Origin: a virus
IMG/VR virus record: IMGVR_UViG_3300035541_000081
Span: 1-61,688 of that record
Length of the DNA stretch: 61,688 bases
Reading direction: 5' to 3' (one strand)
This document shows, piece after piece, positions 1 to 61,688 of this stretch (position 1 is its first letter; the number at the start of each line of letters is the position of its first letter). The position numbers and the translations under genes were made by a program. The notes beneath the pieces are model-generated. The model was given only the letters and a program-made list of their open reading frames with translations, did no database searches and was not told where the DNA came from.

Positions 1-56
1 CCGGCAATGATAAATCCACTCATAAAGTTATTGAGCCGTTTATGATAACATCCCTT
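1..56. repeat. 56-bp terminal direct repeat, identical to 61633-61688 (circular assembly overlap or terminal redundancy)
   Basis: Bases 1-56 (ccggcaatgataaatcc...ataacatccctt) are repeated exactly as the last 56 bases of the window. Confidence 0.95.
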
Positions 57-222
57 ACAATCCTTGGAACGATATTTGGGATCGTTTCTGCTACATTGCT
101 TTCGACTGATCACATTCCCTCCGGTTTATTTGTGCCAACAAATCAGTAGAACCGACCGCGAGAACGGGAGCGGCTACGGTCAAGTAATTGGCGCGGCGGC
201 TCACCTCAACGTTATACGGCGG

Positions 223-321
223 TTATACGGCTTCGCCCTTTTTCACCTTCTCAAGCAAGCTGGCCATAAACTTTAGTCCCCGTATCAGGGCTATGATGAT
301 TTGTTTTTCAGTTGCGGTCAT
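223..321 (-). CDS. small hypothetical protein (32 aa, MTATEKQIIIALIRGLKFMASLLEKVKKGEAV)
   Basis: Not in the ORF track (<60 aa). ATG at 321-319 overlaps the TGA of the upstream gene (ATGA coupling), last member of a chain of coupled small genes. Confidence 0.3.
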   Translation of the reverse strand: MTATEKQIIIALIRGLKFMASLLEKVKKGEAV

Positions 322-590
322 TTGTTCGGGTCCTTTATTGTCTGCCGGAACCATTCAGGTGAGTGCTCTTTCTTGGACTTCTCGCGCAAGGCGTTAATGT
401 AGCGCTGTCTCTCGATCTCCCGCTGTGCGTATTTTTTTAGCCTTTGCCGGCGCTCTGCCCCTTCTTTCTCGGGAGGGTACATAATCAAATATGTGATCTT
501 CCGGTATACCCAACGGCATAACCAAGACAGGAAGAGCATCAGTGCATACCCAACAACATAGCTCGCGCCAAATAAAAGGTATGTGTTCAT
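318..590 (-). CDS. small membrane protein (about 90 aa)
   Basis: ORF 318..641. The internal ATG at 590-588 overlaps the stop of the upstream ORF (ATGA). Hydrophobic helix NTYLLFGASYVVGYALMLFLSWL followed by a basic tail. Confidence 0.55.
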   Translation of the reverse strand: MNTYLLFGASYVVGYALMLFLSWLCRWVYRKITYLIMYPPEKEGAERRQRLKKYAQREIERQRYINALREKSKKEHSPEWFRQTIKDPNK

Positions 591-937
591 CCCAGTTTCA
601 ATTTCCCTTCCGGTGCCAGCAACCCCCCGCAATCCCGACATTCCAAAACCCCTGACCCGGCAGAAGGATCAGGCGGCGGCGGTTCCCATCCCCAACCGGC
701 AAACGGCTCTTTCAATCGGAGCATTCCGGGATGTGCCTGTTTGTCCGGGTCGAACTGTTCCGTGGTTTCAAAGTGGCAGGCACCGCACAACGGGCACATG
801 ATGTCCAGGGCTTCCCGCTTGACCCCGTAAAATCCCTCATCGTCTTCAACAATGTCATACCCTGCCGGAATGTTTTTTTCTGCAAGCGTCCGGGTTTTGT
901 ATTTTCCCCGGGCGCTGAAATAGATGTCTTCGGTCAT
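587..937 (-). CDS. hypothetical protein with two Cys pairs (zinc-ribbon-like)
   Basis: 116-aa ORF with CPLCGAC ... CRDCGG, ATGA-coupled on both sides. Confidence 0.6.
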   Translation of the reverse strand: MTEDIYFSARGKYKTRTLAEKNIPAGYDIVEDDEGFYGVKREALDIMCPLCGACHFETTEQFDPDKQAHPGMLRLKEPFAGWGWEPPPPDPSAGSGVLECRDCGGLLAPEGKLKLG

Positions 938-1179
938 TTTTTTGCGTCATGCCTTTTTGTAGCCGACCATGACGCCTGTTTTACTTGGTGCCATGGGATA
1001 AGCAGTTTTTTGCCGTCTCGTTCAATCCGCAGGCCAGGCGTTGACAATGGCATAAGTTCGGACGAATAGCACCGTGGGTCTGCACCCAACCAGGAATCCG
1101 TGTACTCATTGCAATCAAGGTCGGTATATTCAACAACGTACAGATGGTCGAGCACGTCACCTCTTATTATGTCCGTCAT
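934..1179 (-). CDS. hypothetical protein
   Basis: 81-aa ORF in an overlapping same-strand gene chain. Confidence 0.55.
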   Translation of the reverse strand: MTDIIRGDVLDHLYVVEYTDLDCNEYTDSWLGADPRCYSSELMPLSTPGLRIERDGKKLLIPWHQVKQASWSATKRHDAKK

Positions 1180-1454
1180 TTCCCACCTGCCTTGTCTGCC
1201 AAGCTTTCTGCAAACTGTTCCATAAATCTTGAGTTGGTTTCATCCAGAGTGTTCGGGATTTCGGTATTGCCTGTAGCGGCAACGGATTCAAACGAATAGT
1301 CATCTTCCAGATTAAACGCCTGGCCTTCCGGCGGTTTTGCACGAAACAGGGAATCGTATCCTTCACGCTTTGTCCGAAAAACCAGAAACCCGCCCAGGGC
1401 GACACCGGACAAGGTACAGAGCCACGCCAGTATGTATGCCAGCATCAATTCCAT
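1176..1454 (-). CDS. small membrane protein
   Basis: 92-aa ORF with N-terminal hydrophobic helix MELMLAYILAWLCTLSGVALGGFLVF. Confidence 0.6.
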   Translation of the reverse strand: MELMLAYILAWLCTLSGVALGGFLVFRTKREGYDSLFRAKPPEGQAFNLEDDYSFESVAATGNTEIPNTLDETNSRFMEQFAESLADKAGGK

Positions 1455-1455
1455 A

Positions 1456-1929
1456 TTATACGGTCGCCAATGCTACAGACCCGACGTTTTCAACAATGGT
1501 GCCGTTCCCGGAGGAATCTATCCAGAGAACGATACACTCTTTCCCCGCGTTCAACGTGACCTTGTTGTTTGTGCCGTCAAACGTACCGGACGCGGCGGTA
1601 ACGGTATGTGCTGCTGTCCCGGATGCACTGGTGTCTTTGATGATCAAGAATCCCGGGTGATCGGCCAGGTCGGCAATCGTCGCAGCAATCACAACCGTCG
1701 CGTGGTTAAGTTCGACGCTGTTCTTGCCTGCTGTTACGGCCCCTGATTCAGTCAATTCCTGAACTCCAGCCCGAATGCTGTCTGCATATGCCTTGATACT
1801 CTGCTGTGTTGCCAGGGACCTGTCGTCGTCTGAGGACCCAGGATACAATGTCCTCAGACGACGAATTGTATCCTGGTCCAGAATTGGGTAATTGGCGTTT
1901 GCCCCGACCGTTACTGCTTTATCTGCCAT
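1456..1929 (-). CDS. hypothetical protein (beta-rich, possibly virion-associated)
   Basis: 157-aa ORF, 2-nt spacing to neighbours, same strand as the packaging genes. Confidence 0.65.
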   Translation of the reverse strand: MADKAVTVGANANYPILDQDTIRRLRTLYPGSSDDDRSLATQQSIKAYADSIRAGVQELTESGAVTAGKNSVELNHATVVIAATIADLADHPGFLIIKDTSASGTAAHTVTAASGTFDGTNNKVTLNAGKECIVLWIDSSGNGTIVENVGSVALATV

Positions 1930-1931
1930 AA

Positions 1932-2618
1932 TTATATCTCCGTCATTATCGGCTTCCCGTGGTCAATGTCCTGCTCCCACGTTCGTTCCGTCATTATTGT
2001 GTGTACCAACCCCGCCAGAATCCCGGCAGCCGGGTAATCAAAAACTTTGCCCTTGTCAATAATATCGGGCTGTATGGCTTCCACCCGGGCGATTAGGTCC
2101 TGGAATTGTGAGATAGCCACGGTCTTTTGTTCTTTCGCCCGTTTGAGCTGCCACATATACAAGGGGAAAACATTGGGCTCATACCAATCCGCAGGTTCGC
2201 GAATATAAAACCCCCGGCCAGCACCCATCTTTTTTTCCAGCTGAACGCTTGTCTCGGCCACCAGGGCGGTATACCGTTCCGGATCAGCCACCCAATCAGG
2301 CAATATCCCACCGAACTCCCCATACCGATATCGCTTCCGGGTCATGATCACATCTTCCACAAGGTCATAGACCGACTGGTGTTCCCGGAACTCCAAAATC
2401 CGGACACGGCCCTTGTCCACACCGGCGATGATCATGCACCCGGGCTCCATGGCAGTCGGCCAACCGATCGCCCCGGATATGGCCGAGTATTTGTTGCCTG
2501 TTCTCAAATCGTGTATTATCGATGGTTTGAGTTCCCGCATTTTGCCCGTGACCTCGGCCCAGTCGTGCCGGGCCTGGCGTGTTTCTGAGTTGTATGAGTC
2601 GTGGATGAGCTCGATCAT
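1932..2618 (-). CDS. hypothetical protein directly coupled to TerL
   Basis: 228-aa ORF whose start overlaps the TerL stop (2615-2618). Confidence 0.7.
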   Translation of the reverse strand: MIELIHDSYNSETRQARHDWAEVTGKMRELKPSIIHDLRTGNKYSAISGAIGWPTAMEPGCMIIAGVDKGRVRILEFREHQSVYDLVEDVIMTRKRYRYGEFGGILPDWVADPERYTALVAETSVQLEKKMGAGRGFYIREPADWYEPNVFPLYMWQLKRAKEQKTVAISQFQDLIARVEAIQPDIIDKGKVFDYPAAGILAGLVHTIMTERTWEQDIDHGKPIMTEI

Positions 2619-4162
2619 GCCCAGACTCCCCCGCCGAAGAAGCCTGCACCGGTGTCATGGAAAGCCAGGCAAAGAGCGTCCAGCCTGTTTGGAGACGGTA
2701 CGCCCCTGGCCCTCATCTTGAGTTTTGATTCAACCAGGATTTTCCCGGACCCGGTTGTCTCCCGTTTGGGTCTGCTGATTTCTGATATCAGGTCCGGATC
2801 ATTTGGGATACTGATCAGCTGGTCCTCTGGGTGCTCTGCTATCCCACACACCACCTCATATGTTTTTTCAAACCGCCGTCGGAGCTTCCACATGTTCATG
2901 GCCCGGACATTGGCGAACAGGTCTTTGTTTTTTCGCTCAGTGCCCTCATAGTTGCCGGGCAGCTCAGTGGATGAATTGTGGACACCAAGATACGGGAGCA
3001 TCTCTTTGGACCCACGGGCCAGGCTATTCAATTCACCCTTTATACCGGCACCCACGCCTGTGGCATCGTACACCAACATCTGTGCTTTCTTTTCCAGAGA
3101 TTCCCGCCTGGCTTCCCTGGCTGTCTCGGTTGTGTCACCCACATGCCAATGTTTGCAGCTGAGTACCCGGACCCCATGACGGAATACCATGGCCTTTCCG
3201 TCCTTGCCTTCATCGTCCGGATCAAGACCGGCCTGGATGATACCTGACGGTGTGACCAAAAAATCAACAGCCGCCTTCACCCAGATGGACGGAATAAAGA
3301 TCCCCTCAACCGCTGCGGCATAATCCCTGTCAATTTCCTGTGCAAATATATGTTCAAGGCCCTCGGCCCTGGCTTTCTGCTTCCTCTTGTCGTACCATTC
3401 CTGAGTTTTTCGGGGATCATCGCGCCAGTCATGCACAAACACCCTGACTTCACCGGAGAACCGCCTGCGGTGAAAGACATTGCCTTCACCATTAACTGAT
3501 GAGATATCAACAGCAACGTCGGTATTTTCTGAAAGAGCAGCCTCTATCTTTTCGGGTCTTTCGTAATGTGCGCTCTCGTCCTTGAAATAGATGGTTGTCC
3601 GGCCGCCACGCCCGATATTATCCCCAGCCTCACCAATGATCGCGCTGCCGTTGTATGGGTGCAGGATCTTGAGGAACCCGGCATGTTTGCGCTCGTTGTA
3701 ATCATCCGGCCGGAACTCTTTGGGCAGATTGCGGATCAGTATCCGGACCTTTTCCATAATTGAGTCACTGACGCCTATCCGGTCAACCAGGTCCTCTTTC
3801 CGGGACCCGAACCCGATAGCCTGGCCATGATGGAACAGCCAACGATGCGTGGACCAGGCGCAGGAACACCAGGTATACCCACCGTCGCGGGCCTTCTCTA
3901 CCAGCCCGTTTTCCCGGTCGTTTACCAATCCATCCAGCCATTCAACATATTCTTTTTGTTTGGGGAAAAGCAAAAATGGCATAGTGGGAGTTTTTTGCCG
4001 GGGATCATACGTCACCATCCAGTCCTCAATGAAATTAATGGGATGATCGACGTAAAAGACGTTGAGGGCGGCCAGGGTCTCTCCTGACTTGTCCATCCGG
4101 ATATCCCGGAGTGCTTTTAATCTGCGCTGGTATGCAGCGTTGTAGTCTCTACCCCAGGACAT
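2615..4162 (-). CDS. terL: terminase large subunit
   Basis: 515 aa. Walker-A-like KARDGGYTW, Walker-B-like TTIYFKDESAH, C-terminal RNaseH-like nuclease segment AGLDPDDEGKDGKAMV. Overlaps the upstream TerS-like ORF. Confidence 0.85.
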   Translation of the reverse strand: MSWGRDYNAAYQRRLKALRDIRMDKSGETLAALNVFYVDHPINFIEDWMVTYDPRQKTPTMPFLLFPKQKEYVEWLDGLVNDRENGLVEKARDGGYTWCSCAWSTHRWLFHHGQAIGFGSRKEDLVDRIGVSDSIMEKVRILIRNLPKEFRPDDYNERKHAGFLKILHPYNGSAIIGEAGDNIGRGGRTTIYFKDESAHYERPEKIEAALSENTDVAVDISSVNGEGNVFHRRRFSGEVRVFVHDWRDDPRKTQEWYDKRKQKARAEGLEHIFAQEIDRDYAAAVEGIFIPSIWVKAAVDFLVTPSGIIQAGLDPDDEGKDGKAMVFRHGVRVLSCKHWHVGDTTETAREARRESLEKKAQMLVYDATGVGAGIKGELNSLARGSKEMLPYLGVHNSSTELPGNYEGTERKNKDLFANVRAMNMWKLRRRFEKTYEVVCGIAEHPEDQLISIPNDPDLISEISRPKRETTGSGKILVESKLKMRARGVPSPNRLDALCLAFHDTGAGFFGGGVWA

Positions 4163-4538
4163 TTTTGTAAACCTCCGCTGCTTTGTCGGAGTCTATGTCT
4201 ATTTGATCTGGGATGGATGATGGATTGATGTGGAGGGTGTCGGGGGCTTTGCCTTCAGTGCGGTCGAAAAATTCCTTGATAGCCTGTACGTTGCCGCTTC
4301 GCGCCTCATCGAACAATGTCTTGAGCAAAATGGATCTTTGCTTGGATGACCTTTGTTTCCGGATGGAATATGCTTCATTCTCAATATCCTGCATATCATC
4401 CGGGGAGAAGTGACGATACATGGTCCCAACAGCGATGCCGAGGATTTCCTTGGCATACGCCTGACGCGCAGGAAAGTCGTTCTCAGGATTCCCGAGATAG
4501 TCAAGCAGTTTGCGCCTGTGTCGTTCCCTGGCGTTCAA
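4149..4538 (-). CDS. terminase small subunit-like HTH protein (TTG start as listed; see in-frame upstream peptide 4572-4670)
   Basis: 129 aa with HTH-like ARQAYAKEILGIAVGTMYRHF and SGNVQAIKEFFDRTEGK, located immediately upstream of terL. Confidence 0.55.
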   Translation of the reverse strand: MNARERHRRKLLDYLGNPENDFPARQAYAKEILGIAVGTMYRHFSPDDMQDIENEAYSIRKQRSSKQRSILLKTLFDEARSGNVQAIKEFFDRTEGKAPDTLHINPSSIPDQIDIDSDKAAEVYKNVLG

Positions 4539-4571
4539 ATCCTCACCTTTCCTTCTCCGATTAGCAAAACT

Positions 4572-4670
4572 TTATTCACTCCTGACAGCTGAAACTCGTG
4601 CAGCCTGCGTAGCGCTCAAATCAATCAAATATTCCTGCACAAATAATTTTTGTTTTTTTGTTTTAGGCAT
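4572..4670 (-). CDS. 32-aa peptide with a TerS-type N-terminal motif, in frame with ORF 4149..4538 across a single TAA
   Basis: MPKTKKQKLFVQEYLIDLSATQAARVSAVRSE*. KQxxFxxEYLxDxxATQAA is the usual N-terminus of Terminase_2-type small terminases. The stop at 4572-4574 is in the same frame as the 129-aa ORF. Confidence 0.4.
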   Translation of the reverse strand: MPKTKKQKLFVQEYLIDLSATQAARVSAVRSE

Positions 4671-5124
4671 CATCAACCCGACGGCCGCCGATTAAAACGC
4701 TATGGCGCTGAAGGGTGGCTTCGTGCTTATCCGTGATTTTCTCCAAATCCCTGATATCCCGCTCGGTTGCGTCTTTATCTGCAAACCGCTGGTGTAGCGT
4801 CTCCCGGCAATCCGATTGTCGGTCTGAAAAAGATTTGATGGTCTCTATTATGTCATCAAGCTGCTTTTTTGCAAAGTACCCGACAACGGTGATTAGCAAG
4901 GCAATTATGCTGAATCCTATTGAAATTAAAACAGCTTCTATTGTCAAGCTGCTTGTTTCTGGAAAGGCTGTGGCTTGATTGGATTGTATCTCTGACGCGG
5001 TGGCAATTGCTGTGTTGAAAAGGGAAGTATAAAAAATCAATGTTAAGCCTTTGCCTCTTGGTGTTGTGCTTTGTGCTGAGTTTATGACCACGAAACCCGT
5101 GGGCGGCAGCGTGGATTTTACCAC
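4663..5124 (-). CDS. membrane protein with C-terminal coiled-coil region (start uncertain, GTG)
   Basis: 153-aa ORF. TM helix AVLISIGFSIIALLITVVGYF followed by a charged helical segment. Weak RBS. Confidence 0.45.
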   Translation of the reverse strand: MVKSTLPPTGFVVINSAQSTTPRGKGLTLIFYTSLFNTAIATASEIQSNQATAFPETSSLTIEAVLISIGFSIIALLITVVGYFAKKQLDDIIETIKSFSDRQSDCRETLHQRFADKDATERDIRDLEKITDKHEATLQRHSVLIGGRRVDDA

Positions 5125-5273
5125 CCACAGACCCCGTAGTACAAAGTCAAGGAAATCGCGCTAACTACATGAAAATAAACCCACCAACTAACTAATTGAT
5201 CATGAAACCGTCTCTCACTAAACCAAACTTCAACTACATTAAGGAGATGCTACTTGTGTTGCCTATGTTTGTG

Positions 5274-5289
5274 TTTCCATAAGTGGATA
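5274..5289. promoter_or_regulatory. imperfect palindrome TTTCCATAAGTGGATA (relative of the TTTCCACAAGTGGAAA element)
   Basis: Lies in the divergent intergenic region 5125-5465, within a 22-bp imperfect palindrome gtgtttccataagtggatacac. Confidence 0.35.
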
Positions 5290-5382
5290 CACAAAAGGAA
5301 CAATGAGATAGCAATAACTTATTTGGGAAACTATTTCAACCCATTTTTTTGTAACTTTTTTTAAGAAACTTGTTTAAATCTC

Positions 5383-5411
5383 TTGACCTTGTACCTGATA
5401 GGTACTATATT
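5383..5411 (+). promoter_or_regulatory. sigma70-type promoter TTGACC-17 nt-TATATT with an inverted repeat in the spacer
   Basis: TTGACC 5383-5388, TATATT 5406-5411. The spacer contains GTACCtgataGGTAC (5391-5405). A/T-rich upstream tract. Confidence 0.5.
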
Positions 5412-5465
5412 AAACCCATGATCACCGAGGAATTAACAACAAAACTAAAACAAGGAGATAAAATC

Positions 5466-6122
5466 ATGGAAAAAAAGATTGTTGTAAAAATTGAAAATGA
5501 AGAAAAAATTGCTCCGTTGTATTTGCAGTATGACGGCCAGATTAATCCGCAGTCTGCTTATATAGAGATTGATCCGCGCGGTGAGGAGATTGAAGTTAGT
5601 GCCGAAATTAATCACAATATAGGCACCAGTTGCTCCCAAGATCAATTCATGGGTGTTGTATGGACTATCCCATGTAACCCGTACGTCTCAGGAAAAGATC
5701 TTGCCGATTATTTGGAGTCAGAAGACTTCAGGGCAAAAGTCACAGAGTTGTGCGCCGATTACACCTGTGAATGGGATGGTTCAAACTGGAAAGGTTCCTG
5801 GGGCGACGACATGCACAATATCTCTGAATCAATCTATATGGATTTACTTTCATTGGATGGCGTTGAGGTTTTCAGCGGCGACGAGTGGATTGAAGACAGC
5901 ATCACATATTATAACGACGAAGGGGAAGAAGTGAATTATTCCCACGAGGCCACAAAAGCCATCTATGACAAACAAAACGAGAATATTGAGGTTGTAAAAG
6001 AAAATATTGAAGCCATCGCCAAGGACTCTGAAAAATATATTGACCAAAGTTGTCAATTGGTAGAGGGCATTGAAGAAGCTCTTATGGAAATAATTGAGGA
6101 GCTTGAATACAACAAGGAATAA
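5466..6122 (+). CDS. highly acidic hypothetical protein (218 aa from the ATG with an AGGAG RBS)
   Basis: ORF 5370..6122. The ATG at 5466 is preceded by caaggagataaaatc. 52 D/E versus 15 K/R by my count. Low-GC codon usage. Confidence 0.65.
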   Translation: MEKKIVVKIENEEKIAPLYLQYDGQINPQSAYIEIDPRGEEIEVSAEINHNIGTSCSQDQFMGVVWTIPCNPYVSGKDLADYLESEDFRAKVTELCADYTCEWDGSNWKGSWGDDMHNISESIYMDLLSLDGVEVFSGDEWIEDSITYYNDEGEEVNYSHEATKAIYDKQNENIEVVKENIEAIAKDSEKYIDQSCQLVEGIEEALMEIIEELEYNKE

Positions 6123-6194
6123 GGCCGGAACATAATCAGATAGCCACCAAACGCCCCGGCATAAAACCCGGGGCATAACTTTAAAAAGGAATAT

Positions 6195-6419
6195 ATGGAG
6201 ATCAACCCCAAACAGGCCCGGGAAAACCTGGGCTTAAATCAAACCCAAATGGCCGAGGCAATGGGTGTCCACCGCAATACTTGGCTAAAGTGGGAACGAG
6301 GAGAGCAGCAAATATCCGCTGCACCGGCAAGGCTCATCCAAGTATTTTTGTGGCTTAACTCAAAAAACATGCTTAATTCATTTTTAAAGGAAGAGAAAAT
6401 ATACTATCATGGAAAATAA
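6195..6419 (+). CDS. XRE/MqsA-like helix-turn-helix protein
   Basis: 74 aa. LGLNQTQMAEAMGVHRNTWLKWERGEQQISAAPARLIQVF matches the HTH plus W-x-x-W-E-x-G pattern. Confidence 0.75.
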   Translation: MEINPKQARENLGLNQTQMAEAMGVHRNTWLKWERGEQQISAAPARLIQVFLWLNSKNMLNSFLKEEKIYYHGK

Positions 6420-6825
6420 TAACCCCCTCGAAATAACGGGCGAGAATATAAGAGATTATATGTTGCGCGATGATTTTAAGTTTAGCGAATTATTATCATC
6501 GTTGAGGAAATGTCATTTCCTTCTATTAACAAATGGCAACATCCTTGTCGGATGCTCTTTTATACAATCAAACATGAATGAGGATAACTCTGGTGTAATT
6601 TTTAAAAAATTCAAGATAAGTGTTCAGCAAACGTCCGAAAAAAAAGTTGATAAAGCTATTTTGTTAACTTCTGATGGAAAATATTCTATAGAATTTAAAA
6701 TTGTTAAATGGGCGTCAAGCTTGGAAGACAAAACCTTAAAAGTGTTTCTCGATAATCAATATGTATGTGCTGGTGACACTTTGGTTTTTGAGGAGTTTAG
6801 TTTTGGTTTCAAGTGCGCAATATAA
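6409..6825 (+). CDS. hypothetical protein
   Basis: 138-aa ORF overlapping the HTH gene by 11 nt. Very AT-rich (16 of 60 G+C at 6601-6660). Confidence 0.6.
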   Translation: MENNNPLEITGENIRDYMLRDDFKFSELLSSLRKCHFLLLTNGNILVGCSFIQSNMNEDNSGVIFKKFKISVQQTSEKKVDKAILLTSDGKYSIEFKIVKWASSLEDKTLKVFLDNQYVCAGDTLVFEEFSFGFKCAI

Positions 6826-6993
6826 TTTTTAGTTTTAAATACGCCATTAACATTTCAAAAAGGGAGTTACAGCCTCACAACTTAGAGGCATACATTCAAG
6901 GCGTTTTGTAGATCCCCTTTCCTTCATCGCCTCGGTTTTTGTGGCCGGGGCCATTTCAATCTTTTTCTTTCGTAAACTCTCTCCTTTCCGTTT

Positions 6994-8388
6994 TTAACGA
7001 TCCCGAGACCTGACACCTGGCCCAAGTATGATTTGCGAAATATGGCTATATCCTGTTCGATATAACCACCATTTCTCTTTTGGGCATTGATTTAGATTTG
7101 ATATTCCCTTTTTTGCGATCAAACAGGTTGAATCTCGTAGGAATGAACAGTATTGATCGTGCAGGCAAAATTTATTAGGTGCTGATAGTGGCGTGGCCGT
7201 GTCAACAAGTTCGGGCTCCGGGGATTCTGGGGATTCTGGGGATTCTGGGGATTCTGGGGATTCTTCTGGCGTCGTGGCCTCCTGGCTTGGTGGAATAGAC
7301 TCACATTCCTGATCATGGGCTTGATCATGGGCCTGGGTGGTAATTAATCCCCTGTCCTGCAATTGCTCTGCAAACCATTGCTTAAGATCAACGCCCTGTT
7401 CAAACGCTTCCCCAGGATCTTTGCCTTTCGGGACTGTACACGTTTGTGCCGTGGCATACTGTTCCTTCCACCACCCGGACTCTTTCTGCCCTGCCGGGTC
7501 ATTATCCAGCCCCAGGAGGATTGCGCCTGCGTCCATGAGGTCCAGGTGTGTTTTTTTGTCCGGCCTGGTGGAGGAGTTCCCGATTGCTTTGACAGTAGCC
7601 TGGTGTCCGAACTCCTGCCATGTCAACCAGCCGTCCAGCTCCCCCTCTGTGACGTATATTATTTTGTCTATTGCCCTATTTCTGTCTGCTTTGTCAATTT
7701 TTTGCTCTGCCGGGTCAACTTGGATATGGGCCGGAAAGGAGAAGAAGTCCGTGGAAGACCCGGCAACGAGAATGTACCTATCCGATGATATGGGTTGGTC
7801 CTGACGAATCCGCAGGCGCAATAATCCGCTTTCCGGATGAAAGTATGGGATAATGAGCCCCCTGGGTATCCAGATATTTTTTTGTGCGGATGGAAGCCCC
7901 CAGGTCGCCGGGTCAAAGGTTATGGCCGTGTCAATCAAACCGATTCGGGCTTTCTTGATTGTATTGATATTCAAGCCGCGACTGTATAGATATTCCCGAT
8001 AGGGTTTTCCTATACTCGACATCAATCGCTTGAAGGCTGCAAAGGCAACGGCCTCCCCTTTAGCCTGCCAGGTTGGGTTTGGAATTGTTGTGTCCCTGGG
8101 TGCCCACACTGTTTTTTCAATGAGAAATGTTTTTTTAAAGTGCTGAGGTGTCTGGCCCAGTGCGGCGCAGGCATCTTTGTATGACATGCCGTGGAAATCC
8201 CGGTAAAACTGTATGGCGTCACCGGACCGCTTGCACCCACGACAAACATAATGGTCCCGTTGCGGATGAATTGAAAGACGGTCATGCCCTCCGCAAAATG
8301 GACACGGTCCTTTGTACTCACCCCCGGCAGTAGCCGCTTTTTTCTGATATGTGTGACCGGTTTCCGAAATGATATCTAATATGCTCAT
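6994..8388 (-). CDS. DnaG-type DNA primase (zinc finger + TOPRIM) with a SPE-repeat linker and Cys-containing C-terminal extension
   Basis: CPFCGGHDRLSIHP...YVCRGCKRSGDAIQF zinc finger. TOPRIM-like VTEGELDG and LGLDNDPAGQ. Confidence 0.85.
   Translation of the reverse strand: MSILDIISETGHTYQKKAATAGGEYKGPCPFCGGHDRLSIHPQRDHYVCRGCKRSGDAIQFYRDFHGMSYKDACAALGQTPQHFKKTFLIEKTVWAPRDTTIPNPTWQAKGEAVAFAAFKRLMSSIGKPYREYLYSRGLNINTIKKARIGLIDTAITFDPATWGLPSAQKNIWIPRGLIIPYFHPESGLLRLRIRQDQPISSDRYILVAGSSTDFFSFPAHIQVDPAEQKIDKADRNRAIDKIIYVTEGELDGWLTWQEFGHQATVKAIGNSSTRPDKKTHLDLMDAGAILLGLDNDPAGQKESGWWKEQYATAQTCTVPKGKDPGEAFEQGVDLKQWFAEQLQDRGLITTQAHDQAHDQECESIPPSQEATTPEESPESPESPESPESPEPELVDTATPLSAPNKFCLHDQYCSFLRDSTCLIAKKGISNLNQCPKEKWWLYRTGYSHISQIILGPGVRSRDR
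7220..7264. repeat. 9-bp tandem repeat ggggattct x5 (encodes SPESPESPESPESPE in the primase)
   Basis: Five perfect head-to-tail copies read directly from the sequence; in frame. Confidence 0.9.
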
Positions 8389-8595
8389 AGGCCTTTAAAA
8401 CCTCCCTTTTTTCAAAAACACCCCAAATTCACCCCAAATAAACCAATTTTCTCACCAATTGCCGTAAAAAAAACACATTCCAACCACTTTTTCACCAAAT
8501 TTTCACCACTGCTGATTTTAAATGTTCTTTGTTTTCAGACAGTTATAGCAAAAGTGGTGAGAATTTGGGGCAAATTTAGTCGAAGCATTATACAG

Positions 8596-8643
8596 GTGTG
8601 TGTGCGTGCGTGCACATGCGTATGCGTGCGCGCATATACACGT
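8596..8643. repeat. 48-bp perfectly alternating purine-pyrimidine tract (Z-DNA-prone)
   Basis: gtgtgtgtgcgtgcgtgcacatgcgtatgcgtgcgcgcatatacacgt alternates R/Y without interruption, inside the 610-bp non-coding gap 8389-8998. Confidence 0.9.
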
Positions 8644-8935
8644 TATGCGTTGCGGGTGCATATACACACCAGCGCTATGCGCTTTATATAGTATATACAT
8701 ATACTTATATATATTTTAGTGGTGATAATAGGTATATATATGGTTAAAATAGGTCTTATACTGGTGATAATATCATTATTTTTTGGTGATTTTTTTGAGG
8801 TTTGGTGTGTTTTTGAGATTTGATTATAGTATTTTTCCATTATATCTATAGCCATTATCTATAATACCTATCAATATTTTGTTTATTTCAATAATTCTGA
8901 AGTTTATAATTTCTAAAATTTTGATTGAAGTCACA

Positions 8936-8973
8936 CAAAAAAACCCCAACTATTTTTTTTAGCCGGGGTTTTT
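8936..8973 (-). terminator. candidate intrinsic terminator after gene 8999..9613
   Basis: Minus strand reads aaaaaccccggct-loop-ttggggttttttt: a short stem (aaaacccc/ggggtttt) followed by a T run. Confidence 0.45.
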
Positions 8974-8998
8974 GACATGGTTTTTTTGACACGGGTCT

Positions 8999-9613
8999 TT
9001 AGATGCTACACGGCTTGTCTGGATCATGCCAAGAGCCACATTTTTTGCAGAATGGCTTGACATGTTCAATCGGCTTGTCTATGTCCGCGTCTCTCCAATC
9101 TGGCCACGCCCTTGATAAATTTTTATCCTGCTTGGCCTGCAATGCTGCAATCACATCGTCAACATTGTCAGCAGTTCTCAAGGCCCCTTCAAATCCAAGG
9201 ATCAATACATCAATCCACTCCTCCAAGTCTCCTGGATTGTCCCGGATCTCGTCGAGTTCCCCTTTGATGTGTGCGGTGAGTCCTGCATCCCGAGGGCCAG
9301 GGCCGAACACGCGCAGGAACCAGTCCTTTTGCTTTGATAAGTAATTCTTGAGGGAGAATTGACTGTCCCGGCTATCCCTTTCCATTATGAATTGTTTTGT
9401 ATATACAACGTCGTCAAGTCGTTCTTGGTAGGCGTCCATGAGCGGATCGCGCCCGTTGTGTGTTTGTAATGGATGTCCGTATTTTTCGATGCCGAGTTGC
9501 CGCCGGGATTCCAAGTCTTTGATCAATTCGGGGAAAACCTCGTCAATGCCAACTGTTGACATGGGCTCCGGTGTTGCTGCTGGTCTTGTCTCTGTAATTT
9601 TTTTGTTTTTCAT
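8999..9613 (-). CDS. two-domain MazG/DUF550-like nucleotide pyrophosphohydrolase
   Basis: N-terminal GIEKYGHPLQTHNGRDPLMDAYQERLDDVVY. C-terminal LTAHIKGELDEIRDNPGDLEEWIDVLIL (all-alpha NTP-PPase pattern as in DUF550/MazZ-type proteins). Confidence 0.6.
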   Translation of the reverse strand: MKNKKITETRPAATPEPMSTVGIDEVFPELIKDLESRRQLGIEKYGHPLQTHNGRDPLMDAYQERLDDVVYTKQFIMERDSRDSQFSLKNYLSKQKDWFLRVFGPGPRDAGLTAHIKGELDEIRDNPGDLEEWIDVLILGFEGALRTADNVDDVIAALQAKQDKNLSRAWPDWRDADIDKPIEHVKPFCKKCGSWHDPDKPCSI

Positions 9614-10071
9614 GGTTTTACCTTTTCTGTGTTTCGATTCGGTTTCATAGTAATATCCACACCTGCCTCTATGAACATACTTAATGCCTCTTCAATCTTA
9701 TCTTCCCATCTCATATTTTGTTCTTTTGTTGGGTGTATTGTTACAACCCGTTTAATACCGGATTGAATGATCATACCTGCGCATTGTGGGCAAGGCGGCA
9801 TGGGAACCACATAGATTGAGCACCCGGTAAGATTCTGTTTTGCGAAAAGCAAGGCATTGGCTTCTGCGTGTAAAACTCTTCTATACTTCACTTCGCGATT
9901 GCTGTATTTTTCAGGAGAATCGCTGCAACCCCTGGGGAAGCCATTGAATCCCAGGGAAATTACCCGGTTTTTATTATCCGTAATAACAGCCCCGACCTTG
10001 GTCGATGGGTCTTTGCTCCAGGTGCTTACCATAAACGCCATTTCGATAAATCTATTGTCCCATTTTTTCAT
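9610..10071 (-). CDS. dCMP (deoxycytidylate) deaminase
   Basis: HAEANAL ... PCPQCAGMI zinc-binding signature, 153 aa. Confidence 0.85.
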   Translation of the reverse strand: MKKWDNRFIEMAFMVSTWSKDPSTKVGAVITDNKNRVISLGFNGFPRGCSDSPEKYSNREVKYRRVLHAEANALLFAKQNLTGCSIYVVPMPPCPQCAGMIIQSGIKRVVTIHPTKEQNMRWEDKIEEALSMFIEAGVDITMKPNRNTEKVKP

Positions 10072-11810
10072 ATACCTGTCCCCTCAAAACCGTCATTCAG
10101 GGCCACACCGCGATACGTCCAGACACCGCCTGACGCCTTTTGCTCTCCAAGCTTTCGCTTAATCGATGTGTTGAAATTTTTCTGGTTCAACGGCTTGTAC
10201 CCTGACTCTTTGCACCATTCCTGGTATTGCGCATAAAGCACTTTTGCCTTCACCCGCATTGATATGCTTTTCTTTGCCGCATCGCTCAAATCGACAATGC
10301 AACGCTCCTGTAAAAACGTGCGGATAATATCCTCATTCTCCCGATATATGCTTTTTGCCGTTGTCAGTTTCTTGGGGATGGCGAATCCGTGCTTCTGCCA
10401 AAGCTGTGTGCCCTCGACAAGCCACCGCAGAATGCCAGGCAACTCTTGACTCAGCGTATTTTCCAACTCTCCATCTTTTTGTCGCTCCCAAGATTTTTGC
10501 GGGTTTTCGACAAATGAAAGATTAAACGGGATCAACATCACGCGCGTCCAGAAGGCGTCGTCGTCCGGGTCAATCCGGGGCAGTGGGTTTGTCAATGTGA
10601 AAAGCGTGTGAGAGGGCGTGAACACAGACTCTTTCCGGTCAAACGGGTTCCTGGCCGTGATCGTATCCCCGCCGGACAAACTCTTGACAACGGAGGTGTC
10701 GAGGCTGTCCTGGCGCTGTGCTTCACTGGTCCATACAAGCCGCGCCCCCCGAAACTTCATCAGGCCGGAATTTGGCCCTGAGTTTTTTTGCTGAATCCCC
10801 TGCATCAGCATTTGAGTTGATGCCTTGTAGGCCATGTCGCCCAGGATAAGTTTCATTGTCTCAACGATCGTGCCCTTGCCGTTCCTACCATGGTCGCCCC
10901 AAAGTATCGGGTAGATGTGTTCCGTTCTGAGCCCGGTTATCGAGTATCCCAGGAGCCGTTGAAGAAAGTCTACAACCTCCTGATCCCCTTCAAAAATTTC
11001 AGACAAGAAGGACTTCCAACGCGGACAGGTCGCATTGTCATCCCATTTGACCGGGCAGACGGTTTTGATGTAATCCTCAGGGCGACCATCCCGCCGCTTC
11101 CCTGTTTTCAAATTGATTACGCCGTTTTTACAGCCCAACAGCCACGGGTTTTGATCCCACCCATCTCCCACATAGCCCAAGGAGTTCACGCCCCTGGAAG
11201 ATATTTTTAAAACGTTTTCGCGCCGTTTTAATGTTAACAGTGATTGCTCTCTGTCTTTTAGCCGCTTGATTTTGATTTTTAAGTCTTTTTCCACCTGTTC
11301 GCGCCTCTCCTGTGATAGTTTTGAGTTCAGGGCTAATTGATCCAGGCGATACTCCTCCTTTTTTCGTTGTTCGTAATAGAGCGCAACAACGTCATTAACC
11401 AACCAGAATATTTCTAATTGCTCGTCCTCGCGCCAATAATGATCATTCCAATAATGCCAGGCCGCACGCTTGCTTACGCGATGATCGTGAAGCCGCAGTC
11501 CTTTGAATAGATTAATAACCAACGTCGCATCACCAATCTCATTTTCCTCCAGGGCCTTATAAATGTCCTTTTCGGGAAAGAGCCCCTCGGGTAGCTCCTC
11601 GGGTTTGTACTCATAATCGACAAGCTTTAACGGAGCTTGCCCGGGTAACGCATCAACCCCTTTATTGAAATCCTCCTTTGATATTCCAGGGGCTTGTTTT
11701 CGCCCTGGTGGCGGTGACTCTGTTGCCTGTTCCGGGCCTTGTCCATGGCCTTGCACATCTTCGCTGATCTTGTTGCCAAGGCTCTTGCGGTTTTTATTAT
11801 TATTGCTCAT
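10068..11810 (-). CDS. SF3 helicase of the D5/P4 primase-helicase family
   Basis: D5_N-like NPWLLGCKNGVINLKTG...CPRWKSFL, Walker A GDHGRNGKGT. The ATG at 11810 overlaps the upstream stop (ATGA); the ORF track starts earlier at 11915. Confidence 0.8.
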   Translation of the reverse strand: MSNNNKNRKSLGNKISEDVQGHGQGPEQATESPPPGRKQAPGISKEDFNKGVDALPGQAPLKLVDYEYKPEELPEGLFPEKDIYKALEENEIGDATLVINLFKGLRLHDHRVSKRAAWHYWNDHYWREDEQLEIFWLVNDVVALYYEQRKKEEYRLDQLALNSKLSQERREQVEKDLKIKIKRLKDREQSLLTLKRRENVLKISSRGVNSLGYVGDGWDQNPWLLGCKNGVINLKTGKRRDGRPEDYIKTVCPVKWDDNATCPRWKSFLSEIFEGDQEVVDFLQRLLGYSITGLRTEHIYPILWGDHGRNGKGTIVETMKLILGDMAYKASTQMLMQGIQQKNSGPNSGLMKFRGARLVWTSEAQRQDSLDTSVVKSLSGGDTITARNPFDRKESVFTPSHTLFTLTNPLPRIDPDDDAFWTRVMLIPFNLSFVENPQKSWERQKDGELENTLSQELPGILRWLVEGTQLWQKHGFAIPKKLTTAKSIYRENEDIIRTFLQERCIVDLSDAAKKSISMRVKAKVLYAQYQEWCKESGYKPLNQKNFNTSIKRKLGEQKASGGVWTYRGVALNDGFEGTGI

Positions 11811-12313
11811 ATTTTTGAAAACTCCATTTTGCCCCCAGGTTGCCGGTCTTGCCAGAACCGCAGAAGGGTTAAATAAATGTGCTTCTGGCAAAAACTTCGA
11901 TCCGGGCATGGCCAAACCGAGACCCCAAATCGTTGTGACATGGCGACCAGGGAGCGATACACGGACTTCGGCCTCATCTGCGTTATTGGCGGCGGGGATT
12001 GGAAAATAGCCCGTAGGTCCCCCTCGATAACGATCTCGGAATGATCGAATTCGGCCATCCTGGATAGCTCACGTTCAAACCTATCCCGGCCACGGCCCAG
12101 AGTCTGGAAAAGATCGGGCAAATTCTTTCGCTCTATACAGATAGAGTGTGAGCAATCCGGCGTTGACATGGACTCAATCGAATAATCCCCTGTTTTCAGG
12201 GACGCGAATTCATATGTAAAATTCGGGAAATCCGGGTCGCCGACGCAATCAAACAACACAGGTTGCTGCTCCCGTGTGTCTATTAATATGACCATGGGGG
12301 GAGTGGTTTTCAT
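11807..12313 (-). CDS. ERCC4/XPF-Mus81-type endonuclease
   Basis: ILIDTREQ ... GDYSI ... IERKNLPDLFQTL (GDxn-ERKxxxD signature). ATGA-coupled start at 12313. Confidence 0.7.
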   Translation of the reverse strand: MKTTPPMVILIDTREQQPVLFDCVGDPDFPNFTYEFASLKTGDYSIESMSTPDCSHSICIERKNLPDLFQTLGRGRDRFERELSRMAEFDHSEIVIEGDLRAIFQSPPPITQMRPKSVYRSLVAMSQRFGVSVWPCPDRSFCQKHIYLTLLRFWQDRQPGGKMEFSKI

Positions 12314-12753
12314 TCTGCGAACAAGCCCTCCCAGGTATCCGCTGCCGCTTGGCCGGATTGACAATGCCTGGTCAGATCCTGATGTCCACCACGCTCAAAA
12401 TAGTCGATAATATCAATTAGCGTTTTTATGACGGTTTCGCTTACATGGGAGTGGTTGCCTGGACCTTCGAGGAACCCGAGACAAAAAGAGCTCATGGCCG
12501 GGGCCTGGAACTCCTCATCACATGGACCAATCGCATATTTGAGCTTGTCGATGTTTTTTTCAATGGCATGGATGTCTATCTTACTGGGATGAAGACCGGT
12601 TTTTGCAATGTCCTTGTCAACGGCCTTGCGCAGTTTTAAATACAGGCCGCGTAATCTGCCGTTTGGGATTGCGTTGTCGTCTAATTCCTTGTCGGCAATG
12701 GACCGGATGAAGGCCAGTTCTGTCAATTTGCGCTGTTCTTTTCGGGTTAGCAT
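12310..12753 (-). CDS. hypothetical protein
   Basis: 147-aa ORF within the operon. Confidence 0.6.
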   Translation of the reverse strand: MLTRKEQRKLTELAFIRSIADKELDDNAIPNGRLRGLYLKLRKAVDKDIAKTGLHPSKIDIHAIEKNIDKLKYAIGPCDEEFQAPAMSSFCLGFLEGPGNHSHVSETVIKTLIDIIDYFERGGHQDLTRHCQSGQAAADTWEGLFAE

Positions 12754-12782
12754 GATATTATTTGATCTCCTGTGTGTTTTTT

Positions 12783-14069
12783 TTAAATCGCATATTCCAA
12801 CAACCGCCTGCGCCGCTGTTCTTCCACCAGGCGCTCAGTCAATTTAGTATTTCGGTTATTGGGCTCTTTGTTTCGTATCGCTTTTGCAATCGTGTTGAAG
12901 CATCCAATGGTGATCACGATTTCCCGCCCCCTGGAGATAGCCGTGTAGATCCAGGCATTGGAAAGAAACCGGTCAAATTGCTTGTGGACCGGAATTATAA
13001 TTACGGGGGCTTCAGAACCCTGAAACCGGTGACAAGTGATACAGTAGGCGTGGAGTAAATGTTTCTCTTTTTTGGGAATTGTGACTTGCCGGTCCGGGTT
13101 TGTGAAAGTGACGACAATGTTCTGCTTTTGGATCTCATCTACAAACCCGATATCTCCATTGACAATGTTCTCAACGTCGTTGTCTGTTCCCGGGTATGCC
13201 ATGTTCTTGGTATTGATCACCCGGTCCTTGGCCCGAAAGGGGTAGTCGCCGTCATCCCAGGCAGCCGGGTTAAGCCGGTTGCGCAATCGCTCATTGATAC
13301 TTTTGCAGGACAGCTCCCCTTTTTCATTCACAGGGCTGATCACCTGCACATCGTTGACCGGGTCATATCCGCGCAGGGGCATACGCTCACAGACGATAGC
13401 CTCGACACCGGCCAGGGCCTGCTCCGGGGTGTCGCACTCAACATGGATCAAGTTGACCGGGCCTTCCGGGTTTTCCAGGTCCAGGGCCTGCGGCGGGGAA
13501 TAGATAATACCGTTTTTGATTTTGTGGCAGGCTGAGACAATTGTTCCTGAATTTCGATGAATAATATCAAGCTCCGTGTGTGGGATCACTTTGGATGAAA
13601 GCATGTCCCGCAGCACGGCGCCAGGCCCCACGGAGGGTAATTGATCAGAATCCCCAATCAGCAACAAGCGTGTTTTTTTGGGATCTATGGCTTTGAGGAC
13701 ACTGCACATCAGGGAATTGGTGATCATGGAGATTTCATCCAGGATCAATAGGTCGCAGTGAAGTGGGGCATTCTCATTGTGCATGAACTCAAAATGGCCA
13801 TTCACAAATGTGCAACCGAGCAAGGCATGTATGGTGCTTGCGAATTCTCCGGTGCTTTCAACCATGCGCCGAGCAGCCTTGCCCGTGGGTGCCGCCTGGA
13901 ATACGCTTAAGTTTTCTGACCTGGCCCATTTGATTATTTCAAGAATTGTTGTGGACTTGCCTGTTCCCGGGCCGCCTGTCAGGATAGAAACCCGATGTTT
14001 TTTGGCCATATCGACTGCGGCTCTTTGTTGCGACGTGAGGGTTATTGTATCTGCTTCATCTGTGTTCAT
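12783..14069 (-). CDS. RecD-like SF1 helicase core
   Basis: GGPGTGKST, LILDEISM, GDSDQLPSVGPG, TCHRFQGSE, YTAISRGRE. Confidence 0.85.
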   Translation of the reverse strand: MNTDEADTITLTSQQRAAVDMAKKHRVSILTGGPGTGKSTTILEIIKWARSENLSVFQAAPTGKAARRMVESTGEFASTIHALLGCTFVNGHFEFMHNENAPLHCDLLILDEISMITNSLMCSVLKAIDPKKTRLLLIGDSDQLPSVGPGAVLRDMLSSKVIPHTELDIIHRNSGTIVSACHKIKNGIIYSPPQALDLENPEGPVNLIHVECDTPEQALAGVEAIVCERMPLRGYDPVNDVQVISPVNEKGELSCKSINERLRNRLNPAAWDDGDYPFRAKDRVINTKNMAYPGTDNDVENIVNGDIGFVDEIQKQNIVVTFTNPDRQVTIPKKEKHLLHAYCITCHRFQGSEAPVIIIPVHKQFDRFLSNAWIYTAISRGREIVITIGCFNTIAKAIRNKEPNNRNTKLTERLVEEQRRRRLLEYAI

Positions 14070-14989
14070 GCAGCCACCACCCTTTCCAAAGCCACCAGTC
14101 TTTCAGCCACCTCCTGTTCGTCCCGGGCCATGTCAGCAAAGGCGATATCCCCGGAGGCATCTTCCACCAGAACTTCGTCAACAAGCAGGGCTTCCAACCC
14201 AAGCACCAGATCCTTGACCTGGATCAGTTCATAGACCGCTTCAATCAGTTGCTCCTTGCCAACCCAGATGTGCCCGTCCTGGTTGATGGCTTTCATGGCG
14301 TGGAGTGTCGCGGCCTTCTTGCGCTCAAGGCTGTCCCGGGGAAACTCTGCGTTGATTATCGCCACTTTGTCAGCCAGGAAAAACCCGATTCCGTGAAACT
14401 GCACAAGCATGTACGGGTTTTCAAGAACTCGATCTGCCGCCTCGTGCTCATATTTTTTGAGTAGATCCGTAATTAACGTTTTTCTCATGCCCGGGACGCT
14501 TAAAAGCGATTCAAGCTTCACCATGACCTGCTCATATTCTGCGTGTTTGAGGAGTTCGGTCTGAATCTCTATGGCCCTGTCCTGGGTTATGCCTTTGATG
14601 TCATTGGAAACGCACTCAGGATCGGTCTTTAGAACCTCAAGCGTCTTTTCCTGGTACCGGTCAACAATCATGTTACCAATAGCGGGACCAACGAATTTGC
14701 AGATCCGTACAATGTATTTAAAGATTCCGGCAGCATCGGTAGGCTCGACGACATGATACAAATTAAATTTAAATTGCCTGCCGTATTTTTTGTTTTCCTG
14801 CCACTCGCCGGTCAAGTCATAGGTCATACCCGGTTGCGCGTTCGGCAGGTTCCCCAGGGCGATGAATGTTCCGTAGTCACCGGCAAAGTTGGCAATGATG
14901 AAGTGGGTTTCCTGGTTTGAAAAAATAACCTGGGACAGGCTCCCGGAAATTGTTTCAGCGTTTTTATCAGCGTGTTTATTTGTTTTCAT
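14066..14989 (-). CDS. RecD2 N-terminal-domain-like protein (separate ORF preceding the helicase core)
   Basis: 307 aa. The OB/HhH-like region (QETHFIIANF...LTGEWQENKKYGRQFK...FVGPAIGNMIVDRYQEKTLEVL) resembles the N-terminal half of RecD2. ATGA overlap with 12783..14069. Confidence 0.6.
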   Translation of the reverse strand: MKTNKHADKNAETISGSLSQVIFSNQETHFIIANFAGDYGTFIALGNLPNAQPGMTYDLTGEWQENKKYGRQFKFNLYHVVEPTDAAGIFKYIVRICKFVGPAIGNMIVDRYQEKTLEVLKTDPECVSNDIKGITQDRAIEIQTELLKHAEYEQVMVKLESLLSVPGMRKTLITDLLKKYEHEAADRVLENPYMLVQFHGIGFFLADKVAIINAEFPRDSLERKKAATLHAMKAINQDGHIWVGKEQLIEAVYELIQVKDLVLGLEALLVDEVLVEDASGDIAFADMARDEQEVAERLVALERVVAA

Positions 14990-15753
14990 TGTGGTTTTTT
15001 TTCCAGCATCAGTTGAATTTCATAATCATAAAACTCCAATGGGATAATTTTAAACTTGTCCGGCATAATGTGGATCAACGCCCGGCGGTATCCGTCAACG
15101 CCCGGAAAATATCCTTCCTTGTCCAGGATGTACTGGTAGGTGGAGAGCTGAAGGGAGTATTTGGAAACATCAGACGCTTGCAAGTGGTCGATGGGGTCCA
15201 TGGCGGTCTCCCCACGAAAGCCCTGCCGGGTAATTTTCTTATTCTGTTTCCAGTCTAAAATTAAAACCTCATTAGTGGCCGGGTCAAACAGCACCAAATC
15301 CACCATGCCCGACAGGCCCAGGGCCGGGGAAAATATCACCATTTCAGCCGCCACAAACACAAACCGTCTCAGCAACCCGGCCACCGCCCGGTCCACCTGC
15401 ACAAACAAATCCCGACACCGGTCGGATATCGGCCTGGGCAACTGTTCCCGGGGCCATCCAGACACCATCCCCTCCGCATACATGTGCGTGTTATCCCCCT
15501 CGGAGCTTCCGCGCTCAGCCTCGGCCTGCCACTCAGCTTGGATATCCCCAGGGGAACGCCCGGCATATTTGGGATTCTTACCGGCCACACATCTCCTTGA
15601 CATGGCGACCGCGTCAAACTGCGGAAAAAACGGTTTTACGAAGGATGTCCCGGACGTGTACCGCACTCCCCTGTTATCAACATAGGAGTGCGGTTCTTCC
15701 AGGAATTCAATCCAAGCGTCACCGTTCGGATGGTATGCCCGTTTGTCAGCCAT
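14986..15753 (-). CDS. PD-(D/E)XK family nuclease (RecB/Cas4-like exonuclease)
   Basis: GMVDLVLFD...EVLILDWKQNKK (D...D/E-x-K) and N-terminal HSYVD...YTSGTSF. Confidence 0.65.
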   Translation of the reverse strand: MADKRAYHPNGDAWIEFLEEPHSYVDNRGVRYTSGTSFVKPFFPQFDAVAMSRRCVAGKNPKYAGRSPGDIQAEWQAEAERGSSEGDNTHMYAEGMVSGWPREQLPRPISDRCRDLFVQVDRAVAGLLRRFVFVAAEMVIFSPALGLSGMVDLVLFDPATNEVLILDWKQNKKITRQGFRGETAMDPIDHLQASDVSKYSLQLSTYQYILDKEGYFPGVDGYRRALIHIMPDKFKIIPLEFYDYEIQLMLEKKPQ

Positions 15754-15759
15754 TAATCC

Positions 15760-16389
15760 TTAGATACCGGAAAAGTCGTCGTTTTCTATATCAGGAGCGT
15801 TTTCCTGATACGCAGACGCGAAGTCATAACCGGACCAACCCACCTTGACATTGCGTTTTAATTCTCCCGTGTCCTTGTCCTTCCAACTGTTCCACTCCGT
15901 GGTCACGAGAACTTGCTTCCCTGGTGCGCCTGCCCAATCCTGTGCCCCAATCGTTTGAGCCGTGGGCGCGATCAACCCCAGGCGTTTGGCAATGAACAGT
16001 CGCCGCCGCTTCATGGCGTCTTTTTCTTTCGGATGATACAGGTTGACCTCATCAAAAACGTACTGCCCAAGAAGCAATGCCTTAAACTCTTCCATTTTTT
16101 CAGCCGGGATGTTCTGGACTTTTTTCACAATCTCGCCTTCACGCTTCACTGGAGTGCCGTCCACGTTCAGTACGGGTTGTTCCAACTGAATCAGCCCATC
16201 AATCCGCATTTTCAGCTTAGCGGCCATGCAGGAGTATTTGTTGAAATTCTTTTCAATCGGCTCACACTCCACGACCGTGCAAAACAACTTGCCGACCGGA
16301 GTTTGAACATCCAGGGATTCCGATTGTTTTTGGTCTGTTTCTGTTATCGTTTCTTCCACGTCTACCTGGTCCCATGTATAATCTGACAT
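15760..16389 (-). CDS. putative ssDNA-binding protein (gp2.5/DUF669-like) with an acidic C-terminal tail
   Basis: 209 aa, sits between nuclease and recombination-type genes, C-terminus APDIENDDFSGI. Confidence 0.4.
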   Translation of the reverse strand: MSDYTWDQVDVEETITETDQKQSESLDVQTPVGKLFCTVVECEPIEKNFNKYSCMAAKLKMRIDGLIQLEQPVLNVDGTPVKREGEIVKKVQNIPAEKMEEFKALLLGQYVFDEVNLYHPKEKDAMKRRRLFIAKRLGLIAPTAQTIGAQDWAGAPGKQVLVTTEWNSWKDKDTGELKRNVKVGWSGYDFASAYQENAPDIENDDFSGI

Positions 16390-16430
16390 ACTCGTTCTCC
16401 TGATTAATTTTTACTTTTTTCCTGTTAAGG

Positions 16431-16444
16431 TTCCATATATGGAA
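16431..16444. promoter_or_regulatory. palindrome TTCCATATATGGAA upstream of gene 15760..16389
   Basis: Perfect 14-bp palindrome about 40 bp upstream of the start codon, sharing the TTCCA/TGGAA arms with the other palindromic elements. Confidence 0.35.
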
Positions 16445-16490
16445 ACATGTTTTTAAAAAAATACAAATTGATTTTTTCTGTTTAGTCGTC

Positions 16491-16664
16491 TCAGTCATCA
16501 TAAAAATGATCACAATAATCTGTTCTGCGCCGGTACTCCTCGTCTGCTGCTTCACAAATTATTTCATCTGCCCAATTTTCAGCCAGCCATTTTAAGTAAT
16601 CAGACGGTATGCTTTCAATTTTATCGCCCTCATATTTTCCGACCGGCATTATAATATCTTTCAT
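16491..16664 (-). CDS. DUF3820/ExoX-C-terminal-like small protein (57 aa)
   Basis: Not in the ORF track. MKDIIMPVGKYEGDKIESIPSDYLKWLAENW... matches the PFGKYKG-x-P-x-x-YLxW pattern. GGAGG RBS (16667-16675). Confidence 0.5.
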   Translation of the reverse strand: MKDIIMPVGKYEGDKIESIPSDYLKWLAENWADEIICEAADEEYRRRTDYCDHFYDD

Positions 16665-16697
16665 AGATCCTCCTTGACTATATAGTCATAACAGCAA

Positions 16698-18590
16698 TTA
16701 GAACGGTATATTCGGTATCTGTTCCTTTTCAGGCAACATATCGCTCAACAGGTCAATAAAGACAATCGCCTGGTCAAGGCTGAAATTGACCGCTGATGTC
16801 ATCGGGTCCCCGGCAGCATCTTTGAACTTTTGAACGTGTGTAAAAAATTCCCCATTTTTTAATTTGCCGGATTTCTCAAGTCTGCCCTTCAACTTCACAA
16901 TCATTCTTAACTGCTCCTCGCCGACCGGACCGGAGGTCTCGTCATAGGCAAAATCATTTTTCTCACTTGGTGCCCCATCGGTTGGGCTGTCATTTTCTTT
17001 GGATTCCGGGGTGGGTTCCGTGTCAATGGCATCCTCATCCGGGGCGACCTTCCCGGGGTCCGTTGCCTGGTTGAACGCCTGGATCTCAGACTGTTCCAAC
17101 CGGTCTTTTGCCGACATGTCCCCGTTGCCAATTCTGTCTTCTGCCCACTCAATCAAGCCGTCTCGATCAAGTGTCAGATTCACGGGAATAGGCCTGAAAA
17201 ACTCAACCAGCCGCCTTGAAATATCTTCCCGGTCTTCCATCGCTCTGATTTCAACAAGCAGGGGATGTTCTTCCGTGTCCTGGCAATCTTTTTCATCGTC
17301 ATCATGATAAATCGGCTGTTCTTTGAGCAGCATCGGGGCCGGACTATCCAGCAAGGTTTTGATTGTTTCTATCAGGTCCGGCTTTTTGAGTTTCGGTTTC
17401 AATTTCACATCCGGCCGCTCCCTGGTGAAAAAAAGCTCCAGGTAGTCCTTTGTCATCCGGTTAGCCAGTTTCAGGGTATTGTCATATTCGTTGTTATTGG
17501 CCGCGACAAGGAACCGATTGTATAAACCGGCATATGTCCCGCCACGATTGAGGAGACGAGGGTTTATATCGATCTTGACTTGATATGACCCCGGTTCAGA
17601 CTTGACGCTCTGATCTTGCGTCTCAATATCGCCCGACTCCTCCGCATACTCATTGTCCTGGGGCCGTTCAGAAGGGTGGTTTTCGTTTTTATCGACGCTT
17701 CCTGAGCCATTTGTTGTGTCGGTATTTTCTGATACGTTATCATGTTCAACACCTCCGGCTTTGATAGGTTCAACTTTTTCGGCTGCTTCAACTTCGGTGG
17801 GATAAAATTCTTCTATGAAATCCTGCTCATCTTCCCCGGGCTCCGCAATCATCTGCTTATTGTGAGTTTCCAGCAGATACACCTTTTCCTTCATCGCCAG
17901 TTCGTGAACCGAATCCCGCAAAGCCTCCATGGTGCCGTTGAAGCAAATGGAAACGACATACACAACACCCCGGGAAGTGTGTCGTGCGGACAATGTCAAC
18001 ATCAAGGGGATACCGGCCAGGCGTCCTTTCGTTGCTACCTTGATCAGCTCCATGCCGCCCCATATACCCTTGATGGAATTTATGGACGTTGTCCGGAAAA
18101 TGTGAGCCTGGCCGAAAAAACCGGCCTCATCAATCATGCAGGTTAAGCGACCGTTGGCCTTGCATTTTTGATCTCCTTCGTAATCCGGGTCAAGGCGGTT
18201 GCAGGGGCACAGGTATTCTTTTTTATAATCATCAATGCGCCGGAAAGCCTTTTCACCGTCTCCGTAGCATGAAAGCTTGTTCCCGGCATAGCAGGCGTAC
18301 CGGGTGGGGAAATTGCTTTCGATATCATCATATAATAAGCGCACCGGCAGGCCCACAAGATTCCCGCTTTCATTGACAATGCCCGTGCCGCTTTCTTTGA
18401 TTCTGTCCATTAAATCCGCGTCGAGGATAAAATCTCCGGCGTCGTTCTTTTCCGTTGTCGTGAGAAGGAAATGGTCCAGTTTCTGCGGGAGGCGAAACTC
18501 TTTCCCCTGGGCAGATATTTTTGGCAAGCCCTTATTTCCGATTTTTATTTTTCCAGCTTCGTTCAACGAAACTTGTAAGTTCTTAATCAA
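16698..18590 (-). CDS. 630-aa hypothetical DNA-metabolism protein: Cys-containing N-domain, long acidic linker, C-terminal domain ending ...IPNIPF
   Basis: Long ORF in the replication/recombination operon. The central D/E/P/T-rich low-complexity segment and terminal IPF are read from the translation. Confidence 0.7.
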   Translation of the reverse strand: MIKNLQVSLNEAGKIKIGNKGLPKISAQGKEFRLPQKLDHFLLTTTEKNDAGDFILDADLMDRIKESGTGIVNESGNLVGLPVRLLYDDIESNFPTRYACYAGNKLSCYGDGEKAFRRIDDYKKEYLCPCNRLDPDYEGDQKCKANGRLTCMIDEAGFFGQAHIFRTTSINSIKGIWGGMELIKVATKGRLAGIPLMLTLSARHTSRGVVYVVSICFNGTMEALRDSVHELAMKEKVYLLETHNKQMIAEPGEDEQDFIEEFYPTEVEAAEKVEPIKAGGVEHDNVSENTDTTNGSGSVDKNENHPSERPQDNEYAEESGDIETQDQSVKSEPGSYQVKIDINPRLLNRGGTYAGLYNRFLVAANNNEYDNTLKLANRMTKDYLELFFTRERPDVKLKPKLKKPDLIETIKTLLDSPAPMLLKEQPIYHDDDEKDCQDTEEHPLLVEIRAMEDREDISRRLVEFFRPIPVNLTLDRDGLIEWAEDRIGNGDMSAKDRLEQSEIQAFNQATDPGKVAPDEDAIDTEPTPESKENDSPTDGAPSEKNDFAYDETSGPVGEEQLRMIVKLKGRLEKSGKLKNGEFFTHVQKFKDAAGDPMTSAVNFSLDQAIVFIDLLSDMLPEKEQIPNIPF

Positions 18591-18616
18591 AGCTCCCCTC
18601 CTTTCTTATTTGATTG

Positions 18617-18811
18617 TTATTTGATTTTGATGCTGAGTTTCCTGTACGTTTTGAACAGCTTCTCCAAATCAAGCGTGTTTTTCCTGGCTCGCAGGGCGCC
18701 GGCTCTATTTGTTTCTTTTGATGAGTTCTGCATGAACTCTTGAAACTTGTTGTCAATTTCAGTTCTCAATGCGTTGACTTTCTCCGGGTCGAAATTGGTT
18801 TTTTTGTCCAT
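18617..18811 (-). CDS. histone H1-like Hc1-family nucleoid protein (N-terminal domain only)
   Basis: NRAGALRARKNTLDLEKLFKTYRKLSIKIK aligns by eye with chlamydial Hc1 NKAAAQRVRTESIKLEKIAKVYRKESIKAEK. Confidence 0.6.
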   Translation of the reverse strand: MDKKTNFDPEKVNALRTEIDNKFQEFMQNSSKETNRAGALRARKNTLDLEKLFKTYRKLSIKIK

Positions 18812-18823
18812 TTTAAATATCCT

Positions 18824-18881
18824 TTAATTATGTTTAATTACGTCTTAATTGTGTTTAATTACGTTTTGATTGTGTTTGACC
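18824..18881. repeat. six helically phased TTAATT/TTGATT/TTGACC repeats (period 10-11 bp) upstream of the Hc1-like gene
   Basis: Repeat starts at 18824, 18834, 18845, 18855, 18866 and 18876, equivalent to about 2.7 copies of a 21-bp unit. Confidence 0.85.
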
Positions 18882-19537
18882 TATTCCAACAAGCCTGCAA
18901 CATGCGCCATGCCAAACAACCCCATAAGCAATGCACAGTCTTGAATGCAATAGGTTTTGATGTCATTCCTCAAACCCATATCCCAATAGTCCTGAACCTG
19001 CTCACCGCAAATACTTTCTGTCTTGGTTTCTCCTAAACATATCCTTGCGAAGGAATCCAACGTTCCGGGGGCAAATCGATCCTCACCGGCCAGGACAAGA
19101 CGCAGGTCCGTGTGATTCCCCTTGTTGTACCGCCCCTTGTCAATGTTCACACCCGGTCTGATGGCATATTTCATGCCGTGTATGAGCAGGCAACGCAGAT
19201 CAAAAGAGCGGCCATTGAAGGATACGAAGTGATCATATTTAGCCAATATTTCCCAAAACTTGACCAGGAGGTCTCTCTCTGCGTCCTGGGATTCTTCCTC
19301 CAGGAGCAATGCCCCGCTTTTCCCGGTTGAGTCCATCCACCCGGCACAGCAAATCATATTGAACAGGGGGGAGATTCCCATATCCGCAATCTGTTTTTTT
19401 TTCTTCTCTGCAATATCGAGCAGGATTTTTTCCTGGTCCTTCAGGTTTGACTTTGCCTTTACCTCCGGCAAGTCCTTGATAAGCGACTTGTTGGCAATGG
19501 TTTCCAGGTCAAAGCCAATTATCTTTTTTGTTCTCAT
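18881..19537 (-). CDS. DnaQ-like 3'-5' exonuclease (PolB-exonuclease-related, stand-alone)
   Basis: ExoI FDLET, ExoII FNGRSFDL, ExoIII YCIQDC. Confidence 0.75.
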   Translation of the reverse strand: MRTKKIIGFDLETIANKSLIKDLPEVKAKSNLKDQEKILLDIAEKKKKQIADMGISPLFNMICCAGWMDSTGKSGALLLEEESQDAERDLLVKFWEILAKYDHFVSFNGRSFDLRCLLIHGMKYAIRPGVNIDKGRYNKGNHTDLRLVLAGEDRFAPGTLDSFARICLGETKTESICGEQVQDYWDMGLRNDIKTYCIQDCALLMGLFGMAHVAGLLE

Positions 19538-19539
19538 TT

Positions 19540-20049
19540 TTACCTGCCCACCCTATAGTTGATAAGCACATGCCCTTCCCCAAGGAATTCAACAGAATAC
19601 AGTGACAATTCCATATCCAGCTCTAGGGTTGTGGGAAAGAAGGATAATCCCGAGCCGAACAGCCGGGGCACAACGACCAACTGTATCTGTGTGATCAAGT
19701 TGTCCAGGATAAAGAATTTGTTTGTTAATGGGCCGCCGATTAAAACAGCGCTGGTGTATCCCATGCTTTCAATCGTTTCAATAACCTTGGCCGGAGCATA
19801 TCCCGTAAATATCAGGTTAGCCTGATCGCTTTTCCGGGAGCTGTCCCGGGTCATAACGAAATTAAAGCGCCCCGGCAGAGGTTTGCCAATGGTGTCATAA
19901 GTTTTTGATCCCATGATTATGACACCGGCCTCTTTAGTCACTTTCACAAAATGTTCTTTATCGACTTTGCCGGTCCAGTCCACAGCGTGGTTGGAATGTC
20001 TTGCAATCTTGCCGTCCACGGTCGCGGCCATTAAAAGAATTACTTCCAT
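19540..20049 (-). CDS. dihydrofolate reductase-like protein (RibD C-terminal domain family)
   Basis: AATVDGKIA...VIIMGSKTYDTIGKPLPGRFNFVMTRD...LVVVPRLFGSG. Confidence 0.75.
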   Translation of the reverse strand: MEVILLMAATVDGKIARHSNHAVDWTGKVDKEHFVKVTKEAGVIIMGSKTYDTIGKPLPGRFNFVMTRDSSRKSDQANLIFTGYAPAKVIETIESMGYTSAVLIGGPLTNKFFILDNLITQIQLVVVPRLFGSGLSFFPTTLELDMELSLYSVEFLGEGHVLINYRVGR

Positions 20050-20309
20050 GTAACCTCCTTCAACACTTTTTCCCTTATTGACACCGGGTCTATTTTTAAA
20101 AAGTCACAAACCCACATGAAGGAACCCACATGTTCATCATTGTTCGTGATCCAGGCACGTGCGTTCCGAGCGTCTTTACCAGGAGCTTTTGAGTAGCTAT
20201 TTAACAGAAGGTCATCTACGGCCATTCTCACGACTGCCGCCCACAATTTTCTTTCTTCAAGCAAAATGTCCTGGGCATCCTGAATGTTTGTGTACCTGTG
20301 TTCCGGCAT
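20040..20309 (-). CDS. hypothetical protein
   Basis: 89-aa ORF within the operon. Confidence 0.6.
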   Translation of the reverse strand: MPEHRYTNIQDAQDILLEERKLWAAVVRMAVDDLLLNSYSKAPGKDARNARAWITNNDEHVGSFMWVCDFLKIDPVSIREKVLKEVTWK

Positions 20310-20417
20310 TTATAACCCTGCGAATTGGGCACAACGCCACGCATACCCAGCAGCCAACCCGATAAAAAAGATGGCCATAAGACACATGAAAAAATCTTGT
20401 TTTCTCAGTTTAAGCAT
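20310..20417 (-). CDS. 35-aa hydrophobic peptide (MLKLRKQDFFMCLMAIFFIGLAAGYAWRCAQFAGL)
   Basis: Not in the ORF track. AAGGAGG RBS 6 nt upstream of the ATG at 20417. The stop abuts the next ATG (TAAATG). Confidence 0.35.
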   Translation of the reverse strand: MLKLRKQDFFMCLMAIFFIGLAAGYAWRCAQFAGL

Positions 20418-21045
20418 CTTGCTCCTCCTTTACACCTAAGCTGTCAAAAAGTTCTATGCCGTAAATACACGCTTTTTCAATGTCCCTGGAAAATTGGCCT
20501 TTGTGGTTCGCCCGGCAAGAGTATTTAAGCAGGTTCCCCAGAAGCCAACCCTTGTATTGCTCAGGTGTTAATTTAGCTTTGGGAGCTTTTGCGGCCTTTG
20601 CGGTTTGATCCTCTGCTTGATTCTCTGTTTGAGGATCGTCCTTGCGTTTAAACATCCGGTCTTGGATAAACCGCATTTGTTGACTTTCGAAACTCTTCCA
20701 CTTTCGGCGAACCCGTTCCTTTTCCTTTCTTTTCCAAAACCGGCTTCTTGCTAACCGGCTTCTTGCTGCCGAGGAAGATTTTTTTGGTTCAAACTTGCTG
20801 CCATCGTCACAACTATTACAGAAACTGCACGTCTCGTCGTTGTTTGTACACGCCACGCAAAATTTGAATTTGTTTTTGAATTTGTCTTTGGAACCCAAGC
20901 GCTTTGAATCCGATACTTTCCAAACTGCGTCGCCCAAGCCGTATAAGCACTCAAATGGTGTAAAAGGCTTGCTAAATCCCCACCAAGTTGGAACCTCTGA
21001 CACACATGGGATATCTACCCCGCATTCTTCACAAATAAACTTCAC
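20410..21045 (-). CDS. Cys-rich protein with a DUF3310-like C-terminal domain (probable GTG start at 21045)
   Basis: CEECG...CVACTNNDETCSFCNSC, and C-terminal YKGWLLGNLLKYSCRANHKGQFSRDIEKACIY. AAGGAGG precedes the GTG. Confidence 0.55.
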   Translation of the reverse strand: MKFICEECGVDIPCVSEVPTWWGFSKPFTPFECLYGLGDAVWKVSDSKRLGSKDKFKNKFKFCVACTNNDETCSFCNSCDDGSKFEPKKSSSAARSRLARSRFWKRKEKERVRRKWKSFESQQMRFIQDRMFKRKDDPQTENQAEDQTAKAAKAPKAKLTPEQYKGWLLGNLLKYSCRANHKGQFSRDIEKACIYGIELFDSLGVKEEQDA

Positions 21046-21054
21046 ACTGCCTCC

Positions 21055-21073
21055 TTTTTTCCACAAGTGGAAA
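21055..21073. promoter_or_regulatory. 19-bp element TTTTTTCCACAAGTGGAAA (16-bp perfect palindrome; contains the DnaA-box-like TTTTCCACA)
   Basis: Immediately upstream of the RBS of gene 20410..21045. An identical 19-mer recurs at 28415-28433. Confidence 0.5.
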
Positions 21074-21168
21074 TATGATCGTTAAAAAAAAGGTGGGAAA
21101 CCCACCCGTGTATCCATATCAGGAAAACATAAGAGCAAAAAAGGAGCACTCTCCTTTACTATTGTAAT

Positions 21169-21567
21169 CTATTCTTTATTTTTGTTTTTACCTCTCTCTT
21201 GTTCAATTATCTTTTTCAACCTATCAGGGTCAATGCCATCGTTGATGGCCCCTTTGATGGATTCGATCAGGTCCTTATTTTCAAAAAAGCGCATTTCGTT
21301 AAGATACGCCTTCTCTTCCTTATCCAATACTACGCTTTTTTCAATATCATCCACTATAATAATTCCTCCAGTGATAAGGGCCTTCGACCACAATTCGGTC
21401 ATAGCCCTTTTTTTATTTTTGATTTCAGACAGCCGGTTCTGTGGAATCCCGGATTTTTCAGATAACTCCTGATTCTCCCAATTTTCGACTTCCATAAGAT
21501 ATGCTAATTTCTTGCTGGCATAATCACCCATTTTTTTAAAAAAACCGGCTTGTTTGGCTTTTCTCAT
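21169..21567 (-). CDS. HTH-containing putative transcriptional regulator
   Basis: 132 aa with NQELSEKSGIPQNRLSEIKN. First gene of the minus-strand DNA-metabolism operon, next to the repeat arrays. Confidence 0.5.
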   Translation of the reverse strand: MRKAKQAGFFKKMGDYASKKLAYLMEVENWENQELSEKSGIPQNRLSEIKNKKRAMTELWSKALITGGIIIVDDIEKSVVLDKEEKAYLNEMRFFENKDLIESIKGAINDGIDPDRLKKIIEQERGKNKNKE

Positions 21568-21636
21568 TACATTCTCCTTTTGGTTTTACTCTTATACGGG
21601 AACAATCGCAGGTTTAATCGTAATTGTCAATGCATT

Positions 21637-21720
21637 TTTCCACCTTTGTTTCCACCTTTGTTTCCACCTTTGTTTCCACCTTTGTTTCCACCTTTGTTTC
21701 CACCTTTGTTTCCACCTTTG
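21637..21720. repeat. iteron array: 12-bp unit TTTCCACCTTTG x7, perfect
   Basis: Seven exact head-to-tail copies; all three frames on both strands stay open, producing the FHLC/WKQR/VETK artefact ORFs. Confidence 0.95.
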
Positions 21721-21840
21721 TAAAAAACGGTTTAACTTTTCCATGAATGAAAACAATCGTAAAAAACATAGTGGAGGCAAGGATTTTTAAAGTTGACAAA
21801 GCAAGAAGAACTAACTAAAACAATGATTTAACGCATTGAC

Positions 21841-21900
21841 TTTTCCACATACTTTTCCACATACTTTTCCACATACTTTTCCACATACTTTTCCACATAA
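21841..21900. repeat. 12-bp unit TTTTCCACATAC x5 (each unit contains TTTTCCACA, which fits the relaxed DnaA-box consensus TTWTNCACA)
   Basis: Five head-to-tail copies; the last ends ...ataa. Confidence 0.95.
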
Positions 21901-21949
21901 TGTTCTCACCTAAAAAATATTTGACAACCCCCCAAAATCTGTGCAATGG

Positions 21950-22118
21950 TGAAATCGTTCAGGCAAAATCCTGGACCCGGTTTGCAAGCCGGACTTACAA
22001 GGCGCAGAGCGCCACTTGATATGTGCATATTTCAGCGGGCTGTGTGCGGAGACCTTCGGGTCTGCCGGTTTCCTTGTAGCCGGTCTTGCAACCGCACATA
22101 GCCCGCTTTTTTGTTTTT
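21950..22118 (+). ncRNA. candidate structured non-coding RNA or leader ending in an intrinsic terminator
   Basis: TTGACA at 21921-21926 (weak -10). Hairpins ggcgc-aga-gcgcc (22001-22013) and agacc-ttcg-ggtct (22050-22063). A 15-bp outer stem plus T run. No credible ORF. Confidence 0.3.
22035..22118 (+). terminator. compound intrinsic terminator
   Basis: gcgggctgtgtgcgg (22035-22049) pairs with ccgcacatagcccgc (22092-22106) with one G-U pair, followed by ttttttgttttt. Confidence 0.55.
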
Positions 22119-22163
22119 GGACGAATAGAAAGGGCTTAATCACAAATCTAAGGAGGCCCTATC

Positions 22164-22229
22164 ATGGAATTGTATAAAGAAGTGATCACCAGTCAATTAG
22201 AACTTTTGGGAATAGAGGTGTGCCAATGA
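22164..22229 (+). CDS. 21-aa upstream ORF (MELYKEVITSQLELLGIEVCQ) coupled to the initiator gene
   Basis: AAGGAGG lies 7 nt upstream of the ATG. Its TGA overlaps the ATG at 22226 (ATGA). Confidence 0.3.
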   Translation: MELYKEVITSQLELLGIEVCQ

Positions 22230-23224
22230 TCGTAAAAGCTGAAAATAAATCAAACTTTACAATACTGTCAAATGCCGTTCTTTTGGATGACACCATTTCT
22301 GATAAAGCTCGGGGTGTCCTGGTCCGTTTGTTGTGCCGTCCGGATAACTGGAACCTGAATATCAAGCATCTTGTGAAGACCGGTAAGGACGGAAACACGG
22401 CAGTCAGATCAGCAGTTAAAGAGCTTGAAAAGGCCGGATATATCCAAAGAGACGTTACCCGGCATGAGAATGGGCGAATCATCGGGATTGAATATATCAT
22501 CTGTGAAAATAAGGGCAGTGCCCACCTGGACGAAACCTGCCCTACCGAAATGGGAGGCCAGGTCCATGAAGAATTGACATCCATGCCGGACACACCTTGT
22601 CATGTTGATGATACCCAGGACGAAATCATCGAGGTGGAGGTAGAACCAGCGCCCAGTATCAAGAATAACCAGATGTCGGAAACCGTAATGAAGCAAACCG
22701 CAATTACGGAAACCGCCCCTATAATAAATACTGATATTAAACAAAAACTGAGGGTAACAACGACTACTACACCTGAGCCGGAACCAACCCCGGCACCGGA
22801 ACCGGTTATCTGTGACCAGGCCATGACGTTGTCGTCGTCGTATTCCACCAATGAGATTATAAATTTAATTCCTGAACAGCATCAGACGCCTGTGGTCATT
22901 TCCCTTGTCAACAAAGCCGTGGTTGACTATCCGGTGCGGGAGGTGGAGGAGGCCCTTGCTTATGCCGGGGCCAATGTCCGGGGTGGAAGTATGCAGTTCA
23001 AGGCGTACCTGGATAAAACGCTTAAAAATAAATGGGCTGATGGGTTCCTGGATTCCATGGGGGAGCCTGCCGCTTATGGTGCTGGTGCATGGTTTCACCC
23101 ACGGGCTAAATATCCAAACGGGACTGTTACCGGAAATAAGGACATGGATACCAATTGCATGGTGGCCGCTGATTTCTTAATGGACATGGGCGTGGATGTT
23201 AACCAAATGTGTGCGGAGGCGTAA
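22226..23224 (+). CDS. replication initiator / replisome-organizer-like winged-helix protein
   Basis: N-terminus SNFTILSNAVLLDDTISDKARGVLVRLLCRPDNWNLNIKHLVKTGKDGNTAVRSAVKELEKAGYIQR. Lies downstream of the iterons. The ORF track starts at GTG 22220. Confidence 0.6.
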   Translation: MIVKAENKSNFTILSNAVLLDDTISDKARGVLVRLLCRPDNWNLNIKHLVKTGKDGNTAVRSAVKELEKAGYIQRDVTRHENGRIIGIEYIICENKGSAHLDETCPTEMGGQVHEELTSMPDTPCHVDDTQDEIIEVEVEPAPSIKNNQMSETVMKQTAITETAPIINTDIKQKLRVTTTTTPEPEPTPAPEPVICDQAMTLSSSYSTNEIINLIPEQHQTPVVISLVNKAVVDYPVREVEEALAYAGANVRGGSMQFKAYLDKTLKNKWADGFLDSMGEPAAYGAGAWFHPRAKYPNGTVTGNKDMDTNCMVAADFLMDMGVDVNQMCAEA

Positions 23225-23226
23225 TC

Positions 23227-23745
23227 ATGGAAAAAAAAGATGCGAAAGAATTCTCTGATATCATGCTGGCCATTGCAGATAATTATCCTGGTGCCACATT
23301 CTCAAGCGCAGGTTTAAAGCTTCGGTTTGAAGCCCTGAAAGAATTCACTATTGACCAGATATCCGAAGCGGCTGTAAAGCTTATCAGCACCCACAAATAC
23401 AAGCACATGCCCACCACTGCGGATATTATAGATGCCATAGGCGGCAGGATCAGCGTAAGCGACCGGGCAGAGATCGAAGCAAATAAAATACTTGACCATT
23501 TGCGCCGTCACGGGAAAAGCGTTATTCCTGAATTTAAAGACCCGATTACAAAGTACCTGATGAACAGCAGGTGGCGGTATTATTCATGGGCTGCCCGTGT
23601 TGCTGAGGATGACTTGAAATGGTGGTTCCGGGATTTTGTCCGGGTTTACCGGGCTCATGCTGCCGGGGCTGGTGTTGGCTTGGATTGCCTGCCAGGCCAT
23701 CCTGAGTTAAGGAAATTGTCTGAGCAGATATGTTTTGATGTATAG
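23227..23745 (+). CDS. G39P-like helicase-loader candidate
   Basis: KEFSDIMLAIADNYPGATFSSAGLKLRFEALKEFTIDQISEAAVKLISTHKYKHMPTTADIIDAI resembles the SPP1 G39P pattern. GGAGG RBS before the ATG at 23227. Confidence 0.45.
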   Translation: MEKKDAKEFSDIMLAIADNYPGATFSSAGLKLRFEALKEFTIDQISEAAVKLISTHKYKHMPTTADIIDAIGGRISVSDRAEIEANKILDHLRRHGKSVIPEFKDPITKYLMNSRWRYYSWAARVAEDDLKWWFRDFVRVYRAHAAGAGVGLDCLPGHPELRKLSEQICFDV

Positions 23746-23755
23746 TGGTCATTTG

Positions 23756-23784
23756 AGCCCCGGGAGAATAATTCCCCTGGGGCT
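23756..23784. terminator. hairpin between convergent operons (no clear U tract)
   Basis: agccccggg...cccctggggct between the plus-strand gene end (23745) and the minus-strand gene end (23799). Confidence 0.3.
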
Positions 23785-23798
23785 TGAATGAAAACGGA

Positions 23799-23924
23799 TT
23801 AAACTTGATTGTTTTTCCCGAATTTTTTCAAGGCCACGTCAACATTGTCAATCAGGGCGGCGGCGGCTTTATCCGTGCCGAAAATTTTCCCGACGGTTTC
23901 ACCTATGAATTTTAACCCGAACAT
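23799..23924 (-). CDS. 41-aa peptide downstream of the endolysin (MFGLKFIGETVGKIFGTDKAAAALIDNVDVALKKFGKNNQV)
   Basis: Not in the ORF track. Its ATG shares one base with the endolysin TGA (TGATG). Confidence 0.3.
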   Translation of the reverse strand: MFGLKFIGETVGKIFGTDKAAAALIDNVDVALKKFGKNNQV

Positions 23925-24478
23925 CACGCAGCGACCTTTTCAACGCGGTTGAGCCAACCGCACAAAAATTTCAGGTTGCTGTTGATATGGTCATCCCGGC
24001 GGCGGCTGTCACTTAAACAAATGTTTTTATAATGAAAAACTTTTGCCAGGCTGAATTCAGCTATAAATAGCCGTTCTTCACGCTCATCGGTTACATATGC
24101 CGCCATTTTTGCGATCGTTTTTTTACCCAGTATACCATCCGGGGTCGCACCGACAATCCGTTGTGCGATCTTTACGGACGTTCTAAGACCGGCATTCACG
24201 GCAAAATCATAAAGCACAAAGGCCACGCCCTGGAAACCAATGATGTCCCCATGGAGTTGGTCCCAGAAATGCGCCTTGTAAAACGTTCTCACCATGGATT
24301 CTATCCGGTCGCCCTGTGTTTCCCCAGCGTCAATTAACTGCCACCCTGTCCAATCCGGCCACGCATTTCGTGAGATACCGGCGTATGTCATGCCCCCACG
24401 ATCCCCAGGGACGTTGTGCAACCGATACCCGCCCTCAAGATGAATTACTTTTTCAAAACATAAATCAAAGTTTGCCAT
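23924..24478 (-). CDS. endolysin, GH108-type lysozyme with a PG_binding_3-like C-terminus
   Basis: FEKVIHLEGGYRLHNVPGDRGGMTYAGIS (EGGY...D-x-GG-x-T-x-x-GI signature). Confidence 0.8.
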   Translation of the reverse strand: MANFDLCFEKVIHLEGGYRLHNVPGDRGGMTYAGISRNAWPDWTGWQLIDAGETQGDRIESMVRTFYKAHFWDQLHGDIIGFQGVAFVLYDFAVNAGLRTSVKIAQRIVGATPDGILGKKTIAKMAAYVTDEREERLFIAEFSLAKVFHYKNICLSDSRRRDDHINSNLKFLCGWLNRVEKVAA

Positions 24479-24504
24479 TATATTCTCCTACTATTCTACT
24501 ATTG

Positions 24505-24891
24505 TCATGATGTCGCGATACCGTCAGCCTGTCCCAAAACCTTGAATATATTAAAAGTCCCTTCCGCTATGACACTCCCTATAAAAGAAGTCCCATCATC
24601 AAGCTTACCATCATAAGCTGACTGGAAAGAGATGACTCGATTGCCTATATCCGCATTCCCGAAAATTGCCAGATCATCACCACTCAAGACAAACTGCAAA
24701 GATGTCATTGCACTATTCGTAAACGATCTCTCGTTGACAATCGTTCCGTCAATCCTCATCAGTTGCCATTGCGGGTTTGTCAACTGGGCAAATGAAACAG
24801 CATTTTTATTATCATCAACAGGGGCTATCGTGACAATGGCCGTGCCTTTCTCTGGAATCCCTCCTTCGACACTTATTTGTTGAATACTCAT
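24505..24891 (-). CDS. hypothetical virion/tail-associated protein
   Basis: 128-aa beta-rich ORF, ATGA-coupled in the late operon. Confidence 0.6.
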   Translation of the reverse strand: MSIQQISVEGGIPEKGTAIVTIAPVDDNKNAVSFAQLTNPQWQLMRIDGTIVNERSFTNSAMTSLQFVLSGDDLAIFGNADIGNRVISFQSAYDGKLDDGTSFIGSVIAEGTFNIFKVLGQADGIATS

Positions 24892-25307
24892 AGTGTAATC
24901 CTCTGCATTTGCTTAATCCTTGGATGAATATGCATTTTAAACTCTTCCAACGGGGCAACATAATCCTTAATAAACTTCCCTGTATAAAAACAAATATCCT
25001 TTAAATGGCACTCAACACCATCAGTCCAGCCGACTGTCCAAATTTTTATTTTCCGGTGCTTTTCATAAACACCATGCTTATAAATCGGCTCCTGCCCACC
25101 CCATCTAAAACACATAAAAAATCTGAATCTTGGATCATTGCAATTGACGGAATGCTTATGGCTATTCATATACGTATCAATCTGAATAACTTTTTCCCAT
25201 TCCACATTCCGCCAATTAACAATCCTTGAATCAAAAACCTTACCATCAGCAGTGTGATATTCTTGCCACCGCCGACGGTATTCTGAATCAAGATGCAGCT
25301 TTTTCAT
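24888..25307 (-). CDS. hypothetical protein
   Basis: 139-aa ORF, coupled on both sides. Confidence 0.6.
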   Translation of the reverse strand: MKKLHLDSEYRRRWQEYHTADGKVFDSRIVNWRNVEWEKVIQIDTYMNSHKHSVNCNDPRFRFFMCFRWGGQEPIYKHGVYEKHRKIKIWTVGWTDGVECHLKDICFYTGKFIKDYVAPLEEFKMHIHPRIKQMQRITL

Positions 25308-25885
25308 CAGGAATAACTATATTTAAAACTATGCTGAAACTCGTAATCAGTCGTAGTTCCCTTATAAGTTCCTGTGGTTTCTCCAGACGCCACTGCCAAA
25401 TACTCAGCCCAGAACACTACATCATCAGACGTTGTGCTCAAGGCCATACTCGACCCCTCATCAGTAGGCCAAACATTCTGTGTTCCTGGCTCCGCTTCTG
25501 GCATATCTGCCCATGTATAACTACCAACCACGGCATCAGCCACATAGTTCTCAGTATTACTCGGCGCAGCATTATCCCCACCAGACAATGGCTGAAATTT
25601 CACAACCGTCCCGGCCTGGTCAAATCCATTTGAAGAAAGCCATAGTTTAAACGTCTCAACAGTGGTGTTCCCGCCGTCTGCTGTAACATCCCAGGCGCAC
25701 ACTTTCACTGCTGAGTTTGCGGCACCTCCTGAAATGTCAATGGTTCCGAAATCAAGCTCGTTGCCATCTCCGGTAGATATCACGCTTTCACTTGCTACTG
25801 CTGCAAGCCTCTCTGCTGCTGTGTCCAGAGCTGCAACTGCGGTAGCAATGGGCCAGTCTCTAAATCTTGTCGTAGGTTCTGCCAT
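25307..25885 (-). CDS. hypothetical virion/tail-associated protein
   Basis: 192-aa ORF following the fibre gene. Confidence 0.6.
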   Translation of the reverse strand: MAEPTTRFRDWPIATAVAALDTAAERLAAVASESVISTGDGNELDFGTIDISGGAANSAVKVCAWDVTADGGNTTVETFKLWLSSNGFDQAGTVVKFQPLSGGDNAAPSNTENYVADAVVGSYTWADMPEAEPGTQNVWPTDEGSSMALSTTSDDVVFWAEYLAVASGETTGTYKGTTTDYEFQHSFKYSYS

Positions 25886-25896
25886 GATCGTTCTCC

Positions 25897-27753
25897 TTAT
25901 GTTATAGTAAATGTTGCATTTGGGGTTTTCATTGAAAAAGTTACTGAAACTTTCCCGACAATCGGTACTGATATAATTATTTTTCCATCCAGAACATCTG
26001 TCTCTGAACCTGATGAAATAAACACCTTGCCATCCAAAAGAACAGTTGAATCGTCTTGAATAATTGCCTTGCCATCAAGCAATCCAATGACTGCATCTGA
26101 GACTACAACCTTGCCATCAACAATATTGGCAACACTGGTCTGGATTGTGGCTGATCCGTCCAGTAAATCAGATGCAATGTCTTTGACGGTTGCTTTTCCA
26201 TCCAGGTTCAGTTCAACGCTGGATTTGATTATGGCTTTTCCGTCCAGGGTGTTATCTGCAATGCTGCCGATATAAATCAGACCGTCCAGATGATTTGTGG
26301 CAACTGACTTGATAATGGTTTTACCATCGAGCAGATTGTTTCCAAACCCTTCTGCATTGACAACCACTTTGCCATCAAGATTATTTGTTGTTGCGCTGGA
26401 TATAATTGATTTGCCGTCAAAGAGGTCTGTGGCGTTGGTTTTGACTACGCCTTTTCCATCAAGAAGATCAGATGTAGTGGTCTTTATAACCCCCTTGCCA
26501 TCTATCAGATTGAATGCTGCATCTTTGACAATTCCTTTGCCATCAAGAATATCAGTGGATTGGCTTTTAATCGCCCCTTTACCATCCAATAGGTCAAGGG
26601 CAGTTGATTTGACCACACCCTTGCCATCCAATAGATCGGTATCAGTATTGGCAACAATTGTCTTTCCATCCAGCAAGTCAGACGCCACTGATTGGACTGA
26701 TATTTTTCCATCAAAGATTGTAGTTGCTACGCTCTGAATTATAGCCCTACCATCAAGATTCTCTATACTATCTGAGGTATTTAAAATTATTGACTTGCCA
26801 TCCAAATTATCCGCAGCACTTGACTGAACAATCGATTTACCATCAAATAAAGCTGATTTTGCTGTAATAATTTTTGCTTTGCCATCTAATAAATCACTTA
26901 CACTGTTTTTAATTGTTGCCAACCCGTCGAGTAAAATAGATGATGCTGTGCGAATAACCACTTTCCCATCAAGAACGGATACAGCCACGTCTCCCGCCCC
27001 CTCCGGTATCGAATAAAACCGCCTGGTGATGGGGTAAAGTAAGCCGTATGGGTGGTCGCTGAGGTGGGTGAGCGTATCCACCGAAAAGACATCGCCGGAG
27101 TACAGTGAAAAACCGATGTCAGCACCATGCCAGTTAAAATCAGAAGACCTATATCCAAACGATAAGGATTCTGAAGATGCTCCAGAAAAGGTTCCTGATA
27201 CTGAATCCACAAACCTATCGTTAATGTAAAACGTCCCAATAGATCCGTCACCTACTAAAGACCATACATTCCATTCATTGGGTTGTGTTAAATGAGAATT
27301 GCCTCTGTCTTTGTACGAAGATCCATATCCTATATAAGTGGCAGTATCGACACCAAAACCAATCCCAATATAAAACCTATGAGAATTGCCGTCATTTGGA
27401 CCATGAATTTGACTTGGTATCAAATTGTTATATTTAAAAAATACAATCCAGGTTCCAATGCTGTCAGGATAGACATCTGTCTCCACATAATCAGGTATAT
27501 CTGACAGCCGTAGGTTATTGCCTCTCCAAGCTGTGTCGGCATGAAATGTTGAATCCCCGGAGGTGATAATATTTTTGGTAGTCTTTCCAGCACTCTCCCA
27601 GCAAGGCCAAAATCCCTGTATTAGCCCCGGATCAATTCCATAAATCTTTTCCGCATTCTCCCGCACTGCGGCCTGCACGCACTCCACCGGCCCCCAAGCT
27701 TCTGGCTTTTCCCTGGGATCACCGCCATAATATTTGCCAATAATGAAAGACAT
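25897..27753 (-). CDS. tail fibre/spike: N-terminal LamG/concanavalin-like domain plus 24 LDGK repeats
   Basis: WRGNNLRLSD...TWIVFFKYNN...WNVWSLVGDGSIGTFYINDRFV, followed by a periodic x-L-D-G-K motif. Confidence 0.7.
   Translation of the reverse strand: MSFIIGKYYGGDPREKPEAWGPVECVQAAVRENAEKIYGIDPGLIQGFWPCWESAGKTTKNIITSGDSTFHADTAWRGNNLRLSDIPDYVETDVYPDSIGTWIVFFKYNNLIPSQIHGPNDGNSHRFYIGIGFGVDTATYIGYGSSYKDRGNSHLTQPNEWNVWSLVGDGSIGTFYINDRFVDSVSGTFSGASSESLSFGYRSSDFNWHGADIGFSLYSGDVFSVDTLTHLSDHPYGLLYPITRRFYSIPEGAGDVAVSVLDGKVVIRTASSILLDGLATIKNSVSDLLDGKAKIITAKSALFDGKSIVQSSAADNLDGKSIILNTSDSIENLDGRAIIQSVATTIFDGKISVQSVASDLLDGKTIVANTDTDLLDGKGVVKSTALDLLDGKGAIKSQSTDILDGKGIVKDAAFNLIDGKGVIKTTTSDLLDGKGVVKTNATDLFDGKSIISSATTNNLDGKVVVNAEGFGNNLLDGKTIIKSVATNHLDGLIYIGSIADNTLDGKAIIKSSVELNLDGKATVKDIASDLLDGSATIQTSVANIVDGKVVVSDAVIGLLDGKAIIQDDSTVLLDGKVFISSGSETDVLDGKIIISVPIVGKVSVTFSMKTPNATFTIT
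25963..26979. repeat. degenerate coding repeat, about 42 nt (14 aa) x24, consensus (S/T)DLLDGK(G/A/S)(I/V)(I/V)Kxxx
   Basis: 24 (L/F/I/V)DG(K/L/R/S) motifs counted between residues 259 and 597 of the 618-aa protein. Confidence 0.85.
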
Positions 27754-28172
27754 TACAGGGATACCTTATCTTCGGTTACTCTCATTCCAACAGTAATGAT
27801 GCTTGTCCCGTCAGTCTTTGCGCCGAACCGCACAATATCTCCGGCCATCATCATTGGAAGCTTAAAGGTTCTTTGCTCGTCATTGCCGGATGAACAGTCG
27901 ATACTGCCGATATAAGTGTATGTTTCAGAATCGTAAGTATCAGGTGTTCCAGAATTTGAATTGTCCGGATCTTTCTTCCGGCCCACATGTACCTCGATGA
28001 TATCATCCGCTGCGGTCCCTGCTGAGTTACCTTCAACCGTAACCTGAGCGTCAATCATATCACCGCTAAATGTGAAATCATCTGACCAATCCATTGCTCC
28101 ATCTGCCGCAACAGCATTAGTGTCAACGGTACTCCATTCAATCTGAGTTTCCGTCTGTGATCTGGTTGCCAT
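27753..28172 (-). CDS. hypothetical virion protein
   Basis: 139-aa ORF with a 1-nt overlap with the fibre gene. Confidence 0.6.
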   Translation of the reverse strand: MATRSQTETQIEWSTVDTNAVAADGAMDWSDDFTFSGDMIDAQVTVEGNSAGTAADDIIEVHVGRKKDPDNSNSGTPDTYDSETYTYIGSIDCSSGNDEQRTFKLPMMMAGDIVRFGAKTDGTSIITVGMRVTEDKVSL

Positions 28173-28173
28173 A

Positions 28174-28398
28174 TCAAGCTCCTATCAGGCCAGCCGCCTT
28201 GTAAGATGTTGCCAGGTCATGGAATTTGTTCTCTGTCATAACCACATATTCCAGTTCGCTGTCTAAAATTTCAGTTTCATTGTCGATCTTACCACCGATC
28301 GTTGCATTGGTAATAACCACCCTTGCGATTTTTATTTGCTTCGAGGCCCCGGTTAATTCGGGGTGTGTGTCTATTTCTGTTTGTAATCCGGATAGCAT
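28174..28398 (-). CDS. hypothetical protein
   Basis: 74-aa ORF, first gene after the giant ORF. Confidence 0.55.
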   Translation of the reverse strand: MLSGLQTEIDTHPELTGASKQIKIARVVITNATIGGKIDNETEILDSELEYVVMTENKFHDLATSYKAAGLIGA

Positions 28399-28414
28399 TG
28401 GTCTTAGCCCTTAA

Positions 28415-28433
28415 TTTTTTTCCACAAGTGGAA
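28415..28433. promoter_or_regulatory. second copy of TTTTTTCCACAAGTGGAAA
   Basis: Identical to 21055-21073. Lies in the 65-bp gap between the giant ORF stop (28464) and the next start (28398). Confidence 0.5.
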
Positions 28434-28463
28434 ACCATTGTTTAAAAAAAGAGACAAACCGAA

Positions 28464-29850
28464 TTATTCTCTTGTCCGTTCACGCTTGCTTGGACGGAAA
28501 GCCCGGCGAATACGAGACTTAATTGTTTGTCTGGTTATTCTGGGTACTATATCAGTCAATTCATTACTTTTCACCCTGGCATTGAATTTTTTCACTTCTA
28601 TGACAATATCCTGCCATTCATCCGGATTCTTTTTTGAAACCGGCTGGGCATGGTAACGAACAATCCGGCTGTAAATCCTGCGTTTCTTTTCAGCGTACTG
28701 CCGTTTCAGTTTGGTTTCATTCCACTGGATTTCACGGGGCTTTGCAATCTTGGTTGGATTTAACCCTGCGGCTCTCATGATACCGGTGCCAAGATCCCCT
28801 TGAACCTGTTCGTTGCCGAAAAACACCTGGTCACCGGCCCGGGTGGTGATGCCTTCGGAGGTTTCCCTATACGCTTTTGCTATATTGCCCATGGCCAGCG
28901 GGGTAATCTTCTCAACCCCTTTCAAATAGTTGCCCTGGGTGATATTAACCCCGCCCTGATAGATATTGCGCATCATGCCGCCAATGGGGCCCAGAACATC
29001 CAGCGGTTCTTTAAAGTCCGGCAGGCCTGGGGCAAGGGAGCCTTTCAAGGAGACCCCGGCCAGTCCGGGCAGTCCATACCGGGCAATATCGCCGCCGGAC
29101 TCGCCGAACATATCTTCAGCCACCTGGTAGATTTTTTCTTCGGGATCATCCTCGCCCATGGCCCTGAAGATCATCTGCACAACAGGCAACGCCAGGGAAC
29201 TGGCCGCCCCGCCGAATATCATAGGGGACAATATCATATATGTAGAAGCCGCCGCCTGTCGCCTGCCGATCATATAAGACAGCGTTGTCATGTAGTTGTG
29301 CATGAACGTTTGGAAAATATACATGGCCGATGCCGCCCGCAACCCCCGGCCTTTCCTGAGTAGTGCCGGTTGGTTCTCAACACCATAAATCCCGTGAGCC
29401 CTGTCAGATACGGTCTTTGCTTTTGACAAGGCATCCTCTTTGGACATGCTCGGATTTTCGGACATGATCCCCTTGTATGCCGCCAAAAGCGTTGTGCCAC
29501 GGTTGAACTCTTCCGTGATCTTAAACGGTGTCATGAGCAATTCAACCGCCCTGCCGTATTTCTGGGCCGGGCCGGATTTCAAGGCGTTGACGGTTTCCAT
29601 GTTCAACTGTGCCGCAACCCAGCCCCGTGAAAATATTTCCTCCAGGATTGCCCGGTCTGCATTTGGCACCGTTCCTTTTCCTGTGACAAAAGAGGCGTAG
29701 GATTTCCCGGCCTTTGCAATGTGCGTTGCTGTTTTCCTTAGCGGAACCCCGCCGTAAGCATCCATGGCCGCCGGAACCGTTGTGCCCATGGCGGTGAGGT
29801 TGATCGCCGCAGAAGACAGGCGCCCACCCAGGAACCACGCCGAGGCCAGT
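28464..29850 (-). other. giant ORF C-terminal region: multi-helix hydrophobic, tape-measure/ejectosome-like segment with a basic tail
   Basis: WFLGGRLSSAAINLTAMGTTVPAAM, LRAASAMYIFQTFMHNYMTTLSYMIG, YMILSPMIFGGAASSLALPVVQMIF, ARYGLPGLAGVSL. Coordinates approximate. Confidence 0.45.
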
Positions 29851-32800
29851 CCCTTCAGGGTGCTAATCACCCGGTCTGCCGCCTCATCGTTTTTGAGAAC
29901 ATTCTCAACAGCGTTTACGGCATCGGTGTATGCCCGTTTCTGCCGTTTCGGGTCAAGCATGTTGTCCTGGATATACTGCCGGTACTCTTTATGGATCTTC
30001 CCCCGTAGCCGGGCAAGTTCCTGGTGCGCGGCGGCGGCCTGGTCGTCATTTTTCCATTTCCTGATTTTTTCTTTTTCCCGGAACAGCGTTCCAATTCGGA
30101 ACAACCGGTCCTGCCTGGCCGCTTCTGATTCCGTGTTTACCCCTACCCGTTCCCGCTGCAACTCTTTAATTTTCTGGTCAATGGCATCAATCCGTTCATT
30201 TTCGGTTTTGGAGTTTTTCTGCATGGTCTTCAAGGATTCTTCCACGGCCTGGAGCGCATCATAATCCGGGTGTTGCTTCTGCCATTCATTCCAGGTGTAG
30301 TGCTGGCCGGTGATGGCCTTGGAGGTGTTCACGGCAACCTGCTGTTTTGCATAGCCGCCTGCCGCAGAGTTCACGGCCTGGGCAAGGGCCTTCAGCGGGT
30401 CGGTTTCATACCCCATGGGGACATCTTTTCCTGTGGCATCAGACCTGGAAATCATCCTGGCCCGGCTTCCCCGCGCTCTCAGGTCGTCAGCCAATTGATT
30501 GGCCAAGCTCTTGGCAATTTCAAATGAGACATCCGCATCTTGTCCCTGGGCCTGAAACAACGCATTTGTAACGATATCCGGCATGTCTTTGGGTGCGTTG
30601 TCAAAGCGATACCCAGGGGACCAACTATTTCCTCCGCGCCCCAGGTCTGAGTATGGCTGCCCCCCTAACTTTTTTAAAACGGATTCAGACCATTCGTAAA
30701 CCCCGCCCGCAGGCAATACATAGTCCTCTCCGCGCCACTCGCCGTTTATGCCCAAATCTTTGAGCGTCCGAAGCTTAGTGTCCAGCTTGGTTTCTGACAA
30801 TGCCTGGTTGACCATGGCCTGTGTGGAAAGGATGCTTTTCACATTCTGGTACACATCCTCGGACATGCTGCCGGTTTTTTCTACCTGAACAGTATATCCC
30901 TGGGATTCCATCTTACCGGCCAAGTAGTCGGCGGTTGATTTAAAATCCCGGTACTCAATAAATGGATGTTCGCCTTCTTTTTCCGCATAGACCCGCCAGT
31001 CACCATTAGACCGTTGCCGTGGAAAGTAATAAGACGACCGTTCGCCCATTTTGGACAGGGCTACCTTTAAGTTGATTCGGTTTTCACCTGCTTCAGTCCG
31101 GGTCACCACCTCCGGTAAGGTCAATCCCCGTTCTTCATACTCCTCTATAATGGACTCCCAGGACTCGGCATAAAAGTCATGGAGATTGGCCGTCACGGTT
31201 CTGAATGCCCTCAATGCGTCACGGGCGGCCGGGTCCGGATATTCATCAACTTCATACTGGATCGCCAGGTCACGGGCCTTGTTTTTCGTCAGTATCCCTT
31301 CTTCTAAAATGGATCGTTTGCCGGTGCGCTCGTCTTTCGGTGACTTTATTGTCCAGGTGCCGTCTTCATCTTGAATGAGCACCGCCCCGATTTGATTGAT
31401 ATCCCGGTCAACCAGGTACTCTTTAAGGTCGGAATAAGCGGCTTTGTTGTGCTTTTGCAAGTCCTCCATTGTGCCGATCATGGACTCTTCGCCGTTTTTA
31501 GACAATTCGTTTTCTTTCTGGAATTTCCATTCCGGCCGCTTCAATAATTCTTCAAAGGTTCTTTTTAATGCCGGGATACTTTCGGAATAGTGGGACATCA
31601 GACCCATTGTATTTTCAAGGACACCAATATCCTTCTTGTATCCAGGCCCCTTGTTCTTCCGGTTTTTAATTACATGCTGAAGGCCGGAAGCTATTTGGCC
31701 GTAGACTTTCTTTTTTTCACTTTCTGTTGGGGCTTTGGCGTCGTCTGATGTTTGGTATCGAATATCCGGATTGCTACCATCCCATGTGCCGCGATTTGCA
31801 ACTGACTTTACCTGTCCAGAACTAAAAACTGAAATCAATGGAGATGCCCCAGGAACTGGAATAATAATCGAATCATACCCACGCAACCTAAGCTTACGCT
31901 TTTTTATTATTGAATCAGTAACGGTTTCAAAACTTTGCGCTTCATCAAGGGACATCTTGTATGGTTTTTTCATTTGGAGATAAGCCTCGATAACATTACC
32001 GCTATCTTTGGCGTATGAATTGGCATAATCACGATCCATAGTGAAGAAGTGACCAAGTCCGGATGCTGTGTGTGTGGTGGACTCTCCTGGACGATCCTCA
32101 AAGACTGTAAATCTATTTGGAGATCCATGAAAAAAACTTACTGGTTCTCCAGATTTTGTTTTTGCCACTGAACCATCAAACCATTTTTTAAATGCTTCAC
32201 TGTCTGTGTTGCCTGCTGTTTGGAAATTCGGCGTACCTTTACTCAGCCCATTCGCCTCTCGCCCATAAATATCCCCACTCTCATATTCCCGGGCCAGCTT
32301 CCGGGCAGACTGCCGGCCGATGTGAACCAGTGCGTCAAAGAAATCCACAATCTTCTGAATTAGTGCGTTAACGTTGGACCCTTCCCGGTAATTGGCTCTA
32401 TCCGCAACAAGTTGGGCCAGGGTGTTGGCCTGGTTTTCCTCCATGTCTTCCTGGATGTCATACCGGTTCTTTTTCTGCGCCTTCAACATCTTTGTCAGAT
32501 TATTGAGCGTTTTCTCGTCTGCCGGGGTAATCATGCCCAGGGCTTTGAGCGCATGGTAGTTTTCATGGATAGCTGTTTCCATGTCAGCCATATTCGTATT
32601 CAGCGTAATTTCACCATCCTGGTATTTTCCAAGAATGACACCGTCGCGCTTCATCCTGCCGGATTCCATGGCAAAGCGGATATCATCACCGCCGATGTGG
32701 TCCACGGTCTTTATGCGGACACCCTTTCCGTTTGTGAAGCGGATGGATAGGATGCCGTCGGGGTTGGTGGTGATTTGCTGGTTTTTGTATTTGGATTTTA

Positions 32801-35800
32801 TTTGGTCGAGAGTTATGCCTTGACCTGGGGCTTTGTCAATTGTTGAGGCAGAGCTATACCGTGGATCTGTCTTTGTTAAATCAAACCGCTTGGATAATGG
32901 AATTGGGTTCCCGTTATCGTCATATGTCACAGGATCAAGGAGCTTGTGATGGAGATGATTGAATTGAGGGTCATATCCAAGTCGATTCAAGTCAAGAACA
33001 TTAAATTCCGTATCTTTGCTTTTATTCCATAATTGTTGAGGAACATCTATTTTCGCAAGGCGTTTATTTACTTCTTTTTGTGAAAGAATCTTGTTGATCT
33101 TTACAGAACCAGAAATATACCACTTCCCAAGTTCTGGCCGATCCTTGAATAATGGGTTGGTCGCATACTCATAATAACCACCTTTAGGTATTCTACGAAG
33201 TCCGGACAATGTCTTGTTTATGCTTCCATCTTTGTTTCGCGCTGCCGAATCTAAATATTCTTGTTTGTAATTGTAATCTGCATCCATTTCAACTTCTGCG
33301 ATCACGGTGTCAAACTCATGCACATTTGGATACGAATACCCATCAGGCACTTCAGGTACTAATTTTTTCTTTTTATTATTAAAGACAGCGTTTCCGGCTT
33401 GTGGGAAGAAGGGAACCTCGCCGCCATGCCACCCAGGGCGATAAGCGACGCTTTTTATACTTTTCGTTGTTGGTTTCTTAATATATCCACGCTTAAACAA
33501 CTCTTGCCGGACCTCGTCATTGGGTATTTTTATTGAAACTCCAGTATCCGCAGGGATATATTCTCTGCCATTGTCCGCTGTGAAATGGTAGCCCCCCTCG
33601 GTTGCGTCCATCCATTGGTTTATTGGCAACTCATCTTTAGCGCCAACGAACATGGGATATAGCTTGCCGTCACGCATCCTGAATGCCTTATAGACCTTTA
33701 CTGTTTTTTTAGGAGGCGACGTTCTCCTGATGCTAAACCCGGTTTCGTTCGTTTTTTCAAAAATTGGCGCACCCGATTTTTCTGCTGCTTCATTCACCAG
33801 TTGTTGCGCAGCTTCCATATCTCCACGCTGAATAGCGTCAAAATATTTCTTGTCCAGGGTTTTAGTGTCCGCATTTTGTTTATCGTCTGAGGTTTGATAT
33901 CGTATATCTGGATTACTGCCGTCCCATGTGCCGGTATTGTAGATAGATTTTATTTGGGTTGGTTCAAGTACACTTAAAACCTCTTGGCCATCCTCTTTAA
34001 AAAGAACGCCATCATACCCCAATGCTTTTAACGCTACAGGGTTTTCAAAAAATAGATATTCATGCCTTGCGTTTAAAGCTCGCTCTGTTTCTATATCAAG
34101 ATAATTGTTGTAATCTCCTCCCCAGGCATTCGGAGTTTCTTTTATACTTTTATTAAAATCTTCTTTGGACTTTATTCTTCCTGTTTTTCTTAAAAACTCA
34201 GTAACGGTATCTATTTCCCCTGAGTCAGCAAGTTCATGTGGCTTGAATATGTTCTCCGCTCTTATATAAACAGGTTTTACATGCAACCCTGGGGCAATCA
34301 TTCTATCTCCATCTTGAAAAACCCCATCTTTTTGACGCATTGCGACTCTTGTCCCGAATTCTTCCGCAAATTTTGATGTGAAAGCAAAAGAGAACATGCC
34401 TGTTGGCGTGTCATTTTCCATATTTCTGTTTTTATCAAACACGGTAAATGGATATATTGTTGCATGATAAACCACCAATGGCTTCCCTTCTTCATCCACA
34501 ATCTCAGAGTTCTTGAACCATTTCTTAAACTCTTTTGAATCCGTATTCCGCTTGTCATTTGATGTGGTAGGGATCTTAACGCCATCGGCAACATCACCCT
34601 CCAGGGCCTCATAAACAGGCATGTTATTCTCATCCATAACCTCCCGGTAATCAACAACCTCCTGGTTCTCGCCCTGCTTGACAATGAGATAATGCCCGTG
34701 TTCGCCCTTGCGGTGTCCGTCAACCTCCCACGGCTCACCCTTATAATAAACCTCCGTGCCGACCGGTGCCCCCTGGGCCAACCATGACGGCGGGGCATCC
34801 GGGTTGCTTTCCAGATCCTGTTCGAGCTGGTCCAAAGACTCTTTTTTGTTCTTTAACGCCTCTTCCTGGGCAAAGGGTTCTTTGACAACTTGTTTGAATT
34901 TGTCCAGGGCGTTTGTTTCTTCTGAAACCTGCTTCCGGGCATTATCCAACATGCTGGGAAAGTTTCTTGTTAAAAAATCAATACTCCCGGTCGCAGGCTT
35001 TATCGGATAGGACAAGTCACGCTCCAGGGTGTATGTATTCCCTTGTCCAACCGACCCGGACACCATGATGTCAAACCCGCGATACGTCCCAATGTTTTTC
35101 TTTTCGGTAAGACGCAGGCCCTGGGCAGATAGCTTCAATGACAGTTTTTCAAAAGCCACATTGGCTTTCTGTCGCTTGGTGTATTTCTTTCCGTCAATCG
35201 TGATGGACCACGGCTCTTTTGACACGGATTGATAGTGCGACATGTCGGATTGCAGACCCTTGACCCGGTCTTTAAGGTTGGGTAGGCGCCGCCCTTCGAT
35301 ATCCTTTATCTTGTTTTTTGCATCAACAACCCCCTGGCCATGGGTTCGTTCTTTCTTTTCCAGCTTATCAATGTCTTTTTTCAACTTTTCACGGATTAAA
35401 ATCCGGGCATCCCCGGCAGCTTCGGAAAAGGAAGAGTTGATTTCATCCAAATCTTTGCTGACCAGGTCAACGGCATCCCCTTCAATGGACCGGACTCCCT
35501 CTTTGGCCTTCAAAAAGTCAGTGATCATTTTTTGTTTCTTGGCCAATACCTGCCAGCGTCTGGCATCGATGCTTTCCGTGATATAGCGGTATTCAAGGAC
35601 CGTGTTCCACCGGTTCCCCTGCCGATGGCCCCGGCCATTGCGCTGTTCTAATTCACCCGGCATCCATGGGGCGTCAAGGTGGTGCATGGCCCTTAAATTT
35701 TCCTGCATATTCGTCCCGGTCCCCAGGGTGGAGGTGAGTCCAATCACCACCCGGATCTCACCTGAATTGACCTTGTTGGCAATTTCCAGGCGTTTCTTTT

Positions 35801-38800
35801 TGGCAACCGAGCTATTGACAATGGCTATCTGCTCTGCCGGAATTCCCCCTTCAATGAGTTTGTTCTTCAGATCCTTAGAGGCGTTGAAGGTGTCCACCTT
35901 GAACTTGGCCTTTCCACCGGCACCATCACTTCTTGACCGGGTTGCCTGATCGTTGTAGCCCTTATCCATGAAAATGACTTGGCTGGCTTTTTCATGCTCC
36001 TGGTAGTGTTTCAACACATTGGTTACACATCTATTTATTTTATTCCGGGGGTGGTCGGACAACTCCTTGTCATATAGTCGTGGATCAAACCCGGCCTTGG
36101 CCGCATCGGTTTCAATGATCACCGGATTGCGGGGATCACCTGATTTCATGATGTCCCTGCGCTCTTTCCCGGAAGCGTCCTTAAAGGACTTGGCCCGGTC
36201 AACAAGCGTTTGTAGGATACCCCGCTGTTCTTCGGACATGTCAGCGACTTCATTCACCAGCTTTTTATACGGCCTGCCGGAAGGATTGCCTTTATCCACC
36301 CGACCATTCACCAACTCATCCCGCTCGGCGTCGGTCAGGTCTTTGCTGTGCAGATCCTTTCCGTTTTTGGTTTTCCTGGGCACGAATTCCGGCATGTCCT
36401 CAGCAAAAACAATGTCCATATATTGACCGGCAAATTTCCGAAGTTCGGACACGTTATGAAAGCCTGATAGCCTGGACACCATTTCATAGTCACCGCTGGA
36501 TGTCCGTTCAATGTCGGATTCAACAGAAGCGAAGGTATTGAACCAGGAATCCCAGGACAGCACGTCAGCCTTTTCCATCTCGTTCGACATGACATATCTC
36601 ATGTGATTGTAGATTTCGTTCAACGTGTTTGTGATCGGCGTTCCCGTGAAAGTATGAACCCCTTTGCCGTTGTTCTGTTCCTTGACATAGGAGGTTAAAA
36701 AATTAAGCCCGATGCTGCGCCCTGACGCTGTCGTGTTCAACCCCTTCACCTTCATCTTGGTGGACAGCGGCGGCTTTTTGAATTCGTGAACCTCGTCAAC
36801 GATAAGCATATCAACTCCGAGGCTTTCAAACGGGATCGCGCCCTCCCGGCTTGCGGCCTGGGACTGTTTTTCAATGTTCTGTATAATCCGGTTCCGTTGC
36901 TTCACCATCTCTTTTGCCGTTGTGGCGCCACGGATTTTTTTCAATGCGTCTTCATCATCAAGTATGTGCTCAATGTCAAACCCCTCATCGGCGGCAGACG
37001 CGATGGCTTCTTCCTCAAGGGACATGATTTCATCCTGGGCCAGGCGATCCAGTGTTTCGCGGGACAGCGTCAGTCGATCCAGTAGAGAGTGCGGCAGGAC
37101 GACGGCATCCCAATCATCATTGGCGATTTGATACAATTTTTGATCAATGGTTTTCGGTGTGAGGTTATCAATATATAGAACCTTTGCGCCCGGGTACATG
37201 CTTTGGATGTCATCGGCGACGCTGGCGCTGTTTGCATTGTGTCCCAGGATCAACGGCTTTTTAGCCAGGCCGTAACGCCTGGACTCAACCGCAATGCCGC
37301 CCATCGTGAACGTCTTGCCGGTTCCAACCTCATGTGCATACAGCCCACGGCCATTGGCAACCCCGCGCCATATGGCATTGACCTGGTGTTTCCGCAGGTT
37401 GAACTCAGACTCCCCCATTTGCAGCATCATGCCGTCAAAGGACAGAAATGATCCATCATAGGCCGGGGTGGCCCAGGCGTTCATGGTTTCATTATAATGC
37501 TGCTCCAGGGCAACCCGCCGGTCAACATCTTTCCAGATCCAGTCCTTTAACGCTTCGCGGAAGGCATCCACCTTTTCATTTGCCGCAGCAGACGCCTCCT
37601 GGTCAACAAATTCGTTGCCATCCTCATCCTTTGACTTGATGGTGATGGTCTGGCCGGTAAAGGCTGCCTTGAGGATTTTGGTGAAGCTGGCCCTTGGCGT
37701 AGCCCAGATGGTTTTCACTTCCTGGCGTCCATCAATCTGACCGGCGTCATCAAATTTGACGATCCACCCATTGTTTGACGGCGTGATGTGAATACCCTTT
37801 GCAATGTCTTCGGGCAGGTTTGCCGTCTCAGTGATGAACTGCTTGTATGTTTCCGACGGTATCCAGGCGGCCCCAAGGTTCGCTTCGATATTGAAATACG
37901 GGATATCATCCGGTATGACGGCTTCCAGGGATTTAATGTTTCGATCCATATCAAGGCCGTCTTCTTTGGCCGCTTTGGCTTCCCGTAGTTTTTCGCGCAC
38001 ATTCCCGGACAGATAGATATCTTTCACCTCAAAGGTTCCGGCAGGCGTTTCAAACACAGCGTCTTTTTTGATCAGTTCAGCCTTGACCGCCTCGGGCGTT
38101 GTCCCGGCTTTTTCTGCAATGGCTTCAATGTCAACAACCCTGGCAACCTCATTGCGGGTCATGACAAAGGCATCGGATATGGAAGGATTCTTTATTTCGG
38201 CCTTTTGCCGCTGGGTGGACGCGGTGAATATCTTGGCCGGTTCATAGACGGGGTTTTCTTTTGTTCCGGTATTTTTTTCCAGGGCGGCCATGGCCGGGGC
38301 CATCGGATCGCCTGCCCGGACAAAATGTTTTAACGCAAACGACCCGTTCAGGTTGCCGTATTTTTTAACGAAGGCTTTATAAAGTTGGTTTAATATAGTC
38401 CTGTGGTTCTCTGCTGTTTTCTCGCCGTTGCGCTCAGCGTCCAGGAGCTTCCCGTACCGCTCCCGGATTCTGACCAGGGATTTTAACTCGGCTTCCCGGG
38501 CCGCCGTTTTTTTCTCATCTTTAACGCTGTACTTTAATGTATCGTCAAGCCTTGCAAGCCGTTCGCCCCTGACGATGTAGAGCCCGTTGTCTTTTATGGT
38601 GACGCTGTTCTGTCGCTCGGTGGTGTTGTTCGTGATATAGTTGACATGGTCAATTTGCCCCCGTTTGGTGAAGATGTTTTTCGGCAGGCGCTCTGTCAAG
38701 CTGCTCAAGACATCTTCATATCCCCGCTTGCGCTCAACAATCATGCCTTCCCGGCCTTGTGTTGTGCCGTGGCCAATGGTCATGTTCCCGAGAACATTTT

Positions 38801-41800
38801 CGGGCTTGTGGGTCCAGTATTCGTTTACCTTGATCTCTTTGCCGTCAGCGGCTTTACCAAGGACAGTGTTTTCAAGCCAGGCCGCGTCATGGTTGACGGC
38901 TGCGCCTTCTGCCCGTTTTTTGAGGATGATTACGTCGGCCACGACCTTTGTCCCGGCATATTTTTGGAACGCACCGGCAGGCATACGAAATGCGGCAACA
39001 AGATCTGCGCGTTTTTCCATTTGGCGTCGGGCTATTTTCCCCACCTTGTCCATGGTGCCCGAAGCGGTGATCCCGACAACAAGTCCCCCCTCCCGGACCT
39101 GATCCAGGGCTTTGACGAAAAAGTAATCATGCAGCGTCAAGTTATATTTGTTGTATCGTCGATCGGCAGGTCCCTGTGCATCAAACGGCCAGTTGCCCAG
39201 CACCAGGTCATAAAATTCATCTGCGGTCTTGCTGTCCTGGTATCCCATTTGCTGGATGTTCGCCTCCGGGTATAACATTTTTGCCATACCTGCGGTGGTT
39301 TCATCCAGTTCAATCCCGGTTAAGTCGCTGTTTGATTTTAAGCCCTTGGGCATCAAACCAAAAAAATTACCGACTCCCATGGAAGGCTCAAGGACACGGC
39401 CCCCGTTAAACCCGAGTTGCTTAACGATGTCCCAGACAGCGGATACGGTTGGTGGGTCCGTATAGTGAGCATTTCTGATTGACCTTTGTGCGGATTCCCA
39501 GGCAGACTTGCCCAGGTGCGATCTTAGCCACTCGCCTTCTTTGGCCCAGCCGTCTTTATAGGTTGGGTTTTCAAATGTGCCCTGGAACAACTCCTGGCCA
39601 AAAGAGCCCCACCCGATATATGCGGCCATGGTGTCGCGTTCTTCTGCGGTTGGGCGACGGCCTTCATTGGAGACTTCATTGAAGACCTCAATGGCCTTTT
39701 GATTTTTCTTGAATCTGACTTTCGGGGTTCCGCCGATTAACGCCTCGGGGTCTTCAATGTGATAGTTTTCTAATACTCTGTCGGACTCTCCGGGTATTCC
39801 TGTTCCTCTGGCTCGTTCTGCTCCTCCGGGTCCATTATCATCCAGTCCTGTTCCGCTTGCATCTTCGCGTCCGAACTGTTCATCCCGGCGGCCCTCAGCG
39901 CGTCCCACTCCTCCATCATCTTGCATTCCAGGACGTAGGCCGTTTCCTTCAACAGCCCCTGGCGCTTCAGATCCGCGTACATCTTCGGGCGCTGATGTTT
40001 CCAGAGTGTTATCAGATCCTGTTGTTTCGGGCTCGACATTGCTGGCCAACACTCCGTCTCGTCCTCCTGGAATCGTTTCACCGTCTTCTTGACCCAGGCT
40101 TTGTATTCCTGGTCTTCCGTCATTTTCTTGGGATTCTTGGGACTGATCATCGTTGACCTCCTCTGTTGTGGGTGTGGGTGCAGGCGTGGTTTCATTCTCT
40201 ATTGCGTCTGTCCCCTTGTCAAGGGTGTTCGATTCGGTCATCCCCGCAGAATCAAACCCCGGGAAGTGTCGAACTCCTTCATAGAAAGAGCGCAGGTACG
40301 GCTTGACGGACTCGCCAACATCATTAACCATGGCCTTGGAATATTCTGCAAAGGTCCGGGCACCGGCTTCGACATGATACCCGGCCAACTGGATACCGGC
40401 CAGCATGATTTCAGGATCTATCCCGGAATTTAGCTGGTTGCCGGATAGCTTTTTACGGAGGACTTCCCGGGCCTTGTCGGCTGCGTCTTTGGTAAATACC
40501 TTGTTCTTTGCGCCGTAATCAGCCTTGTTTTCCGTGTCAACAGGCTCGAACTTTTTAAAGTCTTCCGGGAATCGCTCTTTCCCTGGCACACCTTTGAGTG
40601 TAAGCATCCCATTCTTTGATATGCTTTTAATTTCAACAGGGTCTTGTGACGCGAATGGATGTTTTTTAGAATCAATATCAAGGACAACCTTATCACCAAC
40701 CTTGAAGCCTTTTTTTGTCGGGTCTTCTTCATATGTTACTTCTTGTCGGGTTGAGGCTCCTGTTCTTCCGGGATCTTCATCGCGTCCTTGATCGCTCCTT
40801 GCAGTATCGCCCGTTTCGCTTCCCGGGACTCTTCCTTTGTCGGCCTGTTCTTCAAATAAGTTTTGCTGCTTGTCTTCGTACTTTTCATGTAAAAACTCCT
40901 TGGCGGTTTCAATTAGGTCTTTTGATGTTAACGTCTTCTTTGTACCAAACATTTCAGCTTGTGCCAAGTCCGCGATATACGCACGGAGGCGAACGCCTAT
41001 AGAATCAAAAAATTCACCAATTCGTTTTCCGCTCCTGATATTATCTGCCAAAAACTGAGCAATGGCCGTCACTTCTTCACTGGGGCCACCACCAAATAAG
41101 TCTCCCTGGTCAATTGTCTGGCGTAATTGTGCTTGTAGAGCTGTCCGACCGTTCCCCGCCTTAATGTCCGGATACTCTTTTTTTGCCCTGCGTAACAATT
41201 CAATGCCGTCAACGATATCATTGACAATGCCAATGTCGGCAAGATCCTTGTCAAGGCCACGCGCCTTCACGAAATTAGACGCCCCATTGGTCAGGCCGTT
41301 TAAGATGTTTTTAATGTCAGTGCTTGCTTCTTCCGCAGATAGCTTTAATAATTCGTCAGAGTTGTACGCTTTCTGGAACACGGCGGCCTGAACCCGGTCT
41401 ATCAACTGTTTATTGGCTCGGCCATCGTCTGTAATATATCCTGACCGTTCTTCAGGAGACATTTTATCAAGAAACAGATCAATAAATCCTTTATTCGTTG
41501 CAGCCATTAGGTTTCCGTCCTGGTCTGGCCTGAACATAGCCAGATCATCAGAGGATAGATTACCGGCATCCACTATGGCCTGCTCGGTTGAGCTCATCTT
41601 AGCAATGTCTGTTTCGTTTGCTTTTTGGGCAAAAGAAACGAGGTCGCCTATCTTTTCCGGGTCAACCACTCGAATCAAAACACCATCTGTATCGGTCCCA
41701 AAATTATCTGCATTTTGATCGAAATATTTTAAATAAGCACTAAGCTTATCGTTGGTTTGTGCTTTTCGTAAGGCCATCGTTCTGGCGTTGCCTGAAATGA

Positions 41801-44651
41801 TAACGTATCTTGGGATGCCATTTTTATCAACCCCACGAGGGATAGCTATTGGTGCGCCATGGGATACACTTGTACTTCCTGCCAATCTTTCCGGGTTTGG
41901 ATTATCTGCAATCTTGTCAACCTGCACAAGTGACATTATCCTTTTTCTATCCCTTGGCTGCAATTCTTTAGGATATTCTGGATTTGGCTCCATAGTATCG
42001 TTATGGGATGTGATAAGGCTTTCTACGGGAACTCTATGATATTCAAACTCGATGGGCGTATTATCGTTTAGGTATGTGGTGCCCGACTTGGTCCCGACTT
42101 GGTCCCGGCTTGGTCCCGGCTTAGTCTCTGTTTGTGAACCACTAACCATATCAGGATAATCTTTTAGCACAGAATCAGGAACTTTTTTTCCATTCAGTGG
42201 AATCTGATGTGACTTTCCATCCTTGGTCGTAACGGTCAGTGCATCAAATGTAATTTCTTTTCCCGCAAAGGATTTATCCCCAACATATTTCTTGCCTTCG
42301 CCCTTCTTGACATAGGCAATCGTGGCATGTGGCATATAATCAAAGGTTTCACCCTTTGGCAAAGATATGTCAGCTTCCTGCTCAATTTTTTTATTCAGTG
42401 CGTGTAGTTCCGGGCTGTCCACCTCGACCTTGACCACGTCGTATTTGTCGTTTTCAAAAATGGAAACATCGCCCATCTTGGCTGTGATCGGAGGATGGTT
42501 TCCAATAATGGGAGCAACGTCCATGGGTGTATTGGTTTTAAGTCCATACTTAACAGTTATATGTGGCTCATCCTCTCGGCCATAGGAGGAGTCGTTTGGA
42601 TCTGTATAAATCTCTGAGTCTGGGATGTTCTTGGCAAAAGCACGGATTTCATTTGCGTCTTTGGTTGGAATGTCTACCTGGGTGCTGCTGTGGTCGTAAA
42701 TTCTATTGTTTTCAGAAGCCTGCTGATCCTCAACCACCGTCAATTTCCTTTCCGGCATGATGGAGTTCGCGCCACTGTCAAGGGTGATGTGCCAGTTCTT
42801 CCCATGTTTTTTGTTCAGGGTGCCAAAGAACTCTTTACCCTTTTTATTTTTCCAGGTTACGGAGGTGCCTGGAGTCATGGGGGTGTCTGTGGTGGTGATT
42901 TCATCGGTCATGGGGGTGACTGTGGACTCTTTTTGAGCCTCAATGACTTTACTCCCCTTAATCCCGCCAGGGGCCTGTTCATCAACAATACCGGGGCCGA
43001 TTATATTTCCAACATCATCCGGGGTAATCTCCGGTCCACCCGCGTTGTCAATGTCCAGATTTGCGTAAAGACTCTCAACCTCATTGTCTTCCATCTTCGG
43101 AATATCGGCCATGTCCTGTGGCTCTTCTGTCTCAAATAGGGATTCTGTCTCCGGGATGGCTTCTGCTTGCTGTTCTTCCTCAACGGACACCGCCTGACTT
43201 GGGACAACATCCACTGGTACCGCCTGCTCTGCTGTCTCAGGTGACGCCGAGTCCGGTGTCTCAACGATTGTTGACGGTTCAGGTGTTTCGGTTTCCTCCA
43301 TTTGCTGTAAAACACCACGCGCCTGCACAAGCTCTTGTAGGTATTGTTCAATCCTATTTTTTTGTGCATCGGTTGGGTTTTGAAACTCAGATAGATTTTT
43401 TACTTTGGTTTCCAGCTTGGCCACATGTTCAACAACCCGACCTTTTTCCACTTCCCGGGCGCCTGCCTGACGAACCTCCTCCTCCATTGCGGCAAACTCA
43501 ACAAAGTTGCCGTTAATGTCGATGGTTTCCCCCTGGTCAATGCGATCCATGGCCATGTCCGCAAAGGCTTTGGCGTTTTCTTTCCCTTCCGGGGTATTAT
43601 CCGCGTCAACAATGGCTTTCTCCAGAGCCTCAACGGCTTTCTCCCGGGCCTGGGGATTTTCCATATCATTTAACTGCCGCTTCAATGATCTTTTCTGAAC
43701 TGTTGTCATGGCCCCGGAACCAACTCCGAAAAGCAAACTCATGGTGATAGCCGGTATGATTGCTTCCGCTGCCGCTTCTTTCCACGCGCCTTCCTCTGCC
43801 AACCCTAAACCGGTTTCAACCTGCATACCGAGGGCTTCCTGCACCATCTCCGTGGGCACTTCTAATAACGTGTTTTTGGAAAATCCTTTGGCCCATTCTT
43901 TGGCAGGGGTTTTTAGCAGTTCGTTAATGCTTTGCTTGAGCGGCTGGGATACCAGCTTGTCGACCTTAAATATCTTTAACCCGATATAGCCGGTCACAGC
44001 CTCAATGCCACCTTCTATAAATCCTTGCTTTAATGCCGCTTTGTGAGCGTCTTCTTCATTGATGCCATGGTCAAGGTATTCCTGCTTCTTTTCCCCGTAT
44101 ACGCCCAGGCCAAAAAGCCCAAGGTTCCCAAGAAATCCACCGGCCAGCGCACCGGCCGGACCACCGAAAGCAGTCCCAACGGCGGCACCGGCAAACGTCG
44201 GCGCAAGCGAAGGCACAGAAGACCGAACGCCACCCTTCCAGCCGCGCGAAAAGAAGTTCTCACCGGCGGCCTCGGATTCATCCAGTTTCATGATATCCAG
44301 GCTTTTGGATTTGTCTGCCATGTCAACCAGACCCTGGCCGATGTTCTCAACAACGTCCAGTCCACCATCAGGATCTATCGTTTTCAACGCATACCCGCCC
44401 ATCCGGGTAAGGTCTGCCGCGCCCCGGGCAAGGTTGGATGCTACATCCCCAACAAACCCGCGCTCAGGGGAAACACCGCCTTTTGCCTGAATCGGCCCTG
44501 GCGCATATTGTTCCTGGTCTTCAAACAAATCTCGATAACCCGGCGCATTGTCCCAGGCAAGCTTATGTTTTTTTTCCAGTTCGTCCGGGTCTTGTTTACT
44601 GAACCTGTCAAGGATTCCGCTGTTTATGTCGTCGTCTGTTAGGTATGGCAT
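28464..44651 (-). CDS. giant multidomain 'polyvalent' virion/ejection protein (5,395 aa)
   Basis: Uninterrupted 16,188-nt ORF in the late operon. Ordered catalytic motifs of 2H phosphoesterase, ParB-like, N6-MTase, SNF2 helicase, ART-like x2 and HExxH, with hydrophobic N- and C-terminal regions. Confidence 0.9.
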   Translation of the reverse strand: MPYLTDDDINSGILDRFSKQDPDELEKKHKLAWDNAPGYRDLFEDQEQYAPGPIQAKGGVSPERGFVGDVASNLARGAADLTRMGGYALKTIDPDGGLDVVENIGQGLVDMADKSKSLDIMKLDESEAAGENFFSRGWKGGVRSSVPSLAPTFAGAAVGTAFGGPAGALAGGFLGNLGLFGLGVYGEKKQEYLDHGINEEDAHKAALKQGFIEGGIEAVTGYIGLKIFKVDKLVSQPLKQSINELLKTPAKEWAKGFSKNTLLEVPTEMVQEALGMQVETGLGLAEEGAWKEAAAEAIIPAITMSLLFGVGSGAMTTVQKRSLKRQLNDMENPQAREKAVEALEKAIVDADNTPEGKENAKAFADMAMDRIDQGETIDINGNFVEFAAMEEEVRQAGAREVEKGRVVEHVAKLETKVKNLSEFQNPTDAQKNRIEQYLQELVQARGVLQQMEETETPEPSTIVETPDSASPETAEQAVPVDVVPSQAVSVEEEQQAEAIPETESLFETEEPQDMADIPKMEDNEVESLYANLDIDNAGGPEITPDDVGNIIGPGIVDEQAPGGIKGSKVIEAQKESTVTPMTDEITTTDTPMTPGTSVTWKNKKGKEFFGTLNKKHGKNWHITLDSGANSIMPERKLTVVEDQQASENNRIYDHSSTQVDIPTKDANEIRAFAKNIPDSEIYTDPNDSSYGREDEPHITVKYGLKTNTPMDVAPIIGNHPPITAKMGDVSIFENDKYDVVKVEVDSPELHALNKKIEQEADISLPKGETFDYMPHATIAYVKKGEGKKYVGDKSFAGKEITFDALTVTTKDGKSHQIPLNGKKVPDSVLKDYPDMVSGSQTETKPGPSRDQVGTKSGTTYLNDNTPIEFEYHRVPVESLITSHNDTMEPNPEYPKELQPRDRKRIMSLVQVDKIADNPNPERLAGSTSVSHGAPIAIPRGVDKNGIPRYVIISGNARTMALRKAQTNDKLSAYLKYFDQNADNFGTDTDGVLIRVVDPEKIGDLVSFAQKANETDIAKMSSTEQAIVDAGNLSSDDLAMFRPDQDGNLMAATNKGFIDLFLDKMSPEERSGYITDDGRANKQLIDRVQAAVFQKAYNSDELLKLSAEEASTDIKNILNGLTNGASNFVKARGLDKDLADIGIVNDIVDGIELLRRAKKEYPDIKAGNGRTALQAQLRQTIDQGDLFGGGPSEEVTAIAQFLADNIRSGKRIGEFFDSIGVRLRAYIADLAQAEMFGTKKTLTSKDLIETAKEFLHEKYEDKQQNLFEEQADKGRVPGSETGDTARSDQGRDEDPGRTGASTRQEVTYEEDPTKKGFKVGDKVVLDIDSKKHPFASQDPVEIKSISKNGMLTLKGVPGKERFPEDFKKFEPVDTENKADYGAKNKVFTKDAADKAREVLRKKLSGNQLNSGIDPEIMLAGIQLAGYHVEAGARTFAEYSKAMVNDVGESVKPYLRSFYEGVRHFPGFDSAGMTESNTLDKGTDAIENETTPAPTPTTEEVNDDQSQESQENDGRPGIQSLGQEDGETIPGGRDGVLASNVEPETTGSDNTLETSAPEDVRGSEAPGAVEGNGLRPGMQDDGGVGRAEGRRDEQFGREDASGTGLDDNGPGGAERARGTGIPGESDRVLENYHIEDPEALIGGTPKVRFKKNQKAIEVFNEVSNEGRRPTAEERDTMAAYIGWGSFGQELFQGTFENPTYKDGWAKEGEWLRSHLGKSAWESAQRSIRNAHYTDPPTVSAVWDIVKQLGFNGGRVLEPSMGVGNFFGLMPKGLKSNSDLTGIELDETTAGMAKMLYPEANIQQMGYQDSKTADEFYDLVLGNWPFDAQGPADRRYNKYNLTLHDYFFVKALDQVREGGLVVGITASGTMDKVGKIARRQMEKRADLVAAFRMPAGAFQKYAGTKVVADVIILKKRAEGAAVNHDAAWLENTVLGKAADGKEIKVNEYWTHKPENVLGNMTIGHGTTQGREGMIVERKRGYEDVLSSLTERLPKNIFTKRGQIDHVNYITNNTTERQNSVTIKDNGLYIVRGERLARLDDTLKYSVKDEKKTAAREAELKSLVRIRERYGKLLDAERNGEKTAENHRTILNQLYKAFVKKYGNLNGSFALKHFVRAGDPMAPAMAALEKNTGTKENPVYEPAKIFTASTQRQKAEIKNPSISDAFVMTRNEVARVVDIEAIAEKAGTTPEAVKAELIKKDAVFETPAGTFEVKDIYLSGNVREKLREAKAAKEDGLDMDRNIKSLEAVIPDDIPYFNIEANLGAAWIPSETYKQFITETANLPEDIAKGIHITPSNNGWIVKFDDAGQIDGRQEVKTIWATPRASFTKILKAAFTGQTITIKSKDEDGNEFVDQEASAAANEKVDAFREALKDWIWKDVDRRVALEQHYNETMNAWATPAYDGSFLSFDGMMLQMGESEFNLRKHQVNAIWRGVANGRGLYAHEVGTGKTFTMGGIAVESRRYGLAKKPLILGHNANSASVADDIQSMYPGAKVLYIDNLTPKTIDQKLYQIANDDWDAVVLPHSLLDRLTLSRETLDRLAQDEIMSLEEEAIASAADEGFDIEHILDDEDALKKIRGATTAKEMVKQRNRIIQNIEKQSQAASREGAIPFESLGVDMLIVDEVHEFKKPPLSTKMKVKGLNTTASGRSIGLNFLTSYVKEQNNGKGVHTFTGTPITNTLNEIYNHMRYVMSNEMEKADVLSWDSWFNTFASVESDIERTSSGDYEMVSRLSGFHNVSELRKFAGQYMDIVFAEDMPEFVPRKTKNGKDLHSKDLTDAERDELVNGRVDKGNPSGRPYKKLVNEVADMSEEQRGILQTLVDRAKSFKDASGKERRDIMKSGDPRNPVIIETDAAKAGFDPRLYDKELSDHPRNKINRCVTNVLKHYQEHEKASQVIFMDKGYNDQATRSRSDGAGGKAKFKVDTFNASKDLKNKLIEGGIPAEQIAIVNSSVAKKKRLEIANKVNSGEIRVVIGLTSTLGTGTNMQENLRAMHHLDAPWMPGELEQRNGRGHRQGNRWNTVLEYRYITESIDARRWQVLAKKQKMITDFLKAKEGVRSIEGDAVDLVSKDLDEINSSFSEAAGDARILIREKLKKDIDKLEKKERTHGQGVVDAKNKIKDIEGRRLPNLKDRVKGLQSDMSHYQSVSKEPWSITIDGKKYTKRQKANVAFEKLSLKLSAQGLRLTEKKNIGTYRGFDIMVSGSVGQGNTYTLERDLSYPIKPATGSIDFLTRNFPSMLDNARKQVSEETNALDKFKQVVKEPFAQEEALKNKKESLDQLEQDLESNPDAPPSWLAQGAPVGTEVYYKGEPWEVDGHRKGEHGHYLIVKQGENQEVVDYREVMDENNMPVYEALEGDVADGVKIPTTSNDKRNTDSKEFKKWFKNSEIVDEEGKPLVVYHATIYPFTVFDKNRNMENDTPTGMFSFAFTSKFAEEFGTRVAMRQKDGVFQDGDRMIAPGLHVKPVYIRAENIFKPHELADSGEIDTVTEFLRKTGRIKSKEDFNKSIKETPNAWGGDYNNYLDIETERALNARHEYLFFENPVALKALGYDGVLFKEDGQEVLSVLEPTQIKSIYNTGTWDGSNPDIRYQTSDDKQNADTKTLDKKYFDAIQRGDMEAAQQLVNEAAEKSGAPIFEKTNETGFSIRRTSPPKKTVKVYKAFRMRDGKLYPMFVGAKDELPINQWMDATEGGYHFTADNGREYIPADTGVSIKIPNDEVRQELFKRGYIKKPTTKSIKSVAYRPGWHGGEVPFFPQAGNAVFNNKKKKLVPEVPDGYSYPNVHEFDTVIAEVEMDADYNYKQEYLDSAARNKDGSINKTLSGLRRIPKGGYYEYATNPLFKDRPELGKWYISGSVKINKILSQKEVNKRLAKIDVPQQLWNKSKDTEFNVLDLNRLGYDPQFNHLHHKLLDPVTYDDNGNPIPLSKRFDLTKTDPRYSSASTIDKAPGQGITLDQIKSKYKNQQITTNPDGILSIRFTNGKGVRIKTVDHIGGDDIRFAMESGRMKRDGVILGKYQDGEITLNTNMADMETAIHENYHALKALGMITPADEKTLNNLTKMLKAQKKNRYDIQEDMEENQANTLAQLVADRANYREGSNVNALIQKIVDFFDALVHIGRQSARKLAREYESGDIYGREANGLSKGTPNFQTAGNTDSEAFKKWFDGSVAKTKSGEPVSFFHGSPNRFTVFEDRPGESTTHTASGLGHFFTMDRDYANSYAKDSGNVIEAYLQMKKPYKMSLDEAQSFETVTDSIIKKRKLRLRGYDSIIIPVPGASPLISVFSSGQVKSVANRGTWDGSNPDIRYQTSDDAKAPTESEKKKVYGQIASGLQHVIKNRKNKGPGYKKDIGVLENTMGLMSHYSESIPALKRTFEELLKRPEWKFQKENELSKNGEESMIGTMEDLQKHNKAAYSDLKEYLVDRDINQIGAVLIQDEDGTWTIKSPKDERTGKRSILEEGILTKNKARDLAIQYEVDEYPDPAARDALRAFRTVTANLHDFYAESWESIIEEYEERGLTLPEVVTRTEAGENRINLKVALSKMGERSSYYFPRQRSNGDWRVYAEKEGEHPFIEYRDFKSTADYLAGKMESQGYTVQVEKTGSMSEDVYQNVKSILSTQAMVNQALSETKLDTKLRTLKDLGINGEWRGEDYVLPAGGVYEWSESVLKKLGGQPYSDLGRGGNSWSPGYRFDNAPKDMPDIVTNALFQAQGQDADVSFEIAKSLANQLADDLRARGSRARMISRSDATGKDVPMGYETDPLKALAQAVNSAAGGYAKQQVAVNTSKAITGQHYTWNEWQKQHPDYDALQAVEESLKTMQKNSKTENERIDAIDQKIKELQRERVGVNTESEAARQDRLFRIGTLFREKEKIRKWKNDDQAAAAHQELARLRGKIHKEYRQYIQDNMLDPKRQKRAYTDAVNAVENVLKNDEAADRVISTLKGLASAWFLGGRLSSAAINLTAMGTTVPAAMDAYGGVPLRKTATHIAKAGKSYASFVTGKGTVPNADRAILEEIFSRGWVAAQLNMETVNALKSGPAQKYGRAVELLMTPFKITEEFNRGTTLLAAYKGIMSENPSMSKEDALSKAKTVSDRAHGIYGVENQPALLRKGRGLRAASAMYIFQTFMHNYMTTLSYMIGRRQAAASTYMILSPMIFGGAASSLALPVVQMIFRAMGEDDPEEKIYQVAEDMFGESGGDIARYGLPGLAGVSLKGSLAPGLPDFKEPLDVLGPIGGMMRNIYQGGVNITQGNYLKGVEKITPLAMGNIAKAYRETSEGITTRAGDQVFFGNEQVQGDLGTGIMRAAGLNPTKIAKPREIQWNETKLKRQYAEKKRRIYSRIVRYHAQPVSKKNPDEWQDIVIEVKKFNARVKSNELTDIVPRITRQTIKSRIRRAFRPSKRERTRE
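31740..32140 (-). other. giant ORF: ART-like module 2
   Basis: SFFHGSPNRFTVFED...GLGHFFT...ISVFSSGQVKSVANRGTWDGSNPDIRYQTSDD. Coordinates approximate. Confidence 0.4.
32350..32800 (-). other. giant ORF: HExxH zincin-like metallopeptidase motif region
   Basis: METAIHENYHALKALG (HENYH coded at about 32547-32573). Domain limits approximate. Confidence 0.4.
33895..34480 (-). other. giant ORF: ART-like module 1
   Basis: PLVVYHATIYPFTVFD...LSVLEPTQIKSIYNTGTWDGSNPDIRYQTSDD. Coordinates approximate. Confidence 0.4.
35560..37420 (-). other. giant ORF: SNF2/DEAD-like helicase
   Basis: LRKHQVNAIWRG, YAHEVGTGKTF (motif I, about 37305-37335), MLIVDEVHEF (motif II, about 36781-36810), LGTGTNMQ...APWMPGELEQRNGRGHRQGN (motifs V/VI). 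Confidence 0.85.
38900..39780 (-). other. giant ORF: gamma-class N6-adenine DNA methyltransferase
   Basis: Motif I VLEPSMGVGNFFG (about 39365-39395) precedes motif IV LVLGNWPF (about 39183-39200). Confidence 0.7.
41600..42060 (-). other. giant ORF: ParB/Srx-like nuclease/NTPase domain
   Basis: IEFEYHRVPVESLITSHN ... PRYVIISGNARTMALRKA. Coordinates approximate. Confidence 0.5.
42079..42122. repeat. 11-bp tandem repeat x4 inside the giant ORF (g[tg/gt]cccg[a/g]ctt)
   Basis: gtgcccgactt ggtcccgactt ggtcccggctt ggtcccggctt. The unit length is not a multiple of 3. Encodes KPGPSRDQVGTKSGT. Confidence 0.9.
42150..42690 (-). other. giant ORF: 2H phosphoesterase (LigT/Acb1-like fold) domain
   Basis: Two H-x-T-x motifs: EPHITVKYG (His codon 42561-42563) and MPHATIAYV (His codon 42327-42329), 78 residues apart. 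Confidence 0.6.
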
Positions 44652-44679
44652 TTAAAAACAACCTTTATCAAAGTGAGTA

Positions 44680-45618
44680 TCAACGATATCTTGGATTAAC
44701 GCTTTTGTTGGAGCTTTCAAGGAATTTAAAAGGGTTCGGGCTTATCGGTTTATTTCTGATGGCACCTCCTAATGGATTGGCAGACCCTCTATATTGTGGA
44801 CCATAGACTGGTCTTGTGTCTTTAGATGGATTAACCGCCGGCGACCTTGAAAAATCGGTTTTGGCATGTGATGCTTTCATGCTTATTTGCGGTGTTTTAG
44901 GTGTAGAGATCGCCGTCTCATTGCCACGTTCATTAAAAAATCTTCTACGGCCATCTTTGCCTTCTATCCAATCCATGCGACCGGTGGTATTACCCCCTTG
45001 ACCACGACCACGCATTGCGGACAACTCACCATCTGTAAAATCTATTTCTTTAATGTCAATCCCGTTTTTTTTAGCGTTCTGAAGCTTTTTTGCTATGGAT
45101 AAATCAAGCGTTTCCCTTGAGAGCCCCCCCGCATTTTTTTTGAATGTATCCCAGGCAGCCATGGTATTTCCAGGCGCAGAGGATGGTACACCCCCAAGCT
45201 CTCCATCGCTATCGAGCCCTTGCATCTTTGCAAACCGTTCAAATAAGGCATTGTTTCGATCAAGACCAAAGCGCCGGTCTCTGTCGGTTGCGTTGGAGTT
45301 GAAGATGTCCCGATTGAGGGTGTTCGTCATTTTTTTACGTCGCGTTTCACCAATTTGACGCCTGTTTGCTGTTGCCAAGGCGCCTTCCTGGTTCCTGTTT
45401 GCAACACCCAACAAACCTTTATTCTTTTTTTCTTGTAATGCAAGAGCTCTTTTATTTTCAGCGTCTTTCATTTGGTTTGTGCGAAAATCTTCCATAGAAG
45501 CCCGCTGCTGAAAAGCCCTGCTTGTCGGATCATTCCGAGTTCGTTCATTCCATTCACGCCGACTTCTTTCCTGCGCACGACGACGCTGACCTTCATAAAT
45601 TAAATTTGCTGCTGACAT
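44680..45618 (-). CDS. basic, low-complexity internal virion/ejection-type protein
   Basis: 312 aa, R/K/N/G-rich, immediately upstream of the giant ORF. Confidence 0.6.
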   Translation of the reverse strand: MSAANLIYEGQRRRAQERSRREWNERTRNDPTSRAFQQRASMEDFRTNQMKDAENKRALALQEKKNKGLLGVANRNQEGALATANRRQIGETRRKKMTNTLNRDIFNSNATDRDRRFGLDRNNALFERFAKMQGLDSDGELGGVPSSAPGNTMAAWDTFKKNAGGLSRETLDLSIAKKLQNAKKNGIDIKEIDFTDGELSAMRGRGQGGNTTGRMDWIEGKDGRRRFFNERGNETAISTPKTPQISMKASHAKTDFSRSPAVNPSKDTRPVYGPQYRGSANPLGGAIRNKPISPNPFKFLESSNKSVNPRYR

Positions 45619-45658
45619 TATATAACTCCATAAAATAAAATTTTAAAACCATTCCGTA

Positions 45659-47521
45659 CTAACCATCATAACTATAATTATGCGATTCTGAGTAACTTGT
45701 TTGATCTGAACTGGAAGAAGTAATACCTTGACTCGCGCTGGCATTCACCGCATTCATCGCACTGGCCGCCAACTGTGCATTAACATTCATAATACCTTCT
45801 GTTCCTTTAATCGCCAGTTCTTTCAAGGCCACATATGAATTAGTTTCACTCTCGATTTCCGCTAATGCTTTTTGTAATTTCGCTTTAGTAAGCTCAATCT
45901 GAGATGACAGCTCTGCAATTTGTGTTCTAAATTTCATTTCCTGAACACCAGCTTCAGCCTGATAAGCACTTACATTTGCCTGGTAACCTTTGAGGGACAA
46001 GTCAGCGTTTCGTAATTCAGCATCAATTTCAACACGGTAAGATTCAAGCTGTGTCTTATATTCTTCAATTTTTAATTGGTTTGCATTAATAACCGCTTCG
46101 GCCTTAACGCGCTCTGACTCAAGCACACCAAGTTGACCTCTAACTTCAGCTTCATAAGCAGCAACTTCGCTCCGGAATCCATCGGCTCTGGTAGCCTCTG
46201 CACTTACCTCTCCTTGATAGACATCAACTTTTAATTTTTCACCCTGAATCTTAGCAACATAAGCTTCCGTTTGTGTACGGAAAAGATTAAGTTTTAAATT
46301 CTCATAGTCGAGATTTATTTTTGCAGACTCCATCTCAGTTTGATAAATCTGCATAAACAATTCTTGAGCAGCAACTTGAGCCGAATATAAACGAACTCTT
46401 GACTCTTGAACATCAGCAGCAGCTTTAACGCCTTCAACCTGGGCTTTATAAATCTCAGTCGCTGCAATTTCGGCCTGCACTTTTATTTGAAAAACTTCCG
46501 CATCCGCTTTATATTTTTCGATATATAAATTTTGTTTTGCAACAAGAGTATTATAAACCTCAATCGCATTTGAAGCTAAAGTTTGTTGCGCTTGAAGACT
46601 GCGATTTTGCTGTTCATTAAAGAAAGTCACAAGCATTTGCTCAAGCACCACAGCCTGCTGAACAGAAAACTGAACATTTTTTTGTTCAAGCTCTGCCTGA
46701 TTAATCGTTATGTCACGGCTTGCATTGTCATTTTTTGTAGAAATCTCACTACTTACTTGAAGGAGTCTATGAGCCAATGCCCCTGACGGCAAGCCAAATC
46801 CAGTCGCAGCGAATTGATTTTGAACTTCCTGGAATAGCCGATCATTCTCATTTATTTGCCTGGCAAGATAACGATTATAAATATCTTGCTCGACTGTAAC
46901 ATCTAATCCAGTCCCGCCATTAATAATATCATTAAGGATTTTATTAAATAGTGATACTCGAATATCAGAATTATACGCATCCTCAACAAAATTAAACTCC
47001 GTTGGCTCGGTTAATTGATCAAGTGGTGGCTCAACGACATCAAATTTAGCAATGTCAATTGTAGGTGCTGCTGTAAGGCTTAATTCATCCAATACAGGCT
47101 CAGTTGGAAAATTTAACTCTGGTTTTTTCGGAAGCTCTATGCTTGATAAGCTCGGCTCTTCTGGAGCATTTGGATAATTAATACTTGGTTTTGAAACATA
47201 GTTTGAATTAAAATTAAAATTCTTTGTACTTACAGAGCTTGTAACCTCAGGCACGGTAGCCAACTCAACAGGAGTTAAGGCTAAATTATCGAATGTTGGA
47301 AATTCATTAAGTAGCTCTGTAAAGTTTGGAATTGCACCATAGTTTAAATCAGCATAGGATGGAAAAATAACGTCATTTAATTCTTCTGACTCTGGTGCTT
47401 TGAGGCTATTTAAAAGAGCCTCAAGTGTTTGCATATATTGATCAACATTAGTCAATGCATCATCTGCATAAGCCTGAGCATCATCAAATCGTTGCTCTAT
47501 GAGGTCTGCTGTATAGGTCAT
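45659..47521 (-). CDS. long coiled-coil virion protein (ejection/internal-core or tail-associated)
   Basis: 620 aa. The C-terminal two-thirds is Q/A/E/L heptad-like (…QAEIAATEIYKAQVEGVKAAADVQESRVRLYSAQVAAQ…). Confidence 0.65.
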   Translation of the reverse strand: MTYTADLIEQRFDDAQAYADDALTNVDQYMQTLEALLNSLKAPESEELNDVIFPSYADLNYGAIPNFTELLNEFPTFDNLALTPVELATVPEVTSSVSTKNFNFNSNYVSKPSINYPNAPEEPSLSSIELPKKPELNFPTEPVLDELSLTAAPTIDIAKFDVVEPPLDQLTEPTEFNFVEDAYNSDIRVSLFNKILNDIINGGTGLDVTVEQDIYNRYLARQINENDRLFQEVQNQFAATGFGLPSGALAHRLLQVSSEISTKNDNASRDITINQAELEQKNVQFSVQQAVVLEQMLVTFFNEQQNRSLQAQQTLASNAIEVYNTLVAKQNLYIEKYKADAEVFQIKVQAEIAATEIYKAQVEGVKAAADVQESRVRLYSAQVAAQELFMQIYQTEMESAKINLDYENLKLNLFRTQTEAYVAKIQGEKLKVDVYQGEVSAEATRADGFRSEVAAYEAEVRGQLGVLESERVKAEAVINANQLKIEEYKTQLESYRVEIDAELRNADLSLKGYQANVSAYQAEAGVQEMKFRTQIAELSSQIELTKAKLQKALAEIESETNSYVALKELAIKGTEGIMNVNAQLAASAMNAVNASASQGITSSSSDQTSYSESHNYSYDG

Positions 47522-47530
47522 AAATAATCC

Positions 47531-49429
47531 TTAAACTAAAAATAATTTTGGAACTCTAATATGATCTTCACCACCAAGCCAGGTAAAATTGGTATTCATA
47601 TATTCAAGTATATCTGTAGTATCTACTTGGGCAAACCCTGGCCATTTATTTTGAATATCTCCAAAATTAACTACAAACCATATAAAAGGTTTTCCAGAAT
47701 AAGTACCTGTAGCAACACCAATACCTATTTCAGTAAAATCTTCACTAATCATATTTACCCAATGTATAGGAGAATTTTCCCATTCAGTCATCGTAACATC
47801 AACTACATCATCTTCATCAAGATCTACATTATTAGCATTTTCACCTGTATAATAATAATCATTAACCCAAAGAAAATAATCAGTATCTTGTATACGTTCT
47901 TCCCAAGTAGATCCATCAGAACCTATATGACCTGTCATACTATTTAAAGCTAAATCCTCTGCATGACGTTGAGCTGCTTCTGTTAAATGAATATTAGAAC
48001 TAAATTTATCTAATCCTTCACGTTCTCTAATTTCATTATGAGCATTAAATACAGCTAAAGCATATCCTTCTAAACTTCCAACTGGATGTTTATAAAGTCT
48101 AAATATTTGAGAATAATTTCCAGAAAGTGCTCCATGATATTTCTGGTCTTCAGTTAAACTGTCATTACTATAACCCCAAGCTATGGCACAAAAATCATAA
48201 ACTATTGCTCCATTATTATTTTCAGCTAACCCAAAAGAACAAAAAGGAACTGTTGCTGCAACACAAACATCACCTAAACCGTCAGGATTTTCTTCAATAA
48301 CTCCATAACAATCATTATCCCAAGTATTATAAAGAATATCTGTATAAGCATCTAAATCAGTTTGTGTAGCTACAATATTGCTTCCTTCATAAGTATGTAT
48401 GTTTGTACCAAATACTGAAGCAAACCAAAAAAAGTTTCTTACATATGAAGCTGGTTCATCTGCAGGATCTGGAACAGGAAGACCGCATCTAAGTGCTTTA
48501 ATCTCATCAGGAACACTTGATGGGATATATTGACCATATTTTTCAATTATTCCAGCTGATTCTTGATCTTCTTCTTTATCTGTTTCATGATTAGTATATT
48601 CAATATAAGGAGTCATCCATTCTGCAAAAGGAGTATCAATACCTTCAGGTTGATACAAAGTAATTTGCGGGGCAGTTACTGAAGCATTAGAGTAATCAAA
48701 AGCAGGATCAAATCCAGGAATAATTCCAGTGTAATACACAGGATGATGAATATCACTTACTTTAGTATTTTCTTCGTTAACACAATCAGATAACTCTTTT
48801 TTATTATAATCAATTTGATTGTATTCTGGCCAAACAGAAACAGTAGCATTCCATTCATCAACATTAGCATAACCATTATAACTCTCACAATTAATAGTGT
48901 CTAATGGATCTGCTTTCCACCAACTTTCATAATAACTTCCAGAAGGTTCAAGTTCAATTAGATTTATTTCATCATTACTGGAAGAAACTAAATTAAAATT
49001 ATCTGTTCGTTTGATATAATTTAAAACAAAATTTTTTACATTAGATAAAGTATCAACAACCATTGGATTTCCATCTTCGTCAGTAAGAATTGTATTATCA
49101 ATTAAACTCCAAGCAAAGGCTTCTTGTTCTGATTGTGTTGAAACAATTAAAATATAATCAATTAAAGATTCGAGTTTATCTTCACTAACTATTGGCCTTA
49201 CCCAAATCTTGCATTCTTGATAATTAAAACACTTAATACATTCAATATAAGTATTTTCATTTAACCAAAGCCTTCTCACACCTTGAGATAAATTTTGAAA
49301 ACTCATTTGATTTTTTAAAATCTCAAGTTGGCTTTTAGCGGGACCAATAAAACCTTTTGCAGCTTTTTTATTTCCACCAATTAAAATTTTTGTTGGATTA
49401 ATTCTTATCAAATCCATGACTCCGAACAA
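47531..49429 (-). CDS. tail-module protein with a C-terminal CAP/SCP (PR-1, YkwD-like) domain
   Basis: FNAHNEIREREGLDKF...AAQRHAEDLALNSMTGHIGSDGSTWEERI...GENA...WENSPIHWVNMISEDFTEIGIGVA (about 47660-48067). Start ambiguous (overlaps the upstream gene by 32 nt). Confidence 0.7.
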   Translation of the reverse strand: MFGVMDLIRINPTKILIGGNKKAAKGFIGPAKSQLEILKNQMSFQNLSQGVRRLWLNENTYIECIKCFNYQECKIWVRPIVSEDKLESLIDYILIVSTQSEQEAFAWSLIDNTILTDEDGNPMVVDTLSNVKNFVLNYIKRTDNFNLVSSSNDEINLIELEPSGSYYESWWKADPLDTINCESYNGYANVDEWNATVSVWPEYNQIDYNKKELSDCVNEENTKVSDIHHPVYYTGIIPGFDPAFDYSNASVTAPQITLYQPEGIDTPFAEWMTPYIEYTNHETDKEEDQESAGIIEKYGQYIPSSVPDEIKALRCGLPVPDPADEPASYVRNFFWFASVFGTNIHTYEGSNIVATQTDLDAYTDILYNTWDNDCYGVIEENPDGLGDVCVAATVPFCSFGLAENNNGAIVYDFCAIAWGYSNDSLTEDQKYHGALSGNYSQIFRLYKHPVGSLEGYALAVFNAHNEIREREGLDKFSSNIHLTEAAQRHAEDLALNSMTGHIGSDGSTWEERIQDTDYFLWVNDYYYTGENANNVDLDEDDVVDVTMTEWENSPIHWVNMISEDFTEIGIGVATGTYSGKPFIWFVVNFGDIQNKWPGFAQVDTTDILEYMNTNFTWLGGEDHIRVPKLFLV

Positions 49430-49883
49430 TTGGTAATATTGAAATATTATCTATAGCAAAAACTGTTCCTGAACTATATATTTGTATAGTCCAGTATCTA
49501 CCTTTTAATGTTCTATTGATAATAAGTTTTCTTGCCTGTTGTCCTGTTGAAGTTGCTGATAAAGTATAAGATTCTTCTTTAGAAAGTTCTGTTGATATTT
49601 TTACTATAAGATCTCCATCAGCTTCATAACCAAAATAAAGTGCTCTGAATCTTTTTTGATTACTAATACCAAAATCTAATGTTTTAAGTTCAAAATAAGA
49701 AGTAATATTATTATATGTACCATCATTTGATGGAAACATATCTGTAGTTCCTTCCATAATAAATAAACCATCATTACCAGCACAAAAGAACTTATTTTTA
49801 AACTTACATAAAGAATCAAAATCAAAATTTAAGTATTGTGTAGTAGCATTTATTTTATTTACATTAGTATCAAAAATAATCAT
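49398..49883 (-). CDS. hypothetical tail-module protein
   Basis: 161-aa ORF in very AT-rich DNA, where long ORFs are unlikely by chance. Confidence 0.65.
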   Translation of the reverse strand: MIIFDTNVNKINATTQYLNFDFDSLCKFKNKFFCAGNDGLFIMEGTTDMFPSNDGTYNNITSYFELKTLDFGISNQKRFRALYFGYEADGDLIVKISTELSKEESYTLSATSTGQQARKLIINRTLKGRYWTIQIYSSGTVFAIDNISILPIVRSHGFDKN

Positions 49884-51025
49884 CTTATACGATTCCTAAC
49901 ATATATTAAAACATCTGATGTTATTTCTCCAGAAGTTATTACTATATCTAACGGTTCAAATTCAATATTTATATTTGCAGGATCAGTATTATTAGCAATT
50001 ATATTTAAAGTTAATATTCTTATAGAAGCTTCAATATTACTTGTATAACCTTGAATAACATTTCCAGTAAATAATAATTTTGGAAAAGAGTTAATTATAT
50101 TTCCAACAATACCTGTAGTAATATCCATTGCAACAAGTATTTTTGGAAATGTAATATCTAAATCACAAACACTATTTTGTTTTGCCTTTATATTAATATT
50201 GTATGCTGGAAAATTAAAAACTATATCTGCATTTATTTCTATTTCTGCTTGAGAGTTAAAACTTAATTTATTTAATGTTAAATCTAAATTACTACCACAA
50301 TAACTATTTAAATTTAATTCTGGAAATTTACAAACTAAATTTGAATCATGCCCAGAAGTACCAGAAATAGCTAAATCAAAAATTGGAAAATTAGGACTAA
50401 GAAAACCTCCAGAATAACTATTCATTTCAAAAGATGGAAATTCTATAATCATAGCAAAAATAGAAAATAAACCAATAGATATTGAGTTATTTCCTGAAAC
50501 TTCTAAATTAGCTTTTGATATTTCTAAAGATAATTCAGAACTAACATTACTTCCAGAAATATAACTTTTAGCTGCTGGAATATATAAGTATGTTGCAGAA
50601 TGTACATGAGCAATTAAGTTTAAATTATTTCCAGAAAAATATATTTCAGCAGGAGAAATAATCAATTCAACAGATAAATTTCCACTTATTGTTGGTGCTA
50701 TTCCATTAATAAATGTTTCTGCTTTTACACAAAAAACTTCATTACCTACTAAAATATTCCCACCACTTAATTCTAGCCGTGCTGCTGGAACAGTTAAAGT
50801 ATCTCCTAAATTAACATCAATAATAATTCCAGTAATATTCAAGCTTCCATTTGGTACTAATAACTCAACACTACCACCAGAAATTATTATTTCTTTTCCT
50901 GTAAGATTTATTTCTCCTGGAGTAATTTCAAGTTCTGTAATACTTACTGAAATAGTTGGAATTAAACCAAGTATATTTATTTCTGCCGGAGATATTTCAT
51001 TAAGTATAACAGTTGCATCACTCAT
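49880..51025 (-). CDS. solenoid-like repeat protein (about 19-20-aa units, [IF]Pxxx[LI]xxxG)
   Basis: ISPAEINILG, ITPGEINLTG, VPAARLELSG, ISPAEIYFSG, IPAAKSYISG, FPELNLNSYCG, FPKLLFTGN and others read from the translation. Confidence 0.65.
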   Translation of the reverse strand: MSDATVILNEISPAEINILGLIPTISVSITELEITPGEINLTGKEIIISGGSVELLVPNGSLNITGIIIDVNLGDTLTVPAARLELSGGNILVGNEVFCVKAETFINGIAPTISGNLSVELIISPAEIYFSGNNLNLIAHVHSATYLYIPAAKSYISGSNVSSELSLEISKANLEVSGNNSISIGLFSIFAMIIEFPSFEMNSYSGGFLSPNFPIFDLAISGTSGHDSNLVCKFPELNLNSYCGSNLDLTLNKLSFNSQAEIEINADIVFNFPAYNINIKAKQNSVCDLDITFPKILVAMDITTGIVGNIINSFPKLLFTGNVIQGYTSNIEASIRILTLNIIANNTDPANINIEFEPLDIVITSGEITSDVLIYVRNRIR

Positions 51026-51037
51026 ATTAATCTCCCA

Positions 51038-51367
51038 TTAACTTGAAGCTACATCAATATTTGACCATTCAATATCACCTAAAGAATTAATTTTATGTAG
51101 TCCAAGAGAATCTAAAACATAAACCATTCCATCATCACCAATAGTTATTGATACTATCCCAGAAAAAGAAGAATTACTCCAAAGATTTTCTCCAAGTGAA
51201 GAAAAAGCATAAATTGTATTTGCATCAATCTGAACTATACATCCTCCATTAGATGATACAGCAATATCTTTTTGGTCTGGCTGAGTAGTTATTTCTTGAA
51301 TTTTAGTCCAAAGAAGTTCTCCTGAAGAAGATATTTTATGTACTCTTGTATAATTCGTAGCAGTCAT
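51038..51367 (-). CDS. small beta-propeller-repeat-like protein
   Basis: Three G(E/D)xxWS/T motifs (SGELLWTK, GENLWSN, GDIEWSN) at about 40-aa spacing. Confidence 0.55.
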   Translation of the reverse strand: MTATNYTRVHKISSSGELLWTKIQEITTQPDQKDIAVSSNGGCIVQIDANTIYAFSSLGENLWSNSSFSGIVSITIGDDGMVYVLDSLGLHKINSLGDIEWSNIDVASS

Positions 51368-51369
51368 AA

Positions 51370-52731
51370 TTATCCACCTCCACCAAAAACACCAAACTCA
51401 AAAGTTAATTGCATTGCATTTATTCTATAACAAACATTAACTGGATCAGTCTGTTCTAAAATAACATAATGACCTGGGCCATAACATGTAAAAACCCAAC
51501 CATCAGTATCATAAGATAATCCACTACTATTAGACTCCCAATCAGTTGCAATATTTGTATTTACAGGCCCAATTGGAGATCCTCCAGAATCTCTTCCCCA
51601 AAGAACAATATCAGTAATTTTAACCTTAGTAAAAGGTTCCATATTAGTTAAATAAATATTACTACAATTACCAGATTCTGCCCAACTACTATTTTCAAGA
51701 GTTTGAACAGAATATAAAGAGCTAAATGTTTCTGGATAATAATAATTTCCACCGCATTCAGAGCCTGTTGGAAAAGCATCACAAGTAATAAGAGGAGTCG
51801 AATCTGTCCAAGCTTCAGTTACACAATAACAATTATTATTAGAATCAAAAGCAGCATTAACTATCTTTTCTCTCGATTTATCTTCATACTCCCAGTCATT
51901 AATTATTTTACGCCAATTTGTTATTCTATTATTATAATATGTAATAACAGCAAAATCATAGCCAGTAGTGGCTGTTGGATCTATACTTGATCCATGTATA
52001 AAAGAACCATTAGAATTAAATTTAAAAACTCCATAAGAAACAGAATCTTTGGGTCGTAATTTTCTATTGCTTTCTTCTGAATTATATAATCTTAAATAAT
52101 TATTACCTATTTCAGATGTAGATAATTCATAATCATCAAATATAAAAATTTTATCATTTAATCCTGTTCCAAATCCAGATATATTTCCAATATTATCTAT
52201 TTTTACTGGGGTATCATTTTCTAATTTATATACATCTCCAGAAGTATCATACCAAACAACAGTACCTAAAGCTGTTTTTTCAATCTTACTAACAGTATTA
52301 TTAGTAATAATTTCTTTTATTGTATTACCTTCAGAATCAATTTTAAAAATAGATGATCCTTTAGATGCATAAATAAAAACATCACCAATATTTTGATTTA
52401 TTTTTAATGGATTAAAAGTAAAAGATATTGGAATAATTTCTGGAGATTCATTAATAGTTACTGGGATATTAATATTAACAACATCAATAGAACTTGGATT
52501 TGATGCAATCCAATTATCTTCATCAGATTCAAAGTTTAAATCTCCTGTAGGTTGTCCAATTGTAATTTCTTCATCTAAATCACTACATACAGTATCTTTA
52601 TAAGCAGTAATATAATTATTATCTTCTGGAGGAGATAAACTAATAATTGTAACATTATTTTTATCCGATCCTAAAGCTAATGCATTAGGATCATATGGAT
52701 ATACAATTGTCCAAATATCTATACAAGACAT
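51370..52731 (-). CDS. hypothetical tail/adsorption-module protein
   Basis: 453-aa ORF in AT-rich DNA. Confidence 0.7.
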   Translation of the reverse strand: MSCIDIWTIVYPYDPNALALGSDKNNVTIISLSPPEDNNYITAYKDTVCSDLDEEITIGQPTGDLNFESDEDNWIASNPSSIDVVNINIPVTINESPEIIPISFTFNPLKINQNIGDVFIYASKGSSIFKIDSEGNTIKEIITNNTVSKIEKTALGTVVWYDTSGDVYKLENDTPVKIDNIGNISGFGTGLNDKIFIFDDYELSTSEIGNNYLRLYNSEESNRKLRPKDSVSYGVFKFNSNGSFIHGSSIDPTATTGYDFAVITYYNNRITNWRKIINDWEYEDKSREKIVNAAFDSNNNCYCVTEAWTDSTPLITCDAFPTGSECGGNYYYPETFSSLYSVQTLENSSWAESGNCSNIYLTNMEPFTKVKITDIVLWGRDSGGSPIGPVNTNIATDWESNSSGLSYDTDGWVFTCYGPGHYVILEQTDPVNVCYRINAMQLTFEFGVFGGGG

Positions 52732-52740
52732 TTAAAATCC

Positions 52741-53187
52741 TTACGTTGGATTTGCAGTAACTTCGAACAAACCACTGGATAAATTAAGCGTTAATGTTGT
52801 TCCATCTGTAGCAGTATAATTTGCTCCAAATTCAATACAACAAACAACAGTATCATTTGAATGAGTATCATTAATAATTGCACATGCTTTTGTAGCCTCA
52901 ATTGAGCCACCTGAAGCTGTCCAAGAAATATTATCTGCATTTAAAGTTATAACTCCTGCAGCTTGATCTAATGATACAGTGGTTAAAGTTTTAGTTTTTT
53001 GTGTATATCCATTACCAGTAGCAATTTCATTTGCATAAATATCTGAATAAGTACTATCTGAAGTAGGATCAAAAGTAGTATATGAAGTATCGAGTAAAAT
53101 AGCTACAAGACTATCATTAACAAGATCATGTTCACCTTTAGAATATTCTTCATTAAACTGATTACTTACTTTACATGTAATAGCCAT
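52741..53187 (-). CDS. hypothetical virion protein
   Basis: 148-aa ORF, T/S/N-rich and beta-rich. Confidence 0.65.
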   Translation of the reverse strand: MAITCKVSNQFNEEYSKGEHDLVNDSLVAILLDTSYTTFDPTSDSTYSDIYANEIATGNGYTQKTKTLTTVSLDQAAGVITLNADNISWTASGGSIEATKACAIINDTHSNDTVVCCIEFGANYTATDGTTLTLNLSSGLFEVTANPT

Positions 53188-53208
53188 AATATATTATCCT
53201 TATAAAAA

Positions 53209-53931
53209 TTAAGCTGCTGGAAATGTTAATGCTACTGAATCTACTGTAGTTGTTCCACCAACAGTAATTGTTGTATTACTGATATTAAGCTGACCTCCAC
53301 TTGTAGCTACACTTCCATCAAATCTTACAGCTGTAGTGCTTGCTCCAGTAGTATAATTATTATCATAAAATCTAAACCATCCAGCGGTTCCAGAAGCTAA
53401 TCCAACACCAGACCAAACCTCACCGGCTTCTTTACTCAAAACACCGGAAGAAACTTCACCAAAGTTCAAACCGTTAGTTGCGCTTCCTCCAGAGAACGCA
53501 CCACTGCTTAGAGTTATAGTACATAGTTTTGTACCAGTTTCTGCTGCGTCTGCATTTGCAGGTTGACTTCCAGAATAGATATCACAAATACAATTTTGAA
53601 AAATATCAGAAAAACTTCCCCCAGTAGCTCCAGCAAGAATAACTGTACCTCCAGCTGCCTCCGTAGATAAACTTCCAGCAGCGACTTCAATATATCCAGC
53701 CGCAACAGCAAGAATCTCATAAGATCCATCATTGCTGGATGTTCCAGAAACAGTTATTTTACCTCTGCGCACAAAGCCAGCTAAGCCATCGCCAGAATCA
53801 ATAATGCGATCACGGCTATCTGTGCCAGTACCTTCCTCAAAAGATATGGTTGTGCCTACCATTAAATTGTTTGCAGTTGCTTTTTCATCTAACAGAGCAT
53901 TCCGCAAACCTGTAGATAATCTTAACGCCAT
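53209..53931 (-). CDS. G/S/T/A-rich virion structural protein
   Basis: 240-aa ORF, 1-nt overlap with the upstream gene. Confidence 0.65.
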   Translation of the reverse strand: MALRLSTGLRNALLDEKATANNLMVGTTISFEEGTGTDSRDRIIDSGDGLAGFVRRGKITVSGTSSNDGSYEILAVAAGYIEVAAGSLSTEAAGGTVILAGATGGSFSDIFQNCICDIYSGSQPANADAAETGTKLCTITLSSGAFSGGSATNGLNFGEVSSGVLSKEAGEVWSGVGLASGTAGWFRFYDNNYTTGASTTAVRFDGSVATSGGQLNISNTTITVGGTTTVDSVALTFPAA

Positions 53932-54818
53932 TATTTCACTCCATGAATAAAGTTATATCCAACCAAACCACCGAAGCCTGTTCGAGCAGTTTCCGGATAA
54001 ATTATTTTTTTCTTATTTAAGTTTGTAATTCTACCATCAGGTAATCCCATAATCGCACCTTCTCGACTTGCCCATATGGCAACCTGGCCTGGTATCTCGA
54101 GACCAATATCTGCGCCACTCATATAATCTATTGCACACGTCCATTCAATAGCGGGGTAATTTGCAACTTTTCGTAATTGCCACTGTCCAGGATCACGACC
54201 GGTTAAAAAATATGTATTCTTTTCGGTTGATAAGAACAAACCACCATCCATTGATTTAACCATAATTATTTTTGTGTGGAACTGGACAAAAGAAGCAGCG
54301 AGATCATAGAGGCCAAAATTATATGGCTCACTCCAGAACAAAGCGTTCTCATTGGTTATGAGCATTCGTCCGAAGAACTCGGATAAGTGATGACCTGGAA
54401 TTGGACCACTGAAAGAACGATGTGTCTCTGGGCCAGCATAGTTTTCTTTTTCCCAATCAACATGTTGGCCCTGATAAATAATTCCTAATTCAAAGCCATT
54501 TGTATAATATGTACGATCACCGACTTGGGCATATGATATCCGATTATCTGATAGACCACTTCGAATACTTGAAAGCGATCCATCCGAGGCTACCTGATAA
54601 AGAATATTATCGCTAACAACAAAACAATCGCCACCATCACAGAATAGGCTGTGATAATTTCCTGACTGAAGCTGGGTTACACCACGACGAGATTGGACTC
54701 TACCTGATTGATCAATACTCACATTGACTGCGACTTGTAAATCTGTCGGCTCAATGCGAGTTGGATCGGCAACTATATTAAGCCCAGTTGATCCTGTGAA
54801 TATCGTAATGGGCTTCAA
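53931..54818 (-). CDS. hypothetical virion structural protein
   Basis: 295-aa ORF, ATGA-coupled. Confidence 0.65.
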   Translation of the reverse strand: MKPITIFTGSTGLNIVADPTRIEPTDLQVAVNVSIDQSGRVQSRRGVTQLQSGNYHSLFCDGGDCFVVSDNILYQVASDGSLSSIRSGLSDNRISYAQVGDRTYYTNGFELGIIYQGQHVDWEKENYAGPETHRSFSGPIPGHHLSEFFGRMLITNENALFWSEPYNFGLYDLAASFVQFHTKIIMVKSMDGGLFLSTEKNTYFLTGRDPGQWQLRKVANYPAIEWTCAIDYMSGADIGLEIPGQVAIWASREGAIMGLPDGRITNLNKKKIIYPETARTGFGGLVGYNFIHGVK

Positions 54819-55477
54819 AGCCTGTCCTCCAGGTCAATGATATACATTGGTTTTCCATCGTGCGGCACTAAAACATCCAAGTCCATCAAGCCCTCATGAA
54901 ACTGCCGAGTCCAGTATTCCGTATTGACTTTTCGGCCCTCAATCCCGTCCTCGATCAAATCAAATATCTGCATACACACATGCCCAACCAATATGGGTCG
55001 ATGAAGCGCTTCCGGGAGACACGTCGGTTCATCCGAGCTATTCACCATCGTGGTAGGATTCTTGTAATAATGCACCGTCAAGGTCTCTGCCGTTGCGGGA
55101 ATATCACGGTATAATAGCCTCGATCCATAGACAGCGGCCCTGTTGACGGCACCGGAGACCTGATCAGGGTTATCCCCTAAGAACTTGGTAAACGATTTTT
55201 CCAACGGGATGTTATCATTGACAGAATTCAGCACCTGCACCACATCTCGCTGATAATCGGTTGGCAGGTCACACATGGCAACACCGGCAACCGTGTCAAT
55301 GTCATCGTATGTGTACAGCTCCGGCAATGGCGGTGATATCTGATGCTTACCCGGCAACAGCACGCCCTTTGCCACGACCTGCAATGCACGGTTCAGCCTG
55401 TTCTGTATGTTGGCCGCATCCCATGTCGTATCCTGGACAACATCCATCACCTCGTTGACTAATTCTTCAAATGTCAT
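54815..55477 (-). CDS. hypothetical virion protein (head-tail connector position)
   Basis: ORF 54815..55489 (TTG). The ATG at 55477 with GAGGG upstream is the likelier start. Confidence 0.6.
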   Translation of the reverse strand: MTFEELVNEVMDVVQDTTWDAANIQNRLNRALQVVAKGVLLPGKHQISPPLPELYTYDDIDTVAGVAMCDLPTDYQRDVVQVLNSVNDNIPLEKSFTKFLGDNPDQVSGAVNRAAVYGSRLLYRDIPATAETLTVHYYKNPTTMVNSSDEPTCLPEALHRPILVGHVCMQIFDLIEDGIEGRKVNTEYWTRQFHEGLMDLDVLVPHDGKPMYIIDLEDRL

Positions 55478-56177
55478 TGTCCCTCTCAAACGTCACATAT
55501 GGGGGGTATAGTGGCTTTTCCATGTACTTTTTTGACGCCTGGTCGCCATTTGCAAACGCAAACCGGACCCAATTGGCCATGACATGGCGTCTCAGCTCTT
55601 TCCCCTGGTCGGCCTTTTTCCGGGTATCAATGAATAAATCATCCAGTCGCCTCTCAAGCGCCAACTGTTCAGGGGTCACGTTCCACTCCCGGGAATCACC
55701 AAACTTGTGTTCAAACTCCGTGCAACCTCTCTTAAGGAACGCCTCTATTCCTTCCGGTAATAATTTCCTGATATTTTCCAGGCAGCTCAACCCCTCCTCT
55801 TGGGAGTCATTGTATAGATACCCGCCGTAAAGCGCATTGACAGAGTACCGCTTTTCGATCCCGCATTTTGACGGCATATCCAGGGAACAAAGGATATCGT
55901 GAATGTGAAAAAGCTCTTCTATGGTCCGTGGCCGGATAACCACTTTCCAGCAATTGTGACAGCCGGATGGAATGATATTGTAATAATTGAACCAGACCTG
56001 ATGCCACAGCGAACAGTTTCGCCATGTGCATTGCCGTATGTGCACCCACGGCGTTTCGCTCACCATGCGCTGCTCTGATTCTATTCTGCCCGACGTGGTA
56101 AACCGAAACATGCCTCTTTCCAGCAACGGCCTGATGGGCTCTATGATGTCCTGTTCTATCAAATTTAAAACATCCAT
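55467..56177 (-). CDS. Cys/His/Trp-rich hypothetical protein inside the head module
   Basis: 236 aa with CTWRNCSLWHQVWFNYYNIIPSGCHNCWKV. Confidence 0.6.
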   Translation of the reverse strand: MDVLNLIEQDIIEPIRPLLERGMFRFTTSGRIESEQRMVSETPWVHIRQCTWRNCSLWHQVWFNYYNIIPSGCHNCWKVVIRPRTIEELFHIHDILCSLDMPSKCGIEKRYSVNALYGGYLYNDSQEEGLSCLENIRKLLPEGIEAFLKRGCTEFEHKFGDSREWNVTPEQLALERRLDDLFIDTRKKADQGKELRRHVMANWVRFAFANGDQASKKYMEKPLYPPYVTFERDNDI

Positions 56178-56290
56178 TAAGATTATCCTTGGGGCACCCG
56201 ATGATCCCTCCCCAAGGTCTCAAGACCTATGCGGGACCACCGGGCGAAATGGTTAAGGAGGCGGCGTTTTACCACCCACTTGAAATGCGA

Positions 56291-56677
56291 TTAAAGGCTT
56301 CTGGCATAGGGGTCAAGCTCCACGTCAACGATAAACGAGGACGCATCCGACCCGGCAGCCGTGGCCGCTGTAATTGTAATGGCGGCATCTTTGGCCAACA
56401 CGGTATTTCCTGCTGAAGATGAGGCCACAGGCGTGTAAGTGCCCACGGTTCCTGCTGCAATAGACCCCGAGGCATCGGCGGCAACGGAAACATTGCCAAT
56501 CGTCGTCGAGCCGTTGACCACGGTCATTGTGATAGCGGAAGACACGGACGTCACCGCCGCCTGAAGTGTCGGGCGAACATCGCGCACGGTACACCGATAA
56601 GGCGCGGCAAGGATCGCCACACCGTTTGCCGAATTTGTGCCAGTCACTGGTAACTGGAATCTTATATCCTGATCCAT
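56291..56677 (-). CDS. beta-rich small protein after the capsid gene (possible decoration protein)
   Basis: 128 aa, A/S/T/V/G-rich; assignment by position only. Confidence 0.5.
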   Translation of the reverse strand: MDQDIRFQLPVTGTNSANGVAILAAPYRCTVRDVRPTLQAAVTSVSSAITMTVVNGSTTIGNVSVAADASGSIAAGTVGTYTPVASSSAGNTVLAKDAAITITAATAAGSDASSFIVDVELDPYARSL

Positions 56678-56765
56678 TTTAGATCCTCTCTCTATTCTCT
56701 ATATTTTGTTAACCCGGCCCGAAGACCGGGCTTTTATTTATTGACACGGCCTGGCCGTTATCGAT

Positions 56766-57734
56766 CTATGACGGCTCAGACAAATTGGTGTGTCGGCAAT
56801 GGGCTTTCCTGTTTGTGCAGATCAACTGCCCAATCCAGCGGGTGTTTGCCGTCAGGGTGTCCGGCTGGTCCTTGGAATATTCCCACTTGGGCACGGTGAA
56901 CTTCCACTTGGTATGCGTTTTGGCTTTGAGATACCGCAGGTTAAGCGCGTCCATGATTCCGCTGGACTGCTTATCATCAGCCACAATGGGAACACTGCCA
57001 AACAGCACATTATCAAACCCGGCATTCACAAGGTTTGTGTTTGAATATCTGGCCTGGGTGTGCAAGGTCCGCTCGAAACCGTCTTTCAGGGTGTCCGTGG
57101 TAATGTACAGATCGGGCTTTGCATCTTTGGACTGCCCCACTTTTGCCGTTCGGCGAATTGTCTGCATCACCTTGAAACTGATGGCCTCGGAAGTATCAAT
57201 GACATTTGGGGCCCAGTCATCCATGTCATCCTCGGCAATGTTTCCATATGCAGTAGAGGATGTGGTGTTGAACAGATCCCCAAGCCCCAGGAACGCCCAG
57301 GAATCGGCAGCAGACGAATACACATCAGTACCCATTTTGTCCCGAATAGTCTTGTGGATGTTGTTCAGAATAGCATGTGCCAGGTCAACAAGAGCGGCCT
57401 TGCCGGTGTTCTGGATTTGATCCTCAAGATCCATGGTGTTTGCTGCGTAGTACCCCGCCCAGCGGAACAGAACCGCGTTGAGGATATCTTTTTTGCTCTG
57501 CGGGATCTTGGTCGTGTTGCCATAAGTGCCTACATGAGCCTTGTCATATTCCAGGAAAGCCTTGATCTTTTTTCCCCCGTCAACAAGTTCTCCGGGCTGT
57601 ACCAGGGTGTCCTGATACTTCTTCCCCGCCATGAGCATGTAAAGGAGGACGTTGTCCTGAAAGACGATATCCTCCGGCCGGTTTGACTCGATCCAGTCTT
57701 CCGTAATGACTGCCAATTGCGCTTCGAGTGTCAT
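56766..57734 (-). CDS. major capsid protein
   Basis: 322-aa ORF immediately after the scaffold-like gene and downstream of the portal. Family not verified. Confidence 0.7.
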   Translation of the reverse strand: MTLEAQLAVITEDWIESNRPEDIVFQDNVLLYMLMAGKKYQDTLVQPGELVDGGKKIKAFLEYDKAHVGTYGNTTKIPQSKKDILNAVLFRWAGYYAANTMDLEDQIQNTGKAALVDLAHAILNNIHKTIRDKMGTDVYSSAADSWAFLGLGDLFNTTSSTAYGNIAEDDMDDWAPNVIDTSEAISFKVMQTIRRTAKVGQSKDAKPDLYITTDTLKDGFERTLHTQARYSNTNLVNAGFDNVLFGSVPIVADDKQSSGIMDALNLRYLKAKTHTKWKFTVPKWEYSKDQPDTLTANTRWIGQLICTNRKAHCRHTNLSEPS

Positions 57735-57763
57735 TGTTCATATTCCTTCTTATTTTTTTCGGA

Positions 57764-58537
57764 TCACTCCATGGCTTCCAGTCTGGCAAGCGTATGCTTT
57801 TTAAGTTCCGCTTGAGACAGTTTGCCCTTGGGTTTCCCGATATCTTTTGCTTTTGCCCCGGGCTTGTTGAGGACTTTCTCCGTTCTCTCATCCCCCTGGG
57901 CTATTTTTTCCAGTTCCTGCTTTGCCTGGGCATCTGCCAGGGCTTTTTCAGCCTGAAAGGCGAAATACGCGGAAAAATCATCATGCATACCGGGCAGGGT
58001 CTTTTTGACACTGTCCAGCTTACCGGTTTGTTGCAGCTCTATGAAATCCGGGTGTTCTTCAAGAAATCTCTGCTGCGCGGCTTGCTGTTGCTGCTTGGCC
58101 GTCATTTGTTCGTACTGAGACAAGGCGTTTCGCGTGGCTTTTTCGGCAGTCAAGTTTGCTGTCTGTGCAAGGGCGTCTTCAATGGATAGGTCGCCCTCTT
58201 GAACCCCTCTGGCAATCTCAGCCATACCCGAGTCATAGTCAAATGAATCTTTCTCGGATTCCGTTGCAGGCGTTTCTTCCTTGGCCTGCCGGGACTGCAT
58301 CTGCTCCAGCATCATGGAGTTCATCTGCTTCATAGACCCCAGCTCACTGCCTTGTTCACCAAGCTTTCTTTCCAGCTCCTGGTACGCTGTCGCCAATTCG
58401 TCCGGGCTTTTGAATTTTCCGAGAATTGGCTCCTGTTGCCCATCCTGCTCTTCGGATACCACATCTACATCCGGTTCCGGTTCAGGTGGCATTGCGCCTG
58501 CCGGCATTACATTTGTATCTTCTTTTTCTCCTGCCAT
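57764..58537 (-). CDS. capsid scaffolding protein
   Basis: 257 aa, acidic and helical. GKFKSPDELATAYQELERKLGEQ is a typical scaffold N-terminal motif. Confidence 0.7.
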   Translation of the reverse strand: MAGEKEDTNVMPAGAMPPEPEPDVDVVSEEQDGQQEPILGKFKSPDELATAYQELERKLGEQGSELGSMKQMNSMMLEQMQSRQAKEETPATESEKDSFDYDSGMAEIARGVQEGDLSIEDALAQTANLTAEKATRNALSQYEQMTAKQQQQAAQQRFLEEHPDFIELQQTGKLDSVKKTLPGMHDDFSAYFAFQAEKALADAQAKQELEKIAQGDERTEKVLNKPGAKAKDIGKPKGKLSQAELKKHTLARLEAME

Positions 58538-58603
58538 TTTTCCGCTCCTCTGGGGCCGCTCTCACGGTTCTCCCGATTGATAATTAATGATTCCTCCGGG
58601 CGG

Positions 58604-58873
58604 TTACGCTCGTTCAACGATCCCGTTGTCCTTCAGATATCGCTTATACTGTGACCGGTTTTCGATGGGGGCCTCGGACTCGGTATCTTGCAGACACCCC
58701 CGAACCTCATCGTTCAACCAGGTCGGCTCATCCCGCTGAATCTGTGCGGTGATGACTTTTTCCCCTGTGTGCCCACATTTTGGGCATGGGACAGGGGTTT
58801 TATATTCAGCCAGTTTTAGAAACTGGTCGTATTCTATTGTGCAGTTGTGGCACTGGTAGTGATAAAGTGGCAT
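58604..58873 (-). CDS. FmdB-family zinc-ribbon protein
   Basis: MPLYHYQCHNCTIEYDQF...VPCPKCGH. Confidence 0.7.
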   Translation of the reverse strand: MPLYHYQCHNCTIEYDQFLKLAEYKTPVPCPKCGHTGEKVITAQIQRDEPTWLNDEVRGCLQDTESEAPIENRSQYKRYLKDNGIVERA

Positions 58874-58874
58874 G

Positions 58875-59390
58875 TCACACTACCATCCAGTCTTCTGCAA
58901 GCATGTCGGCTTGTGAAGCCAGCCAACCAGGCTGCCACTGTTTTTTCGCCGTGAACATTGCAAAATACCCCTGGCTATCCAGTGGAGTATTTTCGCCAAC
59001 CCACTTAGCTGTTCGATCATTTACTTTGCGGCTAGTGTCGGCTGTGGAATATGGCGGCAAATATAACGGCGACATGTAAACGACAAACATCCCCTTACCG
59101 TTCCATCCATCACGGCAAACCTTGTGCCCCTTTTTCATCGCTTCAATAGCCAACCCAAATGTCATGCCGTCAACCGGTCTATATGCAGAATTAAACACAT
59201 CATCTGGAGACCATGAAACATACCCGTCATGGTTAGGGTGGTTGCTTTGTCCTCCGTCTATGTATTCGACCAAGAAACCTCTGTCAGAACCATCTTCGTC
59301 TTCCAGCAGATCCCAACCACGATAGTCATTGTATTCCTGCCGGGTCATTGGCTTTGCTAAGACCTCTTTAATTCCAATATATTTTTTCAT
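58875..59390 (-). CDS. DUF2829 (Tad2-like) domain protein with an N-terminal extension
   Basis: FGLAIEAMKKGHKVCRDGWNGKGMFVVYM ... QPGWLASQADMLAEDWMVV matches the DUF2829 pattern. Confidence 0.65.
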   Translation of the reverse strand: MKKYIGIKEVLAKPMTRQEYNDYRGWDLLEDEDGSDRGFLVEYIDGGQSNHPNHDGYVSWSPDDVFNSAYRPVDGMTFGLAIEAMKKGHKVCRDGWNGKGMFVVYMSPLYLPPYSTADTSRKVNDRTAKWVGENTPLDSQGYFAMFTAKKQWQPGWLASQADMLAEDWMVV

Positions 59391-61201
59391 TACATCCCTC
59401 CCTGTTGCGCTCGTGGGGTTCCCGGTTGCGGGTCGCTATTCCCCTGCCCCTGCTGCCGGTCCGGCCCCTGCTGAGGCTCCATTAAATATTGTTTCAATTC
59501 GGCGGCCTGTTCTTCTTCCATTCCGGCCTGGACAAGAATCTGCAATGCGTTGTCAAGTTGACCTTCGCCGACTCTCTCAATCACCTGCTTCCATCCAGGG
59601 AAGTTGATTGTTTCTAACAGCGCCTGTCGATCGATGGCCTGGTCACGATACAACGCCATGGCCTGCTCTTGCTGCTGGATAGATGTCCTGGCAACCGTGC
59701 TGCCGCTTTCCACCATGTAATTAAACCGCCTTCCGGCCAGGGAAACACCCTGCATCTGAACCGACTCTCCTCTGATTTCGATGGTTTCAACCTCTGTGGA
59801 GAAGTTAAGCAACCCGGATATTGCCCACCGGCCACGCTCCCTGGCGATATGCTCCATCGCCCGAATCTTGTGTTGAATCAGGACCGCGTTTCTCTCCTGC
59901 AATGCGACAATGGCACTGGCCGCCGTCACCCCGGTTGGCTGAACACCCCTGTCAGCATCCTCAATCTGGTATATCCGGTCATGAAAGTTGGTCAGGAGAT
60001 CCAGCACCTGGAAGAACGATTGTGGCAGATTGGGGACCGGGACAAACTCAATCCGGGCATTGGGCCTTGTCGGCATCAGCACCAGACCAGGCTTATTGTT
60101 GATCATGTTCTTTGTAATCCCGCATCCGGCATCAACCCGAAGCGGCGGGAACATTGCCCGGGACGCCCAGGCCACCATCCTGGAAACCATTTCATCAATG
60201 CGTTTATTGAGGTCTCCCACCTGCTCCCCGGCAGAGAACCCCCAGATACTGGTTGAGTCTTCATATGAATTGACATAACTGAACGGATACCTGCCCCATG
60301 CATAAGTCTCCTCGATGGCTTCGCGATCCATGACCAGGTTAATATTGGGGTTTTCCATGTCTGCCAGGACAATCCGACCCCTGTTTGTGATTGAAACAAC
60401 TCGAATCCCATCAGGCATTGAATCGTCCCGGAACCAGCACTCCACCACCAGGCCATCGCCCTTCGCTTTTGTGTGTCTGCCGGTGACTTCCGAGGTATTT
60501 TTATATTGCTGGTGGACAACACCGGATTCCCGGTTAAGAAGCGTTTCATTTGGGCGAACCTCTTCCCGGTCTTCCCGGCCCAGGATTGTTCTGACATCCT
60601 CAGCCTCGATAGATCCTGGCTCCTGGTCAAAAACTGCCTCTATAGTGTCCACGTCCATCGCATAGGCATGGATGACGTACGGCAAATCCTGGATGTCTCT
60701 CACATATCCCGGTGCCGGGAACCATGAGAACGGGTCCAGGACAACTGAAAAGGGCTCCTTGGTTTTCCGTATCCAGCCGTGCTTTTCTACTGTGATCCCA
60801 TATATCTCATTATTTTGGCATGATGTTGAAAGTATGCTTTGCTGTTCAGACTCGTGCCAATGCTTTCTAACCTTCGTGGTCAGCACCTCGTCGGCCCCAT
60901 CGGTGTAGCCGTCCATATCAACGACTTCCACTACTGGGTTCTTGGCCGTGATGTTGGCCACAGTCCGTTGTATATTTGCAAAATACAGATTGATCGAGAT
61001 GCGGTCCGGCTTGTTCCGGCCCTTGTTACCCCAATGGTCTCCACGGAACAGGCGGTAATTGGAAACCCATCTGTCCATCAGGCCCAGGCGTTCTTTTTCT
61101 TCGTAGGCATCTTCAAACAGACCCCAGATCCACAGGCCAAGTTCTTCGTGCCCCTGTTCCGGTGGTTGCTCAATGCTGTATTCTTCGAGTGTTTTGGACA
61201 T
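59390..61201 (-). CDS. portal protein
   Basis: 603-aa ORF heading the head-morphogenesis operon (portal, scaffold, capsid order). Family not verified. Confidence 0.7.
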   Translation of the reverse strand: MSKTLEEYSIEQPPEQGHEELGLWIWGLFEDAYEEKERLGLMDRWVSNYRLFRGDHWGNKGRNKPDRISINLYFANIQRTVANITAKNPVVEVVDMDGYTDGADEVLTTKVRKHWHESEQQSILSTSCQNNEIYGITVEKHGWIRKTKEPFSVVLDPFSWFPAPGYVRDIQDLPYVIHAYAMDVDTIEAVFDQEPGSIEAEDVRTILGREDREEVRPNETLLNRESGVVHQQYKNTSEVTGRHTKAKGDGLVVECWFRDDSMPDGIRVVSITNRGRIVLADMENPNINLVMDREAIEETYAWGRYPFSYVNSYEDSTSIWGFSAGEQVGDLNKRIDEMVSRMVAWASRAMFPPLRVDAGCGITKNMINNKPGLVLMPTRPNARIEFVPVPNLPQSFFQVLDLLTNFHDRIYQIEDADRGVQPTGVTAASAIVALQERNAVLIQHKIRAMEHIARERGRWAISGLLNFSTEVETIEIRGESVQMQGVSLAGRRFNYMVESGSTVARTSIQQQEQAMALYRDQAIDRQALLETINFPGWKQVIERVGEGQLDNALQILVQAGMEEEQAAELKQYLMEPQQGPDRQQGQGNSDPQPGTPRAQQGGM

Positions 61202-61210
61202 CCTGTCTCC

Positions 61211-61262
61211 AAAAAAAAAGCCTCCTGAATAGTTGATTTCTCAGCTATCCAGGAGGCTTTAT
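61211..61262 (-). terminator. strong intrinsic terminator abutting the portal RBS
   Basis: Minus strand reads aagcctcctggatag-loop-ctattcaggaggctt followed by T9, then GGAGAcaggATG of the portal. Confidence 0.75.
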
Positions 61263-61374
61263 TAGCGTTCTGGCTCTTACCCTTGCCCGTTCTCTAAAGG
61301 AGGGGGGCGGGAAAAAAGTACTCTCGTATTAATGATCCGGGGCGCCTCGGGTCTTATCATGGAGAATGAACACC

Positions 61375-61470
61375 ATGAAATACAGACTCGACATAACAGT
61401 AAATGTCCAAGTTGATGTTGCCAAGGTCATTTTGGCTGTAACGGCATTCATTTCGACTTTCCTGTTATGA
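61375..61470 (+). CDS. 31-aa hydrophobic peptide (MKYRLDITVNVQVDVAKVILAVTAFISTFLL)
   Basis: GGAGA lies 9 nt upstream, and a perfect terminator hairpin follows. Not in the ORF track. Confidence 0.3.
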   Translation: MKYRLDITVNVQVDVAKVILAVTAFISTFLL

Positions 61471-61476
61471 ATTAAC

Positions 61477-61504
61477 GGCAGAGGGTGTTTCGGCACCCTC
61501 TGCC
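61477..61504 (+). terminator. perfect 11-bp-stem hairpin after the small plus-strand ORF
   Basis: ggcagagggtg-tttcgg-caccctctgcc, followed by aatttaaat (weak U tract). Confidence 0.5.
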
Positions 61505-61632
61505 AATTTAAATAAAAATATCAATAGGGTGTTGTTTTAAAAATGGTCATATGTAAATCGTAAAAAATACAAACCTGTTATTTATAGAATTTGAAAACTG
61601 AGATAAACATGTTGCACAAATTAAAGAGTATT

Positions 61633-61688
61633 CCGGCAATGATAAATCCACTCATAAAGTTATTGAGCCGTTTATGATAACATCCCTT
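61633..61688. repeat. 56-bp terminal direct repeat (copy of 1-56)
   Basis: Exact identity with the first 56 bases. Confidence 0.95.

Follow-up and report, generated by a model that had tools for sequence, protein, structure and literature searches.

More than a quarter of this viral genome is taken up by one gene, whose product of 5,395 residues belongs, on its domain content, among the polyvalent proteins as defined by Iyer et al. 2017 and, with a probability of about three in four, is a late-expressed giant DarB-like/PLxRFG-type protein that is packaged in the virion and ejected with the DNA, delivering counter-defence cargo. The open reading frame (ORF), the identities of its domains, the conservation of their catalytic motifs, the synteny and the family membership are plain observations. 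Given that homologues have been found in purified virions, this protein is best read as a device for counter-defence that is packaged and injected. As giants of such a kind are already known, it can be seen as a large, cargo-rich further example, in which the novelty lies solely in the particular combination of cargo and in the divergent end domains.

The window, i.e., the whole stretch of 61,688 nucleotides that was analysed, carries an exact 56-bp direct repeat at both ends, which points to a circularly assembled unit of 61,632 bp. The giant ORF accounts for 26.3% of this unit, bearing out the sequence-only reading of a single uninterrupted minus-strand ORF of 16.2 kb covering about 26% of the genome; it starts with ATG, has no internal stop and codes for a protein with a predicted mass of 599.8 kDa and a pI of 5.7. 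Its modules, along with two marker genes of its neighbourhood, are as follows:

28464..44651, minus strand: giant polyvalent DarB-like/PLxRFG-type protein (5,395 residues plus stop)
43422..44474, minus strand: all-helical N-terminal 'head' domain, residues ~60-410 (representative search, AF2, hhalign, hydropathy)
42858..43349, minus strand: acidic Pro/Thr/Glu-rich low-complexity linker, residues ~435-598 (composition scan)
42252..42605, minus strand: 2H phosphoesterase domain, residues ~683-800 (Pfam 2_5_RNA_ligase2, E 1.2e-9)
40851..42053, minus strand: P1 DdrB-like region, residues 867-1267 (Pfam ddrB-ParB; BLAST to P1 DdrB)
40227..40529, minus strand: conserved pre-MTase domain of ~100 residues with the 'FKVGDKVVLDIDSKKHPF' stretch, residues ~1375-1475 (relatives' alignment)
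39738..40283, minus strand: long Gly/Glu/Asp/Pro-rich low-complexity linker, residues ~1457-1638 (composition scan)
38802..39554, minus strand: DarB-type N6-adenine DNA methyltransferase (MTase), residues ~1700-1950 (phrog_10089, phrog_11801, motif alignment)
35292..37403, minus strand: SNF2/DEAH-type helicase, residues ~2417-3120 (Pfam ResIII, SNF2-rel_dom and Helicase_C; P1 DarB matches)
33888..34496, minus strand: ART-PolyVal module 1, residues 3386-3588, ending in TGTWDGSNPDIRYQTSDD (Pfam PF18760, E 9e-17)
32853..33866, minus strand: module X, residues 3596-3933 (homologue alignment, AF2)
32256..32828, minus strand: HExxH (zincin-like, MPTase-type) module, residues 3942-4132 (motif HENYH at residue 4029)
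31746..32174, minus strand: ART-PolyVal module 2, residues 4160-4302 (Pfam PF18760, E 1.7e-20)
28467..31214, minus strand: divergent tail-700/PLxRFG-type C-terminal domain, residues ~4480-5395 (NCBIfam NF032893)
45659..47521, minus strand: conserved 620-residue gene upstream of the giant gene (phrog_10969, E 8e-90)
23924..24478, minus strand: endolysin with GH108 and PG_binding_3, a lysis-region marker as in the relatives

The cargo begins with the 2H phosphoesterase domain, in which both HxT motifs are found (EPHITV and MPHATI). Its top PDB sequence match is Acb1 (9q2g_A, E 8.5e-4), in an alignment that takes in both HxT motifs, and against the Pfam Acb1 model (PF23474) it scores 14.5 bits (cutoff 27; E 0.029); this being under the gathering threshold, the domain is classed only as a member of the 2H superfamily. 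The Acb1 proteins known so far, anti-CBASS 2H phosphodiesterases of T4-like phages, are short and stand alone, whereas here the weakly Acb1-like 2H domain is a module of a giant protein. Next comes the ddrB-ParB domain (residues 863-995, Pfam E 2.5e-22), and residues 867-1267 are 33% identical to residues 40-441 of P1 DdrB (E 4e-51), a match limited to the N-terminal, ParB-containing part of DdrB, the C-terminal peptidase region of which is unmatched.

The pre-MTase domain, which precedes the MTase in all relatives, shows 50% identity to that of USP_25 and 43% to that of Y7, and it matches sub-regions of phrog_938 and phrog_10691. In an alignment with 10 relatives, motif I of the MTase reads LEPSMGVGNF and motif IV NWPF, as against NxPF in the relatives and NVPF in P1 DarB; the domain is 28% identical to residues 91-297 of P1 DarB. 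Helicase motifs I, II, III and VI are present as GTGKT, DEVH, TGTP and QRNGRGHRQG, and the MTase and helicase blocks are 24–28% identical to P1 DarB by BLASTP. The giant protein matches phrog_10089 with an E of 0 and 1,365 bits over profile positions 1135-3228; its core (residues 1375-3350) is 29–46% identical to the giants of BcepIL02, PEp14, SopranoGao and USP_25, and residues 1595-3297 are 27.6% identical to the Y7 giant.

Beyond the core lie two ADP-ribosyltransferase modules, both of which keep the His of strand 1 and the Asp of strand 5, with Phe at the Tyr position as in many homologues; one 18-residue peptide closes both of them, and the DNA there is 84% identical. Between them is module X, a mobile domain of ~335 residues with invariant RPGWH, E/E/D and TNP positions, whose 55 homologues are either standalone or fused with an XkdF protease or an ART. 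Its predicted structure is a confident one (AF2 pLDDT 90.5, pTM 0.88), and the model has no solved structural relative: the best Foldseek match in the PDB had an E of 0.22 with TM <=0.09, a PDB profile search gave zero matches, and the matches in BFVD were uncharacterised viral proteins only. The HExxH motif is preserved, with a downstream Glu, in all 10 of the 10 module homologues, one of which has HExxxH. The peptide shared by the two ART ends, a conserved junction peptide (N)PDIR(Y/F)(S/Q/A), has related copies where module X ends and at module ends of other proteins.

Much of this string had been named by the sequence-only reading, and its Gly-zipper hydrophobic segment, 2H HxTx motifs, ParB-like motif, N6-adenine MTase motifs I and IV, SNF2-type helicase motifs, two ART-like modules, HExxH motif and hydrophobic C-terminus (the last by hydropathy) are all recovered here, as is its general picture of a polyvalent protein with a P1 DarB-like MTase-helicase core in a virion module. 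The profile searches that it proposed lend Pfam and PHROG support to the catalytic domains, the HExxH module being recognised by motif conservation with no matching Pfam model.

The ends that enclose this cargo are more divergent. The N-terminal domain has two Gly-rich hydrophobic helices by hydropathy (residues 150-184 and 297-315), the first of which is the Gly-zipper segment, kept in homologues; its AF2 model (pLDDT 76) is all alpha. It had zero Pfam or PHROG family matches, no significant Foldseek fold match in the PDB and nothing meaningful in PDB profile and sequence searches. The N-terminal 420 residues had zero tblastn matches in 50,697 phage records, and no related loci were found in IMG/VR with the single N-terminal protein as query. 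A word-indexed homologue search returned two proteins and its profile repeat five, and in an exhaustive search of representatives the domain was found to lead 278 protein clusters, many with proteins of 2,000-5,484 residues. Among 147 proteins with this domain, 26 also end in tail-700, and between their two ends the ART, HExxH, DdrB, MTase-helicase and 2H modules occur in differing selections. Against the N-termini of the USP_25, Y7 and Y11 giants, hhalign gave a colinear match with a probability of 60% and an E of 8.7e-5.

At the other end, NF032893 ('tail-700'), a model of a C-terminal domain of ~680 residues, is matched with 120.3 bits (cutoff 100) at residues 4879-5384 over profile positions 148-666 only, as against 660–774 bits and full length in the relatives. 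The C-terminus is 22–23% identical to those of PEp14, SopranoGao, USP_25, Y7 and Y11. The exact PLxRFG motif was not found in the giant protein; a motif alignment places a degenerate equivalent, FPRQRSNG, at residues 4544-4551, where the metagenomic clade has YFPRxRxxG, and PEp14 and SopranoGao have YFPLARFG. The domain contains a hydrophobic helix by hydropathy (residues 5140-5162), and PDB profile and sequence searches with the C-terminal 916 residues gave nothing meaningful.

Polyvalent proteins have been defined as single polypeptides that join 2–15 functionally diverse domains, including hub domains such as MPTase, ART, SNF2 ATPase, N6A-MTase and DdrB-ParB; their ARTs have an active site in the H-Y-D configuration, and counter-defence roles have been predicted that match the MPTase, ART, ParB, SNF2, N6A-MTase and 2H cargo (PMC5512222). 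The hub set of the present protein comprises ddrB-ParB, two copies of ART-PolyVal, SNF2/ResIII/Helicase_C, N6A-MTase, 2H and HExxH. It resembles the polyvalent proteins of Iyer et al. 2017 in its hub domains, its late/virion gene context and its predicted delivery with the DNA, whereas its domain string, N-terminal domain and module X fall outside the Pfam LPD and PolyVal families; the Pfam LPD and MPTase-PolyVal models had zero matches in it even at E <= 5. N4 virion RNA polymerase, a studied example of a giant injected protein, carries an RNAP module, unlike the giant protein here.

Its closest kin are encoded by ~60-kb temperate podophages, namely Bcep22, BcepIL02, JC1, PEp14, SopranoGao, USP_25 and Pseudoalteromonas Y7, in which 'DarB-like antirestriction/PLxRFG' proteins of 4,369-4,914 residues occupy an equivalent genome position. 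The class has already been modelled as PHROG 10089 (a profile of 4,647 residues), NCBIfam NF032893 and the Pfam LPD families. JC1 gp69, with 4,515 residues and 22.1% of the JC1 genome, was identified by 51 unique peptides in mass spectrometry of CsCl-purified virions (PMC9144972). The sequence-only suggestion that the size and domain string look unusual and may be undescribed is thus not upheld: besides these models, the published virion proteomics and phage versions of comparable length, there is a metagenomic relative (P0130) of 5,484 residues with both ends alike, on account of which the present protein was also rejected as the largest of its kind, and the ParB-MTase-helicase-ART-tail700 order recurs in Y7.

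Bcep22 gp75, BcepIL02 gp70, JC1 gp69 (Lessievirus), PEp14 gp27 and SopranoGao gp6 are likewise single ORFs that stand last in the morphogenesis module. These Bcep22-like giants fill ~22–24% of their ~60-kb podophage genomes and have the DarB-like MTase-helicase core in common with the present protein, at 29–31% identity. They differ in beginning with an SLT lytic transglycosylase, for which Pfam, PHROGs and NCBIfam gave zero matches in the giant protein, and in carrying LPD3, LPD37, LPD38 or LPD39 cargo rather than 2H, DdrB-ParB, two ARTs, an MPTase and module X; the C-terminus of BcepIL02 has LPD38 and lacks an NF032893 match. SLT is found in BcepIL02, PEp14 and SopranoGao and is missing from USP_25, so that it is not universal in the giant DarB-like family.

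The closest relative of the core is gp31 of Pseudomonas phage vB_PaeM_USP_25 (MT491208; 4,899 residues), with 46% identity over 1,883 residues. Like the present protein, it is devoid of SLT and carries ART-PolyVal and tail-700; it is preceded by a syntenic gene of 620-630 residues and followed by lysis genes. It differs in having LPD23 and only one ART, in lacking 2H, DdrB-ParB, module X and HExxH, and in showing zero BLAST similarity over the N-terminal 1,376 residues. The 4,675-residue 'DarB-like antirestriction protein' of Pseudoalteromonas phage vB_PalP_Y7 (OR791114; ~58-kb genome) has an identical module order, i.e., N-terminal domain, DdrB-ParB, pre-MTase, MTase, SNF2 helicase, ART-PolyVal and tail-700, and its N-terminal domain is, judging by the profile comparison, probably a remote homologue of that found here. 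A search for conservation of the domain order, as had been proposed, thus succeeds for this string but not for 2H, module X, HExxH and the second ART, which Y7 lacks; the identity is 22–43%, and the Y7 tail-700 is canonical (676 bits versus 120 bits here). What sets the present protein apart is the lack of SLT, the divergent N- and C-terminal domains, the extra, weakly Acb1-like 2H domain, the second ART, the metallopeptidase module and module X.

A further parallel is the Dar system of the myovirus P1, in which DarB (2,255 residues) and DdrB (995 residues) are separate proteins loaded through DarA/Hdf; here their homologues are fused, with many extra modules and membrane-type end domains, and tblastn at E <= 0.01 found none of P1 DarA, Hdf, DdrA and Ulx in the whole window. 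The fusion of DdrB with DarB was rejected as a novelty, ParB being already inside the giants of phages Y7 and Y11. In P1, DarB and DdrB are internal to the capsid and both are required against EcoB/EcoK type I restriction (PMC9024508, PMC12810830), DdrB aids the incorporation of DarB (PMC9024508), and the two act in one EcoB/EcoK branch and leave the capsid alongside the DNA (PMC12810830).

The gene neighbourhood is that of a virion module. Upstream of the giant gene and on one strand with it are genes for the portal, the major capsid protein, an SU10 adaptor, a head-closure protein and the 620-residue protein, and the endolysin lies downstream; the portal and the adaptor/neck genes are SU10-type, i.e., podovirus-type. 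The 620-residue gene is syntenic with USP_25 gp29 by tblastn and has matches in 42 phage records, some of which carry the annotation 'structural protein'. The sequence-only reading had placed tail-fibre genes after the giant gene, and these could not be confirmed: the next five ORFs (139, 618, 192, 139 and 128 residues) have zero family matches, and the GH108 endolysin comes after them, 4 kb downstream of the giant gene. The layout is that of the relatives, wherein the giant gene is the last of the morphogenesis module and lysis genes follow.

On the strength of the homologues and the literature, one may sketch how the protein would be packaged, ejected and processed, what it would target and what its end domains would do. 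A few copies of the protein would be built into the capsid and, at infection, ejected, necessarily unfolded, via the portal and the short tail before or along with the DNA. The Gly-zipper helical N-terminal domain and the C-terminal tail-700 with its hydrophobic helices would form a conserved chassis, most likely serving capsid incorporation and/or envelope insertion and translocation; as these end domains have no structural relatives, such a role is a guess. The cargo between them would go to work in the cell just infected: the DdrB-like ParB and the DarB-like N6A-methyltransferase/SNF2 helicase may protect the entering DNA against type I restriction, as happens in P1, host proteins may be modified by the two H-(Y/F)-D ADP-ribosyltransferases, the 2H phosphoesterase may destroy 2'-5'/cyclic (oligo)nucleotide immune signals or process RNA ends, the HExxH peptidase may cut the polyprotein into working pieces, and module X may be an effector. 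Several features count against this reading: the lack of an N-terminal SLT, which supports a wall-breaching and ejection role in most relatives; the weak tail-700 match and degenerate PLxRFG; and the Phe in place of the catalytic Tyr in both ART modules together with the sub-cutoff Acb1 score.

A bolder form of the proposal, which we regard as speculative, is that of a self-processing effector polyprotein in which HExxH cuts at (N)PDIR(Y/F)(S/Q/A) and frees a pre-packaged Acb1-like 2H domain and a new-fold module X. Were this true, the peptidase would set the individual effectors free, either inside the head or once they have been injected, the Acb1-like 2H domain would destroy cyclic-oligonucleotide immune signals before the expression of any phage gene, and module X would be a new-fold enzyme with anti-defence activity.

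Among the rival explanations, the one that survives best, though it is unlikely, holds that the protein serves chiefly as a structural part of the ejection apparatus or internal core, in the manner of T7 gp16 or of the P22 E-proteins, and builds a trans-envelope conduit for DNA, its enzymes being relics or accessories. The bracketing of variable cargo by conserved end domains with hydrophobic helices, the usual ejection-protein position of the gene, the N-terminal SLT of the relatives, as in T7 gp16, and the retention of the costly giant gene in every related phage (PMC9144972) all speak for it. However, the catalytic motifs of the MTase, the helicase, 2H, HExxH and the ARTs (His and Asp) are conserved, which argues for active enzymes; moreover, SLT is absent here, and there is zero sequence or fold similarity to solved ejection proteins. 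The two roles, ejection and counter-defence, are not mutually exclusive. Of the earlier proposal of an injected counter-defence device fused to ejectosome- or tape-measure-like machinery, the packaged and injected part stands as the likeliest reading, whereas the tape-measure part was rejected, the only signal being PhageMin_Tail at an E of 0.92 and the portal and adaptor being podovirus-type.

Still less probable is that the protein is left unpackaged and works late in infection as a cytoplasmic enzyme complex, methylating or remodelling the DNA of the progeny and modifying proteins of the host. In principle, DNA that has been replicated could be acted on by the MTase-helicase core, but homologues are present in purified virions (PMC9144972), P1 DarB and DdrB lie inside the capsid and are ejected together, and the giant gene lies inside the virion module, between the gene for the 620-residue protein with its structural annotations and the lysis genes. 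In addition, homologues of module X are fused with XkdF-type prohead-protease domains, which suggests capsid targeting.

That the 16-kb ORF might be an assembly chimera, or a set of several genes whose frameshifts are hidden, is very improbable and was rejected, even though the contigs come from short-read metagenome assemblies only and three of them break near ORF nt 7784, around position 36,868 of the window: four contigs cross that point, 12 contigs from at least seven samples and two pipelines (JGI 3300035039, 3300035051 and 3300035531; Logan SRR11800389, SRR11801822, SRR11797395 and SRR11802436) reproduce the ORF at 99.99–100% identity without gaps or stops, isolated phages have continuous ORFs with a like module order, homologous sequences support the protein over almost its entire length, and the sole internal DNA repeat is of 56 nt (84% identity). 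Contig pieces spanning ORF nt 1-9972 and 6480-16188 share a 3.5-kb overlap. A megablast search with the ORF gave zero matches in the 50,697 phage records.

Giant virion-borne polyvalent proteins represent a poorly understood route for delivering ready-made counter-defence enzymes with the DNA and, to our knowledge, real functional data exist for P1 DarB and N4 vRNAP only. The packaged counter-defence protein proposed here is among the largest and most cargo-rich versions, joins in one chain homologues of DdrB and DarB, Dar proteins that cooperate in P1, and offers a clear case of freely shuffled cargo bracketed by two end domains. The current picture of the class is unchanged by it, and the example is a useful rather than a surprising one: its modules are candidates in which new anti-defence activities can be tested for, and it lends itself to studies of how a 600-kDa protein might be packaged, processed and ejected.

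The single 16.2-kb ORF of the window (28464..44651, minus strand) starts with ATG, runs through 5,395 codons with no internal stop, takes up 26.3% of the 61,632-bp genome and encodes a protein of predicted mass 599.8 kDa (pI 5.7), which joins the known giant DarB-like/PLxRFG polyvalent virion proteins as a new member of unusual size and unusually rich cargo. PHROG 10089 ('DarB-like antirestriction', a profile of 4,647 positions) matches aa ~1259-3317 with E = 0, and tblastn with aa 1301-3300, which span the MTase-helicase core, matched 152 phage records, the best of these matches being giant single ORFs of phages of ~58-63 kb.

Giant proteins of deposited phages and their identity to the core
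USP_25 gp31: 4,899 aa, 46%
PEp14 gp27: 4,914 aa, ~31%
BcepIL02 gp70: 4,667 aa, ~29%
SopranoGao gp6 ('PLxRFG protein'): 4,369 aa, ~31%
Pseudoalteromonas phage Y7 giant protein ('DarB-like'): 4,675 aa, ~28%

In these relatives the giant gene comes last in the morphogenesis module and is followed by the lysis genes, and their Pfam matches include LPD3, LPD23, LPD37, LPD38, LPD39 and ART-PolyVal, families derived from Iyer et al. 2017 (PMC5512222). A further homologue, gp69 of phage JC1 (4,515 aa, 22.1% of that genome), yielded 51 unique peptides from CsCl-purified virions (PMC9144972). Module order in the Y7 protein is that of the window protein: an N-terminal domain and ParB, then a pre-MTase domain followed by MTase and helicase, and finally ART and the C-terminal PLxRFG-type domain, tail-700. 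The 3,372-aa giant of Shewanella phage Y11 has ParB, ART and tail-700 in common with the window protein, and gave no BLASTP match to its core; the giants of BcepIL02, PEp14 and SopranoGao carry an N-terminal lytic transglycosylase domain (SLT) that is absent here. Thus, the kind, genome position, approximate size and backbone order were all already known and annotated in deposited phages: the sequence-only reading was largely right about the kind, a polyvalent counter-defence protein, and wrong in suggesting that it may be undescribed. Particular to the window protein is its extra cargo (2H, second ART, HExxH module and module X, aa 3596-3933), and its branch is mostly metagenomic, with divergent end domains.

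Modules of the giant protein (amino acid coordinates; all encoded on the minus strand)
~60-410: all-helical N-terminal domain with two Gly-rich hydrophobic helices (150-184 and 297-315)
~435-598: acidic low-complexity linker
683-800: 2H phosphoesterase with both HxT motifs (Pfam 2_5_RNA_ligase2, E 1e-9)
867-1267: DdrB-like region, 33% identical to P1 DdrB aa 40-441 (E 4e-51)
1375-1475: pre-MTase domain of ~100 aa, ahead of the MTase in every relative
1457-1638: long low-complexity linker
~1700-1950: DarB-type N6A methyltransferase, motif I LEPSMGVGNF, motif IV NWPF
~2417-3120: SNF2/DEAH helicase, motifs GTGKT, DEVH, TGTP and QRNGRGHRQG
3386-3588: ART-PolyVal module 1 (E 9e-17)
3571-3588 (window 33888-33941) and 4285-4302 (31746-31799): 18-aa peptide TGTWDGSNPDIRYQTSDD, closing both ART modules
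3596-3933 (window 32853-33866): module X, a mobile domain of ~335 aa
3942-4132: HExxH module, HExxH with a downstream Glu
4160-4302: ART-PolyVal module 2 (E 2e-20)
~4480-5395: divergent tail-700/PLxRFG domain (NCBIfam NF032893, 120 bits against a cutoff of 100)

In place of an SLT the window protein opens with the helical domain, which has no Pfam or PHROG family and no tblastn match in 50,697 deposited phage records. By exhaustive search it heads 278 protein clusters, many of 2,000-5,484 aa, and among the 147 proteins retrieved 26 also end in tail-700; the cargo of these two-ended proteins differs from one to the next, each holding some subset of ART (19), HExxH (11), DdrB (6), MTase-helicase (5) and 2H (3) modules. 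Such giants have a chassis-plus-cargo organisation, and each module of the window protein is found again in other proteins. A colinear hhalign match (probability 60%, E 8.7e-5) suggests remote homology between this domain and the N-termini of three giants that lack SLT, those of USP_25, Y7 and Y11. The N-terminal 420 aa of those three are ~50% identical to one another, with Gly-rich hydrophobic helices, and appear to be unannotated. The AlphaFold model of the window domain is all-helical (pLDDT 76) and matches nothing significantly in the PDB, the weak matches being membrane helical bundles and alpha-pore-forming toxins. The Gly-zipper segment noticed earlier is present as its first Gly-rich helix, and the 2H, ParB, N6A-MTase and SNF2 helicase calls are upheld by Pfam or PHROG matches and, for all but ParB, by catalytic motifs. 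The nearest solved relative of the 2H domain by sequence is Acb1 (E 8.5e-4, both HxT motifs aligned), its score on the Pfam Acb1 model lying under the family cutoff; a ddrB-ParB domain (E 2.5e-22) lies inside the DdrB-like region; and MTase motif IV, NWPF here, is NxPF in relatives and NVPF in P1 DarB.

Of the catalytic H-Y-D triad both ART modules retain His and Asp, with Tyr replaced by Phe as in many homologues. The closing peptide is identical in its two copies, the underlying DNA being only 84% identical, and related peptides of the form (N)PDIR(Y/F)(S/A/Q) stand at the ends of ART modules, and of modules of other types, in homologous giants; peptides of this kind may mark module junctions or signal processing. 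Among the 55 homologues of module X are free-standing proteins of ~390 aa and fusions to an XkdF-type protease, ART-PolyVal, PF15644, PF14359 or other domains; RPGWH and TNP motifs, two Glu and one Asp are among the positions that do not vary. The module has no Pfam family, its AlphaFold model (pLDDT 90.5, pTM 0.88) matches no PDB structure (best E 0.22, TM <= 0.09), and in BFVD it matches uncharacterised viral proteins only; as modelled, it is a predicted new fold. HExxH and the downstream Glu, the zincin signature given for the metallopeptidase-type (MPTase) domains of polyvalent proteins (PMC5512222), are kept in 10 of 10 homologues, one as HExxxH. The tail-700 domain has a degenerate motif, FPRQRSNG, and a hydrophobic helix (aa 5140-5162), and its 120 bits compare with 663-774 bits in five deposited relatives; going by profile score, it is a divergent branch. 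The two ART modules, the HExxH motif and the hydrophobic C-terminus of the sequence-only reading are thus confirmed.

Genes around the giant gene
2615..4162, minus: TerL, first in transcription order, across the circle junction
59390..61201, minus: SU10-type portal
56766..57734, minus: major capsid protein, followed on the same strand by an SU10-type adaptor and a head-closure protein
45659..47521, minus: conserved 620-aa protein (phrog_10969)
25897-27753, minus: 618-aa ORF close behind the giant gene
23924..24478, minus: GH108 endolysin, 3' of five small or unknown ORFs behind the giant gene

The same-strand order is TerL, portal, a Tad2-like gene, major capsid protein, adaptor, head-closure protein, a block of unknown ORFs, the 620-aa protein, a 312-aa protein, the giant gene, the five small or unknown ORFs and the endolysin. 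The 620-aa protein is homologous to USP_25 gp29, encoded two genes upstream of the USP_25 giant gene, and matches 42 deposited phage records including USP_25 (37 are Pseudomonas phages), where part of the matching proteins carry a structural annotation. The tail-fibre genes that the sequence-only reading placed after the giant gene are not borne out by family matches: the 618-aa ORF has none in Pfam or PHROG and a sole, weak tblastn match in a human-faecal phage contig, and it may encode a tail fibre or something else. With a portal and adaptor of SU10 type, and PhageMin_Tail at E 0.92 as the sole tape-measure hit, the tape-measure-like relationship proposed earlier is rejected.

Immediately downstream of the portal, inside the head-gene block, a 171-aa gene (58875-59390, minus) carries a Tad2-like (Thoeris anti-defence 2) domain (Pfam PF11195, E 2.4e-24, aa 76-171), its product being a candidate sponge for gcADPR immune signals. 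Further along, a sharp low-GC island (window ~46000-54000; 29-33% GC against 44-54% in the remaining genome) lies between the head-closure genes and the 620-aa gene and holds six or seven ORFs on the same strand, with no matches to phage families and, for its 453-aa ORF, no tblastn match among 50,697 phage records; it has the look of a tail-fibre or host-range cassette that was swapped in recently from a donor of low GC. A 632-aa ORF of this block (47531-49429, minus) has at its C-terminal end a CAP/SCP domain (cysteine-rich secretory protein; Pfam PF00188, E 1.4e-13), which is unusual in a phage virion module.

The favoured reading, to which we give roughly three chances in four, is that the giant protein is expressed late and packaged in the head, a few copies entering, and is ejected. 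It would travel unfolded, together with the DNA or before it, via the portal and short tail; the end domains would aid head incorporation and/or envelope insertion, and the cargo would act immediately in the cell. In P1, DdrB and DarB are capsid-internal, co-ejected and jointly required against EcoB/EcoK type I restriction (PMC9024508, PMC12810830), and DdrB assists the entry of DarB into the capsid (PMC9024508); the DdrB-like and DarB-like parts of the giant protein correspond to these two proteins. DarA, Hdf, DdrA and Ulx have no homologues in the window, and therefore head loading must differ from that of P1. As for targets and processing, we infer, after Iyer et al. 2017 (PMC5512222), that the ARTs would ADP-ribosylate host proteins, the 2H domain would degrade 2'-5' or cyclic nucleotide signals or act as an RNase, and the MPTase may release modules autoproteolytically. 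A chiefly structural role in ejection, with the enzymes as accessories, would be compatible with this and is unlikely in view of the conserved catalytic motifs, and a late cytoplasmic enzyme that stays unpackaged is quite improbable given the homologue proteomics and the gene position.

That the ORF is an assembly artefact is scarcely credible. The window ends are identical over 56 bases (an exact terminal direct repeat, 1-56 and 61633-61688), and therefore the unit is a circularly assembled genome of 61,632 bp, with TerL and portal adjoining across the junction. Random sequence could not hold a frame open over 5,395 codons; homologues span almost the full length of the protein, and the sole internal DNA repeat of the ORF is 56 nt at 84% identity. 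Public assemblies queried with two small genes flanking the giant gene gave 12 contigs from at least seven samples (among them JGI 3300035039, 3300035051 and 3300035531, and Logan SRR11800389, SRR11801822, SRR11797395 and SRR11802436) that match the ORF at 99.99-100% identity, gap-free and without stops, and the pieces for ORF nt 1-9972 and nt 6480-16188 have 3.5 kb in common. Three contigs, drawn from two samples (JGI 3300035531 and Logan SRR11797395), break at ORF nt ~7784 (window ~36868, helicase region), a position that four others read through; the breaks may reflect microdiversity among strains of the populations at this point. Given this agreement and read-through, short-read misassembly or a hidden frameshift is very unlikely, and the ORF stands unbroken in these independent short-read contigs.

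Within the packaged and ejected protein proposed here, the parts most worth pursuing are the weakly Acb1-like 2H module, module X with its predicted new fold, and the conserved putative junction peptide.

Follow-up and report, generated by a model that had tools for sequence, protein, structure and literature searches.

The two ADP-ribosyltransferase (ART) modules of a giant phage polyvalent protein end in an identical 17-residue tail, GTWDGSNPDIRYQTSDD, on which selection acts at the level of the protein and not of the DNA, the codons having been randomised. This tail is portable and separate from the ART fold, and the interval in which it occurs consists of four independently shuffled modules: ART-PolyVal 1, a large uncharacterised domain (X), an HExxH module (M) and ART-PolyVal 2 (Table 1). 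While ARTs are already known from such proteins, the within-protein "dialect" of their tails looks undescribed. Taken as a whole, the account that we prefer, and to which we give an even chance, is that the modules are shuffled and that a shared factor reads the tail as a linear motif, most likely for cleavage.

The modules belong to a single ORF of the window, by which we mean the whole 61,688-nucleotide stretch of viral DNA that was analysed. The ORF matches phrog_10089, "DarB-like antirestriction", with 1257.6 bits, and genes for the portal, major head protein and terminase are found in the same window. It combines 2H, DdrB-ParB, methylase, SNF2, two ART and PLxRFG domains in one reading frame, and is thus a polyvalent protein as defined by Iyer et al. 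2017 (PMC5512222). Its position among phage virion genes suggests that the protein is packaged and injected.

Table 1. Features of the polyvalent-protein ORF and of its ART–X–M–ART interval (window coordinates)
Feature	Position	Strand	Residues and remarks
Polyvalent-protein ORF	28464-44651	minus	single ORF, 5,395 aa, DarB-like
2H phosphoesterase	42300-42605	minus	domain of the ORF
DdrB-type ParB domain	41667-42065	minus	domain of the ORF
N6-adenine methylase + SNF2 helicase	about 34701-39881	minus	part of the ORF
ART-PolyVal module 1 incl. tail	33873-34526	minus	aa 3376-3593; Pfam PF18760
Module 1 catalytic positions	His3396 34464-34466; Asp3547 34011-34013	minus	family HMM alignment
Tail copy 1, GTWDGSNPDIRYQTSDD	33882-33932	minus	aa 3574-3590, end of ART module 1
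X module	32847-33869	minus	aa 3595-3935; large uncharacterised domain family
M module	32217-32837	minus	aa 3939-4145; candidate metallopeptidase
M motif residues	HENYH 32553-32567; Glu4072 32436-32438	minus	invariant Glu downstream of HExxH
ART-PolyVal module 2 incl. tail	31731-32189	minus	aa 4155-4307; Pfam PF18760, AF2, Foldseek
Module 2 catalytic positions	His4175 32127-32129; Phe4202 (strand 2) 32046-32048; Asp4260 31872-31874	minus	family HMM alignment
Tail copy 2, GTWDGSNPDIRYQTSDD	31740-31790	minus	aa 4288-4304, end of ART module 2
C-terminal PLxRFG "tail-700" domain	28500-30017	minus	part of the ORF

Both ART modules are almost certainly ordinary members of the ART-PolyVal family (PF18760), with scores of 64.7 bits (E 2e-17) for module 1 and 77.5 bits (E 2e-21) for module 2 against a gathering threshold of 31.2 bits. 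ART-PolyVal was described from polyvalent proteins as an H-Y-D clade related to Tox-ART-HYD2 (Iyer et al. 2017, PMC5512222). A sequence-only reading of this DNA had noted an ART family specific to polyvalent proteins, which both modules fit, and had proposed that they are ARTs of the H-Y-E type; the ART assignment holds, through PF18760 for both modules and a PARP-like model for module 2, but the type does not. The strand-1 His, found in 199 of 210 family members, is kept in YHAT of module 1 (His3396) and FHGS of module 2 (His4175), and the acidic residue of the triad is also kept in both, as Asp and not Glu. Membership of the H-Y-E ARTs sensu stricto (diphtheria toxin, PARPs) was rejected on this strand-5 Asp, which both modules share with the family (206/210), where it stands in G-Y-D-G. 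The strand-2 position, that of the family motif G-F-Y-F-T, is variable across the 210 members (Y86, F63, W30, H14); it is Phe in module 2 and, in module 1, Ala by HMM alignment or Phe by ungapped alignment with the nearest relative. Module 1 also has an insertion of 76 residues between match columns 78 and 104 (family median 35). The AlphaFold (AF2) model of module 2 (pLDDT 83.6), in which the catalytic His sits in strand 25-30, was matched by Foldseek to tankyrase 2 (E 2.3e-4, TM about 0.42) and 6KYF (E 8.5e-4) in the PDB, at sequence identities of 10-14% to PARP/tankyrase and 6KYF, and to ART-PolyVal proteins among viral models (E to 6.5e-14, TM 0.72). 6KYF is AcrIF11, an anti-CRISPR that is a phage ADP-ribosyltransferase (10.1101/2024.08.26.609590). 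The modules probably modify host macromolecules, with NAD+ as the donor of ADP-ribose, and may be injected and differ in their targets, as the sequence-only reading had proposed; a published assay of NAD+-dependent transfer by this family was not found in the literature.

All peptides quoted in the sequence-only reading were recovered in the one minus-strand ORF, among them VVYHATIYPFTVFD (aa 3393-3406, window 34434-34475) and SFFHGSPNRFTVFED (aa 4172-4186, window 32094-32138), with LSVLEPTQIKSI and ISVFSSGQVKSV before the two tail copies. Copy 2 lies where that reading had placed it, but copy 1 does not lie at 33895-33945 (Table 1). The differences between the two copies are all synonymous, as it had claimed, but they affect 8 of 51 positions, in 8 of 17 codons, and not 7 of about 50. 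Independent draws from the ORF's own codon usage would give 10.05 +/- 1.87 differing codons, the probability of 8 or fewer nucleotide differences under independent codon choice is 0.10, and the flanks have non-synonymous changes in 8/12 upstream and 8/8 downstream codons. Since the tail codons are near full randomisation, an assembly artefact or recent DNA duplication, which the same reading had discounted, is excluded. Based on per-column identities in 208 family members, identity at 17 of 17 positions would arise by chance with a probability of 3.7e-11 for between-protein and 3.5e-7 for within-protein pairs, and the shared residues include some that are rare in the family (W137 in 12, G139 in 6 and Q147 in 9 of 208 members). 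Only one other pair among 16,361 family-module pairs has identical tails, and its cores are 48% identical, versus 28% here.

The two modules had been interpreted as an old duplication kept at the protein level, which is unsupported as stated. In the ranking by core identity to module 1, the sister module takes place 176 of 238, and in that to module 2 place 109 of 242. Both modules have nearer relatives elsewhere, and orthologues that match the core of module 2 at 61-64% identity carry different tails. The same tail is found on at least four distinct ART cores. In P0061, GTWDGSNPDIRY accompanies a core of about 30% identity, in P0104 an M domain is followed by NPDIRYQTSED, and the related phage L007 has on a different ART core the same 23-aa island as this phage, 100% identical between flanks that cannot be aligned on either side. 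Synonymous divergence of the island from L007 (8/22 codons) compares with 0.47-0.55 in the orthologous backbone, which is similar or slightly higher.

The tail is not peculiar to the two modules of this protein. It is conserved at the C-terminus throughout the ART-PolyVal family, just past the end of the Pfam model, with N133 in 183, G135 in 185, an aromatic residue at 137 in 195, I144 in 177 and R145 in 129 of 210 members; Asp143 and Ser147 are also conserved. We found no mention of it in Iyer et al. 2017 (PMC5512222). The same motif occurs in phage F116 gp60 and in a Massilia plasmid protein. Up to 12 ART-PolyVal copies per protein have been described (PMC5512222); the relatives found here reach about 17-22 ART modules (18 full-length-model domains, 22 phmmer stretches), of which about half have a tail recognisable by regular expression. 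The motif is always at the exact C-terminal edge of the module and is followed by a short linker, the median gap to the next ART being 13.5 aa.

An 11-residue core of the tail, F-[DN]-P-x3-D-[IV]-R-[FY]-[SQ], recurs with the same spacing at the end of the unrelated X family. The X module, which has no match in Pfam, ends here in FDLTKTDPRYSSAS (32844-32885), spaced as in the ART tail, and in the ART-tail register the X-family ends have F in 91, D in 71, R in 69 and Y/F in 76 of 94 cases. The expression [DN][IVLP]R[FY][SQTRA] has 153 matches versus 12.3 in shuffles, of which 92 lie at the ends of ARTs and 44 at those of X modules. The M module ends in NFQTAG (FQTAG, 32211-32225), and [FY][QS][TS] is present at 13 of 37 M-domain ends versus a 4.7% background. 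In the 5,395-aa protein the full motif is confined to the two ART ends, with no occurrence in the opening 3,300 residues; it therefore does not serve as punctuation for modules in general. An expression for the boundary, [FY][QS][TS][SAT], which was designed after the sites were seen, has 4 matches versus 0.86 expected.

Homologues of M retain H, E, H and the downstream E (E135) in 35-36 of 36 sequences, and its AF2 model (pLDDT 69) places the HExxH in helix 88-101, following a beta-sheet; it is these motifs and the secondary structure that make M a candidate peptidase. The pairing of M with ART 2 is conserved in P0005, P0010, P0052 and P0059. No relationship of M to known zincins or MPTase-PolyVal was detected by sequence or fold: Foldseek against the PDB gave no significant match for a model of pLDDT only 69 (best E 0.93), 26 members had no match in Pfam, a PDB profile search found nothing, and hhalign against the DUF6782-like region of F116 gp60 gave a probability of 0.2. 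It has been proposed that polyvalent proteins are processed by a metallopeptidase embedded in them (Iyer et al. 2017, PMC5512222). Counting against cleavage, the virion RNA polymerase of phage N4 and certain polyvalent proteins of plasmids undergo no processing when they are transferred (PMC5512222).

The dialect was measured on the 150 best hits to this query out of roughly 7,600 family hits, which is not an unbiased sample. In these hits tail identity at equal core identity was 0.49 within versus 0.34 between proteins, a within-protein excess of +0.14 to +0.18 that is confined to the tail; five control segments of the ART domain had no such effect (-0.02 to +0.04). The excess is positive in 26 of 30 multi-copy proteins of this sample (p=6e-5), with the 5,395-aa protein ranking first, and is concentrated at columns 143-149, D-I-R-F-S-x-x. 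The tail pair described here is the extreme of the 16,361 pairs in the sample.

The 17-mer has two parts. N-x-G-x-[FW]-D-x3-P-D-I is the C-terminal extension of ART-PolyVal itself, beyond the Pfam model. R-[FY]-[QS]-[TS]-S-D-D is a short motif of module boundaries, likewise found at the ends of unrelated modules, for which disorder is predicted. In the module 2 model GTWDGSNPDI has a pLDDT of about 73 and RYQTSDDAKA, the half predicted to be disordered, about 48. Conservation of the first half may be partly structural, given this moderate model confidence and its retention in a stand-alone ART, that of Dickeya phage JA11, which retains G-N-x-G-T-F-x-P-...-N-I and ends two residues past the conserved Ile. 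Where this protein stops is also a point in favour of processing. The wording of the tail is held uniform within a protein as the catalytic cores diverge or are swapped, and a short linear motif with one reader for all modules of that protein is the best account of such uniformity. We regard it as fairly probable that the tail functions as a linear motif and has a shared partner as its reader; that this partner is a protease is possible but tentative, and that the protease is M is rather doubtful. The most likely role would be that of a processing site at which individual effectors are released, with the adjacent M as the candidate protease. Thermolysin-type enzymes prefer a hydrophobic P1' residue, and a cut near R|[FY] would suit this preference. 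The earlier suggestion of a "processing or docking signal" is strengthened, short of proof, by the predicted disorder, the motif on the unrelated X domain and the dialect. In its boldest form, about which we are sceptical, polyvalent phage proteins would be true polyproteins in which an embedded and as yet unclassified HExxH peptidase (M or its analogues) cuts F-[DN]-P-x3-D-[IV]-R|[FY]-[SQ] at the ends of modules, in sites with lineage-specific dialects. If so, the site dialect of each phage lineage would be matched to its own protease, and ART and other effector cassettes could be exchanged freely between constant junctions.

Disorder, portability to unrelated modules and a tail-specific dialect would fit equally well with a docking or targeting motif by which one shared partner binds every module, whether a capsid or portal component, a packaging chaperone, the ejection channel or a host protein after injection. 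This alternative, which we consider doubtful, gains from a protease that is unconfirmed in fold, Pfam and hhalign searches, and from P1 DarB, whose targeting to the capsid relies on a short signal (PMC9024508). However, the signal known from DarB lies at the N-terminus, a polypeptide requires a single packaging signal rather than one for each module, whereas some proteins contain about 17-22 ARTs, and a motif at the exact C-terminal edge followed by a short linker has the geometry of a separation site. A structural cap or linker of the ART-PolyVal fold, identical through structural constraint and with no signalling role, is unlikely. Tail conservation comparable to that of the catalytic positions, the better-modelled first half and the JA11 protein speak for it, but the same 11-mer closes the unrelated X fold and the second half is predicted to be disordered. 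Moreover, a cap would be expected to co-vary with its own core, and it is the tails of one protein, and the tails only, that are unusually similar, with the close orthologues of module 2 differing in theirs.

It is very unlikely that identity is kept at the DNA level, by gene conversion or as a recombination joint for the exchange of ART-core cassettes. Such a joint would agree with the same tail on four or more cores, and with the L007 island, identical between unalignable flanks and similar to or slightly below the backbone in synonymous divergence. The codon differences between the two copies, however, are indistinguishable from independent choice, they share no identical DNA run longer than 11 nt, which is not enough for homologous exchange today, and because every difference is synonymous, selection on the peptide is needed whatever created the identity. 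We think it highly improbable that the tail serves as a pseudo-substrate, or as an auto-modification site, whose Arg, Asp or Ser keeps the enzyme silent until release. This idea is our own speculation from general ART target chemistry, to which the conserved Arg145, Asp143 and Ser147 beside the ART domain and the flexibility of the tail in the model lend themselves; against it, the motif closes the non-ART X module, there is no sign of the tail reaching the NAD+ pocket, and auto-modification leaves the per-protein dialect unexplained.

The 5,395-aa protein resembles P1 DarB and other Dar-type virion proteins as a giant methylase and SNF2 helicase protein that is encoded with virion genes and presumed to be packaged and injected. 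It differs from DarB in being more than twice as large and in adding 2H, ParB, two ARTs, X, M and the PLxRFG C-terminal domain. Its ARTs are like the described ART-PolyVal domains (PMC5512222) in scoring far over the cut-off, in keeping the His and Asp positions and in occurring in several copies in a phage polyvalent protein, but the strand-2 Tyr is replaced by Phe (module 2) or by Ala or Phe (module 1), and the module 1 insertion is about 40 residues over the family median. PARP/tankyrase and AcrIF11 are the best structural matches of the module 2 model, yet they differ from it in sequence and in the catalytic acid, which is Asp in module 2 and not Glu. T4 Alt is a functional analogue, a head-packaged ART that enters together with the DNA and modifies proteins of the host (PMC5512222), although it belongs to the R-S-E clade and is a single-domain effector outside polyvalent proteins. 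Under the preferred reading of the tail as a cleavage motif, a further parallel is found in viral polyproteins. These have a cleavage-site consensus with virus-specific wording that is repeated at the boundaries of unrelated domains. Here too a short motif is repeated at boundaries and the chain itself contains a candidate protease, but the putative site marks only some of the boundaries, those of ART, X and in part M.

Both ART-PolyVal modules of the giant DarB-like protein, ART1 and ART2, close with the same 17-residue tail, GTWDGSNPDIRYQTSDD. The peptides quoted in a sequence-only reading of the window, including this twice-occurring 17-mer, were all found in the giant ORF; the second copy had been placed correctly, while the first had been placed 13 nucleotides too high. 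That reading had also counted seven DNA differences between the copies, all of them synonymous; they are indeed all synonymous, but the correct count is 8 of 17 codons. If codons were drawn independently at the frequencies used in this ORF, 10.05 +/- 1.87 of them would be expected to differ, and in the codons flanking both copies the changes are mostly non-synonymous. The DNA copies are essentially randomised, and the identity of the tails is therefore held at the protein level. Calculated per column, two tails from different proteins would agree at 17/17 positions with a probability of 3.7e-11, and two tails from one protein with a probability of 3.5e-7.

Features of the giant ORF and of the low-GC island, in window coordinates
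Feature	Position	Strand	Residues	Remarks
Giant ORF	28464-44651	minus	5,395 aa	holds the whole interval studied
Tail copy 1	33882-33932	minus	aa 3574-3590	GTWDGSNPDIRYQTSDD
X module	32847-33869	minus	aa 3595-3935	from HMMER matches
M module	32217-32837	minus	aa 3939-4145	HENYH; from HMMER matches
Tail copy 2	31740-31790	minus	aa 4288-4304	GTWDGSNPDIRYQTSDD
PLxRFG 'tail-700' domain	28500-30017		aa 4879-5384	C-terminal
Low-GC island ORF	47531-49429		632 aa	C-terminal CAP/SCP domain, PF00188
Low-GC island ORF	49398-49883			no family match
Low-GC island ORF	49880-51025			no family match
Low-GC island ORF	51370-52731			no family match

A simple old duplication, as had been proposed for the two modules, was not borne out. 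Their cores (the ART domain without the tail) are 28% identical, and among the matches listed, ordered by core identity, the sister module comes 176th of 238 for ART1 and 109th of 242 for ART2. Two ART2 orthologues, P0010 (64% core identity) and P0005 (61%), have the tails GTWDITNPDIRFQTVED and GTWDINNPDIRFEVRE. HMMER matches resolve the interval into four independently shuffled modules, ART1, X, M and ART2, and the M-ART2 pairing recurs in other proteins. An IMG/VR scan, a metagenome scan and an exact-peptide DNA pattern, used to find close relatives with both ARTs, yielded one close relative, L007 (IMGVR_UViG_3300002220_000428), which has a single ART. This closest relative phage shares the C-terminal backbone and the M module at 74-84% amino-acid identity and differs in its upstream architecture; its ART has a different core and the same 23-residue tail island as the giant protein, PTQIKSIYNTGTWDGSNPDIRYQ, with both flanks unalignable. 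Synonymous divergence between the two is 8 of 22 codons in the island, like that of the backbone (0.47-0.55). Since the core differs and the island is the same, this lineage combines an unchanging tail with ART cores that vary as cassettes.

The assignment of the modules as ART-like was upheld. Both match Pfam PF18760 far over threshold, and in a family alignment of 291 ART instances (210 full-length) drawn from the best 150 of 7,589 HMMER matches, both keep the strand-1 His (199 of 210 members) and the strand-5 Asp of G-Y-D-G (206 of 210). The aromatic position in strand 2 (Y86, F63, W30 and H14 in the family) is Phe in ART2 and Ala or Phe in ART1, depending on the alignment. The family is of H-Y-D type (Iyer et al. 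2017, PMC5512222) and not of the H-Y-E type first suggested. A homologue search with ART2 alone gave no matches, the relatives having come from the full HMMER scan, and a PDB sequence search with the whole interval returned nothing useful. An AlphaFold model of ART2 (pLDDT 83.6) matched tankyrase/PARP catalytic domains and 6KYF among PDB structures, the latter being AcrIF11, an ADP-ribosyltransferase (10.1101/2024.08.26.609590); among viral models it matched ART-PolyVal proteins (E 6.5e-14, TM 0.72). Both ARTs are unremarkable additions to a known family, whose domains, multi-copy arrays included, were already described in 2017 (Iyer et al., PMC5512222). The highest published ART-PolyVal copy number that we found in the literature is 12; two relatives of about 4,600-5,000 residues, P0007 and P0012, contain up to 22 ART stretches by phmmer, and 13 and 16 by Pfam.

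The tail is a motif of the whole family, with the consensus QIKSAIGNnGtFDpaNPDIRFS, in which N133, G135, the aromatic position 137 and I144 are each kept by 177-195 of the 210 members. It also occurs in F116 gp60, whose tail is ...GTFDASTPDILFSRSG, and in a Massilia plasmid protein. The PF18760 model stops at ...QIKSAIGN, about 15 residues short of where conservation in the family ends, and domain annotation therefore systematically hides the motif. Within the ART2 model the pLDDT is about 73 for GTWDGSNPDI and about 48 for RYQTSDDAKA, and the tail is predicted from this model to be partly disordered. In our one example of a stand-alone ART-PolyVal protein, from a phage collection covering the Dickeya group only, the 225-residue product of Dickeya phage JA11 (CDS 850-1527) terminates in ...QIKSAIGNKGTFKPRTENILE two residues past the conserved Ile, keeping the first half of the tail without the R-[FY]-[SQ] half.

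Tails also resemble each other within a protein more than their cores would predict. At equal core identity, tail identity is 0.49 for ARTs of the same protein versus 0.34 for those of different proteins. This excess is confined to the tail (+0.14 to +0.18), compared with -0.02 to +0.04 in five control segments of the ART domain, among them the N-terminus, which is as well conserved as the tail, and the QIKS strand, and it is located in columns 143-149, D-I-R-F-S-x-x. It is positive in 26 of 30 multi-copy proteins (sign test p=6e-5), among which the giant protein ranks first; of the 16,361 pairs compared, none is as extreme as its ART1-ART2 pair (core 28%, tail 100%). These statistics refer to the best 150 of 7,589 matches to the query, in a library clustered at 50% identity. 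A literature search for the motif string found no relevant paper, and we found no mention of the tail motif in Iyer et al. 2017 (PMC5512222); a module-end motif with a protein-specific dialect is apparently undescribed.

The tail is not an ART-specific structure, as it also closes the unrelated X family. Members of that family end in IPLSxRF-[ND]-P-x3-D-[IV]-R-[YF]-[SQ], with the aromatic-to-Asp spacing exactly as in the ART tail, and X in the giant protein ends in FDLTKTDPRYSSAS. The regex [DN][IVLP]R[FY][SQTRA] has 153 matches in 151 proteins versus 12.3 in shuffles, 92 of them closing ARTs and 44 closing X modules. The X family is large and uncharacterised (141 matches among the 150 best proteins; phrog_30118, function unknown), and the X module has no match in Pfam; AYRPGWHxGxxPFFPQ is nearly invariant in it, and its last ~35 residues, TYDDxGNxIPLSxRF...D[IV]R[FY]S, are also found alone beside other modules. 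M modules end with [FY]-[QS]-[TS] at a fixed offset in 13 of 37 cases against a background of 4.7%, and in one relative NPDIRYQTSED follows the M domain. A PSSM scan of the giant protein finds the motif only at the two ART ends, so that it does not punctuate every module; a four-site boundary regex for this protein was drawn up after the sites were known. The NCBIfam 'PLxRFG' motif was rejected as the tail, being a distinct motif, YFPLSRFG, deep inside the C-terminal domain.

Family searches place a 2H phosphoesterase, a DdrB-type ParB and the two ART-PolyVal domains in the giant protein, with an adenine-methylase/SNF2 block matching phrog_10089 'DarB-like antirestriction' (1257.6 bits) and the PLxRFG 'tail-700' domain at its C-terminus. 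Because portal, major head protein, head-closure protein and large terminase genes are present (a primase is also encoded), the window is phage, with the giant gene among virion genes; no separate prohead protease was found among the head genes (PHROGs). A several-domain giant encoded with virion genes is what Iyer et al. 2017 (PMC5512222) define as a polyvalent protein, and from this gene context we infer that it is packaged and injected. Judged by eye from the sequence alone, the 'tail-700' domain has hydrophobic stretches resembling membrane-spanning segments. Its name-giving motif is degenerate (YYFPRQRSNG), and the domain may be an ejection-channel part of the giant protein. Elsewhere in the window, a low-GC island at 46000-54000 (GC 0.29-0.36 versus 0.44-0.54 outside it) may have been acquired horizontally as a tail or host-range cassette.

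The best explanation of the tail is a short linear motif that a single common factor recognises, since the tail is conserved, partly disordered, fold-portable, placed exactly where modules end and uniform in wording within each polypeptide. Among possible roles we rank a processing site first, with the tail as a candidate cleavage site, because this fits the proposed cutting of polyvalent proteins by embedded metallopeptidases (Iyer et al. 2017, PMC5512222), because short linkers trail the tails (median gap to the next ART 13.5 residues), and because the two ARTs flank M, which has an invariant HExxH and, further downstream, a Glu. M would be the candidate protease; its family invariants are HExxH, E135, R148, Q162, D166 and E187, and it is an uncharacterised family usually found directly upstream of ART2-subfamily ARTs. 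Its peptidase nature was not confirmed by fold or profile searches: Pfam, PHROGs and PDB gave no match to the module, searches for a known peptidase with Foldseek, Pfam (26 members) and a PDB profile were all negative, and so was hhalign against the DUF6782-like region of F116 gp60.

Some polyvalent proteins are known to remain intact (PMC5512222), and the tail could instead be a docking motif, or a pseudo-substrate site. A purely structural cap and a recombination joint are further rivals, to be read beside the portability of the tail between folds and the preservation of its identity at the protein level.

The original observation of two identical tails therefore stands, and its interpretation was right in part. 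The ARTs are nothing new in kind, and the useful part is the tail, which supplies concrete candidates, open to testing, for sites of processing or docking in polyvalent proteins. If the tail is such a site, it offers exact residues to mutate, natural borders for expressing effector modules one at a time and exact sites for mass spectrometry in cultivable phages, e.g. F116, and the proposal that embedded peptidases divide such giants into separate effectors becomes testable.

What the first reader, a model, noticed from the sequence alone, without database searches (positions are those of the whole stretch)
42150..42690. 2H phosphoesterase domain embedded near the N-terminus of the giant protein
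Seen: two H-x-T-x motifs, EPHITVKYG and MPHATIAYV, lie 78 residues apart (His codons at 42561-42563 and 42327-42329). They are set in beta-strand-like hydrophobic contexts.

Established: tandem HxT/Sx motifs at roughly this spacing define the 2H phosphoesterase superfamily. It includes LigT 2'-5' RNA ligase and cyclic phosphodiesterases, and phage Acb1, which degrades CBASS cyclic-oligonucleotide signals, has this fold.

Inference: if delivered with the genome, it could destroy cyclic-nucleotide immune signals or process 2',3'-cyclic phosphate RNA ends left by anticodon nucleases at the moment of infection.
Basis: partly seen in the sequence, partly recalled or inferred. Interest (0 to 1): 0.7.

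Follow-up and report, generated by a model that had tools for sequence, protein, structure and literature searches.

The report
2H phosphodiesterase module in polyvalent protein
About 170 residues of a 5,395-residue phage protein form a genuine 2H-type phosphodiesterase domain whose closest characterised relative is the anti-CBASS enzyme Acb1; such modules in giant 'polyvalent' phage proteins thought to be injected with the DNA were already described in 2017, so this is a clean new example and its substrate is still untested.

Summary
The ORF at 28464-44651 (-) encodes 5,395 aa. EPHITVKYG (His697) and MPHATIAYV (His775) lie 78 residues apart at the stated codons.

The domain is real. Pfam 2_5_RNA_ligase2 scores 41.6 bits against a cut-off of 27. 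An AlphaFold model has pLDDT 88, and its 38 best PDB fold matches are all 2H enzymes. H/T/H/T is invariant in 53 homologues.

The nearest characterised relatives are phage Acb1 enzymes (profile E 2e-7; hhalign 96.9%). It is not an Acb1 family member: it scores below Pfam's Acb1 cut-off, lacks the C-terminal lid and has its own inserts. It is not a ThpR/LigT equivalog either.

The host protein is a DarB-like polyvalent protein. It carries ddrB-ParB, a methylase-SNF2 helicase core, two ART-PolyVal domains and a PLxRFG C-terminus. Its gene sits in the virion gene block.

The 2H cassette (aa ~650-822) is mobile. At least 527 relatives occur in IMG/VR. Of the best 80, 53 are embedded in large proteins and 25 are stand-alone, and stand-alone copies often sit next to terminase or portal genes, with no recurrent RNA-ligase neighbour.

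Iyer et al. 2017 already described 2H domains in polyvalent proteins and predicted degradation of nucleotide signals. Verdict: a new member of a known kind. The function is inferred, and moderately favours degradation of nucleotide signals on entry.

The parts
42183..42689 (-). 2H phosphoesterase domain (protein residues ~655-823)
   Evidence: Pfam PF13563 scores 41.6 bits against a cut-off of 27. AF2 model has pLDDT 88 and pTM 0.82. Foldseek matches are all 2H enzymes. The homology block in 80 viral loci is bounded at q~650-822.
42555..42563 (-). First catalytic motif H697-I-T699 (EPHITVKYG)
   Evidence: H and T are invariant in 53 homologues. The motif is kept in 79 of 80 IMG/VR relatives even though it was not part of the scan pattern. 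It aligns with Acb1 H44/T46.
42321..42329 (-). Second catalytic motif H775-A-T777 (YMPHATIAYV)
   Evidence: Invariant in the homologues. It aligns with Acb1 H113/T115, and the flanking Y-x-P-H-x-T-[IL]-[AS]-Y is shared with Acb1.
28464..44651 (-). Giant polyvalent protein gene (5,395 aa) that carries the domain
   Evidence: Single ORF. PHROG 10089 'DarB-like antirestriction' at E 0, 1365 bits. Pfam domains are listed.
41667..42065 (-). ddrB-ParB domain (aa 863-995), the next recognisable domain after the 2H domain
   Evidence: Pfam PF18763, E 5e-22, 78.7 bits.
34602..40154 (-). DarB-like DNA methylase plus SNF2-type helicase core (aa ~1500-3350)
   Evidence: PHROG 10089, 11801 and 62; Pfam ResIII and Helicase_C. 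46% identical to the giant protein of Pseudomonas phage USP_18.
33936..34496 (-). ART-PolyVal ADP-ribosyltransferase domain 1 (aa ~3386-3572)
   Evidence: Pfam PF18760, E 2e-15.
31794..32156 (-). ART-PolyVal ADP-ribosyltransferase domain 2 (aa ~4166-4286)
   Evidence: Pfam PF18760, E 3.5e-19.
28500..30017 (-). C-terminal PLxRFG ('tail-700') domain (aa ~4879-5384)
   Evidence: NCBIfam NF032893, 120 bits against a cut-off of 100. Conserved in L002, L006 and USP_18.
44680..61201 (-). Co-directional virion gene block upstream of the giant gene: portal 59390-61201, major head protein 56766-57734, head-closure 53931-54818, virion structural proteins 53209-53931 and 49398-49883
   Evidence: Pfam SU10_portal; PHROG portal, major head, head closure and virion structural protein.

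Best explanation
Residues ~655-823 of the 5,395-aa protein form a catalytically intact, metal-independent 2H phosphodiesterase. Two HxT motifs (H697/T699 and H775/T777) face one cleft and carry out acid-base transesterification or hydrolysis of a ribose-phosphate bond through a 2',3'-cyclic phosphate. The domain is one mobile cassette in a DarB-like 'polyvalent' protein. That protein is made with the virion proteins, most likely packed into the capsid and ejected into the cell with the DNA.

The most likely role is the Acb1-like one: cutting host nucleotide second messengers (CBASS-type cyclic di- or trinucleotides, or related 3'-5'/2'-5' oligonucleotide signals) from the first moments of infection. 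The other domains of the same polypeptide would meanwhile counter restriction (methylase-helicase) and modify host targets (two ARTs).

Shown here: the fold, the intact and conserved active site, Acb1 as nearest characterised relative, the cassette-like distribution, and the virion-gene context. Inferred: packaging and injection, catalytic activity, and the substrate. My estimates: about 0.97 that it is a real 2H domain; about 0.75 that the protein is delivered with the virion; about 0.45 that the substrate is a nucleotide immune signal.
For: Fold and active site:
- Pfam PF13563 above its cut-off.
- A confident AF2 model.
- All significant PDB matches are 2H enzymes, with Acb1 of phage BCSR5 first, and FBB1 Acb1 and a poxvirus cGAMP phosphodiesterase among the top nine.
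- H/T/H/T invariant.

Closeness to Acb1:
- The only solved structures reached by sequence are Acb1 proteins (single sequence E 1e-3; profile E 2e-7 and 8e-4, against 0.015 for the best LigT-like protein).
- hhalign against T4/KVP40/BCSR5 Acb1 gives 96.9% probability, E 1.4e-10.
- Two of Acb1's four base-stacking aromatic residues have aromatic counterparts: W74 aligns with the invariant F732, and F107 with F770. Y110 aligns with the invariant Y772 (Acb1 residues from PMC9117128).

Against RNA repair:
- TIGR02258 (ThpR/LigT) scores 24 bits against a cut-off of 65.7.
- No RNA ligase or kinase hit among the 20 ORFs scanned against Pfam, which include every ORF of 300 aa or more other than the giant gene.
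- ORFs flanking 24 stand-alone relatives are terminase, portal, neck and capsid genes, not RNA ligases.
- Iyer et al. report the same absence.

Delivery:
- The gene lies at the end of a co-directional portal-to-head-to-virion gene block.
- The protein is a DarB-like polyvalent architecture.
- Relatives of this 2H domain are fused to MuF or capsid-morphogenesis proteins (P0054 with PF04233; BFVD hits).
- PMC5512222 and PMC9503650 give the packaging precedents DarB, Alt and MuF.
Against: No biochemical data exist for this subfamily.

The domain scores below Pfam's Acb1 gathering score (17.7 against 27 bits).

Only the core between the two HxT motifs aligns with Acb1. The N-terminal strand carrying Acb1 Y12 is aliphatic or unalignable. 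The C-terminal lid with E141 and W147, which closes over cGAMP, is absent: stand-alone relatives end right after the last strand.

The subfamily has its own conserved inserts, 'IPDxxLYxDxxxxxYGRE' before motif 1 and 'YVKKGxGxxYxG' after motif 2. The substrate pocket could therefore differ.

Structurally, a plant ADP-ribose-1'',2''-cyclic-phosphate CPDase, Usb1 and LigT match nearly as well as Acb1.

A few injected copies may be too few to matter against signals made late in infection.

Packaging rests on context only; no MuF or other head-targeting domain was detected in this protein.
Confidence: 0.45

Rival explanations
1. The domain acts on RNA. It either heals 2',3'-cyclic phosphate ends left by host anticodon nucleases or other metal-independent RNases (LigT/ThpR-like), or it acts as an injected Usb1-like RNase on host RNA.
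For: The best Pfam match is the generic '2'-5' RNA ligase superfamily' model. PHROG matches are labelled 'RNA ligase'. LigT, YjcG, PH0099 and Usb1 are significant fold matches. Iyer et al. give an RNase role as one of two options, noting 2H-MuF/portal fusions parallel to those of PBECR RNases. The conserved Lys/Gly-rich insert after motif 2 could bind a polynucleotide (this reading is inference). Anticodon nucleases such as PrrC guard type I restriction systems, which the DarB-like part of this same protein would attack (established knowledge), so a linked healing activity would make sense.
Against: TIGR02258 is far below its cut-off (24 against 65.7 bits). No RNA ligase or polynucleotide kinase is seen among the ORFs scanned in the window, nor recurrently next to stand-alone relatives. 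The same absence is reported in PMC5512222. By sequence, Acb1 is clearly closer than any LigT-like protein.
Confidence: 0.3
2. The domain works in the NAD/ADP-ribose network alongside the two ART domains of the same protein. It might hydrolyse ADP-ribose 1'',2''-cyclic phosphate or another ADP-ribose-derived phosphodiester, or reverse or process nucleic-acid ADP-ribosylation products.
For: Arabidopsis CPDase, which hydrolyses Appr>p, has the best TM-scores among the PDB matches (0.59/0.67). Two ART-PolyVal domains lie in the same polypeptide. 2H enzymes and ART-fold KptA/Tpt1 are linked in known RNA 2'-phosphate processing (PMC9503650).
Against: Profile sequence similarity to CPDase is not significant (E 0.5). 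ART-PolyVal belongs to protein-modifying ART clades, not to KptA (PMC5512222). The 2H cassette occurs in many proteins without a detected ART, and as stand-alone genes.
Confidence: 0.1
3. The domain is a catalytically silent remnant that serves only as a structural or nucleotide-binding (sponge-like) spacer in the giant protein.
For: No activity has been measured. Polyvalent proteins do contain some inactive domains (for example the inactive PBECR domain in Mu MuF, PMC5512222).
Against: All four catalytic residues are invariant across 53 homologues of 26-48% identity. Motif 1 is kept in 79 of 80 further relatives. That is the signature of purifying selection on catalysis.
Confidence: 0.04

Closest known systems
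2H phosphoesterase domains of phage polyvalent proteins and their stand-alone counterparts (Iyer, Burroughs, Anand, de Souza & Aravind 2017, J Bacteriol, PMC5512222)
   Same: The same situation: a 2H domain inside a giant multi-domain phage protein encoded with late or packaging genes, with stand-alone relatives in other phages and no associated RNA ligase. The same functional prediction: an RNase, or a degrader of 2'-5'/cyclic nucleotide defence signals.
   Different: Nothing in kind. This is a further, very large (5,395 aa) example, combined here with ddrB-ParB, a DarB-like methylase-helicase, two ARTs and a PLxRFG C-terminus. The class remains without experimental test.
Acb1 anti-CBASS nuclease (T4 gp57B; Erwinia phage FBB1, PDB 7T26/7T27; Burkholderia phage BCSR5, PDB 9Q2G)
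   Same: 2H fold with an HxT/HxT tetrad. Shared Y-x-P-H-x-T-[IL]-[AS]-Y second motif. Aromatic counterparts of W74 and F107. The closest solved relatives by sequence profile and by fold. Phage-encoded.
   Different: Below Pfam's Acb1 cut-off. Only the core aligns. No C-terminal lid (E141, W147). The Y12 position is not aromatic. Two subfamily-specific inserts. His-His spacing is 78 rather than 69. It is embedded in a virion-associated giant protein, not a free ~150-aa early protein. The substrate is untested.
LigT/ThpR RNA 2',3'-cyclic phosphodiesterase (TIGR02258; PDB 5LDM, 1VDX, 2D4G)
   Same: Same superfamily and catalytic tetrad, with significant fold matches.
   Different: 24 bits against a cut-off of 65.7 for the equivalog model. 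No RNA-ligase partner. Sequence similarity is weaker than to Acb1.
Phage P1 DarB and DarB-like antirestriction proteins
   Same: The carrier protein shares the methylase plus SNF2-helicase dyad (PHROG 10089). P1 DarB is packaged in the head and injected to protect incoming DNA.
   Different: P1 DarB (~2,255 aa, from my own knowledge) has no 2H domain. The nearest cultured relative of the carrier here, Pseudomonas phage USP_18 (4,947 aa), also lacks it.
Eukaryotic-virus 2H phosphodiesterases (coronavirus ns2, rotavirus VP3 C-terminal domain, penguinpox cGAMP PDE)
   Same: Viral 2H enzymes that destroy host nucleotide immune signals (2-5A, 2'3'-cGAMP). They are fold matches. Rotavirus VP3 is also a virion-packaged multi-domain protein (established knowledge).
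   Different: Only distant structural similarity (TM ~0.4-0.5) and no sequence-level match. The hosts and signals differ.

Membership tests
2H phosphoesterase superfamily | Two H-x-T/S-x motifs, each on a beta-strand, one per lobe | tested here: met
   H697-I-T699 and H775-A-T777. Both open strands in the AF2 model.
2H phosphoesterase superfamily | Profile match above a curated threshold | tested here: met
   PF13563 at 41.6 bits against a cut-off of 27, E 1.7e-10. The match also passes in the context of a 1,500-aa piece.
2H phosphoesterase superfamily | Bilobed alpha+beta 2H fold | tested here: met
   Model pLDDT 88.1, pTM 0.82. PDB ranks 1-38 are all 2H enzymes, E 2.5e-6 to 4e-3. 68 BFVD matches at E<=1e-3.
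2H phosphoesterase superfamily | Catalytic residues conserved in homologues | tested here: met
   H, T, H and T are invariant in 53 sequences. Motif 1 is kept in 79 of 80 IMG/VR relatives found through motif 2.
2H phosphoesterase superfamily | Metal-independent phosphodiesterase activity that depends on the histidines | not testable with these tools
   Needs enzyme assays with His-to-Ala controls.
Acb1 (anti-CBASS protein 1, Pfam PF23474) | Profile match above Pfam's gathering score | tested here: not met
   17.7 bits against 27. Close relatives score 19.9-21.5 bits. hhalign still shows clear relatedness: 96.9%, E 1.4e-10.
Acb1 (anti-CBASS protein 1, Pfam PF23474) | Base-stacking aromatic residues Y12, W74, F107 and W147 lining the cyclic-nucleotide pocket | tested here: inconclusive
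   W74 aligns with the invariant F732, and F107 with F770 (F or H across the subfamily). Y12 aligns with an aliphatic residue or is unalignable. W147 has no counterpart (Acb1 residues from PMC9117128).
Acb1 (anti-CBASS protein 1, Pfam PF23474) | Flexible C-terminal lid (residues ~145-152, with E141 contacting adenine) that closes over the ligand | tested here: not met
   No alignable lid. Stand-alone relatives terminate 0-13 residues after the last strand.
Acb1 (anti-CBASS protein 1, Pfam PF23474) | Cleavage of 3'3'-cGAMP or cyclic trinucleotides, and rescue from CBASS | not testable with these tools
   Needs biochemical and plaque assays.
ThpR/LigT RNA 2',3'-cyclic phosphodiesterase (TIGR02258 equivalog) | Score above the equivalog cut-off | tested here: not met
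   24.1 bits against 65.7.
Phage RNA-repair 2H (healing enzyme partnered with an RNA ligase) | Fusion to, or neighbourhood with, an RNA ligase or polynucleotide kinase | tested here: not met
   No such Pfam hit among the 20 ORFs scanned, which include every ORF of 300 aa or more other than the giant gene. None among the 25 listed of 33 families found in 124 ORFs flanking 24 stand-alone relatives. The window may not be the whole genome.
Polyvalent proteins (Iyer et al. 2017) | Several domains of disparate biochemical activity in one polypeptide | tested here: met
   2H, ddrB-ParB, methylase, SNF2 helicase, two ART-PolyVal domains and PLxRFG.
Polyvalent proteins (Iyer et al. 2017) | Encoded with late, packaging or virion genes of a portal-terminase phage | tested here: met
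   Portal, major head, head-closure and virion protein genes lie directly upstream on the same strand. In phage USP_18 the homologous gene lies between structural genes and the lysis genes.
Polyvalent proteins (Iyer et al. 2017) | Packaged in the virion and injected with the DNA | not testable with these tools
   Needs virion proteomics or injection assays. No MuF or portal fusion was detected in this protein.
DarB-like antirestriction proteins | N6-adenine methylase plus SNF2-type helicase dyad | tested here: met
   PHROG 10089 at E 0 (1365 bits); PHROG 11801 methyltransferase at E 8e-144; Pfam ResIII and Helicase_C.

The most novel reading that the evidence does not exclude
The domain is a ready-made, virion-delivered degrader of nucleotide signals. 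A lid-less Acb1 relative enters with the DNA as part of a ~600-kDa multi-tool. It would destroy CBASS, type III CRISPR or other oligonucleotide second messengers before any phage gene is expressed, and its open pocket might accept a broader or different substrate range than Acb1. That would be the first demonstrated injected enzyme against signalling-based immunity, and the first assigned activity for a subfamily with hundreds of metagenomic members.
Probability: 0.3. Interest if true: 0.65.

Novelty: new member of a known kind. Interest (0 to 1): 0.35.

Why it matters
Signalling-based defences such as CBASS, Pycsar, Thoeris and type III CRISPR depend on small nucleotide messengers. All characterised phage counter-enzymes and sponges are free proteins made after entry. 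This 2H subfamily is abundant in uncultured phages: at least 527 loci in IMG/VR, mostly inside giant virion-linked proteins. It is almost absent from cultured phage genomes (6 of 50,697 records). If it cleaves such messengers, phages would be carrying pre-made anti-signalling enzymes in the capsid. That would change how the timing of the immune race is viewed, and it would give a compact ~170-aa cassette to test. This window adds a clean, well-bounded example and a specific construct, but not a new concept: the domain class and its predicted role were published in 2017.

Tried and rejected
1. Chance motif pair. Rejected on the profile, fold and conservation evidence.

2. Finding the source phage by DNA similarity. 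Megablast of 6 kb against 50,697 phage records found nothing.

3. Full membership in Acb1. Rejected: below the Pfam cut-off and no lid.

4. ThpR/LigT orthology. Rejected.

5. Whether the nearest cultured relative of the giant protein also carries the domain. It does not. Pseudomonas phage USP_18 shares only aa 1377-3600 and the C-terminus, not the N-terminal 1,376 aa. So no experimentally tractable cultured homologue of the embedded form was found.

6. Looking for a MuF, portal or other head-targeting domain in the N-terminal 650 aa. Pfam, PHROG and NCBIfam gave nothing.

7. Literature on an experimental test of a polyvalent-protein 2H domain, on Acb1 together with polyvalent proteins, on BCSR5, and on PLxRFG. 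Nothing relevant was found.

8. Mapping Acb1 pocket residues in three dimensions.

Known biases. The IMG/VR scan used the second motif as its search pattern, so conservation of motif 2 in that set follows by construction; only motif 1 is informative there. Open-frame lengths run stop to stop, so they are upper bounds.

Full report
OBSERVATION

The finding lies inside one uninterrupted minus-strand ORF, 28464-44651, of 5,395 aa. Translation shows ...YGREDEPHITVKYGL... and ...FDYMPHATIAYVKKG.... The whole protein has only 13 HxT/S sites. This is one of two pairs at superfamily-like spacing; the other (621/697) shares His697.

IS IT A 2H DOMAIN?

Yes, by four independent lines.

- Profile. Pfam PF13563 (2'-5' RNA ligase superfamily) matches at E 1.7e-10, 41.6 bits against a gathering score of 27. 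Weaker hits go to Acb1 (PF23474, 17.7 bits) and AKAP7_NLS. The PF13563 hit also passes in a 1,500-aa piece of the protein.
- Structure. An AlphaFold2 model of residues 634-844, built on 53 homologues, has mean pLDDT 88.1 and pTM 0.82. Both HxT motifs open beta-strands.
- Fold search. Foldseek against the PDB returns only 2H enzymes in ranks 1-38. Burkholderia phage BCSR5 Acb1 (9Q2G, E 2.5e-6) is first. It is followed by Arabidopsis CPDase, D. radiodurans CPDase, penguinpox cGAMP phosphodiesterase, FBB1 Acb1, YjcG, Usb1 and LigT. Against predicted viral structures the best match is a piece of another giant uncultured-phage protein (38% identity, E 1e-16). Other matches include 2H domains fused to 'capsid morphogenesis' or structural proteins of actinophages.
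- Conservation. 80 homologues were found among 5.8 billion proteins. In an alignment of 53 of them (26-48% identity), H, T, H and T are invariant, together with G70, F99, Y139, A146 and Y147 of the query.

BOUNDARIES AND DISTRIBUTION

A scan of IMG/VR found at least 527 loci that encode relatives. In the best 80, the homology block always spans query residues ~650-822. The domain is thus a sharply bounded cassette at window 42183-42689.

- 53 of the 80 copies lie in open frames of 434 to more than 5,000 aa.
- 25 are stand-alone (170-244 aa) and 2 are intermediate.
- The 14 closest relatives are all embedded.
- The first HxT, which was not part of the scan pattern, is kept in 79 of 80.

Flanking domains differ from protein to protein. 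L016 has LPD3, and L013 has a histidine phosphatase plus an FtsK-gamma domain. Some carriers share the DarB-like core and others share nothing else. In GenBank phage genomes this subfamily is rare: 6 of 50,697 records, all very large genomes.

THE CARRIER PROTEIN AND ITS CONTEXT

The giant protein contains:
- ddrB-ParB (aa 863-995);
- a methylase plus SNF2 helicase core that matches PHROG 10089 'DarB-like antirestriction' at 1,365 bits;
- two ART-PolyVal ADP-ribosyltransferase domains;
- a C-terminal PLxRFG domain.

This is the architecture that Iyer et al. 2017 named polyvalent proteins.

The window is a phage. It has an SU10-type portal (59390-61201), a major head protein (56766-57734), a head-closure protein and virion structural proteins. 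All of these lie upstream of the giant gene on the same strand. Replication genes (D5-type primase-helicase, RecD2-like helicase, PD-(D/E)XK nuclease, DnaG zinc ribbon) lie downstream.

The nearest cultured relative of the carrier is the 4,947-aa protein of Pseudomonas phage vB_PaeM_USP_18, 46% identical over aa 1504-3351. That gene sits between structural genes and the lysis genes. It lacks the N-terminal 1,376 aa, including the 2H and ParB domains. The 2H cassette therefore belongs to the variable part of these proteins.

Packaging and injection are not shown here. They are inferred from this context, from the precedents of P1 DarB, T4 Alt and MuF fusions (PMC5512222, PMC9503650), and from 2H-MuF fusions among the relatives (P0054).

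WHICH KIND OF 2H ENZYME?

By sequence the nearest characterised proteins are Acb1 enzymes.
- They are the only genuine PDB hit with the single sequence (E 1e-3).
- They are the top hits with the family profile: BCSR5 at 2e-7 and FBB1 at 8e-4, against 0.015 for the best LigT-like protein.
- hhalign against T4, KVP40 and BCSR5 Acb1 gives 96.9% probability, E 1.4e-10.

Acb1 residue roles come from Hobbs et al. 2022 (PMC9117128). The tetrad H44/T46/H113/T115 aligns with H697/T699/H775/T777. W74 aligns with the invariant F732, F107 with F770, and Y110 with the invariant Y772.

Only the core aligns, however.
- The Y12 strand is aliphatic or unalignable.
- The C-terminal lid (E141, W147) has no counterpart.
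- The subfamily has two conserved inserts of its own.
- The Pfam Acb1 score is below threshold.

So it is related to Acb1 but is not a member of the Acb1 family.

It is not a ThpR/LigT equivalog either (24 against 65.7 bits). No RNA ligase or kinase was found among the 20 ORFs scanned against Pfam, which include every ORF of 300 aa or more other than the giant gene. ORFs flanking 24 stand-alone relatives encode large terminase (11), T4-type portal (7), neck, sheath-stabiliser and capsid proteins, not RNA ligases. This agrees with the published statement that these versions never associate with RNA ligases.

MECHANISM

Shown: an intact, conserved 2H active site in a virion-gene-linked polyvalent protein, closest to Acb1.

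Inferred: the protein is packaged and ejected with the DNA. The domain, perhaps after proteolytic release, then uses the two His/Thr pairs for metal-independent attack of a ribose 2'-OH on the adjacent phosphodiester, followed by hydrolysis of the cyclic intermediate, as in Acb1. Its most likely substrates are host cyclic or linear oligonucleotide second messengers (about 0.45).

Rivals:
- RNA-end healing or RNase action (about 0.3). This gains some appeal because anticodon nucleases guard the type I restriction systems that the DarB-like part would attack.
- An ADP-ribose-cyclic-phosphate role linked to the two ART domains (about 0.1).
- An inactive spacer (about 0.04 or less).

COMPARISON WITH WHAT IS KNOWN, AND NOVELTY

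Iyer et al. [quoted passage not shown] They predict either RNase activity or degradation of nucleotide signals of counter-invader systems. Standard annotation (Pfam) flags the domain above threshold.

The finding is therefore a correct recognition of a known kind of module, not a new one. What remains open, for the whole class, is the substrate and the proof of delivery. I found no paper that tests either.

Interest: 0.35. It is a solid, well-bounded example with a directly testable and attractive hypothesis, but the concept is published and the evidence here is purely computational.

Noticed in passing
window 44100-44153 and 43704-43778 (aa 166-184, 292-316); 29166-29237 (aa 5139-5162), minus strand: The giant protein has three strongly hydrophobic, Gly/Ala-rich segments, two near the N-terminus and one near the C-terminus. 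They look like membrane-spanning helices. That would fit an ejection protein that inserts into the host envelope, but it was not analysed further.
   Followed up: partly
window 42735-42875 (aa ~593-639) and ~40560-40730 (aa ~1308-1364), minus strand: Short Lys-rich beta-type modules (…VTWKNKKGKEFFGTLNKKHGKNWHITLDSG… and …KKGFKVGDKVVLDIDSKKHPFASQDPVEIKSISKNGMLTLKG…) flank the enzymatic domains and resemble small SH3/KOW-like barrels. The first is co-conserved with the 2H domain in L001 and L047. No family match was found.
   Followed up: no
L013:8460-9320 (IMGVR_UViG_3300031715_000001): In one relative, the giant protein carries a histidine phosphatase (His_Phos_1) and an FtsK-gamma DNA-binding domain upstream of the 2H domain. 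A phosphatase next to a 2H enzyme could remove the terminal phosphate that the 2H reaction leaves behind. This hints at a two-step nucleotide or RNA-end processing route.
   Followed up: no
Loci L017-L080 (stand-alone relatives), ORFs within ~4 kb of the 2H gene: Stand-alone 2H genes of this subfamily often sit between large terminase and T4-type portal genes. 8 of the 124 neighbouring ORFs carry intein splicing domains, 3 of them with LAGLIDADG homing endonucleases. M28 peptidases recur in 4.
   Followed up: partly
window 47531-49429 (-): A 632-aa protein in the virion gene block ends in a CAP/SCP (cysteine-rich secretory protein) domain (Pfam PF00188, E 1.4e-13; the PHROG label is 'sporulation protein'). 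This is an unusual domain for a phage structural module.
   Followed up: no
window 40257-40508 (aa 1382-1465), minus strand: An ~85-aa segment matches the C-terminal part of PHROG 938 (labelled 'endolysin', E 6e-31) and PHROG 10691. The same segment is conserved in USP_18 (50% identity) and L046. It is probably a widespread uncharacterised polyvalent-protein module, not a lysin.
   Followed up: no
window 16698-18590 (-): A 630-aa ORF has an N-terminal Gp3-like 'recombination directionality factor-like' domain (PF18897, E 1.3e-27) within the replication module. The rest of the protein is unassigned.
   Followed up: no
window 2615-4162, 25897-27753, 49880-51025, 51370-52731 (all -): Several large ORFs (515, 618, 381 and 453 aa) have no Pfam match. 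The three that were also scanned against PHROGs (618, 381 and 453 aa) have no match there either. The phage as a whole has no near-DNA relative among 50,697 GenBank phage records.
   Followed up: no
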